Shown here: positions 1 to 64,000 of the stretch, piece after piece
How positions within the stretch are numbered: position 1 is the first letter of the stretch
Layout of the letters: each line of letters opens with the position of its first letter
Assembly (NCBI GenBank): GCA_964019335.1
Contig: OZ025742.1
Span: forward strand, 248,001-312,000
Source: Diplonema japonicum
Lineage: Eukaryota > Protista > Euglenozoa: Diplonemea
Direction: 5' to 3'
Length of the DNA stretch: 64,000 nucleotides
Notes under the pieces: model-generated
What the model was told of the DNA's origin: nothing
Database searches by the model: none
The model's input: only the letters and a program-made list of their open reading frames with translations
Translations under genes and position numbers: made by a program

Positions 1-2
1 CC

Positions 3-2114
3 ATTGATGAAAATCTTTTATATGGGTGCAACAATCTAGAAACCATCAACTTGAATGCGATGACCAATCTTTCTTCCATTGGTGATGGCTTCTTGGAAGG
101 GTGCGTAAAACTAGAAACCATCGACTTGAATGCGATGACCAATCTTTCTTCTATTGGTCATTACTTCTTGTCTGAGTGCATAAAACTAGAAACCATCAAC
201 TTGAATGCGATGACCAATCTTTCTTCCATTGGTGATGGCTTCTTGGAAGGGTGCGTAAAACTAGAAACCATCGACTTGAATGCGATGACCAATCTTTCTT
301 CTATTGGTCATTACTTCTTGTCTGAGTGCATAAAACTAGAAACCATCAACTTGAATGCGATGACCAATCTTTCTTCCATTGGTAATCGCTTCTTGTTTAG
401 GTGCGTAAAACTAGAAACCATCGACTTGAATGCGATGACCAATCTTTCTTCTATTCGTAATTACTTCTTGTCTGAGTGCATAAAACTAGAAACCATCAAC
501 TTGAATGCGATGACCAATCTTTCCTCTATTGGTGATTACTTCTTGTCTGAGTGCGAAAAACTAGAAACCATCAACTTGAATGCGATGACCAATCTTTCTT
601 CTATTGGTGATCGCTTCTTGGAAGAGTGCGTAAAACTAGAAACCATCAACTTGAATGCGATGACCAATCTTTCTTCCATTGGTAATCGCTTCTTGTTTAG
701 GTGCGTAAAACTAGAAACCATCGACTTGAATGCGATGACCAATCTTTCTTCTATTCGTAATTACTTCTTGTCTGAGTGCATAAAACTAGAAACCATCAAC
801 TTGAATGCGATGACCAATCTTTCCTCTATTGGTGATTACTTCTTGTCTGAGTGCGAAAAACTAGAAACCATCAACTTGAATGCGATGACCAATCTTTCTT
901 CCATTGGTGATCACTTCTTGTTTAGGTGCGTAAAACTAGAAACCATCAACTTGAATGCGATGACCAATCTTTCTTCTATTGGTGATTGCTTCTTGTTTGG
1001 GTGCGTAAAACTAGAAACCATCAACTTGAATGCGATGACCAATCTTTCTTCTATTGGTAATTACTTCTTGTCTGGGTGCAAAAAACTAGAAACCATCAAC
1101 TTGAATGCGATGACCAATCTTTCTTCTATTGGTGATCGCTTCTTGTTTGGGTGCAAAAAACTAGAAACCATCGACTTGAATGCGATGACCAATCTTTCTT
1201 CTATTGGTGATTGCTTCTTGTTTGGGTGCGAAAAACTAGAAACCATCAACTTGAATGCGATGACCAATCTTTCTTCTATTGGTAATTACTTCTTGTCTGG
1301 GTGCAAAAAACTAGAAACCATCAACTTGAATGCGATGACCAATCTTTCTTCTACTGGTTATGGCTTCTTGTTTAGGTGCGTAAAACTAGAAACCATCGAC
1401 TTGAATGCGATGACCAATCTTTCTTCCATTGGTGATTGCTTCTTGTCTGGGTGCGTAAAACTAGAAACCATCAACTTGAATGCGATGACCAATCTTTCTT
1501 CCATTGGTGATTGCTTCTTGTCTGGGTGCGTAAAACTAGAAACCATCAACTTGAATGCGATGACCAATCTTTCTTCCATTGGTAATCGCTTCTTGTTTAG
1601 GTGCGTAAAACTAGAAACCATCAACTTGAATGCGATGACCAATCTTTCTTCCATTGGTGATCGCTTCTTGTTAGGGTGCGTAAAACTAGAAACCATCAAC
1701 TTGAATGCGATGACCAATCTTTCTTCTATTGGTGATTACTTCTTGGAGGGGTGCAAAAAACTAGAAACCATCGACTTGAATGCGATGACCAATCTTTCTT
1801 CCATTGGTAATCGCTTCTTGTTTAGGTGCGTAAAACTAGAAACCATCGACTTGAATGCGATGACCAATCTTTCTTCCATTGGTCATTGCTTCTTGTTAGG
1901 GTGCGAAAAACTAGAAACCATCAACTTGAATGCGATGACCAATCTTTCTTCCATTGGTGATCGCTTCTTGTTTGGGTGCGAAAAACTAGAAACCATCGAC
2001 TTGAATACGTTGACCAATCTTTCTTCCATTGGTGATGGCTTCTTGTCTGGGTGCGTAAAACTAGAATCTGTCGACTTGAATTTAAAAAGAAAAAAAAGAA
2101 AAGTCGGTGTTTAG
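3..2114 (+). CDS. Ubl-LRR array gene 1 (5' part outside window); 27 x 25-aa BspA/TpLRR-like modules
   Basis: Window opens in the cap LRR (IDENLLYGCNNLETINL) shared with the paralogs. 27 NAMTNLSSIGxxFLxxCxKLETI[D/N]L units follow, ending in the tail NLKRKKRKVGV. Confidence 0.9.
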   Translation: MDENLLYGCNNLETINLNAMTNLSSIGDGFLEGCVKLETIDLNAMTNLSSIGHYFLSECIKLETINLNAMTNLSSIGDGFLEGCVKLETIDLNAMTNLSSIGHYFLSECIKLETINLNAMTNLSSIGNRFLFRCVKLETIDLNAMTNLSSIRNYFLSECIKLETINLNAMTNLSSIGDYFLSECEKLETINLNAMTNLSSIGDRFLEECVKLETINLNAMTNLSSIGNRFLFRCVKLETIDLNAMTNLSSIRNYFLSECIKLETINLNAMTNLSSIGDYFLSECEKLETINLNAMTNLSSIGDHFLFRCVKLETINLNAMTNLSSIGDCFLFGCVKLETINLNAMTNLSSIGNYFLSGCKKLETINLNAMTNLSSIGDRFLFGCKKLETIDLNAMTNLSSIGDCFLFGCEKLETINLNAMTNLSSIGNYFLSGCKKLETINLNAMTNLSSTGYGFLFRCVKLETIDLNAMTNLSSIGDCFLSGCVKLETINLNAMTNLSSIGDCFLSGCVKLETINLNAMTNLSSIGNRFLFRCVKLETINLNAMTNLSSIGDRFLLGCVKLETINLNAMTNLSSIGDYFLEGCKKLETIDLNAMTNLSSIGNRFLFRCVKLETIDLNAMTNLSSIGHCFLLGCEKLETINLNAMTNLSSIGDRFLFGCEKLETIDLNTLTNLSSIGDGFLSGCVKLESVDLNLKRKKRKVGV

Positions 2115-2494
2115 AAGAAGAAGAAAAAAAGAGGGGAAAGAAAGAAGAAAAAAGAACACCCTGGCACTGAGAAACATCTTTGTGGAAAAACCAACGGAAA
2201 GCAATCCAATACCACGAAGACACCGGGGACCTGCTCCCCTCCGCAACAACTCCACAACAACCATCTAACCTGCTGAAGTAGCATGCCGATCAGAAGGCGG
2301 CTGAGGCACTTGTCATTTAATCAGAATCCCGAGATCCCATCCCTGATCCCCAAATAGAGAGTGTACCATCCTGTTTCTCGAGGAAACAGAGAACCTACCC
2401 CCTCCCCACCACAGCACCCGACCAATCAGATGCAGCAGTGTGAAAAAAAAAAAAAGCCCCCCTCTCCCCAAACAAAACAAACAAACAAACATTT

Positions 2495-2550
2495 CCCCAC
2501 CCCCGATAACGTATAATTAAGAAAAGTATGGGGGGGAAAGGATACTGAGG
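2495..2550 (+). repeat. ~55-95-bp dispersed motif CCACCCCCGATAACGTATAATTAAG...GGATACTGAGG, 10 copies in LRR 3' flanks
   Basis: Copies near 2495, 2665, 9062, 20151, 20321, 26363, 34965, 40868, 41038 and 41791; absent from the equivalent site at ~15220. Confidence 0.85.
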
Positions 2551-3442
2551 TGCGGCACCCTTAGTAGCCAAAAAAAAAAAGAAAGTGTAAAGTGTTAAAC
2601 AGCCAGCAAAGCTTGTGGAAAGAGAACACCAAGAAAAAAAAAGAGAGAGAAAAAAAGACCAGGACCACCCCCGATAACGTATAATTAAGAATAAAAATTG
2701 TGGGGGGGGAAGGATACTGAGGTCTGGCACCAGCGGATGAGGATGCGGGAAAGGGGGTTGCACTGCTTTCCCTGCCAAAGCTAGTCGAGGGTGCACACCT
2801 TGCGACATATGGGGCCCGACGGCACATGGTGACGACAGGAGACCACTTTTCTCCTCGAGCCAAACAGCCCCTTACCTTGCATGACTCCATGTAATGTTCC
2901 TCGCCCAGATGCCGTCCATCTCATCACGACAAACAGCCACCGCAGGCACCAGACAGCAACCGCAGTACGGTGACCGATTAGTGTGGATTTCTACTTGAAC
3001 AGTGAACACTCCCCTATGTGCACTGAAGCTTTATCGATTTTTTTAATTTTTTTTATTTGCTTCCAAGCTTTCTCTTGAAACTTTTGATTGTTACCTCAAG
3101 TTAGTTACCGTTCTTACTGAGCGCCGTTTGACTTTGTCACCTTGATGTTAAAAGATCGACCTTTTTTTTTCTTCTTCTTTTTTTATTTTTTATTTTCTTC
3201 TGATGACCGTGGTGGTCGAGCTTTCTTTACCTCTCCACTTTCGGGGCGAAGTTTAACAAGGGTGACCGCTGTGTCACATTCCGCATGGCACCACTAAAAT
3301 CGAGTCCCCCCTCCCCCTTCTTTTTTCCAGTGTGTCTTCTCTTTTTGTTGTTCTTCTTTCACAAGCATTATTATTGTGCGCCTGTGGTGTGGGTTTACCT
3401 TCAACACGAATACAGGGGGTGGGGGAAGAAGAAGAAAAAAAA

Positions 3443-4321
3443 ATGGCGCCGGTGGGAGCATCAACGCCAACACAGTGCAAGTACCTGCCGATTTGGCATC
3501 AGAGGATAATGGAAGAGTCGGAGCTAAGCCGGGAGAAGAAGAACAAAATGCTCATATTTTTCAAGGGGCTGTTGGTGGCTCTCCTGCGGTGCAAACCGCG
3601 CAACCCCATCAGCTTCTGTGAGAAGTACGTTGAAGAAAAAGTAGAAGGCGACGAACTAGAAACCAGCCTGTGCAGAAGCTGGAGGGGAGACTTCAACACC
3701 TACGACTTCACCAGAGACACCTCAGACGTGTTCCAAGTAAATAACCGAGATGTCTATGGGGAGTACGAGACTATTAGAAAAACCCTCGACTTCAACTACC
3801 ACGGTAACTACTCAAAAACCCGACAAGCAGTCCAAGACATAGCGGTCTCCGACGTTGTCCTGGGCGGTGAACTCAAATCCGAACCCTGGCTCGTCTACAC
3901 AGCAGGAGCAATGGGGGCTGGGAAGTCCCATGTTATCAGGTGGATGTCCGACCACGGGTATTTCCCACTACCGGACATCGTTCAAATAGACCCCGATCGG
4001 TTCAAAGAAATGCTCCCAGAATGGCAGGGCTACGTGGAGCATGACCCCATGCAAGCTGGGGGTAGAATGCGCAAGGAATCCGGGTATCTAGTTGAAATCG
4101 CACAGCACAAGGCAATGGACATGGGCAAGAACGTGTGGGTGGACGGGTCCCTGCCCAGAGCACTGGCTAGGGTTGAGCTGCACACCGCATGCATTAAGGA
4201 CACAACGTGGAACGCAAACGCGGCCGAGGTGCACCCTGTCACTGGTCTCCTTTACCTCTTTTATTGTTGCGTGGTTTATTTTGTCTTGAAACTACATTTC
4301 GCGTTAAAATTTTTGTTTTAA
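3443..4321 (+). pseudogene. Truncated copy of the zeta-toxin-like gene (breaks at VDGSL, 4153), reading into piggyBac-flank sequence
   Basis: Identical to 42227 onward up to 4153, then cccagagc... foreign sequence. Confidence 0.85.
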
Positions 4322-5702
4322 TTGAAACCGGCAGGGTTGGCTTAAAATGAAATCAGATGGTCAAAATAGCAGCGAAAACGTGAGTCTCCCCCGACTGGTC
4401 AGATAAAGAGGAAAAAGACGATGAGGCGGTCAAAGAGGGGCCGGAAACGATGCTTGGGTGGGAGAAATACTCCCAAAGGCCTGAAACATATCATTTCCGT
4501 GAAAAGGTGGGCTTAGGACACCTCTAGGTGAAGCGGCCAATGAGGAGGGTGTTTTTAATCTTTTTTTGTTACACACGCTCATAGTTTCTTCCACGAACGG
4601 TCGTTTCGGTTCAAAAAAACAGCGGAATCTGAATCTTTCCATCCCAGAGTACAAAATTTGGCTTGGGTTGGTCCTGTTAATGGGTTTACACCCGGCACCG
4701 AATATGAAAAGCTACTGGGCAACAGATTCTATTTTAGCCATCCCGGCTTTTGAGAAAATGAGCAAACCGATTCGTTGACATACAGCGCTACCTCACCTTT
4801 GACAACCTGGAAAACATCAGTAAGGCTTGAAACTGCGCCTCATGCACAGGTTTCTTGACATCATTGTCAACCGGTGTAGGACTGTGCGGACCCCTGGCAA
4901 GTGGTTGTCTGTTGACGACAGTGTTATCCCGACAACAATAAAAGTCATGGCACCACGAAAAAAAAACAACTCGGTGGGCATCAAGGTAATCGCTACATGC
5001 GACTCATAAAACGGTTACCTGGCGAATTTCAACATTTTCAGCAAGAAGTCCACAACACAGGACCTAGTCATGCATACTGTCGACTCCTATGGGTTTGCTG
5101 TCGACCCCTGACCGGCAAGACCAGCTCCAGGGGACTGGAGTTTGGCATATGAAAACCCGGAAGTAGTCGTTATTTATTGGGTTCTGGAAAGCTGTGTTGC
5201 CAACTCCTCCATAATCTGGAAGAAGAGCAGGGAATGTGGCAAAAATTATGGCTTCCCGAGCTTCAAAGAAGAACTTGTTGGCAAGCTTCTCACCCATGCC
5301 AGGTGCAAACGTGGTGCCCCTGTTGCAACCCCCCCTTATGCAAAACGTGTTTTTTACCCTTGCATGCTACCCCAGCTGGAAAAAAAACTCACAAGTTGCT
5401 TTTTTCATCCCACAGCCCCAAAAAGTCTCCAGACTGACCTCAATCCTAGAGTTCAGGGCACCAAATAGGGCTGAATGCTGCCTTTTTTAGCCCAGCCATA
5501 ACTCCACGGACCCCCCACGACAAGACCCCCCAAAATCGGACATAAAAAGTACACCCTCAACCCCCCTCTTACACACATAGTTAAGTGTTCTCATCTGAAT
5601 CTGGCACCTGGAATTGAAAATTTTAGTACCGTTTACCCTTTCCTTGCACCTTCCTATGGTTGCATGCTGCCCTTTTTTTTGAGTATTTAAAGCAACAACG
5701 AA
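4154..5702 (+). mobile_element. Degenerate piggyBac-family element fragment
   Basis: Frameshifted transposase motifs WLGLVLLMGL...SYWATD, PGKWLSVDDSVIP, GIKVIATCDS and IYWVLESCVANS; both ends truncated. Confidence 0.85.
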
Positions 5703-6110
5703 TGTGTCCTACCATCGCAGCACCCACCTTCTCACGGAGGTGATGCCGTTGATCGGCGATCTCATCTACGGCAACAACGGGCGGAGGTGGGCCGCCTGAG
5801 GCACAGGTTGTTCTTCTCACACCACCCGCGCGCCCACTCGTAGCCCAGGTCGTCGTCCGTGAGCTGCTGGCAGGAGATTGCAAGCCCTTGGGCGAGGCTT
5901 GAAACCCTGCGGTAGCTCAACGGGGCGCCGGCCTGTATCTGCTCCTTCACTGTTTCCCGCGGAGCAGCCTGTCTGTCTCACTTCTGAGGGTGGGCGGGCG
6001 ACCGGCCGTTCTTTTCGGTGCAGACTCTTCCTCCCACCCCCACCATGGGCTATCTCGCGGGATCGCTTGTGTAGCTTAGCTGCGACATCCTGTTTCGCCT
6101 GGTCAGCAAC
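5703..6110 (-). mobile_element. pogo/Tc5-like transposase fragment (CENP-B-type HTH); copies at 23603-24010 and 31832-32234
   Basis: QIQAGAPLSYRRVSSLAQ...GYEWARGWCEKNNLCLRRPT resembles the HTH_Tnp_Tc5 pattern. Confidence 0.6.
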
Positions 6111-6196
6111 CGGCAGCCTTCGAGACAAAGCACACAGGGAAAATACATTAGAAAAAAAGAAAAAGAAAGAAAAAAAAAAAACAATATTAAAAGAAC

Positions 6197-8686
6197 ATGA
6201 ATGGAAAGAGAGAGGGATCAGGTGAAGAGGTGAACGATATGACAGTGTTCGTGAAGACGGGAGGCGGGGTTCACGATGTGGAAGTGTCGGGGAAGGAGAC
6301 GGTGGGGATCCTGTACAAGAAGGCGGGGTGTGCTGCTGGTTTACTCGAAGGCAAGTTCGAACTGGTTTGGGAGGGAGAGGTCCTGGACAAGAACGGGGGT
6401 GAAGATATCCAGGAACTCGGGCTCGTGGAGGGCAGCGTGGTCCATGTGGAGGCGAAGATGAGAACCGTTCAGTTGGAGGAGCTTGAGAGCTCAGAAGTGG
6501 TTTCAGAGCTTGAGGAGCTTGTGACAGCTGACCCTGAGCTGGTTCTGGTGGTGGAGGTGGGGAACTCGCCAGCTGTCGAAGTCTTGTCCATGAAGACGAC
6601 GGTCCTTCCTTCCGGACTTCGGTTCCTCGTTGTCACCGACTCCACAGGCTGTGTTACAAGGATAGGCTCTTGGTTTCTTGAAGAGTGCGACCACCTGACG
6701 TCTGTTGATCTCATCCTCCCCAATGTTTCCACCATTGATGAAAATCTTTTATATGGGTGCAACAATCTAGAAACCATCAACTTGAATGCGATGACCAATC
6801 TTTCTTCCATTGGTGATGGCTTCTTGGAAGGGTGCGTAAAACTAGAAACCATCGACTTGAATGCGATGACCAATCTTTCTTCTATTGGTGATTACTTCTT
6901 GTCTGAGTGCATAAAACTAGAAACCATCAACTTGAATGCGATGACCAATCTTTCTTCTATTGGTCATTACTTCTTGTCTGGGTGCGAAAAACTAGAAACC
7001 ATCGACTTGAATGCGATGACCAATCTTTCTTCCATTGGTAATCGCTTCTTGTTTGGGTGCGAAAAACTAGAAACCATCGACTTGAATGCGATGACCAATC
7101 TTTCTTCCATTGGTAATCGCTTCTTGTTTGGGTGCGAAAAACTAGAAACCATCGACTTGAATGCGATGACCAATCTTTCTTCCATTGGTGATCGCTTCTT
7201 GTTTAGGTGCGTAAAACTAGAAACCATCAACTTGAATGCGATGACCAATCTTTCTTCTATTGGTCATTACTTCTTGTCTGGGTGCGAAAAACTAGAAACC
7301 ATCGACTTGAATGCGATGACCAATCTTTCTTCCATTGGTAATCGCTTCTTGTCTGGGTGCGTAAAACTAGAAACCATCGACTTGAATGCGATGACCAATC
7401 TTTCTTCCATTGGTAATCGCTTCTTGTTTAGGTGCGTAAAACTAGAAACCATCAACTTGAATGCGATGACCAATCTTTCTTCTATTGGTCATTACTTCTT
7501 GTCTGGGTGCGAAAAACTAGAAACCATCGACTTGAATGCGATGACCAATCTTTCTTCCATTGGTGATCGCTTCTTGTTTAGGTGCGTAAAACTAGAAACC
7601 ATCAACTTGAATGCGATGACCAATCTTTCTTCTATTGGTGATGACTTCTTGTTTGGGTGCGTAAAACTAGAAACCATCGACTTGAATGCGATGACCAATC
7701 TTTCTTCTATTGGTCATTACTTCTTGTCTGGGTGCGAAAAACTAGAAACCATCGACTTGAATGCGATGACCAATCTTTCTTCTATTGGTGATGGCTTCTT
7801 GGAAGGGTGCGTAAAACTAGAAACCATCAACTTGAATGCGATGACCAATCTTTCTTCCATTGGTAATCGCTTCTTGTTAGGGTGCGAAAAACTAGAAACC
7901 ATCAACTTGAATGCGATGACCAATCTTTCTTCCATTGGTCATTGCTTCTTGTTTGGGTGCGTAAAACTAGAAACCATCGACTTGAATGCGATGACCAATC
8001 TTTCTTCTATTGGTCATTACTTCTTGTCTGGGTGCGAAAAACTAGAAACCATCGACTTGAATGCGATGACCAATCTTTCTTCTATTGGTGATGGCTTCTT
8101 GGAAGGGTGCGTAAAACTAGAAACCATCGACTTGAATGCGATGACCAATCTTTCTTCCATTGGTTATCGCTTCTTGTTTAGGTGCGTAAAACTAGAAACC
8201 ATCAACTTGAATGCGATGACCAATCTTTCTTACATTGGTGATCGCTTCTTGTTTAGGTGCGTAAAACTAGAAACCATCAACTTGAATGCGATGACCAATC
8301 TTTCTTCCATTGGTGATTGCTTCTTGTCTGAGTGCGTAAAACTAGAAACCATCAACTTGAATGCGATGACCAATCTTTCTTCTATTGGTGATTACTTCTT
8401 GGAGGGGTGCGTAAAACTAGAAACCATCGACTTGAATGCGATGACCAATCTTTCTTCCATTGGTGATCGCTTCTTGGAAGGGTGCGTAAAACTAGAAACC
8501 ATCAACTTGAATGCGATGACCAATCTTTCTTCCATTGGTGATCGCTTCTTGTTTGGGTGCGAAAAACTAGAAACCATCGACTTGAATACGTTGACCAATC
8601 TTTCTTCCATTGGTGATGGCTTCTTGTCTGGGTGCGTAAAACTAGAATCTGTCGACTTGAATTTAAAAAGAAAAGTCGGTGTTTAG
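6197..8686 (+). CDS. Ubl-LRR array gene 2, 829 aa, 25 modules
   Basis: N-terminal MTVFVKTGGGVHDVEV...ELVWEGEVLD...IQELGLVEGSVVHV aligns by eye with ubiquitin (MQIFVKT...LIFAGKQLED...LSDYNIQKESTLHL). Length = 196-aa N-region + 25x25 aa + 8-aa tail. No signal peptide or TM helix. Confidence 0.92.
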   Translation: MNGKREGSGEEVNDMTVFVKTGGGVHDVEVSGKETVGILYKKAGCAAGLLEGKFELVWEGEVLDKNGGEDIQELGLVEGSVVHVEAKMRTVQLEELESSEVVSELEELVTADPELVLVVEVGNSPAVEVLSMKTTVLPSGLRFLVVTDSTGCVTRIGSWFLEECDHLTSVDLILPNVSTIDENLLYGCNNLETINLNAMTNLSSIGDGFLEGCVKLETIDLNAMTNLSSIGDYFLSECIKLETINLNAMTNLSSIGHYFLSGCEKLETIDLNAMTNLSSIGNRFLFGCEKLETIDLNAMTNLSSIGNRFLFGCEKLETIDLNAMTNLSSIGDRFLFRCVKLETINLNAMTNLSSIGHYFLSGCEKLETIDLNAMTNLSSIGNRFLSGCVKLETIDLNAMTNLSSIGNRFLFRCVKLETINLNAMTNLSSIGHYFLSGCEKLETIDLNAMTNLSSIGDRFLFRCVKLETINLNAMTNLSSIGDDFLFGCVKLETIDLNAMTNLSSIGHYFLSGCEKLETIDLNAMTNLSSIGDGFLEGCVKLETINLNAMTNLSSIGNRFLLGCEKLETINLNAMTNLSSIGHCFLFGCVKLETIDLNAMTNLSSIGHYFLSGCEKLETIDLNAMTNLSSIGDGFLEGCVKLETIDLNAMTNLSSIGYRFLFRCVKLETINLNAMTNLSYIGDRFLFRCVKLETINLNAMTNLSSIGDCFLSECVKLETINLNAMTNLSSIGDYFLEGCVKLETIDLNAMTNLSSIGDRFLEGCVKLETINLNAMTNLSSIGDRFLFGCEKLETIDLNTLTNLSSIGDGFLSGCVKLESVDLNLKRKVGV

Positions 8687-9555
8687 AAGAAGAAGAAAAA
8701 AAGAGGGGAAAGAAAGAAGAAAAAAGAGCACCCTGGCACTGAGAAACATCTTTGTGGAAAAACCAACGGAAAGCAATCCAATACCACGAAGACACCGGGG
8801 ACCTGCTCCCCTCCGCAACAACTCCACAACAACCATCTAACCTGCTGAAGTAGCATGCCGATCAGAAGGCGGCTGAGGCACTTGTCATTTAATCAGAATC
8901 CCGAGATCCCATCCCTGATCCCCAAATAGAGAGTGTACCATCCTGTTTCTCGAGGAAACAGAGAACCTACCCCCTCCCCACCACAGCACCCGACCAATCA
9001 GATGCAGCAGTGTGAAAAAAAAAAAAGCCCCCCTCTCCCCAAACAAAACAAACAAACATTTCCCCACCCCCGATAACGTATAATTAAGAAAAAATATGGG
9101 GGGGAAAGGATACTGAGGTGCGGCACCCTTAGTAGCCAAAAAAAAAAAAGTGTAAAGTGTTAAACAGCCAGCAAAGCTTGTGGAAAGAGAACACCAAGAA
9201 AAAAAAAGAGAGAAAAAAAGACCAGGACACCCCCTCCCCGGTCGTGAGAGGCCTATGGGTGTGGCACACCATGTCTGAAACGTTTAGCTCCCTTGAAGCT
9301 CACACCAGTGTGCGAGTTTGGCCCATTTTATTTTGGCACGTTGGCGATGGCTGTGGTGGTCGTCGCAAGAGCGCCTGCAGGAAGTATTGGACGATAACAG
9401 TTAATGGGTTTCGTTTTTCTTCTTTTTTTCTTCTTTTTCTTCTTAGTTTATCACCGTTCTTACTGAGCGCCATTTGACTTGTCACCTTGATGTTAAAAGA
9501 TCGACCCTTTTTTTTTTTTTTTTTTTATTGCAGGCCGTTGCTAACCACTTCGTTC

Positions 9556-9769
9556 TGTTATTTTCATTATTCTTTCCGGCGATAGACTGATACGGGCCAT
9601 GGAAGCAACCTCTGCTTAATTCCTGGTACGTGGGAGGCTCCTCTTGAGGATGTCAGTCACCTTTTCCCCTTTTTTATTCGACTCTCTGTTTTCGTATGCA
9701 GTATTTATTCTTTTCCACCCCTTTTTATCTATTTTTTCGCTTCTCTATTCTAACTTAAAATCATTTCAG
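9556..9769 (+). mobile_element. 214-bp 5'-truncated copy of the same element with a 14-bp TSD (duplicate at 35460-35673; partial at 15739-15828)
   Basis: Direct repeat TAACCACTTCGTTC at 9542-9555 and 9770-9783; the body matches 31619-31831. Confidence 0.8.
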
Positions 9770-10260
9770 TAACCACTTCGTTCCGAATTTTTTTTCTTTC
9801 AAAAATGAAAAAATAAAGTGCTTTATTTTCCCTTGGGAAATATGGAAAACTTTATTACCCCACTCTCGTCACCAGGTGGTGGGGATAACATGGAAAGATA
9901 AAGAAGTACATCAGATGTGTTGTTCGCTGTTGACCTCCATGTTGGTCATCACCGGTAGCGCCCAAGTGGAAGAAGCGGGTTTGCAGCAAACTACACGGGC
10001 TCAGAATCTTGGTTACCCGGGGCGCCCCGGCTGGGGTTGAGCTGCACACCGCACGCATTAAGGACACGACGCAGAACGCAGAAGAAGCTACAGCTAGGCT
10101 GAGGTGCGCCCCCTGTAATCAAGTGCTTGTGCAGGGTGCCCCCACCGGCTTCCTTTAAATCATCGAGTTTATTTTTCCCGGCTCTAGCCAAAATTCCTTT
10201 AGAGGGAATCCAGAAAATAAATAAAAAAAAAAAGAAGAAAAAAAAAAAAAAAAAAAAAAA

Positions 10261-11092
10261 CAATTGTTTGACAAACGACAACAAGCGCATCGTGGTAAAG
10301 ATGATAGAATGCGACACAGAAATTCAAATAGAGAGTGCGATTAGAGAGCTGCACAATCTGTGCTTCTTCACCTTCGAGGCCCCCCACAACCACATCATTC
10401 CCTTTGTGGACACATGGTTTGCAAACAATTCACTTTTCGTCTCGCTTCCTCGGTTCGAATTCCCGCTGGACGTCGTTTTAGAAAAAAAAATTGAAAAACC
10501 ACTGGCGTGTATTCCAGGGAAAATAAGAGAAGATCTCACAGTACAACTCCTGGCGGCGGTTATCCACCTCCATCAGCTGGGAATTGTACACCGTGACTTA
10601 AAACCGAGCAACGTTGTTGTGAACAAGGATTTATCAGAATTGTGCGTAATCGACTTGGGGAGCTTGAGAAAACCTAGCGTTGCAGGTGAACAAGGCCCGC
10701 CGTTAACTCCCGCGAAAAATTGTATGACAGAGGGGTACTTCCCTCCTGAAACACTTGTTGGCGTTGAAAAATCTTATGGCAGGGAAGCTGACAACTTTGC
10801 TGTCGGGCTGACTCTTGCATCAATGATAACTGGGGGTGAAATATTTGAAGACAACGAGAAGGTTGAGGACAAGCTTGACTCGCTGAAGCTGGAAAAGAAA
10901 CGGAGAGCTTTTGTTCAATCCCTGTTCCGCGGCATCAGAGGTATTCCCGACAGGGAGATTGACTGCATAACTAGTCTCCTTGCAGCTCACCCGGCGGCTC
11001 GAGCTACATCTGTTCAAGTTTTTAGAAAACTCACGGGGTCAGACACCCCACCCCCACCCTTTTTTACCCATTTTTTCGCTTCTCTATTCTGA
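10261..11092 (+). pseudogene. 5'-truncated CMGC/MAPK-like Ser/Thr kinase
   Basis: IVVK, RE, HRDLKPSN, DLG, YFPPE and DNFAVG are present. The Gly-rich loop is replaced by an A-tract and the first ATG lies after the catalytic Lys. The C-terminus is interrupted by a 50-bp insertion. Confidence 0.8.
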
Positions 11093-11108
11093 CTTAAAAT
11101 CATTTCAG
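11059..11108 (+). mobile_element. 50-bp 3'-terminal copy of the same element inside the kinase, TSD CCACC (duplicate at 36960-37009)
   Basis: The uninterrupted target sequence is preserved in a local duplicate at 11178-11250. Confidence 0.7.
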
Positions 11109-11250
11109 CCACCTGATGTATTTTACGACGAACCACAATATGAAATGGGCGACGAAAACAAGATGCTTGACACCCTCAACTCACGGGGTCAGACACCCCA
11201 CCCCCACCTGATGTATTTTACGACGAACCACAATATGAAATGGGCGACGA

Positions 11251-11292
<42 letters not shown>

Positions 11293-11423
11293 TAACTCCA
11301 TTCCCCCCCGCGCCTTTAGATTTTGCATTTTTTTTTCTTTGTGGTGTTTTTTATTTTTTTTTATTTTTTTTTATTTATTTTTTTTTTATATTATTATTAC
11401 CGGATTCGTATTTATATTGTTAT

Positions 11424-12156
11424 CCCCTAAACGCCCAGAGCCTATCTATGGTACCCCCCCCCATTTTCGTTGTTGCTTTAAATACTCAAAAAAAGGGCAG
11501 CATGCAACCATAGGAAGGTGCAAGGAAAGGGTAAACGGTACTAAAATTTTCAATTCCAGGTGCCAGATTCAGATGAGAACACTTAACTATGTGTGTAAGA
11601 GGGGGGTTGAGGGTGTACTTTTTATGTCCGATTTTGGGGGGGTCTTGTCGTGGGGGGTCCGTGGAGTTATGGCTGGGCTAAAAAGGGCAGCATTCAGCCC
11701 TATTTGGTGCCCTGAACTCTAGGATTGAGGTCAGTCTGGAGACTTTTTGGGGCTGCGAGATGAAAAAAGCAACTTGTGAGTTTTTTTTCCAGCTGGGGTA
11801 GCATGCCATCATCCTCCCTGGCGTGTTCCTTTTCAGGCTGTGGAAGGAAGCCGGAATGCTCCAGCAGTTCCTCCTGCAGGTCAAGCAGGAGTGCATCTTG
11901 TTTTCGTATAGCTTCTGATAGAGCCCCAGGGAACAGAAGAAGTTGTTGAAGGCGATACTACGGTGGGTTCCCAGCCAGGGGTCGACAGCACACATGACTA
12001 GGTCCTGTGTTGTGGACTTCTTGCTGCAAATGTTGAAATTCGCCAGGTAACCGTTTGATGAGTCGCATGTAGCGATTACCTTGATGCCCACCGAGTTGTT
12101 TTTTCGTGGTGCCATGACTTTCATTGTTGTCCACCCATCAAAGGGGATAACACTGT
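11424..12156 (-). mobile_element. piggyBac fragment retaining one terminus (TTAT|CCCCTAAACGCCCAGAGC)
   Basis: Minus-strand SVIPFDG...GIKVIATCDSSNGY...SIAFNNFFCSLGL...TCRRN. Shares its 3' non-coding part with the 4154 element. CCC terminus. Confidence 0.85.
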
Positions 12157-12606
12157 GTAACAATGTGTACCGATCACGGGCAGTCAAGAAGCCATGGAGC
12201 GACATGTTTATTCGGAGTATAGGGGAGAGAAGCCAAAAATAATAAAAATAATCTATTGTATTGTTCTGTAAAAAGTCCCAAGTTGGGTTCAAAATCCGAA
12301 AAAAAGTACATAATTTATACAGTACACTAAATCCCCAGACCATTATTAAAGCTGAACAATATAAATACAAATCTATCTTTATTATTATTATTATTATTAA
12401 ATTCACCCCTTGAAAAGCATTGAAATAATGCATTTTCATTTAATAAATAGTTATTCGTCACCTTTTTCTTGAAGATGTTCGTTTCACAGTAGGTTTTTTT
12501 ATTTTCTAGAGGTTCTTCTTCTTCATTTGACTCCTGCAGCCTTCGAGACGAAGCACACAGGGAAAATACATTAGAAAAAAAGAATAAAAAAACAACCCAA
12601 AAGAAC

Positions 12607-14886
12607 ATGAATGGAAAGAGAGAGGGATCAGGTGAAGAGGTGAACGATATGACAGTGTTCGTGAAGACGGGAGGCGGGGTTCACGATGTGGAAGTGTCGG
12701 GGAAGGAGACGGTGGGGATCCTGTACAAGAAGGCGGGGTGTGCTGCTGGTTTACTCGAAGGCAAGTTCGAACTGGTTTGGGAGGGAGAGGTCCTGGACAG
12801 GAACGGGGGTGAAGATATCCAGGAACTCGGGCTCGTGGAGGGCAGCGTGGTCTATGTGGAGGCGAAGAAGATGAGAACCGTTCAGCTGGAGGAGCTTGAG
12901 AGCTCAGAAGTGGTTTCAGAGCTTGAGGAGCTTGTGACAGCTGACCCTGAGCTGGTTCTGGTGGTGGAGGTGGGGAACTCGCCAGCTGTCGAAGTCTTGT
13001 CCATGAAGACGACGGTCCTTCCTTCCGGACTTCGGTTCCTCGTTGTCACCGACTCCACAGGCTGTGTTACAAGGATAGGCTCTGGGTTTCTTGAAGAGTG
13101 CGACCACCTGACGTCTGTTGATCTCATCCTCCCCAATGTTTCCACCATTGGTGAAAATCTTTTATATGAGTGCAAAAATCTAGAAACCATCAACTTGAAT
13201 GTGATGACCAATCTTTCTTCTATTGGTCATTGCTTCTTGTATGGGTGCGAAAAACTAGAAACCATCGACTTGAATACGTTGACCAATCTTTCTTCCATTG
13301 GTGATCGCTTCTTGTTTGAGTGCAAAAAACTAGAAACCATCGACTTGAATGCGATGACCAATCTTTCTTCCATTGGTGATGGCTTCTTGTCTGGGTGCGT
13401 AAAACTAGAAACCATCAACTTGAATGCGATGACCAATCTTTCTTCTATTGGTCATTGCTTCTTGTATGGGTGCGAAAAACTAGAAACCATCGACTTGAAT
13501 ACGTTGACCAATCTTTCTTCCATTGGTAATCGCTTCTTGTTTGAGTGCAAAAAACTAGAAACCATCGACTTGAATGCGATGACCAATCTTTCTTCCATTG
13601 GTAATCGCTTCTTGTCTTGGTGCGAAAAACTAGAAACCATCAACTTGAATGCGATGACCAATCTTTCTTCTATTGGTCATTGCTTCTTGTATGGGTGCGA
13701 AAAACTAGAAACCATCGACTTGAATACGTTGACCAATCTTTCTTCCATTGGTAATCGCTTCTTGTTTGAGTGCAAAAAACTAGAAACCATCGACTTGAAT
13801 GCGATGACCAATCTTTCTTCCATTGGTAATCGCTTCTTGTCTTGGTGCGAAAAACTAGAAACCATCAACTTGAATGCGATGACCAATCTTTCTTCTATTG
13901 GTCATTGCTTCTTGTATGGGTGCGAAAAACTAGAAACCATCGACTTGAATACGTTGACCAATCTTTCTTCCATTGGTAATCGCTTCTTGTTTGAGTGCAA
14001 AAAACTAGAAACCATCGACTTGAATGCGATGACCAATCTTTCTTCCATTGGTAATCGCTTCTTGTCTTGGTGCGAAAAACTAGAAACCATCAACTTGAAT
14101 GCGATGACCAATCTTTCTTCTATTGGTCATTGCTTCTTGTATGGGTGCGAAAAACTAGAAACCATCGACTTGAATACGTTGACCAATCTTTCTTCCATTG
14201 GTAATCGCTTCTTGTTTGAGTGCAAAAAACTAGAAACCATCGACTTGAATGCGATGACCAATCTTTCTTCCATTGGTAATCGCTTCTTGTCTTGGTGCGA
14301 AAAACTAGAAACCATCAACTTGAATGCGATGACCAATCTTTCTTCTATTGGTCATTTCTTCTTGTATGGGTGCGAAAAACTAGAAACCATCGACTTGAAT
14401 ACGTTGACCAATCTTTCTTCCATTGGTGATAGCTTCTTGTCTGGGTGCGAAAAACTAGAAACCATCGACTTGAATACGTTGACCAATCTTTCTTCCATTG
14501 GTGATCGCTTCTTGTTTGAGTGCAAAAAACTAGAAACCATCAACTTGAATGCGATGACCAATCTTTCTTCCATTGGTGATGGCTTCTTGGGAGGGTGCGT
14601 AAAACTAGAAACCATCAACTTGAATGCGATGACCAATCTTTCTTCTATTGGTCATTGCTTCTTGTATGGGTGTGAAAAACTAGAAACCATCGACTTGAAT
14701 ACGTTGACCAATCTTTCTTCCATTGGTGATCGCTTCTTGTCTGGGTGCGAAAAGCTAGAAACCATTGACTTGAATGCGATGACCAATCTTTCTTCCATTG
14801 GTGATGGCTTCTTGGAGGGGTGCGTAAAACTAGAAACTGTCGACTTGAATTTAAAAAGAAAAAAAAAAAGAAAAGTCGGTGTTTAG
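12607..14886 (+). CDS. Ubl-LRR array gene 3, 759 aa, 22 modules, divergent allele set
   Basis: Same architecture. Dominated by a 3-module higher-order repeat (HC-YG / NR-FE / NR-SW). Tail NLKRKKKRKVGV. Confidence 0.92.
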   Translation: MNGKREGSGEEVNDMTVFVKTGGGVHDVEVSGKETVGILYKKAGCAAGLLEGKFELVWEGEVLDRNGGEDIQELGLVEGSVVYVEAKKMRTVQLEELESSEVVSELEELVTADPELVLVVEVGNSPAVEVLSMKTTVLPSGLRFLVVTDSTGCVTRIGSGFLEECDHLTSVDLILPNVSTIGENLLYECKNLETINLNVMTNLSSIGHCFLYGCEKLETIDLNTLTNLSSIGDRFLFECKKLETIDLNAMTNLSSIGDGFLSGCVKLETINLNAMTNLSSIGHCFLYGCEKLETIDLNTLTNLSSIGNRFLFECKKLETIDLNAMTNLSSIGNRFLSWCEKLETINLNAMTNLSSIGHCFLYGCEKLETIDLNTLTNLSSIGNRFLFECKKLETIDLNAMTNLSSIGNRFLSWCEKLETINLNAMTNLSSIGHCFLYGCEKLETIDLNTLTNLSSIGNRFLFECKKLETIDLNAMTNLSSIGNRFLSWCEKLETINLNAMTNLSSIGHCFLYGCEKLETIDLNTLTNLSSIGNRFLFECKKLETIDLNAMTNLSSIGNRFLSWCEKLETINLNAMTNLSSIGHFFLYGCEKLETIDLNTLTNLSSIGDSFLSGCEKLETIDLNTLTNLSSIGDRFLFECKKLETINLNAMTNLSSIGDGFLGGCVKLETINLNAMTNLSSIGHCFLYGCEKLETIDLNTLTNLSSIGDRFLSGCEKLETIDLNAMTNLSSIGDGFLEGCVKLETVDLNLKRKKKRKVGV

Positions 14887-15242
14887 AAGAAGAAGAAAAA
14901 AAGAGGGGGAAAAAAAAGAAGAAAAAAGAGCACCCTGGCGCTGAGAAACATCTTTGTGGAAAAACCAACGAAAAGCAATCCAATACCTCGGAGACACCGG
15001 GGACCTGCCCCCCTCCGCAACAACTCCACAACAACCATCTAACCTGCTGAAGTAGCATGCCGATCAGAAGGCGGCTGAGGCACTTGTCATTTAATCAGAA
15101 TCCCGAGATCCCATCCCTGATCCCCAAATAGAGAGTGTACCATCCTGTTTCTCGCGGAAACAGAGAACCTACCCCCTCCCCACCACAGCACCCGACCAAT
15201 CAGATGCAGCAGTGTGAAAAACCGGCACCCTTTGTAGCCAAG

Positions 15243-15278
<36 letters not shown>

Positions 15279-16426
15279 GTAAAGTGTTAAACAGCCAGCA
15301 AAGCTTGTGGAAAGAGAACACCAAGAAAAAAAAAGAGAGAGAAAAGAAGACCAGGACACCCCTCCCCGGTCGTGAGAGGCCTATGGGTGTGGCATGCCAT
15401 GTCTGAAACCTTTAGCTCCCTTGAAACTCACACCAGTGTGCGAGTTTGGCCCATTTTATTTTGGCACGTTGGCGATGGCTGTGGTGGTCGTCGCAAGAGC
15501 TCCTGTAGGAAGTATTGGACGATAACAGTTAATGGTTTTCGTTTTTCTTCTTTTTTTCTTTTTTTTCTTCTTTTTCTTCTTTTTCTTCTTTTTCTTCTTT
15601 TTCTTCTTAGTTTATCACCGTTCTTACTGAGCGCCATTTGACTTGTCACCTTGATGTTAAAAGATCGACCTTTTTTTTTTAATTTTTATTTATTTATTTT
15701 TTTTTTTTTTTTGCGGGCCATTGCTAACCACTTCGTTCTGTTATTTTCATTATTCTTTCCGGCGATAGACTGATACGGGCCATGAAAGCAACCTCTGCTT
15801 AATTCCTGGTACGTGGGAGGCTCCTCTTAAGAAGGGTCGCGACCAGCTGGACGTAAGAGAGTCGGGCCTGGCCGCTGGCATGCGCGTGCTGTTCGGAGCG
15901 GTTCCGCCCCCTTCCCTGACCCCCTTGGCCGTGGGTAGCAGGCCGCCGCAGGAGGAAGGTGAAACGGCGCAATCCCCCATTCCGGGGGCGAGCAGTGCGA
16001 GGCTCTGCTCTCCAGAGGCGAGGTTCCCGGAGGCGCCCATGGTGCCCATGGCCGCGGACCTGTGCGAGTCGGACGGGATGGAGTCACATTCGGCCTCCTC
16101 CGGTGTAGACGGAGAGCCGTCGCCCGCTCGTCCGTCGCAGTCTCCCGTGCTGGGGGCTGAAGGCGGGGGGCGCATCTCTCCGGAGGTCAGTACCCCAGAA
16201 ACCTCCAACCCCGATGTCCGGGTAGGGGGCGGGGAAAAGGTCGCCAGAAAAAGGGTACCTTCCCACGAGACCCAGTCGGCCCAACGCGCCGCCAAGGTCG
16301 GGAAGGGCCCTGTCCAACGAGATGTGAGGGGGTCCCAGGGTGGTCGATCCACCCCCCTGGGCTCGCAAGGGCCCAGGGCTTGAGCAGCCAACATTAAGGG
16401 TTCCTGAGGGAGCCCACTTTAGAATT

Positions 16427-16460
<34 letters not shown>

Positions 16461-16485
16461 CCCTTACAACAAATTGACAATGGGG

Positions 16486-16520
<35 letters not shown>

Positions 16521-16559
16521 ACCGGGAGTTTTCCCCCTGAAGTTCCTTTGTTAAAACAT

Positions 16560-16785
16560 GTTTGCTGTTGGGTTTCCGTTTCTTTTTGGTTTAACTAGAA
16601 GTTTTCCTTCTACAGCTTGTTTGCTGATGGTTTTGAGTTGATTCTTTTTTATTTTTTATCTTATGGTTTAACTAGAAGTTTTCCTTCTACAGTTTGCTTG
16701 CTGATGGTTTTAAGTTGATTCTTATTTATTTACTTACACTTTTTGGCTTAACTAGAAGTTTTCCTTCTACAGCTTGTTTGCTGAC
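16560..16785 (+). repeat. Three degenerate ~78-bp tandem units containing TTAACTAGAAGTTTTCCTTCTACAG
   Basis: Cores end at 16615, 16692 and 16772. Confidence 0.8.
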
Positions 16786-17816
16786 GGGTGGGTTTATCGG
16801 GCGGGCTTCCATAGCTGGTGATCTATGGAAGCCTTCCCTATTTTTTCTTTTTTCACGCCGGGCTGGGGGGAAGGACGGCAAGACCACCAACGGAGGAGAA
16901 ACCGCTGCAGAAAGGGGAAAGGTGCAGAAAGACGAAGAGTACGAGAAGGCGTCTCACAAAGACTCCCTTTAATTCATATATCTTTTATTTTCTTTTTATT
17001 TTTCTTTTCTTCTTTATTTTCTTTCTCCTAACCCAACCCCCTTCCTTGACCCCCCCGAAAAAAAAAGAAAAGAAAAGAAAAGATTCATTCCTCCCTAGTT
17101 TATTATATTTTGCATCAGGTCCGCCGAGAAAATAAAAGGAAAAATAAAGAAAGAGAACGGCAACCAAATTTTAAATTCTTATTTATCATCAAAGGAGGTT
17201 TGAAAAAGAGAAAAATTAAAGAGAAGAAAGAGACCTTTTTCTCCTCTATCAATAAGTGATTCACGAACTCGAATCTTTATCACCACTTTTTTGTGCATGC
17301 CAGATTTTTTTTTTCTCCCGCCTTGTTAAAGAAGTTTTAATTTACTAATAATAAAAAAAAAAAGTGAAAAGAGGAGTAGAAGACGATCCGGTGGGGGGCA
17401 TGGGAACCATAAACCGTGTCTTCCATCGCGATCGGCAAGGCGGGGGCTTTTCCGTCCCATGGGTGAAAAGAGGCGGATAAAATCACTGTTCCGGACCCCC
17501 CCCAACACTGAGCTTGCACTTTTTCTCCCACACATACCTCTCTTGTTTATCGAAATATCACCATTTTTACGGCGGACGCCAAGAAAAAAAAAAAGCCAAG
17601 GAGAAGGAGTTTAGGGAGTTAATGAAAGACCTACGGCCCCAAAGAAGGCGGTGAAAACAGCCATGGTAGGCCAGCCCTGGCAGACAGGGAGCCTGAACAC
17701 CAAAAACACCGCGGAGCCAAATTTGCATCCGGAATTTTCGGTTTTCAAACTTACAAAAACCCCCTGTAGGCATCTGCGTCCGTCCAGCCCCATTTTGGCA
17801 CCCCTTTTGGGTGTGG

Positions 17817-17848
<32 letters not shown>

Positions 17849-18257
17849 GTAAAGTGTTAAACAGCCAGCAAAGCTTGTGGAAAGAGAACACCAAGAAAAA
17901 AAAAGAGAGAGAAAAAAAGACCAGGACACCCCCTCCCCGGTCGTGAGAGGCCTATGGGTGTGGCATGCCATGTCTGAAACCTTTAGCTCCCTTGAAACTC
18001 ACACCAGTGTGCGAGTTTGGCCCATTTTATTTTGGCACGTTGGCGATGGCTGTGGTGGTCGTCGCAAGAGCTCCTGTAGGAAGTATTGGACGATAACAGT
18101 TAATGGTTTTCGTTTTTCTTCTTTTTTTCTTTTTTTTCTTCTTTTTCTTCTTTTTCTTCTTTACAACCGGCAGCCTTCGAGACAAAGCACACAGGGAAAA
18201 TACATTAGAAAAAAAGAAAAAAAAAAAAAAAAAAAAAAAAAACAATATTAAAAGAAC

Positions 18258-19772
18258 ATGAATGGAAAGAGAGAGGGATCAGGTGAAGAGGTGAACGATA
18301 TGACAGTGTTCGTGAAGACGGGAGGCGGGGTTCACGATGTGGAAGTGTCGGGGAAGGAGACGGTGGGGATCCTGTACAAGAAGGCGGGGTGTGCTGCTGG
18401 TTTACTCGAAGGCAAGTTCGAACTGGTTTGGGAGGGAGAGGTCCTGGACAGGAACGGGGGTGAAGATATCCAGGAACTCGGGCTCGTGGAGGGCAGCGTG
18501 GTCCATGTGGAGGCGAAGATGAGAACCGTTCAGCTGGAGGAGCTTGAGAGCTCAGAAGTGGTTTCAGAGCTTGAGGAGCTTGTGACAGCTGACCCTGAGC
18601 TGGTTCTGGTGGTGGAGGTGGGGAACTCGCCAGCTGTCGAAGTCTTGTCCATGAAGACGACGGTCCTTCCTTCCGGACTTCGGTTCCTCGTTGTCACCGA
18701 CTCCACAGGCTGTGTTACAAGGATAGGCTCTAGGTTTCTTGAAGAGTGCGACCACCTGACGTCTGTTGATCTCATCCTCCCCAATGTTTCCACCATTGAT
18801 GAAAATCTTTTATATGGGTGCAAAAATCTAGAAACCATCAACTTGAATGCGATGACCAATCTTTCTTCCATTGGTGATGGCTTCTTGTTTGGGTGCGAAA
18901 AACTAGAAACCATCGACTTGAATGCGATGACCAATCTTTCTTCCATTGGTGATCGCTTCTTGTTTGGGTGCGTAAAACTAGAAACCATCAACTTGAATGC
19001 GATGACCAATCTTTCTTCCATTGGTAATCGCTTCTTGTTTGGGTGCGTAAAACTAGAAACCATCAACTTGAATGCGATGACCAATCTTTCTTCCATTGGT
19101 CATTACTTCTTGTCTGGGTGCGTAAAACTAGAAACCATCAACTTGAATGCGATGACCAATCTTTCTTCCATTGGTGATGGCTTCTTGGAAGGGTGCGTAA
19201 AACTAGAAACCATCAACTTGAATGCGATGACCAATCTTTCTTCTATTGGTGATGGCTTCTTGGAAGGGTGCGTAAAACTAGAAACCATCAACTTGAATGC
19301 GATGACCAATCTTTCTTACATTGGTGATCACTTCTTAGAAGGGTGCGAAAAACTAGAAACCATCGACTTGAATGCGATGACCAATCTTTCTTCCATTGGT
19401 GATTGCTTCTTGTCTGAGTGCGTAAAACTAGAAACCATCAACTTGAATGCGATGACCAATCTTTCTTCTATTGGTGATTACTTCTTGGAGGGGTGCGAAA
19501 AACTAGAAACCATCGACTTGAATGCGATGACCAATCTTTCTTCCATTGGTGATCGCTTCTTGGAAGGGTGCGTAAAACTAGAAACCATCAACTTGAATGC
19601 GATGACCAATCTTTCTTCCATTGGTGATCGCTTCTTGTTTGGGTGCGAAAAACTAGAAACCATCGACTTGAATACGTTGACCAATCTTTCTTCCATTGGT
19701 GATGGCTTCTTGTCTGGGTGCGTAAAACTAGAATCTGTCGACTTGAATTTAAAAAGAAAAGTCGGTGTTTAG
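18258..19772 (+). CDS. Ubl-LRR array gene 4, 504 aa, 12 modules
   Basis: Same N-region and tail; 12 modules counted directly. Confidence 0.92.
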   Translation: MNGKREGSGEEVNDMTVFVKTGGGVHDVEVSGKETVGILYKKAGCAAGLLEGKFELVWEGEVLDRNGGEDIQELGLVEGSVVHVEAKMRTVQLEELESSEVVSELEELVTADPELVLVVEVGNSPAVEVLSMKTTVLPSGLRFLVVTDSTGCVTRIGSRFLEECDHLTSVDLILPNVSTIDENLLYGCKNLETINLNAMTNLSSIGDGFLFGCEKLETIDLNAMTNLSSIGDRFLFGCVKLETINLNAMTNLSSIGNRFLFGCVKLETINLNAMTNLSSIGHYFLSGCVKLETINLNAMTNLSSIGDGFLEGCVKLETINLNAMTNLSSIGDGFLEGCVKLETINLNAMTNLSYIGDHFLEGCEKLETIDLNAMTNLSSIGDCFLSECVKLETINLNAMTNLSSIGDYFLEGCEKLETIDLNAMTNLSSIGDRFLEGCVKLETINLNAMTNLSSIGDRFLFGCEKLETIDLNTLTNLSSIGDGFLSGCVKLESVDLNLKRKVGV

Positions 19773-21099
19773 AAGAAGAAGAAAAAAAGAGGGGAAAGAA
19801 AGAAGAAAAAAGAACACCCTGGCACTGAGAAACATCTTTGTGGAAAAACCAACGGAAAGCAATGCAATACCACGAAGACACAGGGGACCTGCTTCCCTCC
19901 GCAACAACTCCACAACAACCATCTAACCTGCTGAAGTAGCATGCCGATCGGAAGGCGGCTGAGGCACTTGTCATTTAATCAGAATCCCGAGATCCCATCC
20001 CTGATCCCCAAATAGAGAGTGTACCATCCTGTTTCTCGAGGAAACAGAGAACCTACCCCCTCCCCACCACAGCACCCGACCAATCAGATGCAGCAGTGTG
20101 AAAAAAAAAAAGCCCCCCTCTCCCCAAACAAAACAAACAAACAAACATTTCCCCACCCCCGATAACGTATAATTAAGAAAAGTATGGGGGGGAAAGGATA
20201 CTGAGGTGCGGCACCCTTAGTAGCCAAAAAAAAAAAGAAAGTGTAAAGTGTTAAACAGCCAGCAAAGCTTGTGGAAAGAGAACACCAAGAAAAAAAAAGA
20301 GAGAGAAAAAAAGACCAGGACCACCCCCGATAACGTATAATTAAGAATAAAAATTGTGGGGGGGGAAGGATACTGAGGTCTGGCACCAGCGGATGAGGAT
20401 GCGGGAAAGGGGGTTGCACTGCTTTCCCTGCCAAAGCTAGTCGAGGGTGCACACCTTGCGACATATGGGGCCCGACGGCACATGGTGACGACAGGAGACC
20501 ACTTTTCTCCTCGAGCCAAACAGCCCCTTACCTTGCATGACTCCATGTAATGTTCCTCGCCCAGATGCCGTCCATCTCATCACGACAAACAGCCACCGCA
20601 GGCACCAGACAGCAACCGCAGTACGGTGACCGATTAGTGTGGATTTCTACTTGAACAGTGAACACTCCCCTATGTGCACTGAAGCTTTATCGATTTTTTT
20701 AATTTTTTTTATTTGCTTCCAAGCTTTCTCTTGAAACTTTTGATTGTTACCTCAAGTTAGTTACCGTTCTTACTGAGCGCCGTTTGACTTTGTCACCTTG
20801 ATGTTAAAAGATCGACCTTTTTTTTTCTTCTTCTTTTTTTATTTTTTATTTTCTTCTGATGACCGTGGTGGTCGAGCTTTCTTTACCTCTCCACTTTCGG
20901 GGCGAAGTTTAACAAGGGTGACCGCTGTGTCACATTCCGCATGGCACCACTAAAATCGAGTCCCCCCTCCCCCTTCTTTTTTCCAGTGTGTCTTCTCTTT
21001 TTGTTGTTCTTCTTTCACAAGCATTATTATTGTGCGCCTGTGGTGTGGGTTTACCTTCAACACGAATACAGGGGGTGGGGGAAGAAGAAGAAAAAAAAA

Positions 21100-22221
21100 A
21101 TGGCGCCGGTGGGAGCATCAACGCCAACACAGTGCAAGTACCTGCCGATTTGGCATCAGAGGATAATGGAAGAGTCGGAGCTAAGCCGGGAGAAGAAGAA
21201 CAAAATGCTCATATTTTTCAAGGGGCTGTTGGTGGCTCTCCTGCGGTGCAAACCGCGCAACCCCATCAGCTTCTGTGAGAAGTACGTTGAAGAAAAAGTA
21301 GAAGGCGACGAACTAGAAACCAGCCTGTGCAGAAGCTGGAGGGGAGACTTCAACACCTACGACTTCACCAGAGACACCTCAGACGTGTTCCAAGTAAATA
21401 ACCGAGATGTCTATGGGGAGTACGAGACTATTAGAAAAACCCTCGACTTCAACTACCACGGTAACTACTCAAAAACCCGACAAGCAGTCCAAGACATAGC
21501 GGTCTCCGACGTTGTCCTGGGCGGTGAACTCAAATCCGAACCCTGGCTCGTCTACACAGCAGGAGCAATGGGGGCTGGGAAGTCCCATGTTATCAGGTGG
21601 ATGTCCGACCACGGGTATTTCCCACTACCGGACATCGTTCAAATAGACCCCGATCGGTTCAAAGAAATGCTCCCAGAATGGCAGGGCTACGTGGAGCATG
21701 ACCCCATGCAAGCTGGGGGTAGAATGCGCAAGGAATCCGGGTATCTAGTTGAAATCGCACAGCACAAGGCAATGGACATGGGCAAGAACGTGTGGGTGGA
21801 CGGGTCCCTGCGGGACGGGGAGTGGTACGCAAGGCAGCTAAAGATCATCAAGGAAAAATACCCGCATTACAGGGTGGCCATCATACACGTGTTGGCGGAC
21901 TTCGACATCGTTGTGAACAGAGCAGATGAACGAGGGGTGTCGACTGGGAGGTACGTACCTGTTGAGGAGATCAAGGACAGTTTTGAAAGAGTCCCTCTTG
22001 TTGTTGAGGAACTCTCAAAGTTGTGCGATTTCGTTGCGCACATCCGTAACAACCCCAGAGCACTGGCTAGGGTTGAGCTGCACACCGCATGCATTAAGGA
22101 CACAACGTGGAACGCAAACGCGGCCGAGGTGCACCCTGTCACTGGTCTCCTTTACCTCTTTTATTGTTGCGTGGTTTATTTTGTCTTGAAACTACATTTC
22201 GCGTTAAAATTTTTGTTTTAA
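21100..22221 (+). pseudogene. Truncated copy of the zeta-toxin-like gene (lacks glutaredoxin domain, breaks at HIRNN, 22053)
   Basis: Identical to the intact gene up to 22053, then the same foreign tail as the 3443 copy. Confidence 0.8.
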
Positions 22222-23602
22222 TTGAAACCGGCAGGGTTGGCTTAAAATGAAATCAGATGGTCAAAATAGCAGCGAAAACGTGAGTCTCCCCCGACTGGTC
22301 AGATAAAGAGGAAAAAGACGATGAGGCGGTCAAAGAGGGGCCGGAAACGATGCTTGGGTGGGAGAAATACTCCCAAAGGCCTGAAACATATCATTTCCGT
22401 GAAAAGGTGGGCTTAGGACACCTCTAGGTGAAGCGGCCAATGAGGAGGGTGTTTTTAATCTTTTTTTGTTACACACGCTCATAGTTTCTTCCACGAACGG
22501 TCGTTTCGGTTCAAAAAAACAGCGGAATCTGAATCTTTCCATCCCAGAGTACAAAATTTGGCTTGGGTTGGTCCTGTTAATGGGTTTACACCCGGCACCG
22601 AATATGAAAAGCTACTGGGCAACAGATTCTATTTTAGCCATCCCGGCTTTTGAGAAAATGAGCAAACCGATTCGTTGACATACAGCGCTACCTCACCTTT
22701 GACAACCTGGAAAACATCAGTAAGGCTTGAAACTGCGCCTCATGCACAGGTTTCTTGACATCATTGTCAACCGGTGTAGGACTGTGCGGACCCCTGGCAA
22801 GTGGTTGTCTGTTGACGACAGTGTTATCCCGACAACAATAAAAGTCATGGCACCACGAAAAAAAAACAACTCGGTGGGCATCAAGGTAATCGCTACATGC
22901 GACTCATAAAACGGTTACCTGGCGAATTTCAACATTTTCAGCAAGAAGTCCACAACACAGGACCTAGTCATGCATACTGTCGACTCCTATGGGTTTGCTG
23001 TCGACCCCTGACCGGCAAGACCAGCTCCAGGGGACTGGAGTTTGGCATATGAAAACCCGGAAGTAGTCGTTATTTATTGGGTTCTGGAAAGCTGTGTTGC
23101 CAACTCCTCCATAATCTGGAAGAAGAGCAGGGAATGTGGCAAAAATTATGGCTTCCCGAGCTTCAAAGAAGAACTTGTTGGCAAGCTTCTCACCCATGCC
23201 AGGTGCAAACGTGGTGCCCCTGTTGCAACCCCCCCTTATGCAAAACGTGTTTTTTACCCTTGCATGCTACCCCAGCTGGAAAAAAAACTCACAAGTTGCT
23301 TTTTTCATCCCACAGCCCCAAAAAGTCTCCAGACTGACCTCAATCCTAGAGTTCAGGGCACCAAATAGGGCTGAATGCTGCCTTTTTTAGCCCAGCCATA
23401 ACTCCACGGACCCCCCACGACAAGACCCCCCAAAATCGGACATAAAAAGTACACCCTCAACCCCCCTCTTACACACATAGTTAAGTGTTCTCATCTGAAT
23501 CTGGCACCTGGAATTGAAAATTTTAGTACCGTTTACCCTTTCCTTGCACCTTCCTATGGTTGCATGCTGCCCTTTTTTTTGAGTATTTAAAGCAACAACG
23601 AA
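22054..23602 (+). mobile_element. Degenerate piggyBac fragment (duplicate of 4154-5702)
   Basis: Same sequence at offset 17900. Confidence 0.85.
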
Positions 23603-24096
23603 TGTGTCCTACCATCGCAGCACCCACCTTCTCACGGAGGTGATGCCGTTGATCGGCGATCTCATCTACGGCAACAACGGGCGGAGGTGGGCCGCCTGAG
23701 GCACAGGTTGTTCTTCTCACACCACCCGCGCGCCCACTCGTAGCCCAGGTCGTCGTCCGTGAGCTGCTGGCAGGAGATTGCAAGCCCTTGGGCGAGGCTT
23801 GAAACCCTGCGGTAGCTCAACGGGGCGCCGGCCTGTATCTGCTCCTTCACTGTTTCCCGCGGAGCAGCCTGTCTGTCTCACTTCTGAGGGTGGGCGGGCG
23901 ACCGGCCGTTCTTTTCGGTGCAGACTCTTCCTCCCACCCCCACCATGGGCTATCTCGCGGGATCGCTTGTGTAGCTTAGCTGCGACATCCTGTTTCGCCT
24001 GGTCAGCAACCGGCAGCCTTCGAGACAAAGCACACAGGGAAAATACATTAGAAAAAAAGAAAAAGAAAGAAAAAAAAAAAACAATATTAAAAGAAC

Positions 24097-25986
24097 ATGA
24101 ATGGAAAGAGAGAGGGATCAGGTGAAGAGGTGAACGATATGACAGTGTTCGTGAAGACGGGAGGCGGGGTTCACGATGTGGAAGTGTCGGGGAAGGAGAC
24201 GGTGGGGATCCTGTACAAGAAGGCGGGGTGTGCTGCTGGTTTACTCGAAGGCAAGTTCGAACTGGTTTGGGAGGGAGAGGTCCTGGACAGGAACGGGGGT
24301 GAAGATATCCAGGAACTCGGGCTCGTGGAGGGCAGCGTGGTCCATGTGGAGGCGAAGATGAGAACCGTTCAGTTGGAGGAGCTTGAGAGCTCAGAAGTGG
24401 TTTCAGAGCTTGAGGAGCTTGTGACAGCTGACCCTGAGCTGGTTCTGGTGGTGGAGGTGGGGAACTCGCCAGCTGTCGAAGTCTTGTCCATGAAGACGAC
24501 GGTCCTTCCTTCCGGACTTCGGTTCCTCGTTGTCACCGACTCCACAGGCTGTGTTACAAGGATAGGCTCTTGGTTTCTTGAAGAGTGCGACCACCTGACG
24601 TCTGTTGATCTCATCCTCCCCAATGTTTCCACCATTGATGAAAATCTTTTATATGGGTGCAAAAATCTAGAAACCATCAACTTGAATGCGATGACCAATC
24701 TTTCTTCTATTGGTGATCACTTCTTGTTTGGGTGCAGAAAACTAGAAACCATCAACTTGAATGCGATGACCAATCTTTCTTCCATTGGTAATGGCTTCTT
24801 GTTTAGGTGCGTAAAACTAGAAACCATCGACTTGAATGCGATGACCAATCTTTCTTCTATTGGTGATTACTTCTTGTCTGGGTGCATAAAACTAGAAACC
24901 ATCAACTTGAATGCGATGACCAATCTTTCCTCTATTGGTGATTACTTCTTGTCTGAGTGCATAAAACTAGAAACCATCAACTTGAATGCGATGACCAATC
25001 TTTCTTCCATTGGTGATCGCTTCTTGTTTGGGTGCAAAAAACTAGAAACCATCGACTTGAATGCGATGACCAATCTTTCTTCCATTGGTAATCGCTTCTT
25101 GTTTAGGTGCGTAAAACTAGAAACCATCAACTTGAATGCGATGACCAATCTTTCTTCTATTGGTCATTACTTCTTGTCTGGGTGCGAAAAACTAGAAACC
25201 ATCGACTTGAATGCGATGACCAATCTTTCTTCCATTGGTAATCGCTTCTTGTTTGGGTGCGAAAAACTAGAAACCATCGACTTGAATGCGATGACCAATC
25301 TTTCTTCTATTGGTGATGACTTCTTGTTTGGGTGCGTAAAACTAGAAACCATCAACTTGAATGCGATGACCAATCTTTCTTCTATTGGTCATTACTTCTT
25401 GTCTGGGTGCGAAAAACTAGAAACCATCGACTTGAATGCGATGACCAATCTTTCTTCCATTGGTAATCGCTTCTTGTTTGGGTGCGAAAAACTAGAAACC
25501 ATCGACTTGAATGCGATGACCAATCTTTCTTCTATTGGTGATGACTTCTTGTTTGGGTGCGTAAAACTAGAAACCATCAACTTGAATGCGATGACCAATC
25601 TTTCTTCTATTGGTCATTACTTCTTGTCTGGGTGCGAAAAACTAGAAACCATCAACTTGAATGCGATGACCAATCTTTCTTCTATTGGTGATTACTTCTT
25701 GGAGGGGTGCGAAAAACTAGAAACCATCGACTTGAATGCGATGACCAATCTTTCTTCCATTGGTGATCGCTTCTTGGAAGGGTGCGTAAAACTAGAAACC
25801 ATCAACTTGAATGCGATGACCAATCTTTCTTCCATTGGTGATCGCTTCTTGTTTGGGTGCGAAAAACTAGAAACCATCGACTTGAATACGTTGACCAATC
25901 TTTCTTCCATTGGTGATGGCTTCTTGTCTGGGTGCGTAAAACTAGAATCTGTCGACTTGAATTTAAAAAGAAAAGTCGGTGTTTAG
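24097..25986 (+). CDS. Ubl-LRR array gene 5, 629 aa, 17 modules
   Basis: Same architecture; length = 504 + 5x25 aa. Confidence 0.92.
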   Translation: MNGKREGSGEEVNDMTVFVKTGGGVHDVEVSGKETVGILYKKAGCAAGLLEGKFELVWEGEVLDRNGGEDIQELGLVEGSVVHVEAKMRTVQLEELESSEVVSELEELVTADPELVLVVEVGNSPAVEVLSMKTTVLPSGLRFLVVTDSTGCVTRIGSWFLEECDHLTSVDLILPNVSTIDENLLYGCKNLETINLNAMTNLSSIGDHFLFGCRKLETINLNAMTNLSSIGNGFLFRCVKLETIDLNAMTNLSSIGDYFLSGCIKLETINLNAMTNLSSIGDYFLSECIKLETINLNAMTNLSSIGDRFLFGCKKLETIDLNAMTNLSSIGNRFLFRCVKLETINLNAMTNLSSIGHYFLSGCEKLETIDLNAMTNLSSIGNRFLFGCEKLETIDLNAMTNLSSIGDDFLFGCVKLETINLNAMTNLSSIGHYFLSGCEKLETIDLNAMTNLSSIGNRFLFGCEKLETIDLNAMTNLSSIGDDFLFGCVKLETINLNAMTNLSSIGHYFLSGCEKLETINLNAMTNLSSIGDYFLEGCEKLETIDLNAMTNLSSIGDRFLEGCVKLETINLNAMTNLSSIGDRFLFGCEKLETIDLNTLTNLSSIGDGFLSGCVKLESVDLNLKRKVGV

Positions 25987-26861
25987 AAGAAGAAGAAAAA
26001 AAGAGGGGAAAGAAAGAAGAAAAAAGAGCACCCTGGCACTGAGAAACATCTTTGTGGAAAAACCAACGAAAAGCAATCCAATACCTCGAAGACACCGGGG
26101 ACCTGCCCCCCTCCGCAACAACTCCACAACAACCATCTAACCTGCTGAAGTAGCATGCCGATCGGAAGGCGGCTGAGGCACTTGTCATTTAATCAGAATC
26201 CCGAGATCCCATCCCTGATCCCCAAATAGAGAGTGTACCATCCTGTTTCTCGCGGAAACAGAGAACCTACCCCCTCCCCACCACAGCACCCGACCAATCA
26301 GATGCAGCAGTGTGAAAAACCGGCACCCTTAGTAGCCAAGAAAAAAAAAAAAAAAAAAAAAACCCCACCCCCGATAACGTATAATTAAGAAAAAATATGG
26401 GGGGGAAAGGATACTGAGGTCCGGCACCCTTAGTAGCCAAAAAAAAAAGAAGTGTAAAGTGTTAAACAGCCAGCAAAGCTTGTGGAAAGAGAACACCAAG
26501 AAAAAAAAAGAGAGAGAAAAAAAGACCAGGACGCCCCCTCCCCGGTCGTGAGAGGCCTATGGGTGTGGCATGCCATGTCTGAAACCTTTAGCTCCCTTGA
26601 ATCACACCAGTGTGCGAGTTTGGCCCATTTTATTTTGGCACGTTGGCGATGGCTGTGGTGGTCGTCGCAAGAGCTCCTGTAGGAAGTATTGGACGATAAC
26701 AGTTAATGGCTTTCGTTTTTCTTCTTTTTTTCTTTTTTTTCTTCTTTTTCTTCTTAGTTTATCACCGTTCTTACTGAGCGCCATTTGACTTGTCACCTTG
26801 ATGTTAGAAGATCGACCTTTTTTTTTTTAATTTTTATTTATTTATTTTTTTTTTTTTTTTT

Positions 26862-27200
26862 TTACGTTTGGGTTCCCTTTCTGCATCTTTGTCCTCCCTT
26901 GCTGCCCCTGAGGCAATCAGCTTGTCGAACCTTCGTGTGGCCTACCTTTCTTAATAGATGCTTTACAGCTGCGTTCAACCCAATATCCATCGGTTGAACC
27001 ATGTAGGTGAACCGCTGCGCGACAGGACGGGATGGCCCCCCTGTGTCTTGAGCTACACGCAATATTGCCGAGAGGACATGCCTTTGCATACCTGGAAAAA
27101 CTGCAACGATACTCGGCTGTGGTGGTTGCTACCCAGTCCACGCACAACCAAGCTGATGGATTTGAAGGCCGCCTACACTTTCTTGAAGATGTTCGTTTCA
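26862..27200 (-). mobile_element. pogo/Tigger-like DDE endonuclease fragment
   Basis: FTYMVQPMDIGLNAAVKHLLRK matches the DDE_1 T..lQPlD.g.n...K motif; frameshifted. Confidence 0.7.
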
Positions 27201-27335
27201 CAGTAGGTTTTTTTATTTTCTAGAGGTTCTTCTTCTTCATTTGACTCCTGCAGCCTTCGAGACAAAGCACACAGGGAAAATACATTAGAAAAAAAGAAAA
27301 AAAAAAAAAAAAAAAAAAAACAATATTAAAAGAAC

Positions 27336-28997
27336 ATGAATGGAAAGAGAGAGAGATCAGGTGAAGAGGTGAACGATATGACAGTGTTCGTGAAGACGGG
27401 AGGCGGGGTTCACGATGTGGAAGTGTCGGGGAAGGAGACGGTGGGGATCCTGTACAAGAAGGCGGGGTGTGCTGCTGGTTTACTCGAAGGCAAGTTCGAA
27501 CTGGTTTGGGAGGGAGAGGTCCTGGACAAGAACGGGGGTGAAGATATCCAGGAACTCGGGCTCGTGGAGGGCAGCGTGGTCCATGTGGAGGCGAAGATGA
27601 GAACCGTTCAGCTGGAGGAGCTTGAGAGCTCAGAAGTGGTTTCAGAGCTTGAGGAGCTTGTGACAGCTGACCCTGAGCTGGTTCTGGTGGTGGAGGTGGG
27701 GAACTCGCCAGCTGTCGAAGTCTTGTCCATGAAGACGACGGTCCTTCCTTCCGGACTTCGGTTCCTCGTTGTCACCGACTCCACAGGCTGTGTTACAAGG
27801 ATAGGCTCTAGGTTTCTTCAAGAGTGCGACCACCTGACGTCTGTTGATCTCATCCTCCCCAATGTTTCCACCATTGATGAAAATCTTTTATATGGGTGCA
27901 AAAATCTAGAAACCATCAACTTGAATGCGATGACCAATCTTTCTTCCATTGGTAATGGCTTCTTGTTTAGGTGCGTAAAACTAGAAACCATCGACTTGAA
28001 TGCGATGACCAATCTTTCTTCTATTGGTGATTACTTCTTGTCTGAGTGCATAAAACTAGAAACCATCAACTTGAATGCGATGACCAATCTTTCTTCCATT
28101 GGTGATCGCTTCTTGTTTGGGTGCAAAAAACTAGAAACCATCGACTTGAATGCGATGACCAATCTTTCTTCCATTGGTGATCGCTTCTTGTTTAGGTGCG
28201 TAAAACTAGAAACCATCAACTTGAATGCGATGACCAATCTTTCTTCTATTGGTGATTACTTCTTGTCTGAGTGCATAAAACTAGAAACCATCAACTTGAA
28301 TGCGATGACCAATCTTTCTTCCATTGGTGATGGCTTCTTGTTTGGGTGCGTAAAACTAGAAACCATCAACTTGAATGCGATGACCAATCTTTCTTCCATT
28401 GGTAATCGCTTCTTGTTTAGGTGCGTAAAACTAGAAACCATCAACTTGAATGCGATGACCAATCTTTCTTACATTGGTGATCGCTTCTTAGAAGGGTGCG
28501 AAAAACTAGAAACCATCGACTTGAATGCGATGACCAATCTTTCTTCCATTGGTAATCGCTTCTTGTTTTGGTGCGTAAAACTAGAAACCATCAACTTGAA
28601 TGCGATGACCAATCTTTCTTCTATTGGTGATTACTTCTTGGAGAGGTGCAAAAAACTAGAAACCATCGACTTGAATGCGATGACCAATCTTTCTTCCATT
28701 GGTGATAGCTTCTTGTTAGGGTGCGAAAAACTAGAAAGCATCGACTTGAATACGTTGACCAATCTTTCTTCCATTGGTGATGGCTTCTTGTCTGGGTGCA
28801 AAAAACTAGAAACCATCGACTTGAATGCGATGACCAATCTTTCTTCTACTGGTGATAGCTTCTTGGAAGGGTGCAAAAAACTAGAAACCATCAACTTGAA
28901 TGCGATGACCAATCTTTCTTCCATTGGTGATCGCTTCTTCTGGTCGTTGGTGCAAACTTGGAGGTCTTCCGTGCGGGCAAAGAAAGCCCCTGCTTGA
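27336..28997 (+). pseudogene. Ubl-LRR array gene 6, 3'-truncated in module 14 by an inserted element
   Basis: 13 full modules, then LRR homology stops at ~28939 (gatcgcttctt|ctggtcg). The normal tail and 3' flank are absent and the frame ends in foreign sequence. Confidence 0.85.
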
Positions 28998-31831
28998 TCG
29001 TTGGTCCCTTGAAACGAAGTCTCAGCGGCCACTGGTTCATCGCTCTCAGGAAGAAGGGAAGGTACATGGTCAAAGACACCGACGTACGGCTAAGGCTCCA
29101 GAGCTTCAAACACATCTGCGCGACATACTCCGAACACAACATCCTCTGCATCCCAGACGATGTGTGGGCCAGGACAACCCCAGGCAGGAAACACAACACA
29201 CGTGTTCTAGACCCTGAGGCTGAGTTTCGCCAGTTTGAGCCGGTCATCACCCCGGCGGCACCCCAGGTAAGCGACTCGAGCGCGCGAAAGACTGAGACCG
29301 CTCTCAACACCCCGGAAGATCGCACCCTCCTAACTCATGTCACCCTAGCTGCAGCTATAGCTACATATGCCGCACGCACCCGACGGCTCGACACAGGAGT
29401 CGCCGCATCAGGTGTGGATGCGCACACCGCTCACTTCGGGCGGCCCGTCGCCACCGCCATCGTAGCCCTAGCTGCCGCCGTGGCCGCGCGAGCCGTGCAC
29501 ACCGGATGCTCTGTCACCACCACGTCTACGGCAAGCCAGACTAACGTGGTCGGAACTGTCCCGCTCTTCCTGAAGGTCTCGAGTCTGCACAAGTCTACAC
29601 CACAGACAGCAGTCGCAACCTGTCAGACGGACCGTGTCACAGCACCTGTACTGTTCTCGATATCATCGACGCTCCAGACGGATCCTCCCAGCAGTAGACT
29701 GCCCCCGATGGACGCCGGACTGGGGTCGCCCTCGGCCGCGGCGGTCAGACTTACGAAGTCTGTCGAAATTCCGACGCCCCGCGCGACCCTGTCGAGGCGG
29801 CCGGTTATTGAGCCTCGGTTGACACCATGCCTTCCACCGCCAACGGACGTGTCATCCACCCAGCTCGCGGCCTGCACTCAATCCACCCGTCGGGACACCG
29901 GACACGGGAGTGACACACCGATGCCGTCGTCTACCATGGGACACGCGACACTCCAACCAGTGGTCGGCTCCCAGATTGTGACAACGTCGGCTGTGGAGTC
30001 ATCGCTCGCCCGAGCCGTGACAACGCCCGTTCTGGCAGACGCCCCCCTCGGCGCCCGCCAGGTACAGCTCACTCCTTGCATCCAGTCCGTCCATGAGAAC
30101 ATCGGACTCGGGATGGATACGCCGATGGCTCCCGCCATGGGACACGCGACGCTTCAACCGGTGGTCAACGCCCAGAGAGACACGACGCTGACCCTGGAGC
30201 CGCCCGTGGCCCGAGCCGAGGCAGACGCTCCCCTAGACCCTCACCAGGCGGATGGTGGTTTAGAAATGATCGACCTCACGCAGGACTCCCCGGACAGACC
30301 CTCGCGCAAGAAGAAGCACGACGGCACTGCTTACGAGCACGAAAACCGTCGTGGTAAGAGTTCCTCCACAGGCGATGGGGATCTTCTCATCCTGCGCGAG
30401 CAGTCACAGGGTTTTGATCAGGAAGCCCTCAACCGAAGGGCCCTCCAGAGACGGATGGATCGATACCTCAGTCTCTTGGTCTACTTCCGGCGACACCCGG
30501 AGCTCTTGGACGAACACCAGCGTCAGCTCCTGTCGGTCGGTCCCCTCCCGATGCACCTGGACACCTCTCCACATCAACTGCTGCTCGAGGCCCGTGACAC
30601 GGATAGAACTGCCGACCAACAGGCAACCGTCGCCAACCAGGAACAGCTTCTTCTGATTGCGCACAAGGCGTTGCCTACCACCGAACGTCTTCGGTTGTCT
30701 CACGAATGGCACTCGGGGCTGAACACCGCGGTACAGCAACAGTGGTGGTCGGAGTTCTTCGCCCAAGGCGGCTGGAAACACCCACTCTTCGGTTCCGAGG
30801 CCCCAAGAGGTGACGAGACTAGGACTCCAGGGAGGACCCCTCTCCTGCTCACCTACAACGGGCAGAGGAACAAACGCCCGGAACCCGAAGACGGCCCCGC
30901 CCTTCCCGCGGCCAAACGGGATCTCGCCGCGACGAGGCCGAACACCAGAGTCACTGGACTTGTCGCCCTTAAGAGGCTCACCAGGGAAGCAGACGTCGAC
31001 GGCCCTGAGGACCTGGATGAGCTTCGACACCTGGGTTTCCTTTCCCAGGGCGAGGCCGTCTTTGACCTCAGCTGCATGTCCAGGGCTTGCACACACTTCC
31101 TGGGTGAGACCCCCATGGTCACGGTCCCCCTCGACACACGCGTCGCGATCCCGTGTCTGCTGGTCTGTTATGACTCGACGTGGCTCTACGCTTCCCGCCA
31201 GGAACAGGGCTTTCGGTTGCAGACCCAAGGGTTCAAGGACAAGTCGTATCCGACTGTGGCAGCCCTACTCGCTGACTTCGTGGGGGCAGGGACCCTCTAC
31301 TACAGCGAGTCACAGTGGTCGACTGTGCTGAACTCCTACAACTAGGAACTACTGGAGACGACCCTACGCAATGTAGGAGTGCCGGCCCGGCGTGCTACGA
31401 GGGCGATAGGCTATGCAGGGTCTCACAGACCTCGCACCCTATGATTTTAGTTTCCACCTTTTCCTTTTCCACTTCTTGTCTTTTAACTTCCCTTCTGCTT
31501 TCCCAACATGGTTTCCGTCCCGGGTATGACGTTAAACTGCGTCCGCCGACGCATTTGGGTCAACATTCTCTGATGACCAAGCCGTCTTTTTCCGTTTCTT
31601 CTCCCCTTCTCTTTGTTATGTTATTTTCATTATTCTTTCTGGCGATAGACTGATACGGGCCATGGAAGCAACCTCTGCTTAATTCCTGGTACGTGGGAGG
31701 CTCCTCTTGAGGATGTCAGTCACCTTTTCCCTTTTTTACTCGACTCTCTGTTTTCGTATGCAGTATTTATTCTTTCCCACCCCTTTTTAGCTATTTCTTC
31801 GCTTCTTCATCCTAACTTAAAACCATTTCAG
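28940..31831 (+). mobile_element. Long copy of a putative non-LTR-type element; 5'-truncated GC-rich ORF (28958-31345, ~795 aa, no RT motif seen) plus ~490-bp 3' region ending ...CTAACTTAAAACCATTTCAG
   Basis: Interrupts LRR gene 6. Its last ~213 bp match the TSD-flanked short copies elsewhere in the window. Confidence 0.65.
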
Positions 31832-32320
31832 CTACCATCGCAGCACCCACCTTCTCACGGAGGTGATGCCGTTGATCGGCGATCTCATCTACGGCAACAA
31901 CGGGCGGAGGTGGGCCGCCTGAGGCACAGGTTGTTCTTCTCACACCACCCGCGCGCCCACTCGTAGCCCAGGTCGTCGTCCGTGAGCTGCTGGCAGGAGA
32001 TTGCAAGCCCTTGGGCGAGGCTTGAAACCCTGCGGTAGCTCAACGGGGCGCCGGCCTGTATCTGCTCCTTCACTGTTTCCCGCGGAGCAGCCTGTCTGTC
32101 TCACTTCTGAGGGTGGGCGGGCGACCGGCCGTTCTTTTCGGTGCAGACTCTTCCTCCCACCCCCACCATGGGCTATCTCGCGGGATCGCTTGTGTAGCTT
32201 AGCTGCGACGTCCTGTTTCGCCTGGTCAGCAACCGGCAGCCTTCGAGACAAAGCACACAGGGAAAATACGTTAGAAAAAAAGAAAAAGAAAGAAAAAAAA
32301 AAAAACAATATTAAAAGAAC

Positions 32321-34585
32321 ATGAATGGAAAGAGAGAGGGATCAGGTGAAGAGGTGAACGATATGACAGTGTTCGTGAAGACGGGAGGCGGGGTTCACGA
32401 TGTGGAAGTGTCGGGGAAGGAGACGGTGGGGATCCTGTACAAGAAGGCGGGGTGTGCTGCTGGTTTACTCGAAGGCAAGTTCGAACTGGTTTGGGAGGGA
32501 GAGGTCCTGGACAGGAACGGGGGTGAAGATATCCAGGAACTCGGGCTCGTGGAGGGCAGCGTGGTCCATGTGGAGGCGAAGATGAGAACCGTTCAGTTGG
32601 AGGAGCTTGAGAGCTCAGAAGTGGTTTCAGAGCTTGAGGAGCTTGTGACAGCTGACCCTGAGCTGGTTCTGGTGGTGGAGGTGGGGAACTCGCCAGCTGT
32701 CGAAGTCTTGTCCATGAAGACGACGGTCCTTCCTTCCGGACTTCGGTTCCTCGTTGTCACCGACTCCACAGGCTGTGTTACAAGGATAGGCTCTTGGTTT
32801 CTTGAAGAGTGCGACCACCTGACGTCTGTTGATCTCATCCTCCCCAATGTTTCCACCATTGATGATAATCTTTTATATGGGTGCAAAAATCTAGAAACCA
32901 TCAACTTGAATGCGATGACCAATCTTTCTTCCATTGGTAATCGCTTCTTGTTTGGGTGCGAAAAACTAGAAACCATCGACTTGAATGCGATGACCAATCT
33001 TTCTTCTATTGGTGATTACTTCTTGTCTGAGTGCATAAAACTAGAAACCATCAACTTGAATGCGATGACCAATCTTTCTTCCATTGGTGATCGCTTCTTG
33101 TTTGGGTGCGAAAAACTAGAAACCATCAACTTGAATGCGATGACCAATCTTTCTTCTACTGGTGATGGCTTCTTGTCTGGGTGCGTAAAACTAGAAACCA
33201 TCGACTTGAATGCGATGACCAATCTTTCTTCCATTGGTGATGGCTTCTTGTCTGAGTGCATAAAACTAGAAACAATCAACTTGAATGCGATGACCAATCT
33301 TTCTTCTACTGGTGATGGCTTCTTGTTTGGGTGCGAAAAACTAGAAACCATCGACTTGAATGCGATGACCAATCTTTCTTCCATTGGTGATTGCTTCTTG
33401 TTTGGGTGCGAAAAACTAGAAACCATCGACTTGAATGCGATGACCAATCTTTCTTCCATTGGTAATCGCTTCTTGTCTGGGTGCGTAAAACTAGAAACCA
33501 TCGACTTGAATGCGATGACCAATCTTTCTTCTATTGGTGATTACTTCTTGTCTGAGTGCATAAAACTAGAAACCATCAACTTGAATGCGATGACCAATCT
33601 TTCTTCTACTGGTGATGGCTTCTTGTCTGGGTGCGTAAAACTAGAAACCATCGACTTGAATGCGATGACCAATCTTTCTTCCATTGGTAATCGCTTCTTG
33701 TTTAGGTGCGTAAAACTAGAAACCATCAACTTGAATGCGATGACCAATCTTTCTTCCATTGGTGATCGCTTCTTGTTAGGGTGCGTAAAACTAGAAACCA
33801 TCAACTTGAATGCGATGACCAATCTTTCTTCTATTGGTGATGACTTCTTGGAGGGGTGCAAAAAACTAGAAACCATCGACTTGAATGCGATGACCAATCT
33901 TTCTTCTACTGGTGATAGCTTCTTGTCTGGGTGCGTAAAACTAGAAACCATCGACTTGAATGCGATGACCAATCTTTCTTCCATTGGTAATCGCTTCTTG
34001 TTTGGGTGCGTAAAACTAGAAACCATCGACTTGAATGCGATGACCAATCTTTCTTCCATTGGTGATCGCTTCTTGTTTAGGTGCGTAAAACTAGAAACCA
34101 TCAACTTGAATGCGATGACCAATCTTTCTTCTATTGGTGATTACTTCTTGTCTGGGTGCGTAAAACTAGAAACCATCAACTTGAATGCGATGACCAATCT
34201 TTCTTCCATTGGTGATCGCTTCTTGTTTGGGTGCGTAAAACTAGAAACCATCAACTTGAATGCGATGACCAATCTTTCTTCTATTGGTGATGGCTTCTTG
34301 GAAGGGTGCGTAAAACTAGAAACCATCAACTTGAATGCGATGACCAATCTTTCTTCCATTGGTAATCGCTTCTTGTTTAGGTGCGTAAAACTAGAAACCA
34401 TCAACTTGAATGCGATGACCAATCTTTCTTACATTGGTGATCGCTTCTTAGAAGGGTGCGAAAAACTAGAAACCATCGACTTGAATGCGATGACCAATCT
34501 TTCTTCCATTGGTGATCGCTTCTTGGAAGGGTGCGTAAAACTAGAATCTGTCGACTTGAATTTAAAAAGAAAAGTCGGTGTTTAG
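32321..34585 (+). CDS. Ubl-LRR array gene 7, 754 aa, 22 modules
   Basis: Same architecture; length = 504 + 10x25 aa; enriched in STG variants. Confidence 0.92.
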   Translation: MNGKREGSGEEVNDMTVFVKTGGGVHDVEVSGKETVGILYKKAGCAAGLLEGKFELVWEGEVLDRNGGEDIQELGLVEGSVVHVEAKMRTVQLEELESSEVVSELEELVTADPELVLVVEVGNSPAVEVLSMKTTVLPSGLRFLVVTDSTGCVTRIGSWFLEECDHLTSVDLILPNVSTIDDNLLYGCKNLETINLNAMTNLSSIGNRFLFGCEKLETIDLNAMTNLSSIGDYFLSECIKLETINLNAMTNLSSIGDRFLFGCEKLETINLNAMTNLSSTGDGFLSGCVKLETIDLNAMTNLSSIGDGFLSECIKLETINLNAMTNLSSTGDGFLFGCEKLETIDLNAMTNLSSIGDCFLFGCEKLETIDLNAMTNLSSIGNRFLSGCVKLETIDLNAMTNLSSIGDYFLSECIKLETINLNAMTNLSSTGDGFLSGCVKLETIDLNAMTNLSSIGNRFLFRCVKLETINLNAMTNLSSIGDRFLLGCVKLETINLNAMTNLSSIGDDFLEGCKKLETIDLNAMTNLSSTGDSFLSGCVKLETIDLNAMTNLSSIGNRFLFGCVKLETIDLNAMTNLSSIGDRFLFRCVKLETINLNAMTNLSSIGDYFLSGCVKLETINLNAMTNLSSIGDRFLFGCVKLETINLNAMTNLSSIGDGFLEGCVKLETINLNAMTNLSSIGNRFLFRCVKLETINLNAMTNLSYIGDRFLEGCEKLETIDLNAMTNLSSIGDRFLEGCVKLESVDLNLKRKVGV

Positions 34586-36161
34586 AAGAAGAAGAAAAAA
34601 AGAGGGGAAAGAAAGAAGAAAAAAGAGCACCCTGGCACTGAGAAACATCTTTGTGGAAAAACCAACGGAAAGCAATCCAATACCTCGAAGACACCGGGGA
34701 CCTGCTCCCCTCCGCAACAACTCCACAACAACCATCTAACCTGCTGAAGTAGCATGCCGATCGGAAGGCGGCTGAGGCACTTGTCATTTAATCAGAATCC
34801 CGAGATCCCATCCCTGATCCCCAAATAGAGAGTGTACCATCCTGTTTCTCGAGGAAACAGAGAACCTACCCCCTCCCCACCACAGCACCCGACCAATCAG
34901 ATGCAGCAGTGTGAAAAAAAAAAAAGCCCCCCTCTCCCCAAACAAAACAAACAAACAAACATTTCCCCACCCCCGATAACGTATAATTAAGAAAAAATAT
35001 GGGGGGGAAAGGATACTGAGGTGCGGCACCCTTAGTAGCCAAAAAGAAAAAAGTGTAAAGTGTTAAACAGCCAGCAAAGCTTGTGGAAAGAGAACACCAA
35101 GAAAAAAAAAGAGAGAAAAAAAGACCAGGACACCCCCTCCCCGGTCGTGAGAGGCCTATGGGTGTGGCACACCATGTCTGAAACGTTTAGCTCCCTTGAA
35201 GCTCACACCAGTGTGCGAGTTTGGCCCATTTTATTTTGGCACGTTGGCGATGGCTGTGGTGGTCGTCGCAAGAGCGCCTGCAGGAAGTATTGGACGATAA
35301 CAGTTAATGGGTTTCGTTTTTCTTCTTTTTTTCTTCTTTTTCTTCTTAGTTTATCACCGTTCTTACTGAGCGCCATTTGACTTGTCACCTTGATGTTAAA
35401 AGATCGACCCTTTTTTTTTTTTTTTTTTTTATTGCAGGCCGTTGCTAACCACTTCGTTCTGTTATTTTCATTATTCTTTCCGGCGATAGACTGATACGGG
35501 CCATGGAAGCAACCTCTGCTTAATTCCTGGTACGTGGGAGGCTCCTCTTGAGGATGTCAGTCACCTTTTCCCCTTTTTTATTCGACTCTCTGTTTTCGTA
35601 TGCAGTATTTATTCTTTTCCACCCCTTTTTATCTATTTTTTCGCTTCTCTATTCTAACTTAAAATCATTTCAGTAACCACTTCGTTCCGAATTTTTTTTC
35701 TTTCAAAAATGAAAAAATAAAGTGCTTTATTTTCCCTTGGGAAATATGGAAAACTTTATTACCCCACTTTCGTCACCAGGTGGTGGGGATAACATGGAAA
35801 GATAAAGAAGTACATCAGATGTGTTGTTCGCTGTTGACCTCCATGTTGGTCATCACCGGTAGCGCCCAAGTGGAAGAAGCGGGTTTGCAGCAAACTACAC
35901 GGGCTCAGAATCTTGGTTACCCGGGGCGCCCCGGCTGGGGTTGAGCTGCACACCGCACGCATTAAGGACACGACGCAGAACGCAGAAGAAGCTACAGCTA
36001 GGCTGAGGTGCGCCCCCTGTAATCAAGTGCTTGTGCAGGGTGCCCCCACCGGCTTCCTTTAAATCATCGAGTTTATTTTTCCCGGCTCTAGCCAAAATTC
36101 CTTTAGAGGGAATCCAGAAAATAAATAAAAAAAAAAAGAAGAAAAAAAAAAAAAAAAAAAA

Positions 36162-36993
36162 CAATTGTTTGACAAACGACAACAAGCGCATCGTGGTAAA
36201 GATGATAGAATGCGACACAGAAATTCAAATAGAGAGTGCGATTAGAGAGCTGCACAATCTGTGCTTCTTCACCTTCGAGGCCCCCCACAACCACATCATT
36301 CCCTTTGTGGACACATGGTTTGCAAACAATTCACTTTTCGTCTCGCTTCCTCGGTTCGAATTCCCGCTGGACGTCGTTTTAGAAAAAAAAATTGAAAAAC
36401 CACTGGCGTGTATTCCAGGGAAAATAAGAGAAGATCTCACAGTACAACTCCTGGCGGCGGTTATCCACCTCCATCAGCTGGGAATTGTACACCGTGACTT
36501 AAAACCGAGCAACGTTGTTGTGAACAAGGATTTATCAGAATTGTGCGTAATCGACTTGGGGAGCTTGAGAAAACCTAGCGTTGCAGGTGAACAAGGTCCG
36601 CCGTTAACTCCCGCGAAAAATTGCATGACAGAGGGGTACTTCCCTCCTGAAACACTTGTTGGCGTTGAAAAATCTTATGGCAGGGAAGCTGACAACTTTG
36701 CTGTCGGGCTGACTCTTGCATCAATGATAACTGGGGGTGAAATATTTGAAGACAACGAGAAGGTTGAGGACAAGCTTGACTCGCTGAAGCTGGAAAAGAA
36801 ACGGAGAGCTTTTGTTCAATCCCTGTTCCGCGGCATCAGAGGTATTCCCAACAGGGAGATTGACTGCATAACTAGTCTCCTTGCAGCTCACCCGGCGGCT
36901 CGAGCTACATCTGTTCAAGTTTTTAGAAAACTCACGGGGTCAGACACCCCACCCCCACCCTTTTTTACCCATTTTTTCGCTTCTCTATTCTGA
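36162..36993 (+). pseudogene. Duplicate truncated Ser/Thr kinase
   Basis: Near-identical to 10261-11092. Confidence 0.8.
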
Positions 36994-37151
36994 CTTAAAA
37001 TCATTTCAGCCACCTGATGTATTTTACGACGAACCACAATATGAAATGGGCGACGAAAACAAGATGCTTGACACCCTCAACTCACGGGGTCAGACACCCC
37101 ACCCCCACCTGATGTATTTTACGACGAACCACAATATGAAATGGGCGACGA

Positions 37152-37186
<35 letters not shown>

Positions 37187-37317
37187 TAACTCCATTCCCC
37201 CCCGCGCCTTTAGATTTTGCATTTTTTTTTCTTTGTGGTGTTTTTTATTTTTTTTTATTTTTTTTTATTTATTTTTTTTTTATATTATTATTACCGGATT
37301 CGTATTTATATTGTTAT

Positions 37318-38070
37318 CCCCTAAACGCCCAGAGCCTATCTATGGTACCCCCCCCCCCCATTTTCGTTGTTGCTTTAAATACTCAAAAAAAGGGCAGCAT
37401 GCAACCATAGGAAGGTGCAAGGAAAGGGTAAACGGTACTAAAGTTTTCAATTCCAGGTGCCAGATTCAGATGAGAACACTTAACTATGTGTGTAAGAGGG
37501 GGGTTGAGGGTGTACTTTTTATGTCCGATTTTGGGGGGGTCTTGTCGTGGGGGGTCCGTGGAGTTATGGCTGGGCTAAAAAGGGCAGCATTCAGCCCTAT
37601 TTGGTGCCCTGAACTCTAGGATTGAGGTCAGTCTGGAGACTTTTTGGGGCTGCGAGATGAAAAAAGCAACTTGTGAGTTTTTTTTCCAGCTGGGGTAGCA
37701 TGCCATCATCCTCCCTGGCGTGTTCCTTTTCAGGCTGTGGAAGGAAGCCGGAATGCTCCAGCAGTTCCTCCTGCAGGTCAAGCAGGAGTGCATCTTGTTT
37801 TCGTATAGCTTCTGATGGAGCCCCAGGGAACAGAAGAAGTTGTTGAAGGCGATACTACGGTGGGTTCCCAGCCAGGGGTCGACAGCACACATGACTAGGT
37901 CCTGTGTTGTGGACTTCTTGCTGCAAATGTTGAAATTCGCCAGGTAACCGTTTGATGAGTCGCATGTAGCGATTACCTTGATGCCCACCGAGTTGTTTTT
38001 TCGTGGTGCCATGACTTTCGTGGTGCCATGACTTTCATTGTTGTCCACCCATCAAAGGGGATAACACTGT
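37318..38070 (-). mobile_element. piggyBac fragment (duplicate of 11424-12156)
   Basis: Same sequence within block B copy 2. Confidence 0.85.
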
Positions 38071-38523
38071 GTAACAATGTGTACCGATCACGGGCAGTCA
38101 AGAAGCCATGGAGCGACATGTTTATTCGGAGTATAGGGGAGAGAAGCCAAAAATAATAAAAATAATCTTTTGTATTGTTCTGTAAAAAGTCCCAAGTTGG
38201 GTTCAAAATCCGAAAAAAAGTACATAATTTATACAGTACACTAAATCCCCAGACCATTATTAAAGCTGAACAATATAAATACAAATCCGGTATCTTTATT
38301 ATTATTATTATTATTAAATTCACCCCTTGAAAAGCATTGAAATAATGCATTTTCATTTAATAAATAGTTATTCGTCACCTTTTTCTTGAAGATGTTCGTT
38401 TCACAGTAGGTTTTTTTATTTTCTAGAGGTTCTTCTTCTTCATTTGACTCCTGCAGCCTTCGAGACAAAGCACACAGGGAAAATACATTAGAAAAAAAGA
38501 ATAAAAAACGAACCCAAAAGAAC

Positions 38524-40488
38524 ATGAATGGAAAGAGAGAGGGATCAGGTGAAGAGGTGAACGATATGACAGTGTTCGTGAAGACGGGAGGCGGGGTTCA
38601 CGATGTGGAAGTGTCGGGGAAGGAGACGGTGGGGATCCTGTACAAGAAGGCGGGGTGTGCTGCTGGTTTACTCGAAGGCAAGTTCGAACTGGTTTGGGAG
38701 GGAGAGGTCCTGGACAGGAACGGGGGTGAAGATATCCAGGAACTCGGGCTCGTGGAGGGCAGCGTGGTCCATGTGGAGGCGAAGATGAGAACCGTTCAGT
38801 TGGAGGAGCTTGAGAGCTCAGAAGTGGTTTCAGAGCTTGAGGAGCTTGTGACAGCTGACCCTGAGCTGGTTCTGGTGGTGGAGGTGGGGAACTCGCCAGC
38901 TGTCGAAGTCTTGTCCATGAAGACGACGGTCCTTCCTTCCGGACTTCGGTTCCTCGTTGTCACCGACTCCACAGGCTGTGTTACAAGGATAGGCTCTTGG
39001 TTTCTTGAAGAGTGCGACCACCTGACGTCTGTTGATCTCATCCTCCCCAATGTTTCCACCATTGATGAAAATCTTTTATATGGGTGCAAAAATCTAGAAA
39101 CCATCAACTTGAATGCGATGACCAATCTTTCTTCCATTGGTGATGGCTTCTTGGAAGGGTGCGTAAAACTAGAAACCATCGACTTGAATGCGATGACCAA
39201 TCTTTCTTCTATTGGTGATTACTTCTTGTCTGAGTGCATAAAACTAGAAACCATCAACTTGAATGCGATGACCAATCTTTCTTCTATTGGTGATCGCTTC
39301 TTGGAAGAGTGCGAAAAACTAGAAACCATCAACTTGAATGCGATGACCAATCTTTCTTCCATTGGTAATCGCTTCTTGTTTAGGTGCGTAAAACTAGAAA
39401 CCATCAACTTGAATGCGATGACCAATCTTTCTTCTATTGGTCATTACTTCTTGTCTGAGTGCATAAAACTAGAAACCATCAACTTGAATGCGATGACCAA
39501 TCTTTCTTCCATTGGTGATCGCTTCTTGTTTGGGTGCGAAAAACTAGAAACCATCAACTTGAATGCGATGACCAATCTTTCTTCTATTGGTCATTACTTC
39601 TTGGAGGGGTGCAAAAAACTAGAAACCATCGACTTGAATGCGATGACCAATCTTTCTTCCATTGGTGATAGCTTCTTGTTTGGGTGCAAAAAACTAGAAA
39701 CCATCAACTTGAATGCGATGACCAATCTTTCTTCTATTGGTTATTACTTCTTGTCTGGGTGCGAAAAACTAGAAACCATCGACTTGAATGCGATGACCAA
39801 TCTTTCTTCTATTGGTGATTACTTCTTGGAGGGGTGCAAAAAACTAGAAACCATCAACTTGAATGCGATGACCAATCTTTCTTCCATTGGTGATTACTTC
39901 TTGGAGGGGTGCAAAAAACTAGAAACCATCGACTTGAATGCGATGACCAATCTTTCTTCCATTGGTGATCGCTTCTTGTTAGGGTGCGTAAAACTAGAAA
40001 CCATCGACTTGAATGCGATGACCAATCTTTCTTCCATTGGTCATTGCTTCTTGTTAGGGTGCGAAAAACTAGAAACCATCGACTTGAATGCGATGACCAA
40101 TCTTTCTTCCATTGGTCATTACTTCTTGGAGGGGTGCGAAAAACTAGAAACCATCGACTTGAATGCGATGACCAATCTTTCTTCCATTGGTCATTACTTC
40201 TTGGAGGGGTGCGAAAAACTAGAAACCATCGACTTGAATGCGATGACCAATCTTTCTTCCATTGGTGATGGCTTCTTGGAAGGGTGCGTAAAACTAGAAA
40301 CCATCAACTTGAATGCGATGACCAATCTTTCTTCCATTGGTGATCGCTTCTTGTTTGGGTGCGAAAAACTAGAAACCATCGACTTGAATACGTTGACCAA
40401 TCTTTCTTCCATTGGTGATGGCTTCTTGTCTGGGTGCGTAAAACTAGAATCTGTCGACTTGAATTTAAAAAGAAAAGTCGGTGTTTAG
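38524..40488 (+). CDS. Ubl-LRR array gene 8, 654 aa, 18 modules
   Basis: Same architecture; length = 504 + 6x25 aa. Confidence 0.92.
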   Translation: MNGKREGSGEEVNDMTVFVKTGGGVHDVEVSGKETVGILYKKAGCAAGLLEGKFELVWEGEVLDRNGGEDIQELGLVEGSVVHVEAKMRTVQLEELESSEVVSELEELVTADPELVLVVEVGNSPAVEVLSMKTTVLPSGLRFLVVTDSTGCVTRIGSWFLEECDHLTSVDLILPNVSTIDENLLYGCKNLETINLNAMTNLSSIGDGFLEGCVKLETIDLNAMTNLSSIGDYFLSECIKLETINLNAMTNLSSIGDRFLEECEKLETINLNAMTNLSSIGNRFLFRCVKLETINLNAMTNLSSIGHYFLSECIKLETINLNAMTNLSSIGDRFLFGCEKLETINLNAMTNLSSIGHYFLEGCKKLETIDLNAMTNLSSIGDSFLFGCKKLETINLNAMTNLSSIGYYFLSGCEKLETIDLNAMTNLSSIGDYFLEGCKKLETINLNAMTNLSSIGDYFLEGCKKLETIDLNAMTNLSSIGDRFLLGCVKLETIDLNAMTNLSSIGHCFLLGCEKLETIDLNAMTNLSSIGHYFLEGCEKLETIDLNAMTNLSSIGHYFLEGCEKLETIDLNAMTNLSSIGDGFLEGCVKLETINLNAMTNLSSIGDRFLFGCEKLETIDLNTLTNLSSIGDGFLSGCVKLESVDLNLKRKVGV

Positions 40489-41223
40489 AAGAAGAAGAAA
40501 AAAAGAGGGGAAAGAAAGAAGAAAAAAGAACACCCTGGCACTGAGAAACATCTTTGTGGAAAAACCAACGAAAAGCAATCCAATACCTCGAAGACACCGG
40601 GGACCTGCTCCCCTCCGCAACAACTCCACAACAACCATCTAACCTGCTGAAGTAGCATGCCGATCAGAAGGCGGCTGAGGCACTTGTCATTTAATCAGAA
40701 TCCCGAGATCCCATCCCTGATCCCCAAATAGAGAGTGTACCATCCTGTTTCTCGAGGAAACAGAGAACCTACCCCCTCCCCACCACAGCACCCGACCAAT
40801 CAGATGCAGCAGTGTGAAAAAAAAAAAAGCCCCCCTCTCCCCAAACAAAACAAACAAACAAACATTTCCCCACCCCCGATAACGTATAATTAAGAAAAGT
40901 ATGGGGGGGAAAGGATACTGAGGTCCGGCACCCTTAGTAGCCAAAAAAAAAAAGAAAGTGTAAAGTGTTAAACAGCCAGCAAAGCTTGTGGAAAGAGAAC
41001 ACCAAGAAAAAAAAAGAGAGAGAAAAAAAGACCAGGACCACCCCCGATAACGTATAATTAAGAATAAAAATTGTGGGGGGGGAAGGATACTGAGGTCTGG
41101 CACCAGCGGATGAGGATGCGGGAAAGAGGGTTGCACTGCTTTCCCTGGAGGAATTTTTTTTATTTTTTTTTATTTATTTTTTTTTTTATATTATTATTAC
41201 CGGATTCGTATTTATATTGTTAT

Positions 41224-41747
41224 CCCCTAAACGCCCAGAGCCTATCTATGGTACCCCCCCCCCCCCCCCCCCCCATTTTCGTTGTTGCTTTAAATACTCA
41301 AAGAAAAAGGGCAGCATGCAACCATAGGAAGGTGCAAGGAAAGGGTAAACGGTACTAAAGTTTTCAATTCCAGGTGCCAGATTCAGATGAGAACACTTAA
41401 CTATGTGTGTAAGAGGGGGGTTGAGGGTGTACTTTTTATGTCCGATTTTGGGGGGGTCTTGTCGTGGGGGGTCCGTGGAGTTATGGCTGGGCTAAAAAGG
41501 GCAGCATTCAGCCCTATTTGGTGCCCTGAACTCTAGGATTGAGGTCAGTCTGGAGACTTTTTGGGGCTGCGAGATGAAAAAAGCAACTTGTGAGTTTTTT
41601 TTCCAGCTGGGGTAGCATGCCATCATCCTCCCTGGCGTGTTCCTTTTCAGGCTGTGGAAGGAAGCCGGAATGCTCCAGCAGTTCCTCCTGCAGGTCAAGC
41701 AGGAGTGCATCTTGTTTTCGTATAGCTTCTGATGGAGCCCCAGGGAA
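41224..41747 (-). mobile_element. Shorter piggyBac terminal fragment of the same family
   Basis: Matches 11424-11935. Confidence 0.85.
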
Positions 41748-42226
41748 CAAGCCCCCCTCTCCCCAAACAAAACAAAACAAACAAACATTTCCCCACCCCC
41801 GATAACGTATAATTAAGAAGGAAAAATTATGGGGAGGGGAAGGATACTGAGGACTTTTGAGGAATATTTGTTGTTACCTCAAGTTAGTTACCGTTCTTGC
41901 TGAGCGCCGTTTGACTTTGTCACCTTGATGTTAAAAGATCGACCTTTTTTATTCTTCTTCTTTTTTTATTTTTTATTTTCTTCTGATGACCGTGGTGGTC
42001 GAGCTTTCTTTACCTCTCCACTTTCGGGGCGAAGTTTAACAAGGGTGACCGCTGTGTCACATTCCGCATGGCACCACTAAAATCGAGTCCCCCCTCCCCC
42101 TTCTTTTTTCCAGTGTGTCTTCTCTTTTTGTTGTTCTTCTTTCACAAGCATTATTATTGTGCGCCTGTGGTGTGGGTTTACCTTCAACACGAATACAGGG
42201 GGTGGGGGAAGAAGAAGAAAAAAAAA

Positions 42227-43600
42227 ATGGCGCCGGTGGGAGCATCAACGCCAACACAGTGCAAGTACCTGCCGATTTGGCATCAGAGGATAATGGAAGA
42301 GTCGGAGCTAAGCCGGGAGAAGAAGAACAAAATGCTCATATTTTTCAAGGGGCTGTTGGTGGCTCTCCTGCGGTGCAAACCGCGCAACCCCATCAGCTTC
42401 TGTGAGAAGTACGTTGAAGAAAAAGTAGAAGGCGACGAACTAGAAACCAGCCTGTGCAGAAGCTGGAGGGGAGACTTCAACACCTACGACTTCACCAGAG
42501 ACACCTCAGACGTGTTCCAAGTAAATAACCGAGATGTCTATGGGGAGTACGAGACTATTAGAAAAACCCTCGACTTCAACTACCACGGTAACTACTCAAA
42601 AACCCGACAAGCAGTCCAAGACATAGCGGTCTCCGACGTTGTCCTGGGCGGTGAACTCAAATCCGAACCCTGGCTCGTCTACACAGCAGGAGCAATGGGG
42701 GCTGGGAAGTCCCATGTTATCAGGTGGATGTCCGACCACGGGTATTTCCCACTACCGGACATCGTTCAAATAGACCCCGATCGGTTCAAAGAAATGCTCC
42801 CAGAATGGCAGGGCTACGTGGAGCATGACCCCATGCAAGCTGGGGGTAGAATGCGCAAGGAATCCGGGTATCTAGTTGAAATCGCACAGCACAAGGCAAT
42901 GGACATGGGCAAGAACGTGTGGGTGGACGGGTCCCTGCGGGACGGGGAGTGGTACGCAAGGCAGCTAAAGATCATCAAGGAAAAATACCCGCATTACAGG
43001 GTGGCCATCATACACGTGTTGGCGGACTTCGACATCGTTGTGAACAGAGCAGATGAACGAGGGGTGTCGACTGGGAGGTACGTACCTGTTGAGGAGATCA
43101 AGGACAGTTTTGAAAGAGTCCCTCTTGTTGTTGAGGAACTCTCAAAGTTGTGCGATTTCGTTGCGCACATCCGTAACAACGGAGGCGATCCAAAGCTTGA
43201 GGTATACTGTCACGACAGCGAACGACACACCGCCGGGGACTGGGAGGCCGTTCGTAACCGGTTCGCCACCCACAACGAACTGACCCAAAGCTGGTCCGCG
43301 CACGTCCACGAAACCCTGCGCACCCACGACGTCGTCCTGTTCACGAAATCCTACTGTAGTTACTGTAAGAAGGTCATCAAGCTGCTACACGACTACGTAG
43401 ATCTTCCTGGTGCGCTTCACATTGTGGAGCTGGACACCCTTGCCATAGGCGGGGTTGGCATACAGCTGGAGCTCGGAAAGATTACAGGCGTGCGCACTGT
43501 TCCTCTGTTATTCTACAAGGGTGTTTTTCGTGGGACGTGTGACGACGTCAAGAACCATGTTAAAAACTGCACAACCTCTGAGTTGTTTTGCGTGGAATAA
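42227..43600 (+). CDS. Zeta-toxin-like P-loop kinase with N-terminal RIIa/Dpy-30-like D/D motif and C-terminal glutaredoxin domain
   Basis: FFKGLLVALLRCKPRNPISFCEKY (D/D-like). Walker A GAMGAGKS plus IDPDRFKEMLPEW and VWVDGSL (zeta-toxin family pattern). FTKSYCSYC...RTVP...GTCDD (Grx). Start chosen at the ATG after the A-tract. Confidence 0.85.
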   Translation: MAPVGASTPTQCKYLPIWHQRIMEESELSREKKNKMLIFFKGLLVALLRCKPRNPISFCEKYVEEKVEGDELETSLCRSWRGDFNTYDFTRDTSDVFQVNNRDVYGEYETIRKTLDFNYHGNYSKTRQAVQDIAVSDVVLGGELKSEPWLVYTAGAMGAGKSHVIRWMSDHGYFPLPDIVQIDPDRFKEMLPEWQGYVEHDPMQAGGRMRKESGYLVEIAQHKAMDMGKNVWVDGSLRDGEWYARQLKIIKEKYPHYRVAIIHVLADFDIVVNRADERGVSTGRYVPVEEIKDSFERVPLVVEELSKLCDFVAHIRNNGGDPKLEVYCHDSERHTAGDWEAVRNRFATHNELTQSWSAHVHETLRTHDVVLFTKSYCSYCKKVIKLLHDYVDLPGALHIVELDTLAIGGVGIQLELGKITGVRTVPLLFYKGVFRGTCDDVKNHVKNCTTSELFCVE

Positions 43601-43784
43601 TAATTAAAAAGTTTTTTCGAGGGGGGGGTTCTTTTTAAGGGAACAAGAACAGAGTGAATTTAAAAAAAAAAAAAGAAAGAAGAATTTAAAAAAAAAAAAA
43701 AAAACTCACCCACTCTTGTCCCTGTAGTACACTCTGCGTCACGGGACTCAGTTGCTGGGGAGAGAGAACCAGAAGGAGATATGT

Positions 43785-43980
43785 TTTTGTTTTTATTTTT
43801 ATTTTTATTTTTATTTTTATTTTTATTTTTATTTTTATTTTTATTTTTATTTTTATTTTTATTTTTATTTTTATTTTTATTTTTATTTTTATTTTTATTT
43901 TTATTTTTATTTTTATTTTTATTTTTATTTTTATTTTCTATTTTCTATTTTTATTTTCTATTTTCTATTTTTATTTTTTT
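43785..43980. repeat. (TTTTTA)n microsatellite
   Basis: Read directly from the sequence. Confidence 0.97.
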
Positions 43981-44565
43981 CTGTTCTACTTTCACGCAAC
44001 GAATTAACGATAAAAAAAAACAAAAAACTCTAACTTTTATGTGCCACATTTCTTCCCTCCTAAAAGAAATGCGCATTTCTTTCTTCAAACCCCCCCCCCC
44101 CCCCTTTCTTTTCAGGATGAACTAGAAATATTCGTTATTTGTAATTATCTATAAAAAGTGAAAAGAAATGAAGAAGAGAAAAAAAAAACTGTAATCTGAT
44201 ACGCACAGAATAAAAAAAGATTTCCTTCCCGCTCTCTCCCCCTTCTTTTCCCATGGTGCCAAACGATGAAGATGTGAGGTGGGGTCAACAAAACACCAAT
44301 TTTGTCTCCAATCTCCTTTCTGTTTTGTGTTATCTTTCTCAGGGGAAGGGGGTCAAAGAAGCACTAGTTCTGGTTCTTACCAGCCCCTCCTTCCCTCCCC
44401 CCCCCTTTTTTTTCTGGTTAGTTGTACAAAAGAAAACATTCGAGGGAGAGAGGGAAAGATGGCGGAAAAGAAATAAGATCAGAACCGTCTTTACAAGACT
44501 TTACTTACACATTCCAGTGTCATGATCCCAAAGAACCCCCTTTTTTATTCTTTTTTTTTTTTTAA

Positions 44566-45975
44566 CCATTAAGCCCACAGGCAAAAAACCGAAAAAAGCC
44601 CATTTTTGAGGCGATTCCAAAAAATTCAAAAGAATGGCAGCATTTAACCATACAAAGTGTGCTTTTTATGGAGAAATGACCTCTGGAGACATTCAGGTAT
44701 CAGGGTTCCCCTGAACTGGCTTTTGAACTTATGGTTTTGACCCAACACCCTTTTTTGGTAGGGGGGGGGAAGAGGAGTAGAAAAAAGTGTAAAATAAATA
44801 ATAATAAAATGCACTAAAAACCCCTTGTCTATTCTAGCCCAGATTTAGCTTGCGTTTCACACCTCTCTGGCCAGTGGAGGGGGTCCGGGGGTCCATCAGT
44901 GAGTTTCTGGTACTTGTCGGTGTTTCGGGCTCCTGAAGATCATCCTAGGTGATGTCTTCGTTCAGGTGGTAAAGCCAAAAGCAAGGTGTGGAACATTCAT
45001 AGCCAGAGGACCTTCTGGGACCCATGCAATGATGGACTACGCACCTATTATGCTAATTTTTGCAGGAAAATGCTCTTTTGATGCGGTCAAACCTTACATC
45101 CTTCGAGTCTTGTGGTCTCGATGGTGCAGGTTCTTTGCCCATGCATTTACAGAGGCCGTGTGCGATGCATTCTTCCAGTTCATTGAACTTGATGGGGGAA
45201 TTGACGCACTTCGCAAGTACCCAGCAGTTGAAGAGGCTTTTGTCAAGCAGGAACCTTAATATTTTCATCTGTCACCGGCGGCTTTGGACCACTTTGTGTT
45301 GCGTTGGGTGGCAGCGTCGTTCCCATCTACACCCCTCATAAGGGAGGTGTAGGTTTCAACGACCTTTGGATGGGAAAGGCGACCCTGGACTTTTTCTTTC
45401 CCTGAGTATGCATAATGGAGTCAGGATCGGTTTTCCAGTAGTCACGGAAGTTGGGACGGGTGGTGAGGTCCATTAACACCCATAGGCCCAGAAACGCTCG
45501 GATTTCGGCTTCCGTGACTCTTTTGTCGATTTTGCGGCGCTCTAGGTGGTTGTTTGTGAATGCTGTCAGGCATCGGAGGGTGTATGGTGTAAAAAACGAA
45601 TAAAAAAGCTGGAGAGGGCTCTTCCCTGTTGGATCGTCTGCTGGTTCGATTACACTGCCTCTTTCCACCCCATTCCCCCCAATTCTTCCACACTTTCCTC
45701 CCCCCAAGTACTACTAGACTCAGAACTACCATTTTCTGACATTTCTTTGCATTCTTCATCACTTACGACCAGCCCTCTGCTCCAGTCGAGTATTCTTCAT
45801 TCTCAAATCATTTCCCCCCGGATTTTCGACCCCTCAAATTCTTAAAATAATGCTGAAAAAGGGCAGCATTTAGCCAAACAAAGTGGAAAAAATCGCGCAA
45901 TGGCGTCAGAAAAGTGAAAGAAAGGTCATAATTTGACCAAAAGGCCTATACATATATGACATGTGGGTTTAATGG
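44566..45975 (-). mobile_element. Internally deleted piggyBac with both ends intact
   Basis: TTAA at 44562-44565 and 45976-45979. TIR CCATTAA[G/A]CCCACA (14 bp, 1 mismatch). Minus-strand SPLQLFYSFF...EIRAFLGLWVLM...RDYW and FLLDKSLFNCWVL are present; the catalytic core is missing. Confidence 0.92.
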
Positions 45976-47741
45976 TTAAATATATATTTCCCCTGTGCTT
46001 AGCGCTCAACTCTAAACAGGGCAAAAAAGTAGGGGGGGGGGGGGGGGGGGGGGTACATCTCTCTTTTTCTCTTTTTTAAATAGGTCCCAACTTACTTCCT
46101 ATGGTTTCACGCCTTTCCCCCCCCCATTTTTTCCCCTGCTCCTTTAAAAAAAAAAGCCCATACTTTTCTACAGACATATTTCACCCTTATCCTTTTTTTG
46201 CTCGGGTGACAAGCGGAGATAGAGAGGGGGGGGGGGGGGAGGAATTAAAAATACCCATTATCCTGATGCTTTTATCGAGGAAACGACGGGAAGAGGGGGG
46301 GAAAAAAAGAAGAAGAAAAAAAAAAGAGGAACTGACCGTTGTTTGTACGTGCTAGGGTAAAACCTGGAGAAGTTTGTCAACCTGAAACACGTTGCCAACG
46401 TTCCCCCTTTTTTTAGATAAGTTAAAGACCCGTTTTTGTGTTTAAAAAAAAAAAAGAAAATAAAACTCCCACAATTTATTGTTTCCAGAGCATCTTCTGG
46501 AACAGAGTCCTTTCCTCCTCCTCCTCCCTTCTCTCCATTGCCGCTTATGGGTTGATCCATTTCCCACATTCGCTGGCTGACATACAATCTTTTAATCTTT
46601 CGCACTTGGATCATTACGGATCTCTCCGGCAGTGTCCAGCTGAAGTAAAAGGCCGCACATACAGCAGTTGACCCAAGATCACAAGTGAAGGTTTTTTTTT
46701 GAGCAAAAAAAGGAAGATGACATATATGGTGTACCTGCTGCCGTTCTTTCAATTGCGATGCTTGTTTTTCCATGAGGGTGGCAGGCTTCGCAACCGGTTG
46801 TAGCGAAAAACAGAGGTCAGAAAGAAATGGTGAGCAAGCGCACTTGTGACCCTGTGTTACAACCCAGGGTCGGGTTACTGTTAAAAGTACTTAGCGAAAA
46901 ATATATGGTGTCACACAGCATAGCCCCGAAAATCCGGTTTTTACACCCCATTATTTGCTTTTTTTTTTTCAAGGGGTTCCTAAGGGTTTTCGGCCTAACA
47001 TGGCCTTTTTCAGAAAAACCAATTCTTAACACTTGCCTGCTCATGTAGAGCTTCGGCATTGGTATCTTTGGAGCCAAACTTGCATCTGTGGAGAATACAT
47101 GGGGGGAGGGGGGGGCAGCCGAAGGTGTTTTTAAACGACATAAGCAACGCTGAAACTGGAAACGAAAAAAAAAAGAAGAAAGAAAAAAAGTGAATTTACA
47201 AATGTTTATCTCTCTCTTCCCTCCCTCCCCTGTCTTTTTTCCATAAAAAAAACACTTTTCTCCCTCCCCTCAAAAAAAAAAAAATAGTCATGTGACACCA
47301 GTTCTGCATTTTTTATTACAGACCTTGGCAGCCCGTAAAAAACGCATTTTTTTTTTTGAAAGGAGTGAAAGAGAAAAGAAGGGAGAAAGTCCCCCCCCCA
47401 AAGAAATGAAGAGAAGGAAGAAGAAGAAAAAGGGCGCACCCCCCTCTCCCCCTTCCCCTGCAATAAAAAGCCCTTATTTCCTCATTCTTATAATTATCTC
47501 TTCTCACCTTGCTCCTTTGCTAACCTTGAAAGTACCATTTCCCCCTCTTTTTTTTTTCTTTTTGGTACGACGCATGAGCGGATGCTCTCGGAGCAGTTGG
47601 GCTGACAGTATAAAAGTTTCCTTACCCCCCCCCCCCCACCCCCCCGCCCATGTGATATTCTTTTTTTTTTCTTTGAAAGGAAGGAGGGAATGAATGATGT
47701 TTCATTCCCTCTCTTTATCCACTTATTCTTTTTAGAAGACG

Positions 47742-47790
<49 letters not shown>

Positions 47791-48006
47791 ATGAACAAGA
47801 AAAAACAATGAAATTGTTATTGCTAAAAAGAGTAGTGGTAGCATTGTTGGGCTTATCCTTCTACAGGTTAATCCCGGCTGTGCACAAACATTTTTTTTTT
47901 CTTTTTTCTTTTTTCTTTTTACACCAGGAAGACCCACCTTCCTCTTGAGTCTAGCACGCCGCATTACAAGCACTGTTTCAGGGGAAAGAGGGGGGAAAAA
48001 GAAGAG

Positions 48007-48041
<35 letters not shown>

Positions 48042-48160
48042 CTCCCTAACCCCAATATCCAGACCACCGATTCCTCAAGAAAGGGGAGATTTGACTAGGA
48101 TCCAAATTTTCTGCTTCGCTGTGCAGAGGAAAAAAAATACGAAAAGATAGTGTAGCAAAC

Positions 48161-48221
<61 letters not shown>

Positions 48222-48225
48222 ATTT

Positions 48226-48385
48226 ATTTGGTGAAAATAAGATCATATTGATCGTATGATTTTCACGCGTGGTGGCAGTGGTCTAACGAGTGGGTATATG
48301 ACTTCACGAGCGAAGCGAGTGAAGTAACATCAACGAGCTAAACATGCCACCACAAGTGAAAATCTAGGATCTATTTTCACTAAAT
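48226..48385. repeat. Long imperfect nested inverted repeat centred on GCGAAGC
   Basis: Arm pairs ATTTGGTGAAAATAAGATC/GATCTATTTTCACTAAAT, ATTTTCACGCGTGGTGGCA/TGCCACCACAAGTGAAAAT and ACTTCAC/GTGAAGT. Confidence 0.85.
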
Positions 48386-48848
48386 CCGTTCTTTTATTTT
48401 AAACGTCAGTCAGATTTGAAAGGGTGGGGTATTACAGGTTACAAGTTACAAATTTTACTGGGGGTCCTTATGATTGACAAATGATTGACACTGATTGATT
48501 GTCAAGGCATATGTGCTGTCACCGCTGCTGGCTTGCCAAGCCCACCTCTCTCCCCTTCTGGTGAGAGAGGCAGATCCTTGAGTGACGTAAAAAGTGAGAT
48601 TCCCAGATTCGAACCGGGGTTTCCAAAACAAGGGGCCTATGGTAACCACTTGGGTGATTTCTAACCCCCAAACCCTTGCTGTGCAGTGGAAATAGGGCAA
48701 GCGTGAAATATAAAGTAATTTTCATTCCTGCCCCTGTTTTTCTCCCAAAACAAGCCTGAAATCTACCGTGAAAATAAAGTGAAGCGTGAAATAAAGTGAA
48801 ATATTATATTCACTCCCACAGTTGAAAATCTGACTGGAGTTATATTAA

Positions 48849-50626
48849 CCCATAACACTCCGGGGCCTATCTACATAGGGGTCCCTTTTTTGCTCCTTTT
48901 CATAATTTGACGGGGAAAATGGCAGCATTTAACCCCCGTTTGCAGGTAAAACGGGTTTTTTGGACCAGGAAAATTTAAAAAAAAGCTCAAAAATTAATAA
49001 AAATACAAAGGGGATGAAGAGTTGAATGGCCGTAGGGTGCTCAAAAACGACCATGTCAAAATGGGTTGTGCACGGGGGGGTGTAAATTGAGCATCTTGGG
49101 ACAAAAAAAGCAGCATCAGGACCCCTCAGATGTCTCAGACCGAGAGAAGTGCCTATTTGCGGGTGGAATATCGGCCTCGAAATCGTCAAGAAGCCTTTTT
49201 GGGTGATGGAAGAGTGGTACGAAAAAAGCACTTATTTGGACAAAGGTGTTGGTTACAGGTGTAGCATTTGTAGATTGTGCGTTTTGTGTCATCCTTTCAA
49301 CCTGCAGAACCTGGAGTTGCCCCCTTTGAGTGGTTGGTGGTCACGTTTGGTGTAATCTGGGGTGTCGGGTGTGTGTGCTCCACTAGTTGGGTGCCGGGAG
49401 TGGTGTTTTTGCAACGCTGGACCCATCATTTAGGCTCTCTCGAAAGCGCTCTTTAAAAGCAGCCAGGGTTTTGTATCTCTTTGGCTGAACCCTAACCATA
49501 TTTTATTTAAAGTGCAAGGCAGTTAACTATTGTCACTTCTAGGGCCCACCAGAAGAGTCCGCAACACTCCAACGAAATGCAAGCCCCCTCACAGTTTTTT
49601 CACAGGGCTTCGGCCAGACCTACAGTCGAAAAGTAGTTATTGCAAACTACCGTGTTGTCGTTCCCCGAAAATTCCCCGTTAACCCCAGCACCTTTTCCAC
49701 GACACTGAAATCTTCAAGTGCGTGCCCCTCGATTTTGGTGGCGTGGATGTGAAAACGCGAAAGATAACCCGTGCTCACGCAGTTTAGGCAGTATATTTTT
49801 ATGCCATATCTCTTACGCTTGAGAGGACAGTAGACCCCAAGCCCCCCCAATTGCCCCGTGACGGTACGAGTGTCTCGTCAATGCTTAAATATTTTCCTGG
49901 CACTGCTGTTTTTGCCCACTTGTTACCAATTCTGTCCAGAAACCCTCGTGTCTTCCACAACACATCACCATTTGACCCTTCTGTGTGAGTGAAGTGGAGG
50001 CTACTTTTAATTTCCTGGTAGCGTCTCCTGGGCTTCGTGTTACTGAAAAGGGGGATTTTCATGGGTCCTGTGGACCAATACGTTTGCTAATTCTGGGCAC
50101 GCCGCAAACCCATTATAATGCTCAATCCGAGAAAGCGGTGGAGTCCTGGGTCGAAATCTTATCAATCTCAGCGTCCTTATGCTTGTTTGTCTCTTCTTGG
50201 ATGACGTCTGTGAACTTCTTATCAAAAAACCGAAGGAATAATCATTTTGCGTCGTCAGGTTTCTGCGTACCACGGGACAGCTTTTTCCCCCCCCACCGGC
50301 CTATTTTATGGTCTCTATGGGTACCAACTCCCTTACCCATGAAGGTTGGACCTCGTCCGTAGCTGTTTTGGCTTTACCTTTGCGTTTTTTGGACACAGTC
50401 CGCACACCCGTTATTTTGCGTTTTTTCGCCTATCCACTCGGATTTGGGACCCACTTGGTGGGTGGATAACAAGGTAAAGTGATGCAGTGCAACATGAATT
50501 GCAGTTGAAAATAACTCCTCACTATAGTCGTTCTTGGAGATCCAGGGGTCGTGGGGACGAAAAAGTACTTAGAGAAAAAAACGATTTTTCAAAACGACAA
50601 ATATTTGCGCCTTGGAGTGTTATGGG
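48849..50626 (-). mobile_element. Defective piggyBac of a second family with both ends intact
   Basis: TTAA at 48845-48848 and 50627-50630. Perfect 13-bp TIR CCCATAACACTCC. Frameshifted PGKYLSIDETLVPSRG and KRYGIKIYCL motifs plus a C-terminal Cys-rich remnant. Confidence 0.93.
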
Positions 50627-50822
50627 TTAAAAAAAAAAAAACTCGTTTTTTTCTCTTTCTCCCCCCCCCCCCCTCTTCACTATTAGTTACTGTTTTATTT
50701 TCTTATCCCCCCCCACCCCTTTAGCTTTTCCTTATTTAACTCCATCTCTCTTTTTTCTTTTTTTTCAAAAAGAATATCGATAAAAAGGGGGGGGGGGGGG
50801 AAAGGAGGAGAGGAGGAGGGGG

Positions 50823-51431
50823 ATGTCGTTTTCTATTCAGATATTACTCCAAGCCCTGGAGTGGTCTGACGGGGAGAACCTATGGAACATAGCTCAGGTG
50901 TGTAGGCCATGGAGACAGGCATGTTGCGATGAAAGGCTGTGGGAGACAAGGTTTTTGGAATTCGGCAGCGCGGTGATGGGAACCAACAACAACGGCAACA
51001 TATCAATCGATTTACATGAGTTTGCTGGATCTTACAGTTGGAGGTCCCGGTGGGCCATTGAGGAGAGGGTCAAGAAGAGGTTTCAAAAAGCATTTCACGA
51101 ACTACCAATAGGGGTAAGGGTTCTTGTGTTCCCGCCTTCGCAGCAGGCGTCGCTTGATACCTTTCAGCAGAAGGGTAAACTAAAACACCTTAAATCCATC
51201 GAAGATGCACTTCTCCTTCTTTCGGAGAGCCTCCCGAAGGCACGCATCTACTACGCCAGAAGAGCGCTTACTTCGCCGACCTCTCCTTACAAATATTACA
51301 CCTCCGGGTACTGCTTCGGTGTGGACGGGGACGAACACTCACTGCAGACGTCGCACGACATTACAACCATTTTCTGCATCAACCCTGATAGGGTCTTGCA
51401 GATCACTCTCGATGACATGACCATCGAGTGA
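50823..51431 (+). CDS. F-box domain protein
   Basis: ILLQALEWSDGENLWNIAQVCRPWRQACCDERLW fits the F-box consensus. Confidence 0.75.
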   Translation: MSFSIQILLQALEWSDGENLWNIAQVCRPWRQACCDERLWETRFLEFGSAVMGTNNNGNISIDLHEFAGSYSWRSRWAIEERVKKRFQKAFHELPIGVRVLVFPPSQQASLDTFQQKGKLKHLKSIEDALLLLSESLPKARIYYARRALTSPTSPYKYYTSGYCFGVDGDEHSLQTSHDITTIFCINPDRVLQITLDDMTIE

Positions 51432-51438
51432 AAACACG

Positions 51439-51484
<46 letters not shown>

Positions 51485-51538
51485 AGTTTTTTTTTCTCTT
51501 TTTTTTTCCCCCAGAACAATTTTTAATCCAAAGTCAGG

Positions 51539-52123
51539 ATGTCTGAAGAATATTCGTCATGCAGCCCGGACTACAGCGAGGATGTCGCCGATAGCGTACA
51601 GGACTACAGCGAGGACGCCAGCAGTGGAGGGGTGGGGCATGTGGTGATGGTGCCGTCGCCTTACAGTCCTTCGTCTTCTTCGGAAAGAAGCACTGGTTTC
51701 TCTTCCTCCTCTTCCGCTTCTTCTTCTTCCTCCTCTTCCTCGGGAAACACAAGTAGTCCCTTGCAACCGGCACCTCCTCAATCCACTGTGAGGAAGAAAC
51801 GGAACAACCACCCAGCAGGGCCTGCGGGGGCATCACGACAAGCACAAGCGTCGTTCTTGCCTGTTCTGGCGGCACTGCCGCCCAAGTCGCAGTTTACAAA
51901 GCTTCTCGCTCACACCATTAGCACTATTCGGATCTATGGCCAACCACAGCCACCTCCCCCACGGAAGAACCCTGCACCCCAACGGCTCCCAAGACTCCCA
52001 CCACGGTTTTGCAAGCACCCGACAGGGAACCTGCTCCCACCCCAGCCCCAGCACCGCGTGGTGTTGAATTGGACAATCGACCGGGAGCGGGCCTCAAAGG
52101 TGTTAGCCCAAGGGGTCGGTTGA
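51539..52123 (+). CDS. Hypothetical Ser/Pro-rich protein
   Basis: 194-aa ATG-initiated GC-rich ORF between homopolymer tracts, on the same strand as its neighbours. Confidence 0.6.
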   Translation: MSEEYSSCSPDYSEDVADSVQDYSEDASSGGVGHVVMVPSPYSPSSSSERSTGFSSSSSASSSSSSSSGNTSSPLQPAPPQSTVRKKRNNHPAGPAGASRQAQASFLPVLAALPPKSQFTKLLAHTISTIRIYGQPQPPPPRKNPAPQRLPRLPPRFCKHPTGNLLPPQPQHRVVLNWTIDRERASKVLAQGVG

Positions 52124-52169
52124 TACTTCTTTAATTCCTCTTTTAACATGGTGTTTTCCAACACAAAAA

Positions 52170-52222
<53 letters not shown>

Positions 52223-52359
52223 GCAATAAAATTCTACCACTACATTTCTCGTTCACCATTTTTCCCAACAAGCACACAAAAGGGAGGGAAGAAAAAAAGA
52301 AAAAAGAATAACCCCCCCTCCCCCTGTCCCACCCCCTACATGCAAACAACTGTAAAGTC

Positions 52360-53745
52360 ATGCAACCCAACCTCAACCCTGCTAGCGCAGTCGCCAGCGC
52401 AGCTCTGAGTAAACCGTGCGAACCTGAAGAGCTCGTGTTTTATGACAGAGTAACGGGGCATCCAGTGGTGGAGAGGTGCCCGGAAATGGTCGGGCTGCCT
52501 GTGTATAGCGTGGTGCAGGTTCTGTGGATCAACCACAAGATGAAGAAAAAGAGCGTCTGGTTGGCGGCCGGAGCGACACACTTAGTGATGCTGAGCAGGA
52601 AGGGCAAGCTGTTAAGGGGGATAAAACTGCTAGAGATCGCGAAGCTGACAATCGACCAGGACACCAATCGGTGCTTATTGACGCCGACATCTGTCTCTGG
52701 AGACCCCATGTGGCTGTGGGAATGGGAAGTGTCTGGGACTGCGGCTACCTGGTTTATAGGCGCGCTCTCCCAGGTGCAAAGAACCGTAGTGTCTGAGGGG
52801 AAAGAAATGAACTTGGAGTTTGAACACGTGAGAAAAGAAGGATTAATGCTGAAGCCGGCGAAGGTGACTCTTTCAGTGACCAACAGGATCCAGCAGATAC
52901 AAGCGACAAAACCGGAGCTGATCGCAAGCTTGGAAGAAGCCGCCTTTGACTACGTAGAGACCGTGCGTCTGATGCAGCTGAACGAGATGGTTACCCAGGA
53001 AAAGGAGCAGAACTCCCTGGCTATGGAGCTGAACCAAAGGAGAACCGAAAGAACTGTCGTAGCCGTTGTTCTCTGCGGCGTGATGGCCGCCTTTGAGTCG
53101 TTCTTTAAGTGCGGGGTTGCAAGCATTCTGCAGGACATGGTGGAGCTGAACCGGGAGGAACAGAAAATCATATTTGAAACCCAACGGATCCACACTGCAG
53201 TCGCTGCTGTTTCCGGCCACTCACAGTCATCGATAAGAGCAATGAGCCATGTTTCTTTTAAGGAAAATCAGCATCTGGGGATCAAGCCGATGAAGGCTTT
53301 CACCAACACCGCCACACAGATCATGGATCCTCGCGAAGGGGGATGGGCCGACCCAGAAGCTATGATTGACCTTCGGGCAGATTTCAAAGAATTCAGCAAG
53401 CTCCACCCGACCAAGAGACATGTTGTCCCACCGGACGCGTCCTCCCCTTCAGCTGGGTTGAGGCCTGGACCTAAGCGGTACTATGGCTTGAGATCCTCGG
53501 GCATCATACACCTTACACACCCCTCGTGGGTCGCCGATAGGTCCACAACAACTAAGGCGGCAGACATTTACGCAATGTTCAGAGAACACAGCGCAACCGT
53601 TGAGTCACACCGATGGGTCTCCGAAACCCTTCTCGAGATTCAGCTATCGAAGCACACCCCTTACCCAACTGCGATGGCCGCCGCGATACAAGAAGGCTAC
53701 GTTTGTCAAGATCCACACAAAAACCATTTACTGCTTGATGTTTAG
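52360..53745 (+). CDS. Hypothetical protein; possible N-terminal PH-like domain and central coiled coil
   Basis: 461-aa ORF. VLWINHKMKKKSVWLAAGATHLVML...LLRGIKLLEI has a PH/TH1-like pattern (weak). Confidence 0.75.
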   Translation: MQPNLNPASAVASAALSKPCEPEELVFYDRVTGHPVVERCPEMVGLPVYSVVQVLWINHKMKKKSVWLAAGATHLVMLSRKGKLLRGIKLLEIAKLTIDQDTNRCLLTPTSVSGDPMWLWEWEVSGTAATWFIGALSQVQRTVVSEGKEMNLEFEHVRKEGLMLKPAKVTLSVTNRIQQIQATKPELIASLEEAAFDYVETVRLMQLNEMVTQEKEQNSLAMELNQRRTERTVVAVVLCGVMAAFESFFKCGVASILQDMVELNREEQKIIFETQRIHTAVAAVSGHSQSSIRAMSHVSFKENQHLGIKPMKAFTNTATQIMDPREGGWADPEAMIDLRADFKEFSKLHPTKRHVVPPDASSPSAGLRPGPKRYYGLRSSGIIHLTHPSWVADRSTTTKAADIYAMFREHSATVESHRWVSETLLEIQLSKHTPYPTAMAAAIQEGYVCQDPHKNHLLLDV

Positions 53746-53836
53746 TAACATCATTCTATAGAAACCACTTTTAGTATCCCCCCCCCCTTTTTTTTTTCTT
53801 TCTAGCTGTCTATCTTTTAAGGCGGTGGGAGGGAAA

Positions 53837-56800
53837 ATGCTGTGCAGCCTGTTGGTGTGCTGCTGTCTCCTTGCAAACCCTGCCGCTTCGGTGTCCCGCT
53901 TAGAAGAAAATTTCAAACTGATTAAAAGAGAAGCCGCCGCAAGAGGCAGCTTGCGAAACGTTAGCAAAGTGCTATATGAAACCCGTGATAAGTTGCTGTG
54001 GGAAGAACTCAAGACAAACGGACCGAGCGATGTACTCGCGTATCAAGCGATGAAGCTGAACCTTCTTTACGATGCAGTAGCGGTGTGCAGCAGGGTGAGC
54101 CACCCTCACGGCGCGCTGAAGGGAGCGTACCCAGCAGTGTGCACAACGCAAAACGGCCAGACACTTACCGTGCAGCTCCCGTTGAAAAACAAAGGCCTCC
54201 ACAGCACTGACCCCATCTGTCTTAGTTACTACGAAATTTCGTCGAAAAGAATGTACATTGCGACCACCGGGCTCCTCGAGTACCCGGTCCCAGAAGGCGA
54301 GCCCCAATCGAGGCTTGTATATACCAAGTTCCAAAATGTGTACCACAGCTTTGCAAACCGCGAGGAAATGCAAAACTTCCTCCCGGAACAAAGCCGGCAA
54401 GGCAAAGCTCTGTTGGCAAAGGAGTCCCCCGGCGGTTGGAAGAGAACCGCGACCACAAAAACAGGAACATGGAATGTGCTTGTGATACCCGTTGAATTCC
54501 CCGACCTGGCAGGGTGGCCTATTACGCAGAGTGCTGCGATGGACCCTGCAAAGTACCAAGCTGTGTACGGTGCCAACGGCGACGTGGACAGGTTCTACGA
54601 GGAAGCATCTGATGGAAAGCTCCGCTTCACAGCAGAGGTCACGAGCTTGATGACGGCACCGAAGTCGACCTCCTACTACCTCACCGTGCAGTACGGATTC
54701 TTGAACGAGCTGCTGGACGATGTCCTCGTGCAGCTCACCAACTCCGGAAAAGACATCTACAGCTACGACAACTGGATCGTCAGCACCTCCTCCATCACTG
54801 GGGTCTCGTACTCTGGCCTCGGCCACATCGGCTACAAAGGCCTCCATATCAACGGCGCAGACTCTGCAGGGACAGCCTCTCATGAAATCGGCCACAACCT
54901 CGGCCGCAACCATGCGCACTCTCAGAAACCCTACTACGACTATGGGAGCAGGCTAGACGTGATGGGTGCAGGGTCGGGGTCCAACCCTGTCTTCGGCACG
55001 CATGGCAAGATCGGGTTCGGTTGGCTAGACGAAACGTGCGACGTGGCGGAGACGGGAGCCAATGGGAACACCTTCCGGCTGTACAGACACGACCACAGAA
55101 ACGCCAAAGGGCACCGTGCTGTGCGGCTGGGATGGTACTGGCATCAGCGGTATTACTGGCTTGAATACCGTGCGGAGCATGGGTGGGGGTGCAGCTCTAC
55201 GTGTACCACGCCTCCCTACCCGTACTCGGCGACGACCTCGCAGCTGAGGAAAGGCGTTGTCATCACTGAGGAGCGTGCGGGGTACATCTTCACCGACGAC
55301 TCGCGCCTTGTGGATGCCACACCGGGCACAGATGTCAGATCGGCACCGGAAGATGTAACAGTGGTACAAGGCACCCCGTACACACTGCGCTACGACGCTG
55401 AGACGGCGGGTGCGGAGTACGCGACAGTGGAGGTGGTGGGGTCGGGGGGCACCTCCCCCAACGAGTACCTCGATGTGAAGGTCACATACATCAGGGGTGC
55501 CTGTGCCTTTAGCGATGACGGGTCGCCGCCCTGTGCCGACAGGTGCACGCACCACCACCTGACAGACCCGAACCCACAGTCGTGGACCATCTCGGACCTC
55601 ACAGAGTTCGCAACAGACATCACTGTGGAGCAAGGCCGCACCGCAACAGGCATCTCACTTGTCGCCTTTGCCGTGCACGGCACAGTGACAACAGCCACCG
55701 TCACCGTCTACAACGACGCCTCAGGCTCGCCTGGCAGCAGCATCGCTTCCGTCGACTACACAGTACAGGCATCAACCAACATCAATATCGTACCCTCTAA
55801 GAGTGACGCTCTTGGACTGCTCTCACTATCCCCAGGACGGTACTGGGTGGCTGTGAAGCCCAAATTCGACACGTACCCTGTGTACCTGAAGGTGGTGCAG
55901 AACAGCGTGCTGGGGACCGATGGTGTGCACAAGGACACGACAGGGTCATGGCAGGCGATGACGGGCGTCGATGTGGCGATGGACGTAGCAATGGAGTGCA
56001 GCGGGACAGCCAACGCAGCCACGGCAATCAGCATAACACAGCAGCCACCTGCGATGGTGAACTCCGGGGCGACGTTTCCATTGTCGGTGCGGTTCGTGGA
56101 CGCTTCCGGCAAGGGGGTGGTCATCCCCGCCGGCATGGTGGTCGACGTGGAAATCGGAAACAACCCGGGATCGGGGCATCTCCTCACGCAGCACGCGATT
56201 ACATCTGACGGCTACACCAAGTGCTTGACGTTCGATATCGCAGTGGACACGGGAGGCTCGGGGTACACGCTGGAGATATCTGGCGATAGCTTAACAGCCA
56301 CCACGACTGCCTTCGAAGTTATATCAACCACCGCATCTGCCACAACACTTGCGTTCTCCGGGTTGTGGACAACCGTTGGTGAAACGGCAACTGTGCAACA
56401 AAACGGCGCCCTTGGCGGAATGACACCTGTGAAGGTCCTGGTGCTGAAGTCCAACGGCGCCGTCGACGTAGCGATCTCCGGCTTAGTCATCACCGCCACA
56501 AGCCCGACAGCGGGGGCAACTTTGCAGAACGCAGCGGCAACCGTGACAGCAGGCGTAGCCACGTTCAACATGCTGTCGATCAGTTCGTGCGGAGATGTGG
56601 AGTTGGTCTTTACAGCCGATGCAACCTCTCTTCTTCCTGTTGCTGGGAAGCAGCTGACAACTGGCATCATCACGGTGACGCCTCTCATGGCGGCTAGTTA
56701 CGAGTTCTCAACCAACTCACTGGTGAAGTTCCCTGGGCAGGCCTTCAACGCACTGCTCAACACGCCTGTGTCCCCCATCAGACTGACACTGCTCGACTCG

Positions 56801-59800
56801 TGTGGGGGCACCGACACCACCACAACGGGAGTCACCATCACTGCAACTGCTACGGGAGGGGCTGCGATGACGAGCAGTTCCGTGTCTTTTGTGAACGGTG
56901 TTGCCGTCTTCGACAATCTGATATTTACTAGTGTGCCTGGCACACCTGCCACGGTCACCTTTCAGTCCACGCAGGTCTCCGGAAACTTAGCCACTGGCGT
57001 CGTCAGTGTCACGGTCTCTACGGTCAGTGCGTTCAGTACTATCTTCTACGACCCCACCCCTGTGACGCTCCCTGTGAGTGTGGTGGAAGACGAGCCTTTT
57101 ACGACAACAATTTGGCTGCTAGACGACCAAGGCCATCACGACACTTTGTCGCCAGGCGTCACCATCACTCCAGAGGTTGATGCTGCCGTTGCGTCCGTCT
57201 TCACTGTCACTGCGCCCGCAGTAGTGGTGTCGTCAGGCACAGCGGTGTTGAACGTCACCCTGAAGAGGTCGGGGGCTGCTGTGTGTCCTACCACAAGCTT
57301 CGACATCCGCTTTGCTGCAAGTGCCTCTGGCAAACCTGTCAATGGGAAATTCGTCGCGCGCTCCTTTACCGTCGTGGGGAGGAAGGCCGCTGGTGCCAAA
57401 CGAACAAGCGCAACACTACCGACGGCTCTGCAAGGAGGGACAGGTGCTGAACTGCCGGACTACACTCTCTCGTTGCTTGACTCTTGCGGAGAAGTTGACA
57501 CGGTCACCACTGGTGTTGAGGTGGTGGTCGCTGATGCTGCAAACGCTGGACTAGTAGCGTTGGGACTGGTGTGCAGTGGGTCTCCTTGCTTCCCATTCAC
57601 GAATGGTGTGGCCACCGTGCGTGGGTTGCACCCCACAACGTGTGTCACGACGCCGCTTGCCTTGCGGTACTCGTTTGTGCAAACAGAGAACCTAGTGTAC
57701 CCTGTCCTCAGCGAGACGGTCACGGAGCAGACAACCGTCCAGGTTGTAGCGGTCCCTGACACTAGGTTAGCCTTCGTGAACGACCAGGCACTGTCCTTCT
57801 TCACCGCTGCCAACCAAGACAAAACGGTGACAGGCAGCAAGGTAGACACGGTAAGGGTCCAGCTCATGGACTCATGCGGGGGCACCTCAAGCACGTCAGG
57901 AACGCACGTCACTGTAACCCCAGACTCGTCTGCGGTGCACCTCCAAGGTGCGACGGGTGTCACAGACCAGAACGGCGTCGCGGTGTTCCCGAACATCACG
58001 TTCGTCGGGTGCACCGGCTTGGCTCCGACGCTGACGTTTCAAGTGACGAGCAGCGCGAAGGTGACAACAGGACATGTCACTTTGCAGGCGATAAAGAACG
58101 AAGGCTTGGTGTTCCTGCCAGGGTCATTCTTCACTATTGAACACAAACATAAGACAGTCACCTTGGGGAGCGTGTTGCCAGAGATCACCATAGGAACTGT
58201 TGACTCTTGCGATGTGGCAGACACGACAAGCCCGGCAGGGACAAAGATAAAGGTGACGAGCAGTGGGGGTGTTCTCGAAGGGGGTGTCGTGGACATGGTG
58301 AACGGTGTGGCGAGGCTGGCGGGGCTGAAATTTACCTCACTACCGGACCACGACGTGAAGCTGACCTTCACGGTGGACCCCGTTCCGTTGCAGATGCCTC
58401 GCAGTGTGCTTGTGTCGGGAGACGTCACCGTCGCACCCAACGTGGTTGTAGCATCGAACATTCGGTTCGGAACCAGCTCGCATTTTACAGAAGAACACTT
58501 AGAGGTGGACACAACTCTCAACTACCCCTTCCCACCCATTGTCATCAACCTAGAGAACTCCCTCCACGTCCTTGACACCACCACCTCTGGCATCACCATT
58601 ACCGTTACAAGCGACGACCTGCAGCTTTCAGGCACCACGTGCACCATCATCTCTGGGATATGCACTTTTTCAGCACTCGTTGTAACATCTTGCTCCAGCA
58701 CGCTTCCGCTGCCTACAATTGTCTTCACCGCGGTCGGCACAGGTGAACACCCTGTCAATGGACACACACTCCACTCCGGTGGTGTTAATGTGAAGGGTGC
58801 AACAAACTCCGCGCTCAAGTTCGGTCCAGGGTCGTACTTCACCAATGAAAAGGAAGCCCACACGGCGACGAAGGGCGTCCCTCTTCCGGAGATCGTGTTG
58901 ACGATTCTCGACTCTTGCGGGAGGTTGCAAACAGACGCCGTTGGGAGCATTGCTGCAACCGGTGCGGGGTGCACGTTAGAAGGCGACCATGAAGCGGTGG
59001 TAGGGGGTTACGCAAGGTTCAGCAGCCTCGTCATGACAGAAGCGACAGCCACGTCGACAGCCATCGTGTTCAAGTACACCCCTGTTGCGGGGGGTCCCGC
59101 ACTGCTCACAGCGACAACGGGAGTGGTAACGATGCAACAAGCACCCATCCCGTCTGCGAACATGAAGTTCGAAAGCACATCGGCGATTACAGAAGAAGGG
59201 AAGACCCTGACAATAACGCATGGGATGAGCGTGGCGCGTGTTTTGATACAAATTGAAGACTCAGCCCATCAGACCTCTCAAGACAGCGCAACCAAGGTAA
59301 CGGTGGACGGCGGTGCGCTCCTCCCGACCACTGTAAGGACAGCGGTTAACGGGATCGTCGAGTTTGAAAGCCTTGTCTTTTCAACGTGTGGGGACGGGAA
59401 GCTTAAATTCACAGCAGAGTCAACTGGCAAACCAGTGCACGGCCACACCCTGACAACAGGTACGATCTCTGTGGTAGGCCGTCCTGGAGAAAGTGCGTCT
59501 CTTCACTTGAACGAGTCTAATATCGAAGCAGGCTATGCAGCGGTGTACGCTGTTGACAGTTGTGGTAAGACATCTGACATTTCCGGGTGGGGGGTGGCTT
59601 CAACAACTGGTGTGAAATGTACTGGTGTGCATGGGAAATGTGAATTGTTTTCGCTGGACACGGCCAGCCAGCAGAATCTTACCGTCACTGCCCCTCATAT
59701 GGTAATGGATGGTGTTGTGTTGATGCTGCCGGCTTCGAACAAATCGAAGGTTAACACCACACCCGTTTCAACGCCTGGCGAAGATGGTGGAACGGTAACC

Positions 59801-60106
59801 GTTACTTTGGTGGACGGGGGCAGTGGTGATGAATTCCCGGCGTACTACTTCTACATTGGTATGGGTGGGTTGTTCCTGATCATTGTGATCCCTCTTGTTC
59901 TTTGGAAGCGTAAGCAAGCGCATACCGTCCACTTCGGCGATTTCGTCCATGCGGATCCCCACAGCTATCAGCGCACGCTGGATGGGCTTGATCAGTATGA
60001 CAGGGCCATGCTTGCGTCGCAAAAGTCACCTCCCGAGGAGGGCTACCATAAATTCAAGACCTACGAGGCTGATAACACGGAGCTCCAGCCGAATTTTACG
60101 TTGTAG
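53837..60106 (+). CDS. Type I membrane zinc metallopeptidase (metzincin, M6/M11-like) with a long stalk of Ig-like repeats
   Basis: Signal peptide MLCSLLVCCCLLANPAAS; VLVIPVEFPD; HEIGHNLGRNH and Met-turn DVMG. Repeated LLDSCG...NGVAxF beta-rich units. TM segment YYFYIGMGGLFLIIVIPLVLW. Confidence 0.88.
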   Translation: MLCSLLVCCCLLANPAASVSRLEENFKLIKREAAARGSLRNVSKVLYETRDKLLWEELKTNGPSDVLAYQAMKLNLLYDAVAVCSRVSHPHGALKGAYPAVCTTQNGQTLTVQLPLKNKGLHSTDPICLSYYEISSKRMYIATTGLLEYPVPEGEPQSRLVYTKFQNVYHSFANREEMQNFLPEQSRQGKALLAKESPGGWKRTATTKTGTWNVLVIPVEFPDLAGWPITQSAAMDPAKYQAVYGANGDVDRFYEEASDGKLRFTAEVTSLMTAPKSTSYYLTVQYGFLNELLDDVLVQLTNSGKDIYSYDNWIVSTSSITGVSYSGLGHIGYKGLHINGADSAGTASHEIGHNLGRNHAHSQKPYYDYGSRLDVMGAGSGSNPVFGTHGKIGFGWLDETCDVAETGANGNTFRLYRHDHRNAKGHRAVRLGWYWHQRYYWLEYRAEHGWGCSSTCTTPPYPYSATTSQLRKGVVITEERAGYIFTDDSRLVDATPGTDVRSAPEDVTVVQGTPYTLRYDAETAGAEYATVEVVGSGGTSPNEYLDVKVTYIRGACAFSDDGSPPCADRCTHHHLTDPNPQSWTISDLTEFATDITVEQGRTATGISLVAFAVHGTVTTATVTVYNDASGSPGSSIASVDYTVQASTNINIVPSKSDALGLLSLSPGRYWVAVKPKFDTYPVYLKVVQNSVLGTDGVHKDTTGSWQAMTGVDVAMDVAMECSGTANAATAISITQQPPAMVNSGATFPLSVRFVDASGKGVVIPAGMVVDVEIGNNPGSGHLLTQHAITSDGYTKCLTFDIAVDTGGSGYTLEISGDSLTATTTAFEVISTTASATTLAFSGLWTTVGETATVQQNGALGGMTPVKVLVLKSNGAVDVAISGLVITATSPTAGATLQNAAATVTAGVATFNMLSISSCGDVELVFTADATSLLPVAGKQLTTGIITVTPLMAASYEFSTNSLVKFPGQAFNALLNTPVSPIRLTLLDSCGGTDTTTTGVTITATATGGAAMTSSSVSFVNGVAVFDNLIFTSVPGTPATVTFQSTQVSGNLATGVVSVTVSTVSAFSTIFYDPTPVTLPVSVVEDEPFTTTIWLLDDQGHHDTLSPGVTITPEVDAAVASVFTVTAPAVVVSSGTAVLNVTLKRSGAAVCPTTSFDIRFAASASGKPVNGKFVARSFTVVGRKAAGAKRTSATLPTALQGGTGAELPDYTLSLLDSCGEVDTVTTGVEVVVADAANAGLVALGLVCSGSPCFPFTNGVATVRGLHPTTCVTTPLALRYSFVQTENLVYPVLSETVTEQTTVQVVAVPDTRLAFVNDQALSFFTAANQDKTVTGSKVDTVRVQLMDSCGGTSSTSGTHVTVTPDSSAVHLQGATGVTDQNGVAVFPNITFVGCTGLAPTLTFQVTSSAKVTTGHVTLQAIKNEGLVFLPGSFFTIEHKHKTVTLGSVLPEITIGTVDSCDVADTTSPAGTKIKVTSSGGVLEGGVVDMVNGVARLAGLKFTSLPDHDVKLTFTVDPVPLQMPRSVLVSGDVTVAPNVVVASNIRFGTSSHFTEEHLEVDTTLNYPFPPIVINLENSLHVLDTTTSGITITVTSDDLQLSGTTCTIISGICTFSALVVTSCSSTLPLPTIVFTAVGTGEHPVNGHTLHSGGVNVKGATNSALKFGPGSYFTNEKEAHTATKGVPLPEIVLTILDSCGRLQTDAVGSIAATGAGCTLEGDHEAVVGGYARFSSLVMTEATATSTAIVFKYTPVAGGPALLTATTGVVTMQQAPIPSANMKFESTSAITEEGKTLTITHGMSVARVLIQIEDSAHQTSQDSATKVTVDGGALLPTTVRTAVNGIVEFESLVFSTCGDGKLKFTAESTGKPVHGHTLTTGTISVVGRPGESASLHLNESNIEAGYAAVYAVDSCGKTSDISGWGVASTTGVKCTGVHGKCELFSLDTASQQNLTVTAPHMVMDGVVLMLPASNKSKVNTTPVSTPGEDGGTVTVTLVDGGSGDEFPAYYFYIGMGGLFLIIVIPLVLWKRKQAHTVHFGDFVHADPHSYQRTLDGLDQYDRAMLASQKSPPEEGYHKFKTYEADNTELQPNFTL

Positions 60107-60155
60107 GAAGGGGGACACACGATCCGATCCTGATTTTTGAAAGAACTGAAAAACA

Positions 60156-60204
<49 letters not shown>

Positions 60205-60833
60205 GCCATATCACAATTTCTGTCGTATTCGCAGTAGGTCGTTTCTTTTTATTTTTTTCTTAGACGAAAAAAAAAAAAACTTTTTTAACCCCGAAAAAGC
60301 CTCCTCCTCCTCTCCCCTCCCTCCCAGCAAGGTGACCCCGCGCTTGTCGATGAACGCAAACAAAGAAAAAAAAAAAAAAAAAAAAAACGCAAACCTTTCA
60401 AAAAAAAATCCCGTTTTTATCCCCCTTCTTTTTCTTCTTTTTTTTTTTCTTGCTCAAAGAAGTAGCTTTTAGCTGACACTGCAACCGAAATTGAAACCTT
60501 TTTTTTTTTTTTTTTTTTTAACCTCTTGAAGGGAGGGGAAATAATAGACAAATAAAAAAAGCAATTTTTGTTGGGGGGGTACAAATAAACTAGAATGGGG
60601 AAAAGGCTACTAACTGGTATCCAAGATATTCGTGAAGAACCTCCCCCTTTCTTTCTTTTTTTCTTTTCTTTTTTCGCGCGAGGATGCAATGCAAAGGTTT
60701 GAAAAGAGAACAAACCAACCAACCAGCAACCTGTATGGTCATGAGTACTCGGGCAACCAGACCGGGTGAGCGTCTCGAGACACTTCCAACCCACCTAATG
60801 GGTGCGGCCTTAGCAAGTCGAAAAAAGAAGTGG

Positions 60834-60866
<33 letters not shown>

Positions 60867-61380
60867 TGAGGAGGGGGGAACTAACAGAAACAAAAAAAAA
60901 AACCCCTTGGAACCCTGCTTTTTGAAGTGTTATGCTCTAAATGTTCTCTAATTCTTTTAATTTCAACATCGGAGAAAGAGGGGGAAAGGGGGATACAACT
61001 CTATCTTCTTCAATGCTCTGTTTCACTCCCCCCCCCCCCCCCCCACCTTTGCCTCATGTCTGTGTTCACCGTATTAAAAGAAAAAGAGAAAAAAAAATGC
61101 GATTACCTCACCTGGGAGGAATATATCAGTCAGCCTTGTGGTTTTTTTATTTTTATTTTTTTGAAATTGTTTTATTTTCCTTATTTGGTTTCCCCTCTTA
61201 CCCTCATGCCTTCTTCTTTTTTTTTTATGGAAGAAAAAAAAGAAGAAAAAAAAAAAGAGCGAAAAGAAAAGAAAAATAAATAAGAAACAATAGCTCATTG
61301 CTATGCAATGTAGAACACGGGTTTTGTCTCCTTTCCCTGGTTTCCAATTCAATAAACCCGTTCAGGAAAATCAAGAAGAA

Positions 61381-62235
61381 ATGTCTGACAGACGCGATAG
61401 GGGCAGGGATAGGGACAACAGGAAGGACGATCGAGGCGACAGGGGTGGAGACAGAGACAGAGACAGGGACAGGGACAGGGACAGGGACAGCAACAGGGGT
61501 AGAGACAGGAGCGGGGACAGAGACAGAGACAGGGACAGAGACAGAGCCAGAGACAGAGACAGAGACAGGGACAGGGACAGCAACAGGGGTAGAGACAGGA
61601 GCGGGGACAGGGACAGAGACAGAGACAGGGACAGGAGCGGGGACAGAGACAGAGACAGGAGCGGGGACAGGGACAGAGCCCTGGTCTCTCGCAAAAGAAG
61701 CAGCTCAGCATCAAGCAGCTCCTCAGGAGGGTCAACCTCTTCTTCCGAAGATGCGGCAGAGAAGAAGAAGCCGAACTGGGAAACCACAGGGATGCTGAAG
61801 AAAGACGAAGGGCAGACCTACAAGGGCAGGGTGCTGAAGTGGAAGCAGCCAGGCGACATGAAGCAGAGCAAAAGGAAGTGGGTGCTGTACGTGTTCAAAG
61901 ACGGCAAAGCACTGGAGGGCGAAGATGCTTATTTCGACCTCAGCCTACACCCTGCCTTCATGTTCGGGAGGGACGCCCCCATTTGCGACATTCCCTTGGC
62001 CCACCCCAGCATCAGCATGCAGCACGCGGTGCTTGTCTTCAGGAGCACAGTCTCTGAAAACACCGACAAAAACACCATACGGCCCTTCATCATGGACCTT
62101 GGGTCCACTAATGGCACGTTTCTCAACAAGGAGAGGATCCGGTCAAACACTTACGAGTCCTTGACACCCAACTGCATGCTGCAGTTCGGTAACTCCTCTC
62201 GAGAGTTCATCTTAATGGATGCAACAAAAGTGTAA
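61381..62235 (+). CDS. SNIP1: SNIP1/Pml1-like FHA-domain splicing factor with N-terminal RD repeats
   Basis: [10 protein letters not shown]...W.LYVFK...FGRD...[14 protein letters not shown]...[15 protein letters not shown]...FGNSSREF. The in-frame ATG at 61303 is an alternative start. Confidence 0.85.
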
Positions 62236-62349
62236 AGGGGGGGAGGGGAAAACAAAAACACTTTTTTTTTTTTTTTTTTTTTCCTGCTTCGGTCACCACT
62301 TTTATAAATCGCAACCTACAGGTTTTTCTTTCCCTCAAAAAAAAAAAAA

Positions 62350-64000
62350 ATGGACGGGAAAAGCGCCGACGACGGCGCCACAACAAAGCAGGAATTCGAC
62401 CCCCAAGAAGAGAGGTACTATGTGCACGGGTCGTGTTTCGTAACATACGAGGGCTTCAGAGCCTGTCCTATGGGGAGGGACATTTTAGGTGGTGACGAAC
62501 CGTACAATTCGGAGAAGGAATGCGAGGAGGCCTTCGCGATGCTGATGACCCGAACGGAGTATGAGAAGGGCGGGGACCACTGGGCACTGCAGCAAATGGG
62601 CGACACGGGCACACCGTGGAAGCAGCTGTCAGGGTTCGAAAAGGTGGAGACTGTCATCGTCAACGTTGTGAAATTCTTCAGCATCTGGGGGGTGCTGTAT
62701 CTGTTCATTATCTCGCTGGGCCTGATGGGGAACGCCTTCAAGATTCTTGGCGGGAAGTCATCCGGCCGAGCATTCCGCGAAAGCGAGCTCCTCTCCAACC
62801 CAGTAGCCGGGCTTGCAATCGGGATCCTCGCTACTGTTCTGATGCAGTCCTCGTCGACCACCACGTCCATCGTCATCTCGATGGCCGCAGCCGAGCTAGT
62901 TACAGTTGAAGACGCAGCTTACTTAGTTATGGGTGCGAACATTGGTACATCTGTCACCAACACCATTGTTTCCATTGCTCACCTGAACAGCCCGGCCGAG
63001 TACAGGCGAGCTTTCACAGGCGCTGTTTTCCACGATATGTTCAATTGGCTTACTGTGAGCATGTTCCTTCCCCTTGAAGCTGCTTCGGGGTTTCTCAAGG
63101 AACTTGCTGGGTCTGCGGTGGATTCGATGAACCTTGACGGCGAGAAGCGCGGCAAGGTGGAGTTCATCAAGAAGATCACGAACCCCGCCTCCGGCCGTGT
63201 CGTGTCTGTTGACAAGAAACTTATTGAAAAGATCGCGCAAGCATCCTCCTCTGAAGAGGTTCGTAGGCTTGAAAGGCAGACCATCATTAAGCAAACCTCT
63301 GGTCACGTGCTTCGCGACACGCCTATCTCGGACGACGACGCGGGTATTCTGCTCCTCTTCGTGTCCCTCACAATGCTCACGACCTGTCTGCTGCTGCTCG
63401 TCAAGCTGCTCCAATCGGTGCTGAAGGGTGGCGTGGCGTCGTGGACCAGGTATTTCTTGAACATCGAGTTCAAGCACCCCGTTCTGAAAATGTTCGGCGG
63501 GATGGACAACTACCTGCTCCTCTTGTTCGGCACGGGATGCACCATCCTGGTGCAGTCCAGTTCGGTGTTCACGTCCACGCTAACACCTTTAGTAGGCATT
63601 GGCATCATTCACATTGAGAAACTTGTTGCACTGACGCATGGTGCCAACATCGGTACTACTGTGACTGGTGTCTTGTCGGCTCTGTCCAGCGACAACGTTG
63701 ACATTGGTATGAGGGTTGCCTTTGAGCACGTGCTGTTCAACCTGCTCGGGACAGTCGTGTGGTTCATGGTCTGGCCCCTCCGTCCCGTGCCCCTCGCCCT
63801 TGCCAAGTTCATGGGTGATACGGCAGCCAACCTCCGCTGGTTCCCCCTCGCCTACATTTTGTTGGCCTTCCTCGCCCTCCCCGGCAGCATCATCGCCCTC
63901 TCCCTCCCTGGCTGGCAGGTTCTCGTCGCAGTCGGCGTGCCGCTCTTCATCATCGTGTTCCTGACTCTTACGCTGATATGGGTGCGCCGCAACCGCGCCG
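62350..64000 (+). CDS. SLC34/NptA-type sodium-dependent phosphate cotransporter (runs off window end; absent from ORF track)
   Basis: Translated by hand: LYLFIISLGLMGNAF...NPVAGLAIGILATVLMQSSSTTTSI...GANIGTSVTNT, plus a second repeat LVQSSSVFTS...GANIGTT. Confidence 0.92.
   Translation, partial: MDGKSADDGATTKQEFDPQEERYYVHGSCFVTYEGFRACPMGRDILGGDEPYNSEKECEEAFAMLMTRTEYEKGGDHWALQQMGDTGTPWKQLSGFEKVETVIVNVVKFFSIWGVLYLFIISLGLMGNAFKILGGKSSGRAFRESELLSNPVAGLAIGILATVLMQSSSTTTSIVISMAAAELVTVEDAAYLVMGANIGTSVTNTIVSIAHLNSPAEYRRAFTGAVFHDMFNWLTVSMFLPLEAASGFLKELAGSAVDSMNLDGEKRGKVEFIKKITNPASGRVVSVDKKLIEKIAQASSSEEVRRLERQTIIKQTSGHVLRDTPISDDDAGILLLFVSLTMLTTCLLLLVKLLQSVLKGGVASWTRYFLNIEFKHPVLKMFGGMDNYLLLLFGTGCTILVQSSSVFTSTLTPLVGIGIIHIEKLVALTHGANIGTTVTGVLSALSSDNVDIGMRVAFEHVLFNLLGTVVWFMVWPLRPVPLALAKFMGDTAANLRWFPLAYILLAFLALPGSIIALSLPGWQVLVAVGVPLFIIVFLTLTLIWVRRNRA

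Follow-up and report, generated by a model that had tools for sequence, protein, structure and literature searches.

A multigene array of ubiquitin-like/LRR proteins in Diplonema japonicum, with near-identical hypervariable modules, as candidate intracellular binders of variable specificity

Integral ubiquitin-like (Ubl) domains have many roles outside the proteasome, and the BspA-like class of LRR proteins has undergone large expansions in protists. A different body of work concerns proteins with near-perfectly conserved internal repeats in which a few surface positions are under positive selection, an arrangement that is rare overall and over-represented among fungal non-self receptors (PMC1805685, PMC4986451). 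In these fungal NLRs the repeats are of the WD40, ANK or TPR type, and LRRs are absent from the fungal survey (Dyrka 2014, PMC4986451). We describe here a gene array of a marine diplonemid in which 25-residue LRR modules are almost identical to one another and differ at only a few positions, and in which each run of modules stands behind a Ubl head.

The window, by which we mean the whole 64-kb stretch of DNA analysed, contains eight Ubl-LRR paralogues on the same (plus) strand, as found by ORF listing and Tandem Repeats Finder. Cut in register, genes 1 to 8 hold 27, 25, 22, 12, 17, 13, 22 and 18 full 75-bp modules (156 in sum), each array being closed by one partial terminal module; Tandem Repeats Finder gives copy numbers of 27.3, 25.3, 22.5, 12.5, 17.5, 14.0, 22.5 and 18.5, with 0% indels. 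The features on which the argument rests are these.

1-2114, plus strand: gene 1, 3´ part; frame from base 3; 27 full modules, a partial module and the tail LKRKKRKVGV
2093-6753, plus strand: segmental-duplication unit A; second copy at 19751-24653, 99.7-99.96% identical, with a 243-bp indel
6197-8686, plus strand: gene 2; 829 aa, with Ubl, linker/cap, 25 modules and KRKVGV tail
8663-13164, plus strand: segmental-duplication unit B; second copy at 34562-39078, 98.7% identical
12607-14886, plus strand: gene 3; 759 aa, 22 modules, tail LKRKKKRKVGV
18107-18175, plus strand: polypyrimidine tract with an AG behind it, some 85 nt ahead of the gene 4 ATG, as read from the sequence; candidate spliced-leader acceptor
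18258-19772, plus strand: gene 4; 504 aa, 12 modules; the copy used for the structure model
about 18300-18527, plus strand: gene 4, Ubl
18528-18827, plus strand: gene 4, linker helix and LRR cap
18828-19727, plus strand: gene 4, array of 12 modules
19728-19772, plus strand: gene 4, partial terminal module, KRKVGV tail and stop
24097-25986, plus strand: gene 5; 629 aa, 17 modules
27336-28997, plus strand: gene 6; 13 full modules, array interrupted by a mobile element
28933-31836, plus strand: mobile element of 2.9 kb; 795-aa ORF, GC about 58%
32321-34585, plus strand: gene 7; 754 aa, 22 modules
38524-40488, plus strand: gene 8; 654 aa, 18 modules

Gene 1 crosses the window edge, with its Ubl head upstream at G000:C95:247466, and is about 882 aa when whole, as derived from an 884-aa open frame; the array itself extends further upstream, with more copies at C95:240042 and C95:241805. 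The real start of gene 4 is probably Met15 (18300). Within the array of gene 3 lies a 225-bp super-repeat of three modules, present in four to five copies. Much of what the first-pass annotation had said of these genes stands: the module counts agree, the repeats change length by whole 75-bp units, none of the 156 modules in the window contains an internal stop, a frameshift or an indel, and no two of the eight module strings are alike. Its nearly identical 196-aa N-region keeps its identity (98-100% among window paralogues; pN 0.007, pS 0.004), not its length, which is 190 aa before the first regular module. For gene 6, which it gave as "13+" modules, the 13 full modules are confirmed and the open end is not: the mobile element inserted in the array, so that the frame reads on into the element and the gene lacks its normal C-terminus. 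C-terminal tails differ among the window genes by 9-12 bp, owing to KRK insertions outside the arrays.

The surroundings are themselves repetitive. The 2.9-kb element has at least 60 copies in the genome at 99-100% identity, and its 795-aa ORF gave no family match in Pfam. Unit A includes a truncated Zeta_toxin-like kinase fragment (3332-4321; 20941-22221 in the second copy) together with the head of the next Ubl-LRR gene, and the joint of its 243-bp indel was found in three independent sequencing runs. Unit B carries a 5´-truncated protein-kinase fragment (10127-11092; 36031-36993 in the second copy).

Variation among the modules is concentrated at codons 5, 8, 9, 17, 18, 21, 22 and 24, the remaining 17 codons being nearly frozen. 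At the eight hypervariable codons pN is 0.265 and pS 0.035, and at the other 17 pN is 0.004 and pS 0.051, where the pS values rest on few synonymous sites, mostly in codon 14. Fourteen of the 18 polymorphic nucleotide sites are nonsynonymous, three are purely synonymous and one is mixed. Across the 156 modules mean pairwise identity is 91.9% for nucleotides and 83.1% for amino acids (the fungal-NLR yardstick is about 85% or more), and nucleotide identity is 0.921 within genes versus 0.918 between genes. Array flanks are more than 99.5% identical and the arrays diverge starting at module 1; genes 2 and 5, for example, show two mismatches over the 600 nt upstream of the array and then 8, 9, 4 and 10 per 75-nt module. 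On other contigs, 19 loci supply 222 modules built on the same scaffold and variable at the same positions, and only 23 module types are common to these loci and the window-region copies.

These data show that whole 75-bp modules are gained, lost and exchanged in frame, both inside a gene and from one gene to another. Concerted evolution keeps the scaffold frozen, even at synonymous sites, and the substitution counts show five to eight positions per module (17, 18, 21, 22 and 24, plus 5, 8 and 9) that are apparently kept diverse by selection. Module turnover and selected diversity together give each gene its unique string of variants, and the germline repertoire in the genome, as read from the assembly, is shown to comprise several hundred module variants. 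As judged from sequence comparison, the regime is concerted evolution with diversifying selection, as in fungal NLR repeats, and the earlier description of these arrays as diversifying and reshuffling is thus borne out by pN versus pS, module identities and the unique strings. Part of the pattern reflects where any TpLRR tolerates change, since the hypervariable sites are those that TpLRR repeats, bacterial ones among them, leave as generic "x" positions.

Pfam, AF2 and Foldseek agree on the Ubl plus LRR_5 architecture originally proposed. The LRR_5 match scores 239.6 bits where the cut-off is 27.7 (E 7.9e-72), and the PF00240 (ubiquitin) match, at 25.4 bits, equals its cut-off score exactly. 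The AF2 model of gene 4 has a pLDDT of 91.5 and a pTM of 0.82; the Ubl head (AF2 pLDDT 89.9) has a beta-grasp fold and superposes on ubiquitin, with Foldseek giving TM 0.83-0.87 and rmsd 1.4-1.9 Å to ubiquitin and NEDD8 chains. The family profile matches the Dsk2 Ubl at E 2.7e-4, and its best non-LRR matches are the Ubls of Dsk2, Rad23, midnolin and parkin. The closest solved structures to the LRR found by Foldseek are the BspA-type LRRs 4fs7 (E 7.8e-12), 4gt6, 4h09, 4cp6 and 6mlx. Together, model and profiles show a head predicted to be a true ubiquitin fold, then a conserved helical linker and cap, and then a solenoid of BspA/TpLRR type. By the DSSP register rather than by coordinates, the hypervariable residues would lie outside the concave strand, on the non-concave flank of the solenoid.

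The Ubl has no C-terminal Gly-Gly and runs on into ...VEAKMRTVQLEEL, so it is integral and non-cleavable rather than a type-1 modifier for conjugation. Aligned to ubiquitin, its Ile44-patch residues read L8 to G, I44 to V, H68 kept and V70 to E. Pfam finds no UBA, UIM, NTPase (NACHT/NB-ARC) or death-type effector domain, and an NTPase is likewise absent from the AF2 model; nor does Pfam find an F-box in the window genes, where the Ubl occupies the N-terminal place instead. A hydropathy scan bears out that the proteins lack a signal peptide and a TM helix, the N-terminus not being hydrophobic and the maximum 19-residue Kyte-Doolittle value being 1.19; they also lack a GPI-type tail. Proteins of the window subfamily end in a basic KRK(K)RKV-type tail that looks like a nuclear localization signal, and those of other subfamilies end in CaaX-like tails. 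Every module contains an N-x-S/T motif.

The genome holds at least 151 Ubl-head matches, mostly with open frames. Homologues with the full architecture occur in the D. japonicum and D. ambulator transcriptomes, and the family is also found in Flectonema. For three divergent paralogues, the D. japonicum transcriptome contains Trinity ORFs that are 100% identical; these paralogues are therefore transcribed, and the genome matches D. japonicum. These genes are best explained as a large, diplonemid-specific multigene family.

For the cap and LRR, the closest relatives among bacteria are Holosporales LRR proteins of F-box-like type, and all four bacterial cap-sharing matches with names belong to this order. 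A diplonemid protein in L038 is 48% identical in register to the Holosporales protein P0034 across 356 aa, and the window protein also aligns to P0034 as far as the linker and cap. P0034 and P0070 relatives have F-box-like heads, a head type that occurs only in the Holosporales relatives, one paralogue being labelled "F-box protein" by NCBI. The consensus repeats of the two sides are near-identical (LQTVDLTAFTNVTSIGxxFLxxCSG versus LTSVDLSxFKNVTQIGxxFLxGCSS); Bacteroidales and Verrucomicrobiota matches with names reach only 32-37% identity, and the top-scoring LRR matches are metagenome proteins without a taxon name. The Holosporales sequences come from MAGs, whose hosts may not be diplonemids. 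D. japonicum harbours two cytoplasmic Holosporaceae endosymbionts, in which LRR genes adjoin T6SS effectors (bioRxiv 10.1101/719211). These residents and the F-box-like relatives make a possible endosymbiont-related role more attractive; the family is also present in Diplonema species without known symbionts.

We suggest that the Ubl-LRR proteins are intracellular binders of variable specificity, in which a Ubl head and a cap precede a solenoid of 12-27 modules, a reading that we give about an even chance of being right. The hypervariable residues would line up as a variable binding stripe on the non-concave flank, and the concave face (E2, T3 and N7) would stay constant. Inside the cell, the Ubl would act as a constant docking or output handle toward the proteasome or another ubiquitin-binding partner. 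This output step is a guess, since the Ile44 patch is retained only in part (L8 and V70 are replaced) and none of the UBA, UIM, NTPase or death-type domains is there. Likely ligands would be fast-evolving intracellular molecules, and the best candidates here may be proteins of the cytoplasmic Holosporales endosymbionts, in whose relatives a homologous cap and LRR follow an F-box-like head. A bolder version, which we think improbable, is that D. japonicum possesses an intracellular germline repertoire for recognizing non-self, built from an LRR cassette that it shares with its Holosporales endosymbionts, and that host Ubl-LRR and symbiont F-box-LRR proteins are in an arms race over the ubiquitin-proteasome system. 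If this were true, no diversifying LRR family resembling immune receptors would have been described in Euglenozoa before, and this one would work without an NTPase switch.

Other readings draw on the same observations. The LRR could recognize molecules of a virus, transposon or endosymbiont for delivery by the Ubl to the proteasome, like Rad23/Dsk2 or a midnolin shuttle. The fold of the Ubl and its profile matches to the shuttle and parkin Ubls are in keeping with such a defence, as are a diversifying regime typical of non-self receptors and the cytoplasmic bacteria of the host; it is nonetheless unlikely, given that UBA and UIM domains are missing by Pfam, that only half of the Ile44 patch is conserved and that integral Ubls so often serve other ends. 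Alternatively, the LRR cassette may have moved horizontally between Holosporales and diplonemids, in either direction, such that the Ubl-LRRs are decoys, sensors or competitors of symbiont F-box-LRR effectors that hijack ubiquitination, or that the symbionts mimic the host family. The in-register identity to P0034 with its common linker/cap module, the near-identical consensus repeats, the uniformly Holosporales origin of the named, F-box-headed cap matches, the weaker Bacteroidales and Verrucomicrobiota matches, and the two endosymbionts all point this way. Yet the MAGs may stem from other hosts, the best LRR matches bear no taxon name, the family occurs also in D. ambulator and Flectonema, and LRR consensus sequences may converge, and we consider this reading rather doubtful.

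It is also conceivable, though very unlikely, that recognition plays no part, and that a fast-turnover family in a repeat-rich compartment has accumulated changes under relaxed constraint at variable sites and by unequal crossing-over of its arrays. The mosaic surroundings, where segmental duplications lie among fragments of truncated genes and a young mobile element, fit this, as do the disruption of gene 6 and the generic "x" character of the hypervariable sites. Against it, pN is about seven times pS at hypervariable codons and the scaffold pN/pS is about 0.08, frames are open in the 156 modules and in most of the 150-plus genomic copies, three paralogues are transcribed, and the family is conserved across diplonemid genera. 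Export by a non-classical route, as surface or secreted adhesins like bacterial BspA or Trichomonas TvBspA, would suit an LRR_5 type typical of surface proteins and the N-x-S/T motif in each module; it is highly improbable for proteins that have no signal peptide, TM helix or GPI-type tail, and whose integral N-terminal Ubl and NLS-like basic tail, together with the CaaX-like endings in sister subfamilies, indicate a cytosolic or nuclear location. Finally, arrays or module order might have been mis-assembled or collapsed: short-read contigs from four runs end at repeats and none spans an array. We find this scarcely credible, as arrays are at most 2 kb, each lies in a unique flank context and all are in frame, 27 further loci on other contigs have an identical design, and the unit A indel was recovered in three independent runs.

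Set beside known systems, the variable binders that we propose share one trait or another with several. Rad23, Dsk2 and midnolin likewise have an N-terminal integral Ubl and then a substrate-binding region, which is putative in the window family; unlike them, this family has no UBA or Catch domain, and its Ile44 patch is only partly conserved. TAL effectors offer an architectural analogy only, in their near-identical tandem repeats (synonymous sites included), repeat-variable residue pair, varying repeat number and C-terminal NLS-like signal; their repeats are helical and of 34 residues, and the Ubl-LRRs show no sign of nucleic-acid binding or of a code of one repeat to one unit. With BspA-like/TpLRR proteins (bacterial surface proteins, Trichomonas TvBspA and Entamoeba BspA-like proteins) the LRR class is common by HMM and fold, but the Ubl-LRRs differ in their Ubl head, absence of export signals, extreme repeat homogenization and defined hypervariable positions. 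F-box-LRR receptors and their bacterial mimics (FBXL; Ralstonia GALA effectors, PMC2244805) also join an LRR recognition domain to a module of the ubiquitin system, and the Holosporales F-box-like LRR proteins have their cap and 25-residue repeat in common with the diplonemid family; because a Ubl stands in place of the F-box, the window proteins are not SCF subunits by the F-box route. The first-pass annotation had likened the array to agnathan VLRs, which also build a repertoire from LRR modules in many orders, but the analogy is not supported. A mature VLR gene arises somatically, when cassettes from flanking banks are joined into a germline gene that is incomplete; the receptors are secreted or carry a GPI anchor, and their variation lies on the concave beta-sheet. 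The Ubl-LRR genes are complete in the germline, and their proteins are predicted to be intracellular and to vary outside the concave strand; no headless cassette array occurs in the window, every array lying within a complete head-to-tail ORF. The fungal NLRs (nwd/het-d/het-e; Paoletti 2007 PMC1805685, Dyrka 2014 PMC4986451) differ in carrying a NACHT/NB-ARC NTPase and HET/TIR-type death domains where the diplonemid proteins have a constant Ubl head. In both, near-identical tandem repeats vary in number and are exchanged within and between paralogues, a handful of surface positions per repeat is under positive selection (here from pN/pS counts), and the proteins are intracellular (by prediction in the diplonemid family), without a signal peptide. 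The diplonemid family presents this fungal-NLR-type repeat regime in an LRR that is joined to a Ubl.

Eight plus-strand ORFs of one family, joining a ubiquitin-like (Ubl) head to LRR modules, occupy bases 1 to 40488 of the window (ORF listing). Tandem Repeats Finder reported an array of 75-bp period in each of the eight, with 89-92% matches and 0% indels, at 27.3, 25.3, 22.5, 12.5, 17.5, 14.0, 22.5, and 18.5 copies for genes 1-8. Cut in register, these arrays hold 27, 25, 22, 12, 17, 13, 22, and 18 full modules (156 altogether), and every array is closed by a partial terminal module. The module counts per gene in the first-pass annotation were thus exact, and its claim of an unbroken reading frame held, with no stop and no frameshift in the 156 full modules. 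Gene 1 crosses the window edge, with its head 535 bp farther upstream; its full length would be ~882 aa, as derived from an 884-aa open frame. Gene 6 is cut short by a mobile element of 2.9 kb (28933-31836). More family copies lie on the same contig just upstream of the window. Assembled contigs of public sequencing runs (library type unrecorded) matched the window as pieces of 100-700 bp, interrupted at the repeats.

Features of the window besides the Ubl-LRR genes
2093-6753 and 19751-24653: segmental-duplication unit A, two copies, 99.7-99.96% identity
8663-13164 and 34562-39078: segmental-duplication unit B, two copies, 98.7% identity
10127-11092 and 36031-36993: protein-kinase ORFs without the glycine-rich loop, preceded by a long A-run
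28933-31836: GC-rich mobile element of 2.9 kb with a 795-aa ORF; remnants at 9548-9784 and 35452-35688
42068-43600: Zeta_toxin-like P-loop kinase fused to a glutaredoxin domain; truncated duplicates at 3332-4321 and 20941-22221
50823-51431: 202-aa ORF past the array, F-box-like domain at E 1.2e-7
53825-60106: 2093-aa ORF with a HEIGHNLGRNH zinc-metallopeptidase motif and weak Reprolysin-type matches
61303-62235: protein with a C-terminal FHA domain (E 7.8e-17), its N-terminal half rich in Arg/Asp (RD repeat)

Variation within the 25-residue module, with consensus LETI[ND]LN[AT][ML]TNLSSIG[DNHY][RYGC..]FL[FSELY][GERW]C[VEKI]K, falls mainly on eight codons (5, 8, 9, 17, 18, 21, 22, and 24). Eighteen of the 75 nucleotide positions are polymorphic, 14 of them nonsynonymous, 3 purely synonymous, and 1 mixed. 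The eight variable codons have a pN of 0.265 and a pS of 0.035; for the remaining 17 codons the values are 0.004 and 0.051. DGR-like mutagenesis would be one way to produce such variation, and was rejected because the changes are not limited to adenines, codon 17 being NAT and codon 18 mostly NRC. In the model of gene 4, positions 3-5 of the module form the first strand and positions 14-15 a second, short one, which would place the main hypervariable positions (17, 18, 21, 22, and 24) in a non-beta segment past the IG motif, off the canonical concave sheet. Since E2, T3, and N7, the exposed residues of the concave face, are invariant and the main variable positions lie beyond the IG motif, the family appears, by sequence register, to pair a constant face with a single variable flank.

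Young segmental duplications make the locus a mosaic, and the arrays flanked by units A and B diverge from module 1 onward. Between genes 2 and 5, the 600 nt ahead of the array contain 2 mismatches, against 8, 9, 4, and 10 per 75-nt module inside it, and a like pattern is seen at the 3´ side for genes 2 and 7. Some genes share only their last two to four modules, internal duplications of three and four modules are present, and module identity is 0.921 within a gene versus 0.918 between genes. Copies at 19 loci on other contigs share the scaffold and the variable positions with those of the window; 135 of their 222 modules are distinct, and only 23 of these types recur among the copies taken from the window region. 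As read from these comparisons, the arrays evolve by concerted evolution across loci together with diversifying selection at defined sites. We consider both the observation and this evolutionary mechanism to be solid.

Truncated copies of the Zeta_toxin-like kinase and of the protein kinase ride in the units as passengers. These neighbors could have been functional partners of the Ubl-LRR genes, an idea that we rejected since they occur inside the array as truncated leftovers of segmental duplication; the two protein-kinase ORFs are probably 5´-truncated duplicates. One truncated Zeta_toxin-like duplicate carries a 243-bp deletion that is present in three public runs too. The mobile element is found in at least 60 genome copies at 99-100% identity, many in LRR-rich contigs, and its recent activity seems clear from the number and identity of these copies. 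No relative of its 795-aa ORF was found in Pfam or the ESM Atlas. The 3´ half of the spliced leader has 251 dispersed copies elsewhere in the genome, often near contig ends and, on other contigs, near Ubl-LRR genes. At one such locus (L051:1470-1520) it comes after a poly(A) run, an arrangement that suggests retroposed spliced leader-bearing RNAs or a spliced leader-associated element. A search of the window itself for the spliced-leader sequence, as a sign of retroposed copies, found none, and this explanation was set aside for the window. Farther downstream, the 2093-aa ORF has an N-terminal signal-like segment, long Thr/Val-rich repeats, and a C-terminal TM helix, making it a candidate surface metalloprotease or adhesin.

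The predicted proteins matched LRR_5 (BspA type) in Pfam with 239.6 bits and the ubiquitin family with 25.4 bits, exactly at the cut-off. An AlphaFold2 model of gene 4, built from an alignment of 20 family members, was confident (pLDDT 91.5, pTM 0.82), and its top matches among solved structures were of BspA/TpLRR type (4fs7, 4gt6, 4h09, PcpA 4cp6, and TpLRR 6mlx). The ubiquitin-like character proposed for the N-terminal region was borne out: modeled by itself (pLDDT 89.9), the head superposes as a beta-grasp on ubiquitin and NEDD8 with a TM of 0.83-0.87 and an rmsd of 1.4-1.9 A over 71-76 residues. In the family profile search, the Dsk2 Ubl ranked first (E 2.7e-4), ahead of ubiquitin, Rad23, midnolin, and parkin. 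Gly-Gly is absent, making the Ubl an integral one, and at the L8/I44/H68/V70 patch it has G, V, H, and E, keeping only V and H. It is followed by a helix, a conserved cap (ADPELVLxVxVG ... LPSGLRxLVVTDS), and the regular modules, and the protein ends in LNLKRK(KRK)VGV, by motif a putative monopartite nuclear localization signal. As had been noted, there is no sign of a signal peptide or TM helix, the Kyte-Doolittle maximum being 1.19 over any 19-residue window and the N-terminus hydrophilic. Met15 is probably the true start, because divergent paralogues and one transcript-derived relative begin M(S)ITVFVKT. About 85 nt ahead of the gene 4 ATG there is an AG preceded by a long polypyrimidine tract, a candidate spliced-leader acceptor.

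The head region has at least 151 matches in the genome at 34-100% identity, mostly in open frames and in arrays on several contigs. In sister subfamilies the C-terminal cap differs (SLPEEHAL) or the ends are CaaX-like; in divergent subfamilies (L035:1867-3411, and ORFs in loci L044 and L045) the CaaX-like/double-cysteine tails ...CCIA, ...CVVC, and ...CVLC suggest attachment to membranes by a lipid anchor, on their cytosolic side. Among 5.8 billion proteins, word-based searching returned only three transcriptome ORFs, and when 1.84 billion representatives were searched in full by HMM, ~27 clusters showed the complete Ubl and LRR_5 architecture. All 15 of the clusters looked up were transcripts of Diplonema japonicum or D. 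ambulator. Three D. japonicum transcriptome ORFs (P0005, P0006, and P0011) match ORFs of the assembly at 100% identity from end to end; by these matches those three divergent paralogues are transcribed, and the genome belongs to D. japonicum or to a strain essentially identical to it. The 3´ half of the spliced leader likewise marks a euglenozoan. In the papers that could be searched, neither a Ubl-LRR nor a BspA family is described for kinetoplastids or diplonemids.

Some HMM matches have the linker, cap, and LRR without the Ubl; one is from Flectonema, a further diplonemid, and the named ones include four proteins from Holosporales MAGs. A subfamily-B protein of the assembly aligns in phase with one Holosporales protein, P0034, at 48% identity over 356 residues, the alignment of a window protein with P0034 spans the helix and cap, and the diplonemid and Holosporales repeat consensus sequences are nearly the same. 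P0034 and a second Holosporales protein, P0070, bear F-box-like heads, and an LRR-less paralogue is named 'F-box protein' by NCBI. Named matches from other phyla have 32-37% identity, and a related-loci search of genome contigs, with patterns that were too query-specific, gave relatives at 26-35% identity only. Of 301 genomes searched in the order to which one such match belongs (probably Rickettsiales), 3 have the Holosporales-type protein, a count that says nothing on Holosporales. D. japonicum carries two Holosporaceae endosymbionts free in the cytoplasm, in whose genomes LRR genes adjoin T6SS effectors (bioRxiv 10.1101/719211). A search of the assembly for bacterial 16S returned only the nuclear rDNA tandem array (G000:C119:207-29439, period 6825 bp), and no endosymbiont contig was detected.

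We infer that these proteins act inside the cell as binders of variable specificity, the Ubl being a constant handle. Among specific hypotheses, the most attractive is a role at the host-endosymbiont interface, and proteasomal delivery is one among several possible outputs. Diplonemids are among the ocean's most abundant protist groups, and here more than 150 copies are found in a diplonemid with cytoplasmic bacteria. A diversifying repeat regime in this family would offer a concrete molecular way into host-endosymbiont conflict in diplonemids, and its consensus repeats, whose variable positions are defined, would be a natural scaffold of interest for binder engineering.

Judged by their defining features, VLR-type, NLR-type, UBL-UBA, and F-box families do not include this one. 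In the fungal work, repeats conserved to such a degree are otherwise rare (0.4-1.2% of repeats) and no LRR example was seen, and near-identical units with few diversifying surface residues, where studied (fungal NLRs), mark non-self recognition genes (PMC1805685, PMC4986451). If this regime holds in a Ubl-fused LRR, the principle would extend to a repeat type, an output domain, and a eukaryotic supergroup that are all new to it. [quoted passage not shown]

Follow-up and report, generated by a model that had tools for sequence, protein, structure and literature searches.

Diversifying selection on a few codons of each repeat in an expanded ubiquitin-like/LRR protein family of Diplonema japonicum

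Introduction

Close precedents exist for the proteins described here, namely the hypervariable LRR proteins of Flavobacterium and Dictyostelium and the repeats of fungal NLR proteins. The BspA-like LRR locus of Flavobacterium psychrophilum (Altae-Tran et al. 2020, PMC10392669) resembles the Diplonema genes in its tandem arrangement, its near-identical repeats of ~22-25 residues, the variable repeat number, the few hypervariable positions that modelling assigned to one side of the solenoid, and the extensive recombination. It differs in that the proteins are bacterial, secreted and surface-anchored (signal peptide, T9SS signal) and have no ubiquitin-like head, and in that gene fragments joined at sites of microhomology are strewn across the locus, whereas the Diplonema family is eukaryotic, apparently intracellular, and represented by at least 150 head matches over many chromosomes. 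Among protists, Dictyostelium purpureum has a family of >90 LRR proteins with variable repeat number and a variable di-residue (PMC10392669). The motif is of the IP22 type as cited there, whereas the Diplonema repeats match Pfam LRR_5, and the single variable di-residue of Dictyostelium contrasts with two di-residues, one further residue and a D/N switch in Diplonema. That study reports no ubiquitin-like head and gives no selection statistics. A very large eukaryotic expansion of BspA/TpLRR proteins with differing repeat number is also known from Trichomonas vaginalis (TvBspA, 911 genes; PMC2843621), but these proteins are mostly divergent, ~190 of them have a transmembrane domain with a cytoplasmic tail that points to surface roles, and neither a ubiquitin-like head nor a site-confined hypervariability has been reported for them.

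In the HNWD genes het-e, het-d and het-r of Podospora anserina (PMC2873952), the repeats are homogenised by concerted evolution within and between loci, four codons per repeat on the interaction surface are under strong positive selection, and shuffling creates new specificities for a role in non-self recognition. These repeats form WD40 beta-propellers that are preceded by a NACHT NTPase and a HET death domain, whereas in Diplonema an LRR solenoid follows a ubiquitin-like domain, without any NTPase. The homogenisation at the DNA level, the positive selection on few codons and the repeat shuffling are all found in Diplonema, and the gene analysed here works like the fungal NLR-type conserved-repeat receptors without being a member of them.

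Lamprey variable lymphocyte receptors carry their diversity on the concave beta-strand and assemble it somatically. They likewise combine LRR cassettes into diverse binders, whereas in Diplonema the concave strand is constant and the diversity is germline-encoded and spread over paralogs. Diplonemids rank among the most abundant marine eukaryotes but also among the least understood ones, not least in the way in which they recognise symbionts, prey or viruses.

Results

Gene and protein architecture

The analysed window comprises 64,000 nucleotides of Diplonema japonicum contig OZ025742.1. Its gene at 6197-8686 is organised as follows:

6197..8686, + strand: complete ORF of 829 aa, with a ubiquitin-like head, linker and N-cap, 25 LRR units and a short basic tail
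6245..6460, + strand: putative ubiquitin-like (beta-grasp) domain, aa 17-88
6461..6763, + strand: helical linker and N-terminal cap (two degenerate repeats), aa 89-189, AF2 pLDDT ~90
6764..8638, + strand: 25 tandem 75-nt units, each a 25-aa BspA-type LRR (Pfam LRR_5, 6.7e-106)
6839..6913, + strand: example unit (unit 2), KLETIDLNAMTNLSSIGDYFLSECI
8639..8686, + strand: incomplete 26th repeat with the basic tail KLESVDLNLKRKVGV, followed by the stop codon

An alternative start codon of the ORF is M15 (6239), the one used by transcriptome relatives, which begin with MTVFVKT. The Pfam ubiquitin match of the head (E 1.8e-4, 21.6 bits) stays below the cut-off of 25.4 bits, which is exceeded by the relative P0002 with 27.2 bits, and AF2 predicts, at a low confidence (pLDDT 30-50), a strand-strand-helix-strand...strand succession with a beta-grasp-like order. 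As the head lacks a C-terminal GG, it would be an integral ubiquitin-like domain and no conjugatable modifier. In this protein, Pfam detects only ubiquitin and LRR families, with no NACHT or NB-ARC NTPase, and an Rfam search of the window gave no match.

By eye, the 829-aa protein has no hydrophobic N-terminus, signal or transmembrane stretch, and the N-terminus is the ubiquitin-like domain, which differs from the secreted or surface location that is usual for BspA proteins. The proteins of the family appear to be intracellular. Related paralogs end with KRKKRKVGV, and the basic N- and C-terminal motifs could indicate a nuclear or membrane location.

Family size, expression and integrity of the arrays

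Besides this gene, the window contains seven paralogs:

51..2114, + strand: paralogous array of 27 units, with its head just upstream of the window
12607..14886, + strand: paralog of 759 aa, with a 225-nt higher-order repeat (HCYGE NRFEK NRSWE) present five times
18258..19772, + strand: paralog of 504 aa with 12 units, used for the first AF2 model
24097..25986, + strand: paralog of 629 aa with 17 units
27336..28997, + strand: paralog with a broken-off array that passes into unrelated sequence near 28940
32321..34585, + strand: paralog of 754 aa with 22 units
38524..40488, + strand: paralog of 654 aa with 18 units

In the D. japonicum genome, at least 150 matches to the head domain (151 counted) are found on many chromosomes, and the gene is a member of a large, recently expanded family of this species. 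Transcriptomes of D. japonicum and D. ambulator contain family members, including one protein that is 100% identical to a genomic member, and the transcriptome protein closest to the young subfamily of the gene 6197-8686 is only 67% identical.

In principle, the arrays might be tandem DNA, selfish or without function, in which one frame merely happens to be open, or they might be an assembly artefact. Tandem copies of a unit that lacks stop codons in one frame necessarily form a long open array, so the open arrays as such are compatible with this explanation, as are the truncation of the paralog at 27336-28997 and the 67% identity of the nearest transcriptome protein to the young subfamily. 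But tandem DNA of this kind would not account for eight intact head-to-tail ORFs with conserved starts and tails in common, for 158 units without a single indel, for the low piN/piS of scaffold and head (0.32 and ~0.45, see below), or for the presence of family members in the transcriptomes of two Diplonema species, and the published assembly was made from HiFi reads with Hi-C scaffolding (PMC13598402), which speaks against an artefact. We hence regard this explanation as very unlikely.

Fold of the repeat domain

Pfam LRR_5 matches the protein in eight stretches with 349.7 bits (cut-off 27.7), and the units, in the form LxxIxLxxxxxLxxIGxxFLxxCxx, agree with the LRR_5/TpLRR consensus L-x-x-[IL]-x-[IL]-...-I-G-x-x-A/F-F/L-x-x-C-x-x, which spans ~23 residues. 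In fold, the protein comes closest to the solved LRR_5 structure 4fs7 (Z 34.4, rmsd 3.4 A over 363 aligned residues; Foldseek, VIA), to which the alignment begins at residue 93 (VIA), followed by 4gt6, 4h09 and the TpLRR structure 6mlx (Z 20.5, rmsd 3.0 A), 4fs7 and 6mlx being among the best of 994 chains compared. With 25 residues, the unit is a length variant that exceeds that of 4fs7 by two residues, which are accommodated in the NAMTN loop.

The LRR parts of the 12-repeat paralog and of the full 25-repeat protein are predicted by AF2 with a pLDDT of 80-97. In every repeat, the models place a strand at unit positions 4-6, then a bridge (15-16) and finally coil (17-25). The variable residues belong to the coil that leads from the convex-side bridge to the next concave strand, where they are flanked by conserved core residues, and as they are non-core, they are predicted to stack into one continuous exposed band; its exposure and contiguity are deduced from the secondary structure, the core periodicity of the LRRs and the chemistry of the residues. 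Such a band along the convex-to-descending flank of the solenoid would be the putative ligand-binding surface. The variable sites are populated by a mix of residues (Tyr, Arg, Asp, His, Ser, Gly, Trp, Glu) similar to that of binding sites, and the ligands are most likely diverse proteins.

Variation within the repeat unit

The array at 6764-8638 is exactly periodic (25 x 75 nt), free of indels and in frame with the ORF. Its units have the form K-L-E-T-I-[D/N]-L-N-A-M-T-N-L-S-S-I-G-x1-x2-F-L-x3-x4-C-x5. With s = 6764 + 75k as the start of unit k (0-24), the D/N codon 6 is at s+15..s+17, and the variable codons are at s+51..s+56 (18-19), s+63..s+68 (22-23) and s+72..s+74 (25). In unit 2, the hypervariable codons are thus 6890-6895 (DY), 6902-6907 (SE) and 6911-6913 (I), and the D/N codon is 6854-6856.

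Per-column tables were compiled from the 158 units of the eight paralogous arrays of the window, among which there are zero indels. The amino-acid entropy reaches 1.45-2.29 bits at positions 18, 19, 22, 23 and 25, 1.0 bit at position 6 (D/N), and at most 0.54 bits at the remaining positions. The sequence-only reading had placed all variation in x1x2, x3x4 and x5, which agrees with these peaks if the D/N site of codon 6 is added. It had also described a ~44-nt core that is nearly invariant even at silent sites, a codon 18 of the form NAT with all four first bases, and a constant LxxIxL strand, and all of this was recovered: the exceptions in the core are the R (D/N) site and a linked change from GCG ATG to ACG TTG in 14 units, codon 18 starts with G, C, A or T and codon 19 is N[G/A/(T)]C, and in the strand, positions 3 and 4 are invariant while position 6 is only D or N. 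Its state counts need a correction, as they had been assigned to 6782-8660, where the array alone has nine x1x2 pairs, six x3x4 pairs and three x5 states; they hold for the window, with the same 16 x1x2 pairs and V, E, K, I and R at x5, except that there are 14 instead of 13 x3x4 pairs. In most genes, the last repeat can be recognised by the TL variant at positions 9-10. At each of codons 18, 19, 23 and 25, hardly any unit departs from the common third base (157-158 of the 158 units agree), and the sole common silent polymorphism is TCC/TCT at codon 15 (96:61).

Fixed variable nucleotide positions with invariant neighbours could also be written by a targeted mutational process instead of selection, such as DGR-like mutagenic retrohoming, deaminase hotspots or CpG decay, and the codons CGC, TGC and CAC at position 19 could partly be CpG transitions. 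DGR-type adenine mutagenesis was rejected because there is no adenine specificity, the second base A of codon 18 being invariant (157/158) while the first base varies, so that the chemistry does not fit. CpG-driven variation was rejected as well, since the CpG-bearing GCG codon 9 is intact in 386 of 429 units, with zero GCA or GTG. Moreover, several sites show all four bases, no reverse transcriptase or template-repeat arrangement was found alongside the arrays, and the pattern follows the codon position (non-synonymous only), which is invisible to a mutational process. We therefore consider such a mechanism extremely improbable.

Selection on the hypervariable codons

Selection was assessed with 429 young units from 33 genes, comparing the five codons 18, 19, 22, 23 and 25 with the other 20 in the counts of codon states and with the scaffold in piN/piS. 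When codon states seen at least three times are counted, the hypervariable codons have 30 extra amino-acid states and one synonymous state, against 10 and nine at the other 20 codons (Fisher p = 2.9e-4), a concentration that greatly exceeds what chance would yield; the sequence-only reading had called the changes overwhelmingly non-synonymous. At the five codons, piN is 0.379, whereas piS is 0.057 at the same codons and 0.054 when pooled, resulting in a pooled piN/piS of 6.6-7.0 (gene-bootstrap 95% interval 5.7-8.0); the individual codons range from 4.2 to 10.1, codon 6 has 3.4, and all others have at most 1.4. The array 6764-8638 alone gives the same picture, with a hypervariable piN of 0.347 and a piS of 0.039-0.045. 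The scaffold has a piN/piS of 0.32, a value to be read in the light of two filters, as unit extraction demanded conserved scaffold residues and the young class was picked by core identity, both of which depress scaffold piN and core piS somewhat. The third positions of the hypervariable codons are outside both filters, and piS is still 0.057 there. Between the heads of 12 young paralogs, the silent divergence is 0.017 and piN/piS is ~0.45, and in the cap and linker of 12 near-identical paralogs, the few differences are found at the x-equivalent sites 159, 162, 187 and 189.

As a tree-free measure, piN/piS is insensitive to recombination, and a ratio well above 1 at the five codons in combination with 0.32 in the scaffold supports diversifying selection on a stripe outside the concave face, as the sequence-only reading had proposed. 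Five codons per repeat and the D/N switch at codon 6 are kept diverse by positive diversifying selection.

If the x positions were instead a drifting, unconstrained surface, with concerted evolution and purifying selection holding the rest, no adaptive diversification would be needed. The variable sites are indeed the x positions of the BspA/TpLRR consensus that vary in every relative examined, and gene conversion is clearly active in the arrays, but drift predicts piN to be similar to piS, and not 6.6-7 times higher. The third bases of the same codons are nearly invariant, yet they vary in older paralogs (piS 0.2-0.6), and gene conversion would be unable to homogenise third bases and to spare the first and second bases at a distance of 1-2 nt. 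Drift alone is hence quite improbable. Codon bias was rejected as the cause of the invariant third bases, because their variation in older paralogs shows that it is no bar to change at these sites. The most variable positions of older paralogs are the same as in the young units; the oldest subfamilies, with heads that are 35-55% identical, are thinly sampled in this comparison.

Cassettes and array turnover

The 429 young units contain 29 x1x2 pairs and 27 x3x4 pairs, and 153 distinct five-residue cassettes, 75 of which are singletons. The rarefaction curve is still rising, and Chao1 estimates at least 253 cassettes. Mutual information among x1 to x5 amounts to 0.15-0.53 bits and that between x2 and the silent codon-15 marker to 0.28 bits, whereas it is much weaker across unit boundaries. 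The variable codons move together in cassettes of 31 nt that are partly linked. The number of repeats and the order of the cassettes vary from paralog to paralog, with first and last repeats fixed, and the arrays contain higher-order repeats and conserved terminal modules. The ~44-nt invariant core may serve as homology tract for unequal crossing-over and gene conversion, which would homogenise the scaffold and at the same time shuffle cassettes within and between arrays.

As a testable alternative, the sequence-only reading had suggested that the modules might follow a code like those of TALE or PPR proteins, with one repeat for one unit of a polymer (nucleic acid, peptide or glycan). In the form assessed here, x1x2, x3x4 and x5 would do the reading along a linear polymer, as in TALE, PUF or PPR repeats. 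Near-identical tandem repeats with few variable positions that stack in register, a variable repeat number and shuffled modules are features that the Diplonema arrays share with TALE-like readers, and the KRK-rich basic tails would fit a nuclear location. Proteins of the TALE, PUF and PPR types are built as alpha-helical solenoids, use a small and discrete alphabet, and have been proven to bind one base per module. The Diplonema family deviates in fold and alphabet: its fold is a BspA-type LRR beta-solenoid and not an alpha-solenoid that wraps nucleic acids, and its alphabet is open-ended, as 153 cassettes in 429 units are unsaturated (Chao1 at least 253), with five sites per repeat that are strongly co-inherited and do not form a single independent specificity element. 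We know of no one-repeat-one-unit reader with an LRR beta-solenoid fold, and the nearest relatives are F-box-LRR proteins, in which the LRR is expected to hold protein substrates. A code has already been the subject of published speculation for the LRR proteins of Dictyostelium purpureum (PMC10392669), whose first hypervariable position has D, H, N and Y, as x1 does. If there were such a code in Diplonema, the stacked variable residues of a repeat would touch a single unit of an extended polymer (single-stranded nucleic acid, peptide or glycan), the cassette string would spell the target, and the family would be the first LRR-based programmable reader, but on the evidence of alphabet, linkage, fold and relatives this has only a very slight chance of being true, and the family looks like one of fast-evolving binding proteins, not like a TALE-like code reader.

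Discussion

Relation to bacterial F-box-LRR proteins

Relatives of the protein are encoded in bacteria, namely in Holosporales MAGs, as proteins with an F-box, and in Candidatus Bodocaedibacter vickermanii. BLASTP against bacterial relatives gave 33-36% identity (E 7e-67), and the region preceding the LRR is 33% identical to a bacterial homolog over 123 aa (E 1e-13). By sequence comparison, the LRR module is similar to F-box-LRR proteins from intracellular bacteria of the Holosporales type. The similarity to such proteins (e.g. MFN9000557.1) includes the 25-residue repeat with IG-xx-FL-xx-C-x, a homologous pre-LRR cap (LSMK..LP.GL..L..D..G.V..I..FL), a domain of the ubiquitin system that is attached in both, and the variation itself, as bacterial homologs with the same 25-residue repeat vary most at the same positions (18, 19, 22 and 23). 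The bacterial proteins differ in having an F-box as partner domain, far more divergent repeats, no homogenisation at the DNA level, and a bacterial genomic context. The N-terminal part of the bacterial proteins, comprising F-box and linker, had no match in the host genome, and a contig scan matched only the MAG from which its query came.

Possible role of the family

We consider it probable that the gene belongs to an expanded family of proteins with ubiquitin-like domain and BspA-type LRRs, in which the diversified stripe of the repeats is a putative ligand-binding surface. What could be the function of the ubiquitin-like head in such a protein? Speculatively, and with the odds rather against it, the head would couple the bound partner to the proteasome or the ubiquitin system, and the family would then be a repertoire of germline-encoded recognition proteins that takes part in a conflict, for instance with the cytoplasmic Holosporaceae of the host.

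D. japonicum permanently carries two cytoplasmic bacteria, Candidatus Cytomitobacter primus and Candidatus Nesciobacter abundans, with genomes of ~0.62 Mb. The cytoplasmic Holosporaceae of this host encode LRR proteins beside T6SS genes (bioRxiv 10.1101/719211; PMC13598402). The tie between the gene family and the endosymbionts is circumstantial, and a repertoire that recognises and degrades by means of its ubiquitin-like tag and that co-evolves with homologous F-box-LRR effectors of the cytoplasmic Holosporaceae is an unlikely reading, although a less extreme and more probable one than the polymer code.

As a diversified binding-protein family, the Diplonema proteins are strong candidates for a system of intracellular recognition in a host of two cytoplasmic bacteria, and the homologous F-box-LRR proteins in relatives of the symbionts provide a testable entry to a host-symbiont conflict at the ubiquitin-proteasome interface. 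Beside fungal NLRs and the LRRs of Flavobacterium and Dictyostelium, the family is a third case, by fold and lineage, of a homogenised scaffold with few hypervariable codons. The regular scaffold with at least 150 natural cassette types may also be of interest for the engineering of repeat-protein binders.

BspA-type LRRs are widespread in bacteria, and small bacterial genomes (contigs of 0.49-0.66 Mb) carry many homologs.

A ubiquitin-like head fused to homogenised leucine-rich repeats

The gene under study is the following:

6197-8686, + strand: ORF of 829 aa, with a ubiquitin-like head, a linker and cap, and 25 LRR units of 75 nt

Tandem Repeats Finder reports its array with a 75-nt period, 25.3 copies, 92% matches and 0 indels, and anchoring on a fixed word places 25 units at exact 75-nt spacing in it and 7 further arrays of the same kind within the 64-kb window, all on the + strand. 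The in-frame unit reads K-L-E-T-I-[D/N]-L-N-A-M-T-N-L-S-S-I-G-x1-x2-F-L-x3-x4-C-x5, in which x1 to x5 are the hypervariable codons 18, 19, 22, 23 and 25, and the Pfam match of the array is LRR_5, the BspA-type leucine-rich repeat (6.7e-106, 349.7 bits). The first 88 residues give a sub-threshold match to Pfam ubiquitin (21.6 bits, cut-off 25.4) and carry the ubiquitin landmarks FVKT..., ...VVHVEAK and ...LVWEG..., the last of which aligns with the LIFAG of ubiquitin. A terminal GG was sought in this head and is absent, and inspection by eye of the 829-aa protein revealed neither a signal peptide nor a membrane segment. We regard it as probable that the family consists of intracellular binders with a variable lateral stripe on which diversifying selection acts and which cassette shuffling diversifies, a cassette being the residues x1-x5 of one unit.

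Variation is concentrated in five codons

The sequence-only reading of the array at 6782-8660 had proposed computing the per-site entropy of aligned 75-mers, and in all 158 units of the window, taken unfiltered, the amino-acid entropy indeed peaks at positions 18, 19, 22, 23 and 25 (1.5, 2.3, 2.1, 1.5 and 1.8 bits), followed by the D/N switch at position 6 (1.0 bit), with at most 0.54 bits at the remaining positions. The codon patterns noted from the sequence hold as well: codon 18 is NAT with all four bases at the first position, and codon 19 is N[G/A]C with a second-base T in 2 cases. The third base is invariant in 157-158 of the 158 units at codons 18, 19, 23 and 25, and TCC/TCT at codon 15 is the sole frequent silent polymorphism anywhere in the unit. 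The core of about 44 nt that had been described as almost invariant even at silent sites varies only at the D/N base and in an uncommon linked ACG-TTG form, which marks the last repeat in most genes. The 16 x1x2 pairs that had been counted are reproduced exactly window-wide, but the query array alone holds only 9 x1x2, 6 x3x4 and 3 x5 states. With D/H/N/Y at x1, Y/R/G/C/S/N at x2, S/F/E/Y at x3, G/R/E/W at x4 and E/V/K/I at x5, the residue mix is of the kind usually seen at exposed binding sites.

A search of the D. japonicum genome gives 151 matches to the ubiquitin-like head, with identities from 100% down to 35%. Retrieval of 70 head loci, among which the oldest paralogs are thinly represented, gave 581 in-frame units from 61 genes, and a young set of 429 units comes from the 33 of these genes that match the repeat core of the query array at 96% identity or more. 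Nei-Gojobori pairwise diversity was computed per column, which is not misled by recombination because it is tree-free. In the young units, with a pooled piS of 0.054, piN/piS is 4.7, 9.3, 10.1, 4.2 and 6.8 at codons 18, 19, 22, 23 and 25, 3.4 at codon 6 and at most 1.4 at the remaining codons. The five codons pooled have a piN of 0.379 and an own-codon piS of 0.057, a ratio of 6.6-7.0 (gene-bootstrap 95% interval 5.7-8.0), against 0.32 (0.26-0.41) for the scaffold, which bears out the diversifying selection that had been suspected. Only units with the conserved scaffold residues were extracted, and core identity served to class the genes, both of which slightly lower scaffold diversity; the third bases of the hypervariable codons lie outside both filters, and the unfiltered table of 158 units agrees. 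The query array alone gives a matching picture at its hypervariable codons (0.347 vs 0.039-0.045). If only codon states seen at least 3 times are counted, the five hypervariable codons account for 30 additional amino-acid states against a single additional synonymous codon, and the other 20 codons for 10 against 9 (Fisher p = 2.9e-4), in line with the earlier remark that the changes are overwhelmingly non-synonymous.

The family expansion is recent: silent-site divergence among the heads of 12 young paralogs is only 1.7%, and the rare differences among them in the cap pseudo-repeat are located at x-equivalent sites. In older subfamilies (136 units, piS 0.27) codons 18, 19, 22, 23 and 25 are again the most variable, with ratios of 1.4-2.1 that are uncorrected for saturation. 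Codon bias was considered as a source of the invariant third bases in young arrays and was rejected, since the third bases of the hypervariable codons do vary in these older subfamilies.

Three other explanations of the variation are contradicted by these data. Neutral drift at free surface positions does not agree with a piN several-fold above piS while neighbouring silent sites stay unchanged, and a targeted mutator that writes the variation is at odds with the base pattern at the variable sites. That the arrays are junk DNA or an assembly artefact conflicts with the purifying selection on scaffold and head and with the exactly conserved reading frame.

A predicted lateral band on the solenoid

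AlphaFold2 with a family alignment predicts a solenoid with high confidence both in a 12-repeat paralog (LRR pLDDT >90) and in the full 25-repeat query protein (LRR pLDDT 80-96); confidence is low for the ubiquitin-like head (pLDDT 30-50), which has a beta-grasp-like order of elements. Foldseek searches with VIA re-alignment rank solved LRR_5 proteins above other LRR classes, led by 4fs7 (Z 34.4, rmsd 3.4 A over 363 residues, from model residue 93) and followed by 4gt6, 4h09 and the Treponema TpLRR 6mlx. In the sequence alignment, the two additional residues of the 25-mer relative to 4fs7 fall in the NAMTN loop.

Each modelled repeat has a 3-residue strand (4-6) on the concave face, a 2-residue bridge (15-16) and an irregular stretch (17-25). 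The conserved hydrophobic positions 2, 5, 7, 10, 13, 16, 20/21 and 24 match the usual LRR core spacing, which leaves 18-19, 22-23 and 25 interspersed with core residues on the segment that leads from the convex side, along the descending flank, to the concave strand of the following repeat. As each variable position is expected to stack in register in an exactly periodic solenoid, these five positions should jointly form one lateral band. The model thereby supports the earlier suggestion of a stripe off the canonical concave face, with the variable positions outside strand 4-6 and E3, T4 and D/N6 conserved. These concave residues are kept even in paralogs with heads of about 50% identity and likewise in bacterial relatives (LTSVDL), and therefore look structural, or may bind something that is shared by all members.

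Proposed exchange of cassettes between units

Within a unit the five sites vary in a correlated way, with a mutual information of 0.15-0.53 bits (z = 8-29), and x2 is tied to the silent marker at codon 15 (0.28 bits, z = 31). Across unit boundaries, in either direction, only weak linkage is seen, barring a modest association of x5 with D/N. Sixty-five of 153 cassettes are present in at least two genes, higher-order repeats occur within arrays, for instance (HCYGE NRFEK NRSWE) x5 with a 225-nt period and 96% matches, and most paralogs have identical first and last modules around a middle of 12 to 27 units. The simplest reading of these sequence patterns would be unequal crossing-over and gene conversion with breakpoints within the invariant core. 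Such exchange would homogenise the scaffold and relocate cassettes of about 31 nt, and selection would keep point mutations that arise within them.

Known designs and the question of a code

Homogenised repeats with few hypervariable positions are not new as a design. Altae-Tran et al. described a Flavobacterium psychrophilum locus with up to 19 tandem genes for LRR surface proteins, whose hypervariable positions lie on one side of the solenoid, and, in Dictyostelium purpureum, over 90 LRR proteins in which a di-residue is hypervariable, its first position being mainly Y/D/H/N (PMC10392669). Concerted evolution together with positive selection on 4 surface codons is known from the WD40 repeats of Podospora NLRs (PMC2873952), and Trichomonas has 911 BspA-like genes (PMC2843621). 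In comparison with these systems, what is new here is the diplonemid lineage, the fusion to a ubiquitin-like head with an apparently intracellular location, the size and youth of the family, the quantitative evidence of selection, and the homology to F-box-LRR proteins from a bacterial group that inhabits D. japonicum. A literature search for a description of the D. japonicum ubiquitin-like LRR family found no paper.

Altae-Tran et al. likened the D. purpureum LRRs to TALEs and suggested a nucleic-acid reading (PMC10392669), and the sequence-only reading had similarly raised an RVD-like code of one repeat per polymer unit for the present arrays. Such a code is very unlikely: the open-ended cassette repertoire, the linkage between the five sites, the fold and the kind of relatives all argue away from it.

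Relatives in diplonemids and in bacteria

An exhaustive HMM search with the head yielded 359 proteins, and all 15 full-head matches that were looked up are transcriptome proteins, 14 from D. japonicum and 1 from D. ambulator. A 557-aa EukProt transcriptome protein of D. japonicum is 100% identical to one locus of the genome assembly. The family is thus at least partly expressed and older than the species. A near-identical transcript protein for the young subfamily was sought in the collection and not found, the best being 67% identical. A further protein, P0264 (379 aa, precomputed Pfam ubiquitin and LRR_5, on a 1.195-Mb ENA contig), probably represents another diplonemid copy of this architecture.

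The best named non-diplonemid matches are LRR proteins from Holosporales metagenome bins.

L071:1368-3404, L075:760-2370 and proteins P0013, P0014, P0017: Holosporales-type F-box-LRR, cap and 25-residue repeats homologous to the host family

P0013 has an N-terminal F-box (20.6 bits, cut-off 20.5), P0017 a weak N-terminal F-box-like match (16.8 bits, cut-off 24.3), and a related member of the order an F-box-like match just below cut-off (23.2 bits vs 24.3). Another named match is a protein of Candidatus Bodocaedibacter vickermanii, an endosymbiont of the kinetoplastid Bodo saltans. The bacterial proteins are built of the same 25-residue repeat, including IG-xx-FL-xx-C-x (33-36% identity over 350 aa, E 7e-67), in which positions 18, 19, 22 and 23 are again the most variable (2.1-3.3 bits). 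Homology extends to the stretch preceding the repeats (33% over 123 aa, E 1e-13), where LSMK..LP.GL..L..D..G.V..I..FL is the shared motif. The type is present in 7 of 23 genomes of the relevant GTDB order, with multiple copies in 4, and the neighbours of one such gene are ordinary bacterial genes. The bacterial N-terminal part was searched for in the D. japonicum genome and has no counterpart there. Several small ENA contigs of 0.49-0.66 Mb, an endosymbiont genome size, are each rich in F-box-LRR paralogs (including P0165-P0167, P0180, P0185, P0187, P0191, P0195 and P0198).

Two cytoplasmic Holosporaceae live permanently in D. japonicum, and their genomes have LRR protein genes adjoining type VI secretion genes (bioRxiv 10.1101/719211; PMC13598402). 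The assemblies of these two symbionts, a Cytomitobacter and a Nesciobacter, are GCA_951805245.1 and GCA_960610765.1. A preprint reporting no endosymbiotic gene transfer is on Rhynchopus, another host, and does not mention LRRs. As BspA-type LRRs are very widespread (2128 matches), the link between host and bacteria should not be over-read.

Proteins with integral ubiquitin-like domains include Rad23 and Dsk2, and the head of the present family might in a similar way couple to the proteasome or the ubiquitin system. By parallel with the bacterial F-box-LRR relatives, a conflict might be fought at the ubiquitin/proteasome interface. We advance this functional layer, coupling as well as conflict, only tentatively and consider it rather unlikely.

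Termini and neighbouring features

Proteins of older paralogs, as at loci L046, L063 and L035, begin with MNGKRKRS... or MKRKRS..., and the C-terminus of many is KRKKRKVGV, similar to a classical basic nuclear-localisation signal. In young genes these basic termini are weakened (GKREGS, 6197-6238; LKRKVGV, 8663-8683), and the related protein P0010 ends in CIVC. Judging from these termini, subfamilies may differ in localisation.

Features around the LRR genes of the window

3332-4321: Zeta_toxin-domain (P-loop kinase) gene, 329 aa, shorter than its paralogs (426, 510)
10127-11092 and 36031-36993: near-identical protein-kinase gene pair, each downstream of an LRR gene
11678-12439, - strand: piggyBac-type DDE transposase fragment (Pfam DDE_Tnp_1_7, 4.3e-17)
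20941-22221: second Zeta_toxin-domain gene
27336-28997: sixth LRR paralog, frame lost after about 13 units, end ...IGDRFFWSLVQTWRSS
28958-31345: 795-aa ORF with no Pfam match, abutting the sixth LRR paralog
42068-43600: third Zeta_toxin-domain gene, with a fused glutaredoxin domain
43784-43978: simple repeat (TTTTTA), about 32 copies
50823-51431: host F-box gene (F-box-like, 31.8 bits), few kb downstream of the LRR cluster
53825-60106: 2093-aa ORF, weak reprolysin-like metalloprotease matches only (E about 0.007)
61448-61678: simple repeat (GAGACA), about 38 copies

The sixth paralog looks like an LRR gene that was truncated by insertion. The three Zeta_toxin genes (E 4.7e-14 to 1.5e-24) are interspersed among the LRR genes. 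The LRR-kinase block, about 26 kb long, represents a segmental duplication, and the same poly(A)/poly(T) tracts flank both kinase genes (10212 and 36116; 11254 and 37155). As far as tested, the host F-box gene has no sequence relationship with the bacterial F-box-LRR proteins. The piggyBac-type fragment has the same C-terminal peptide as related short ORFs near 5140-5490, and perfect poly(A)/poly(T) tracts of 30-56 nt are numerous in the intergenic stretches.
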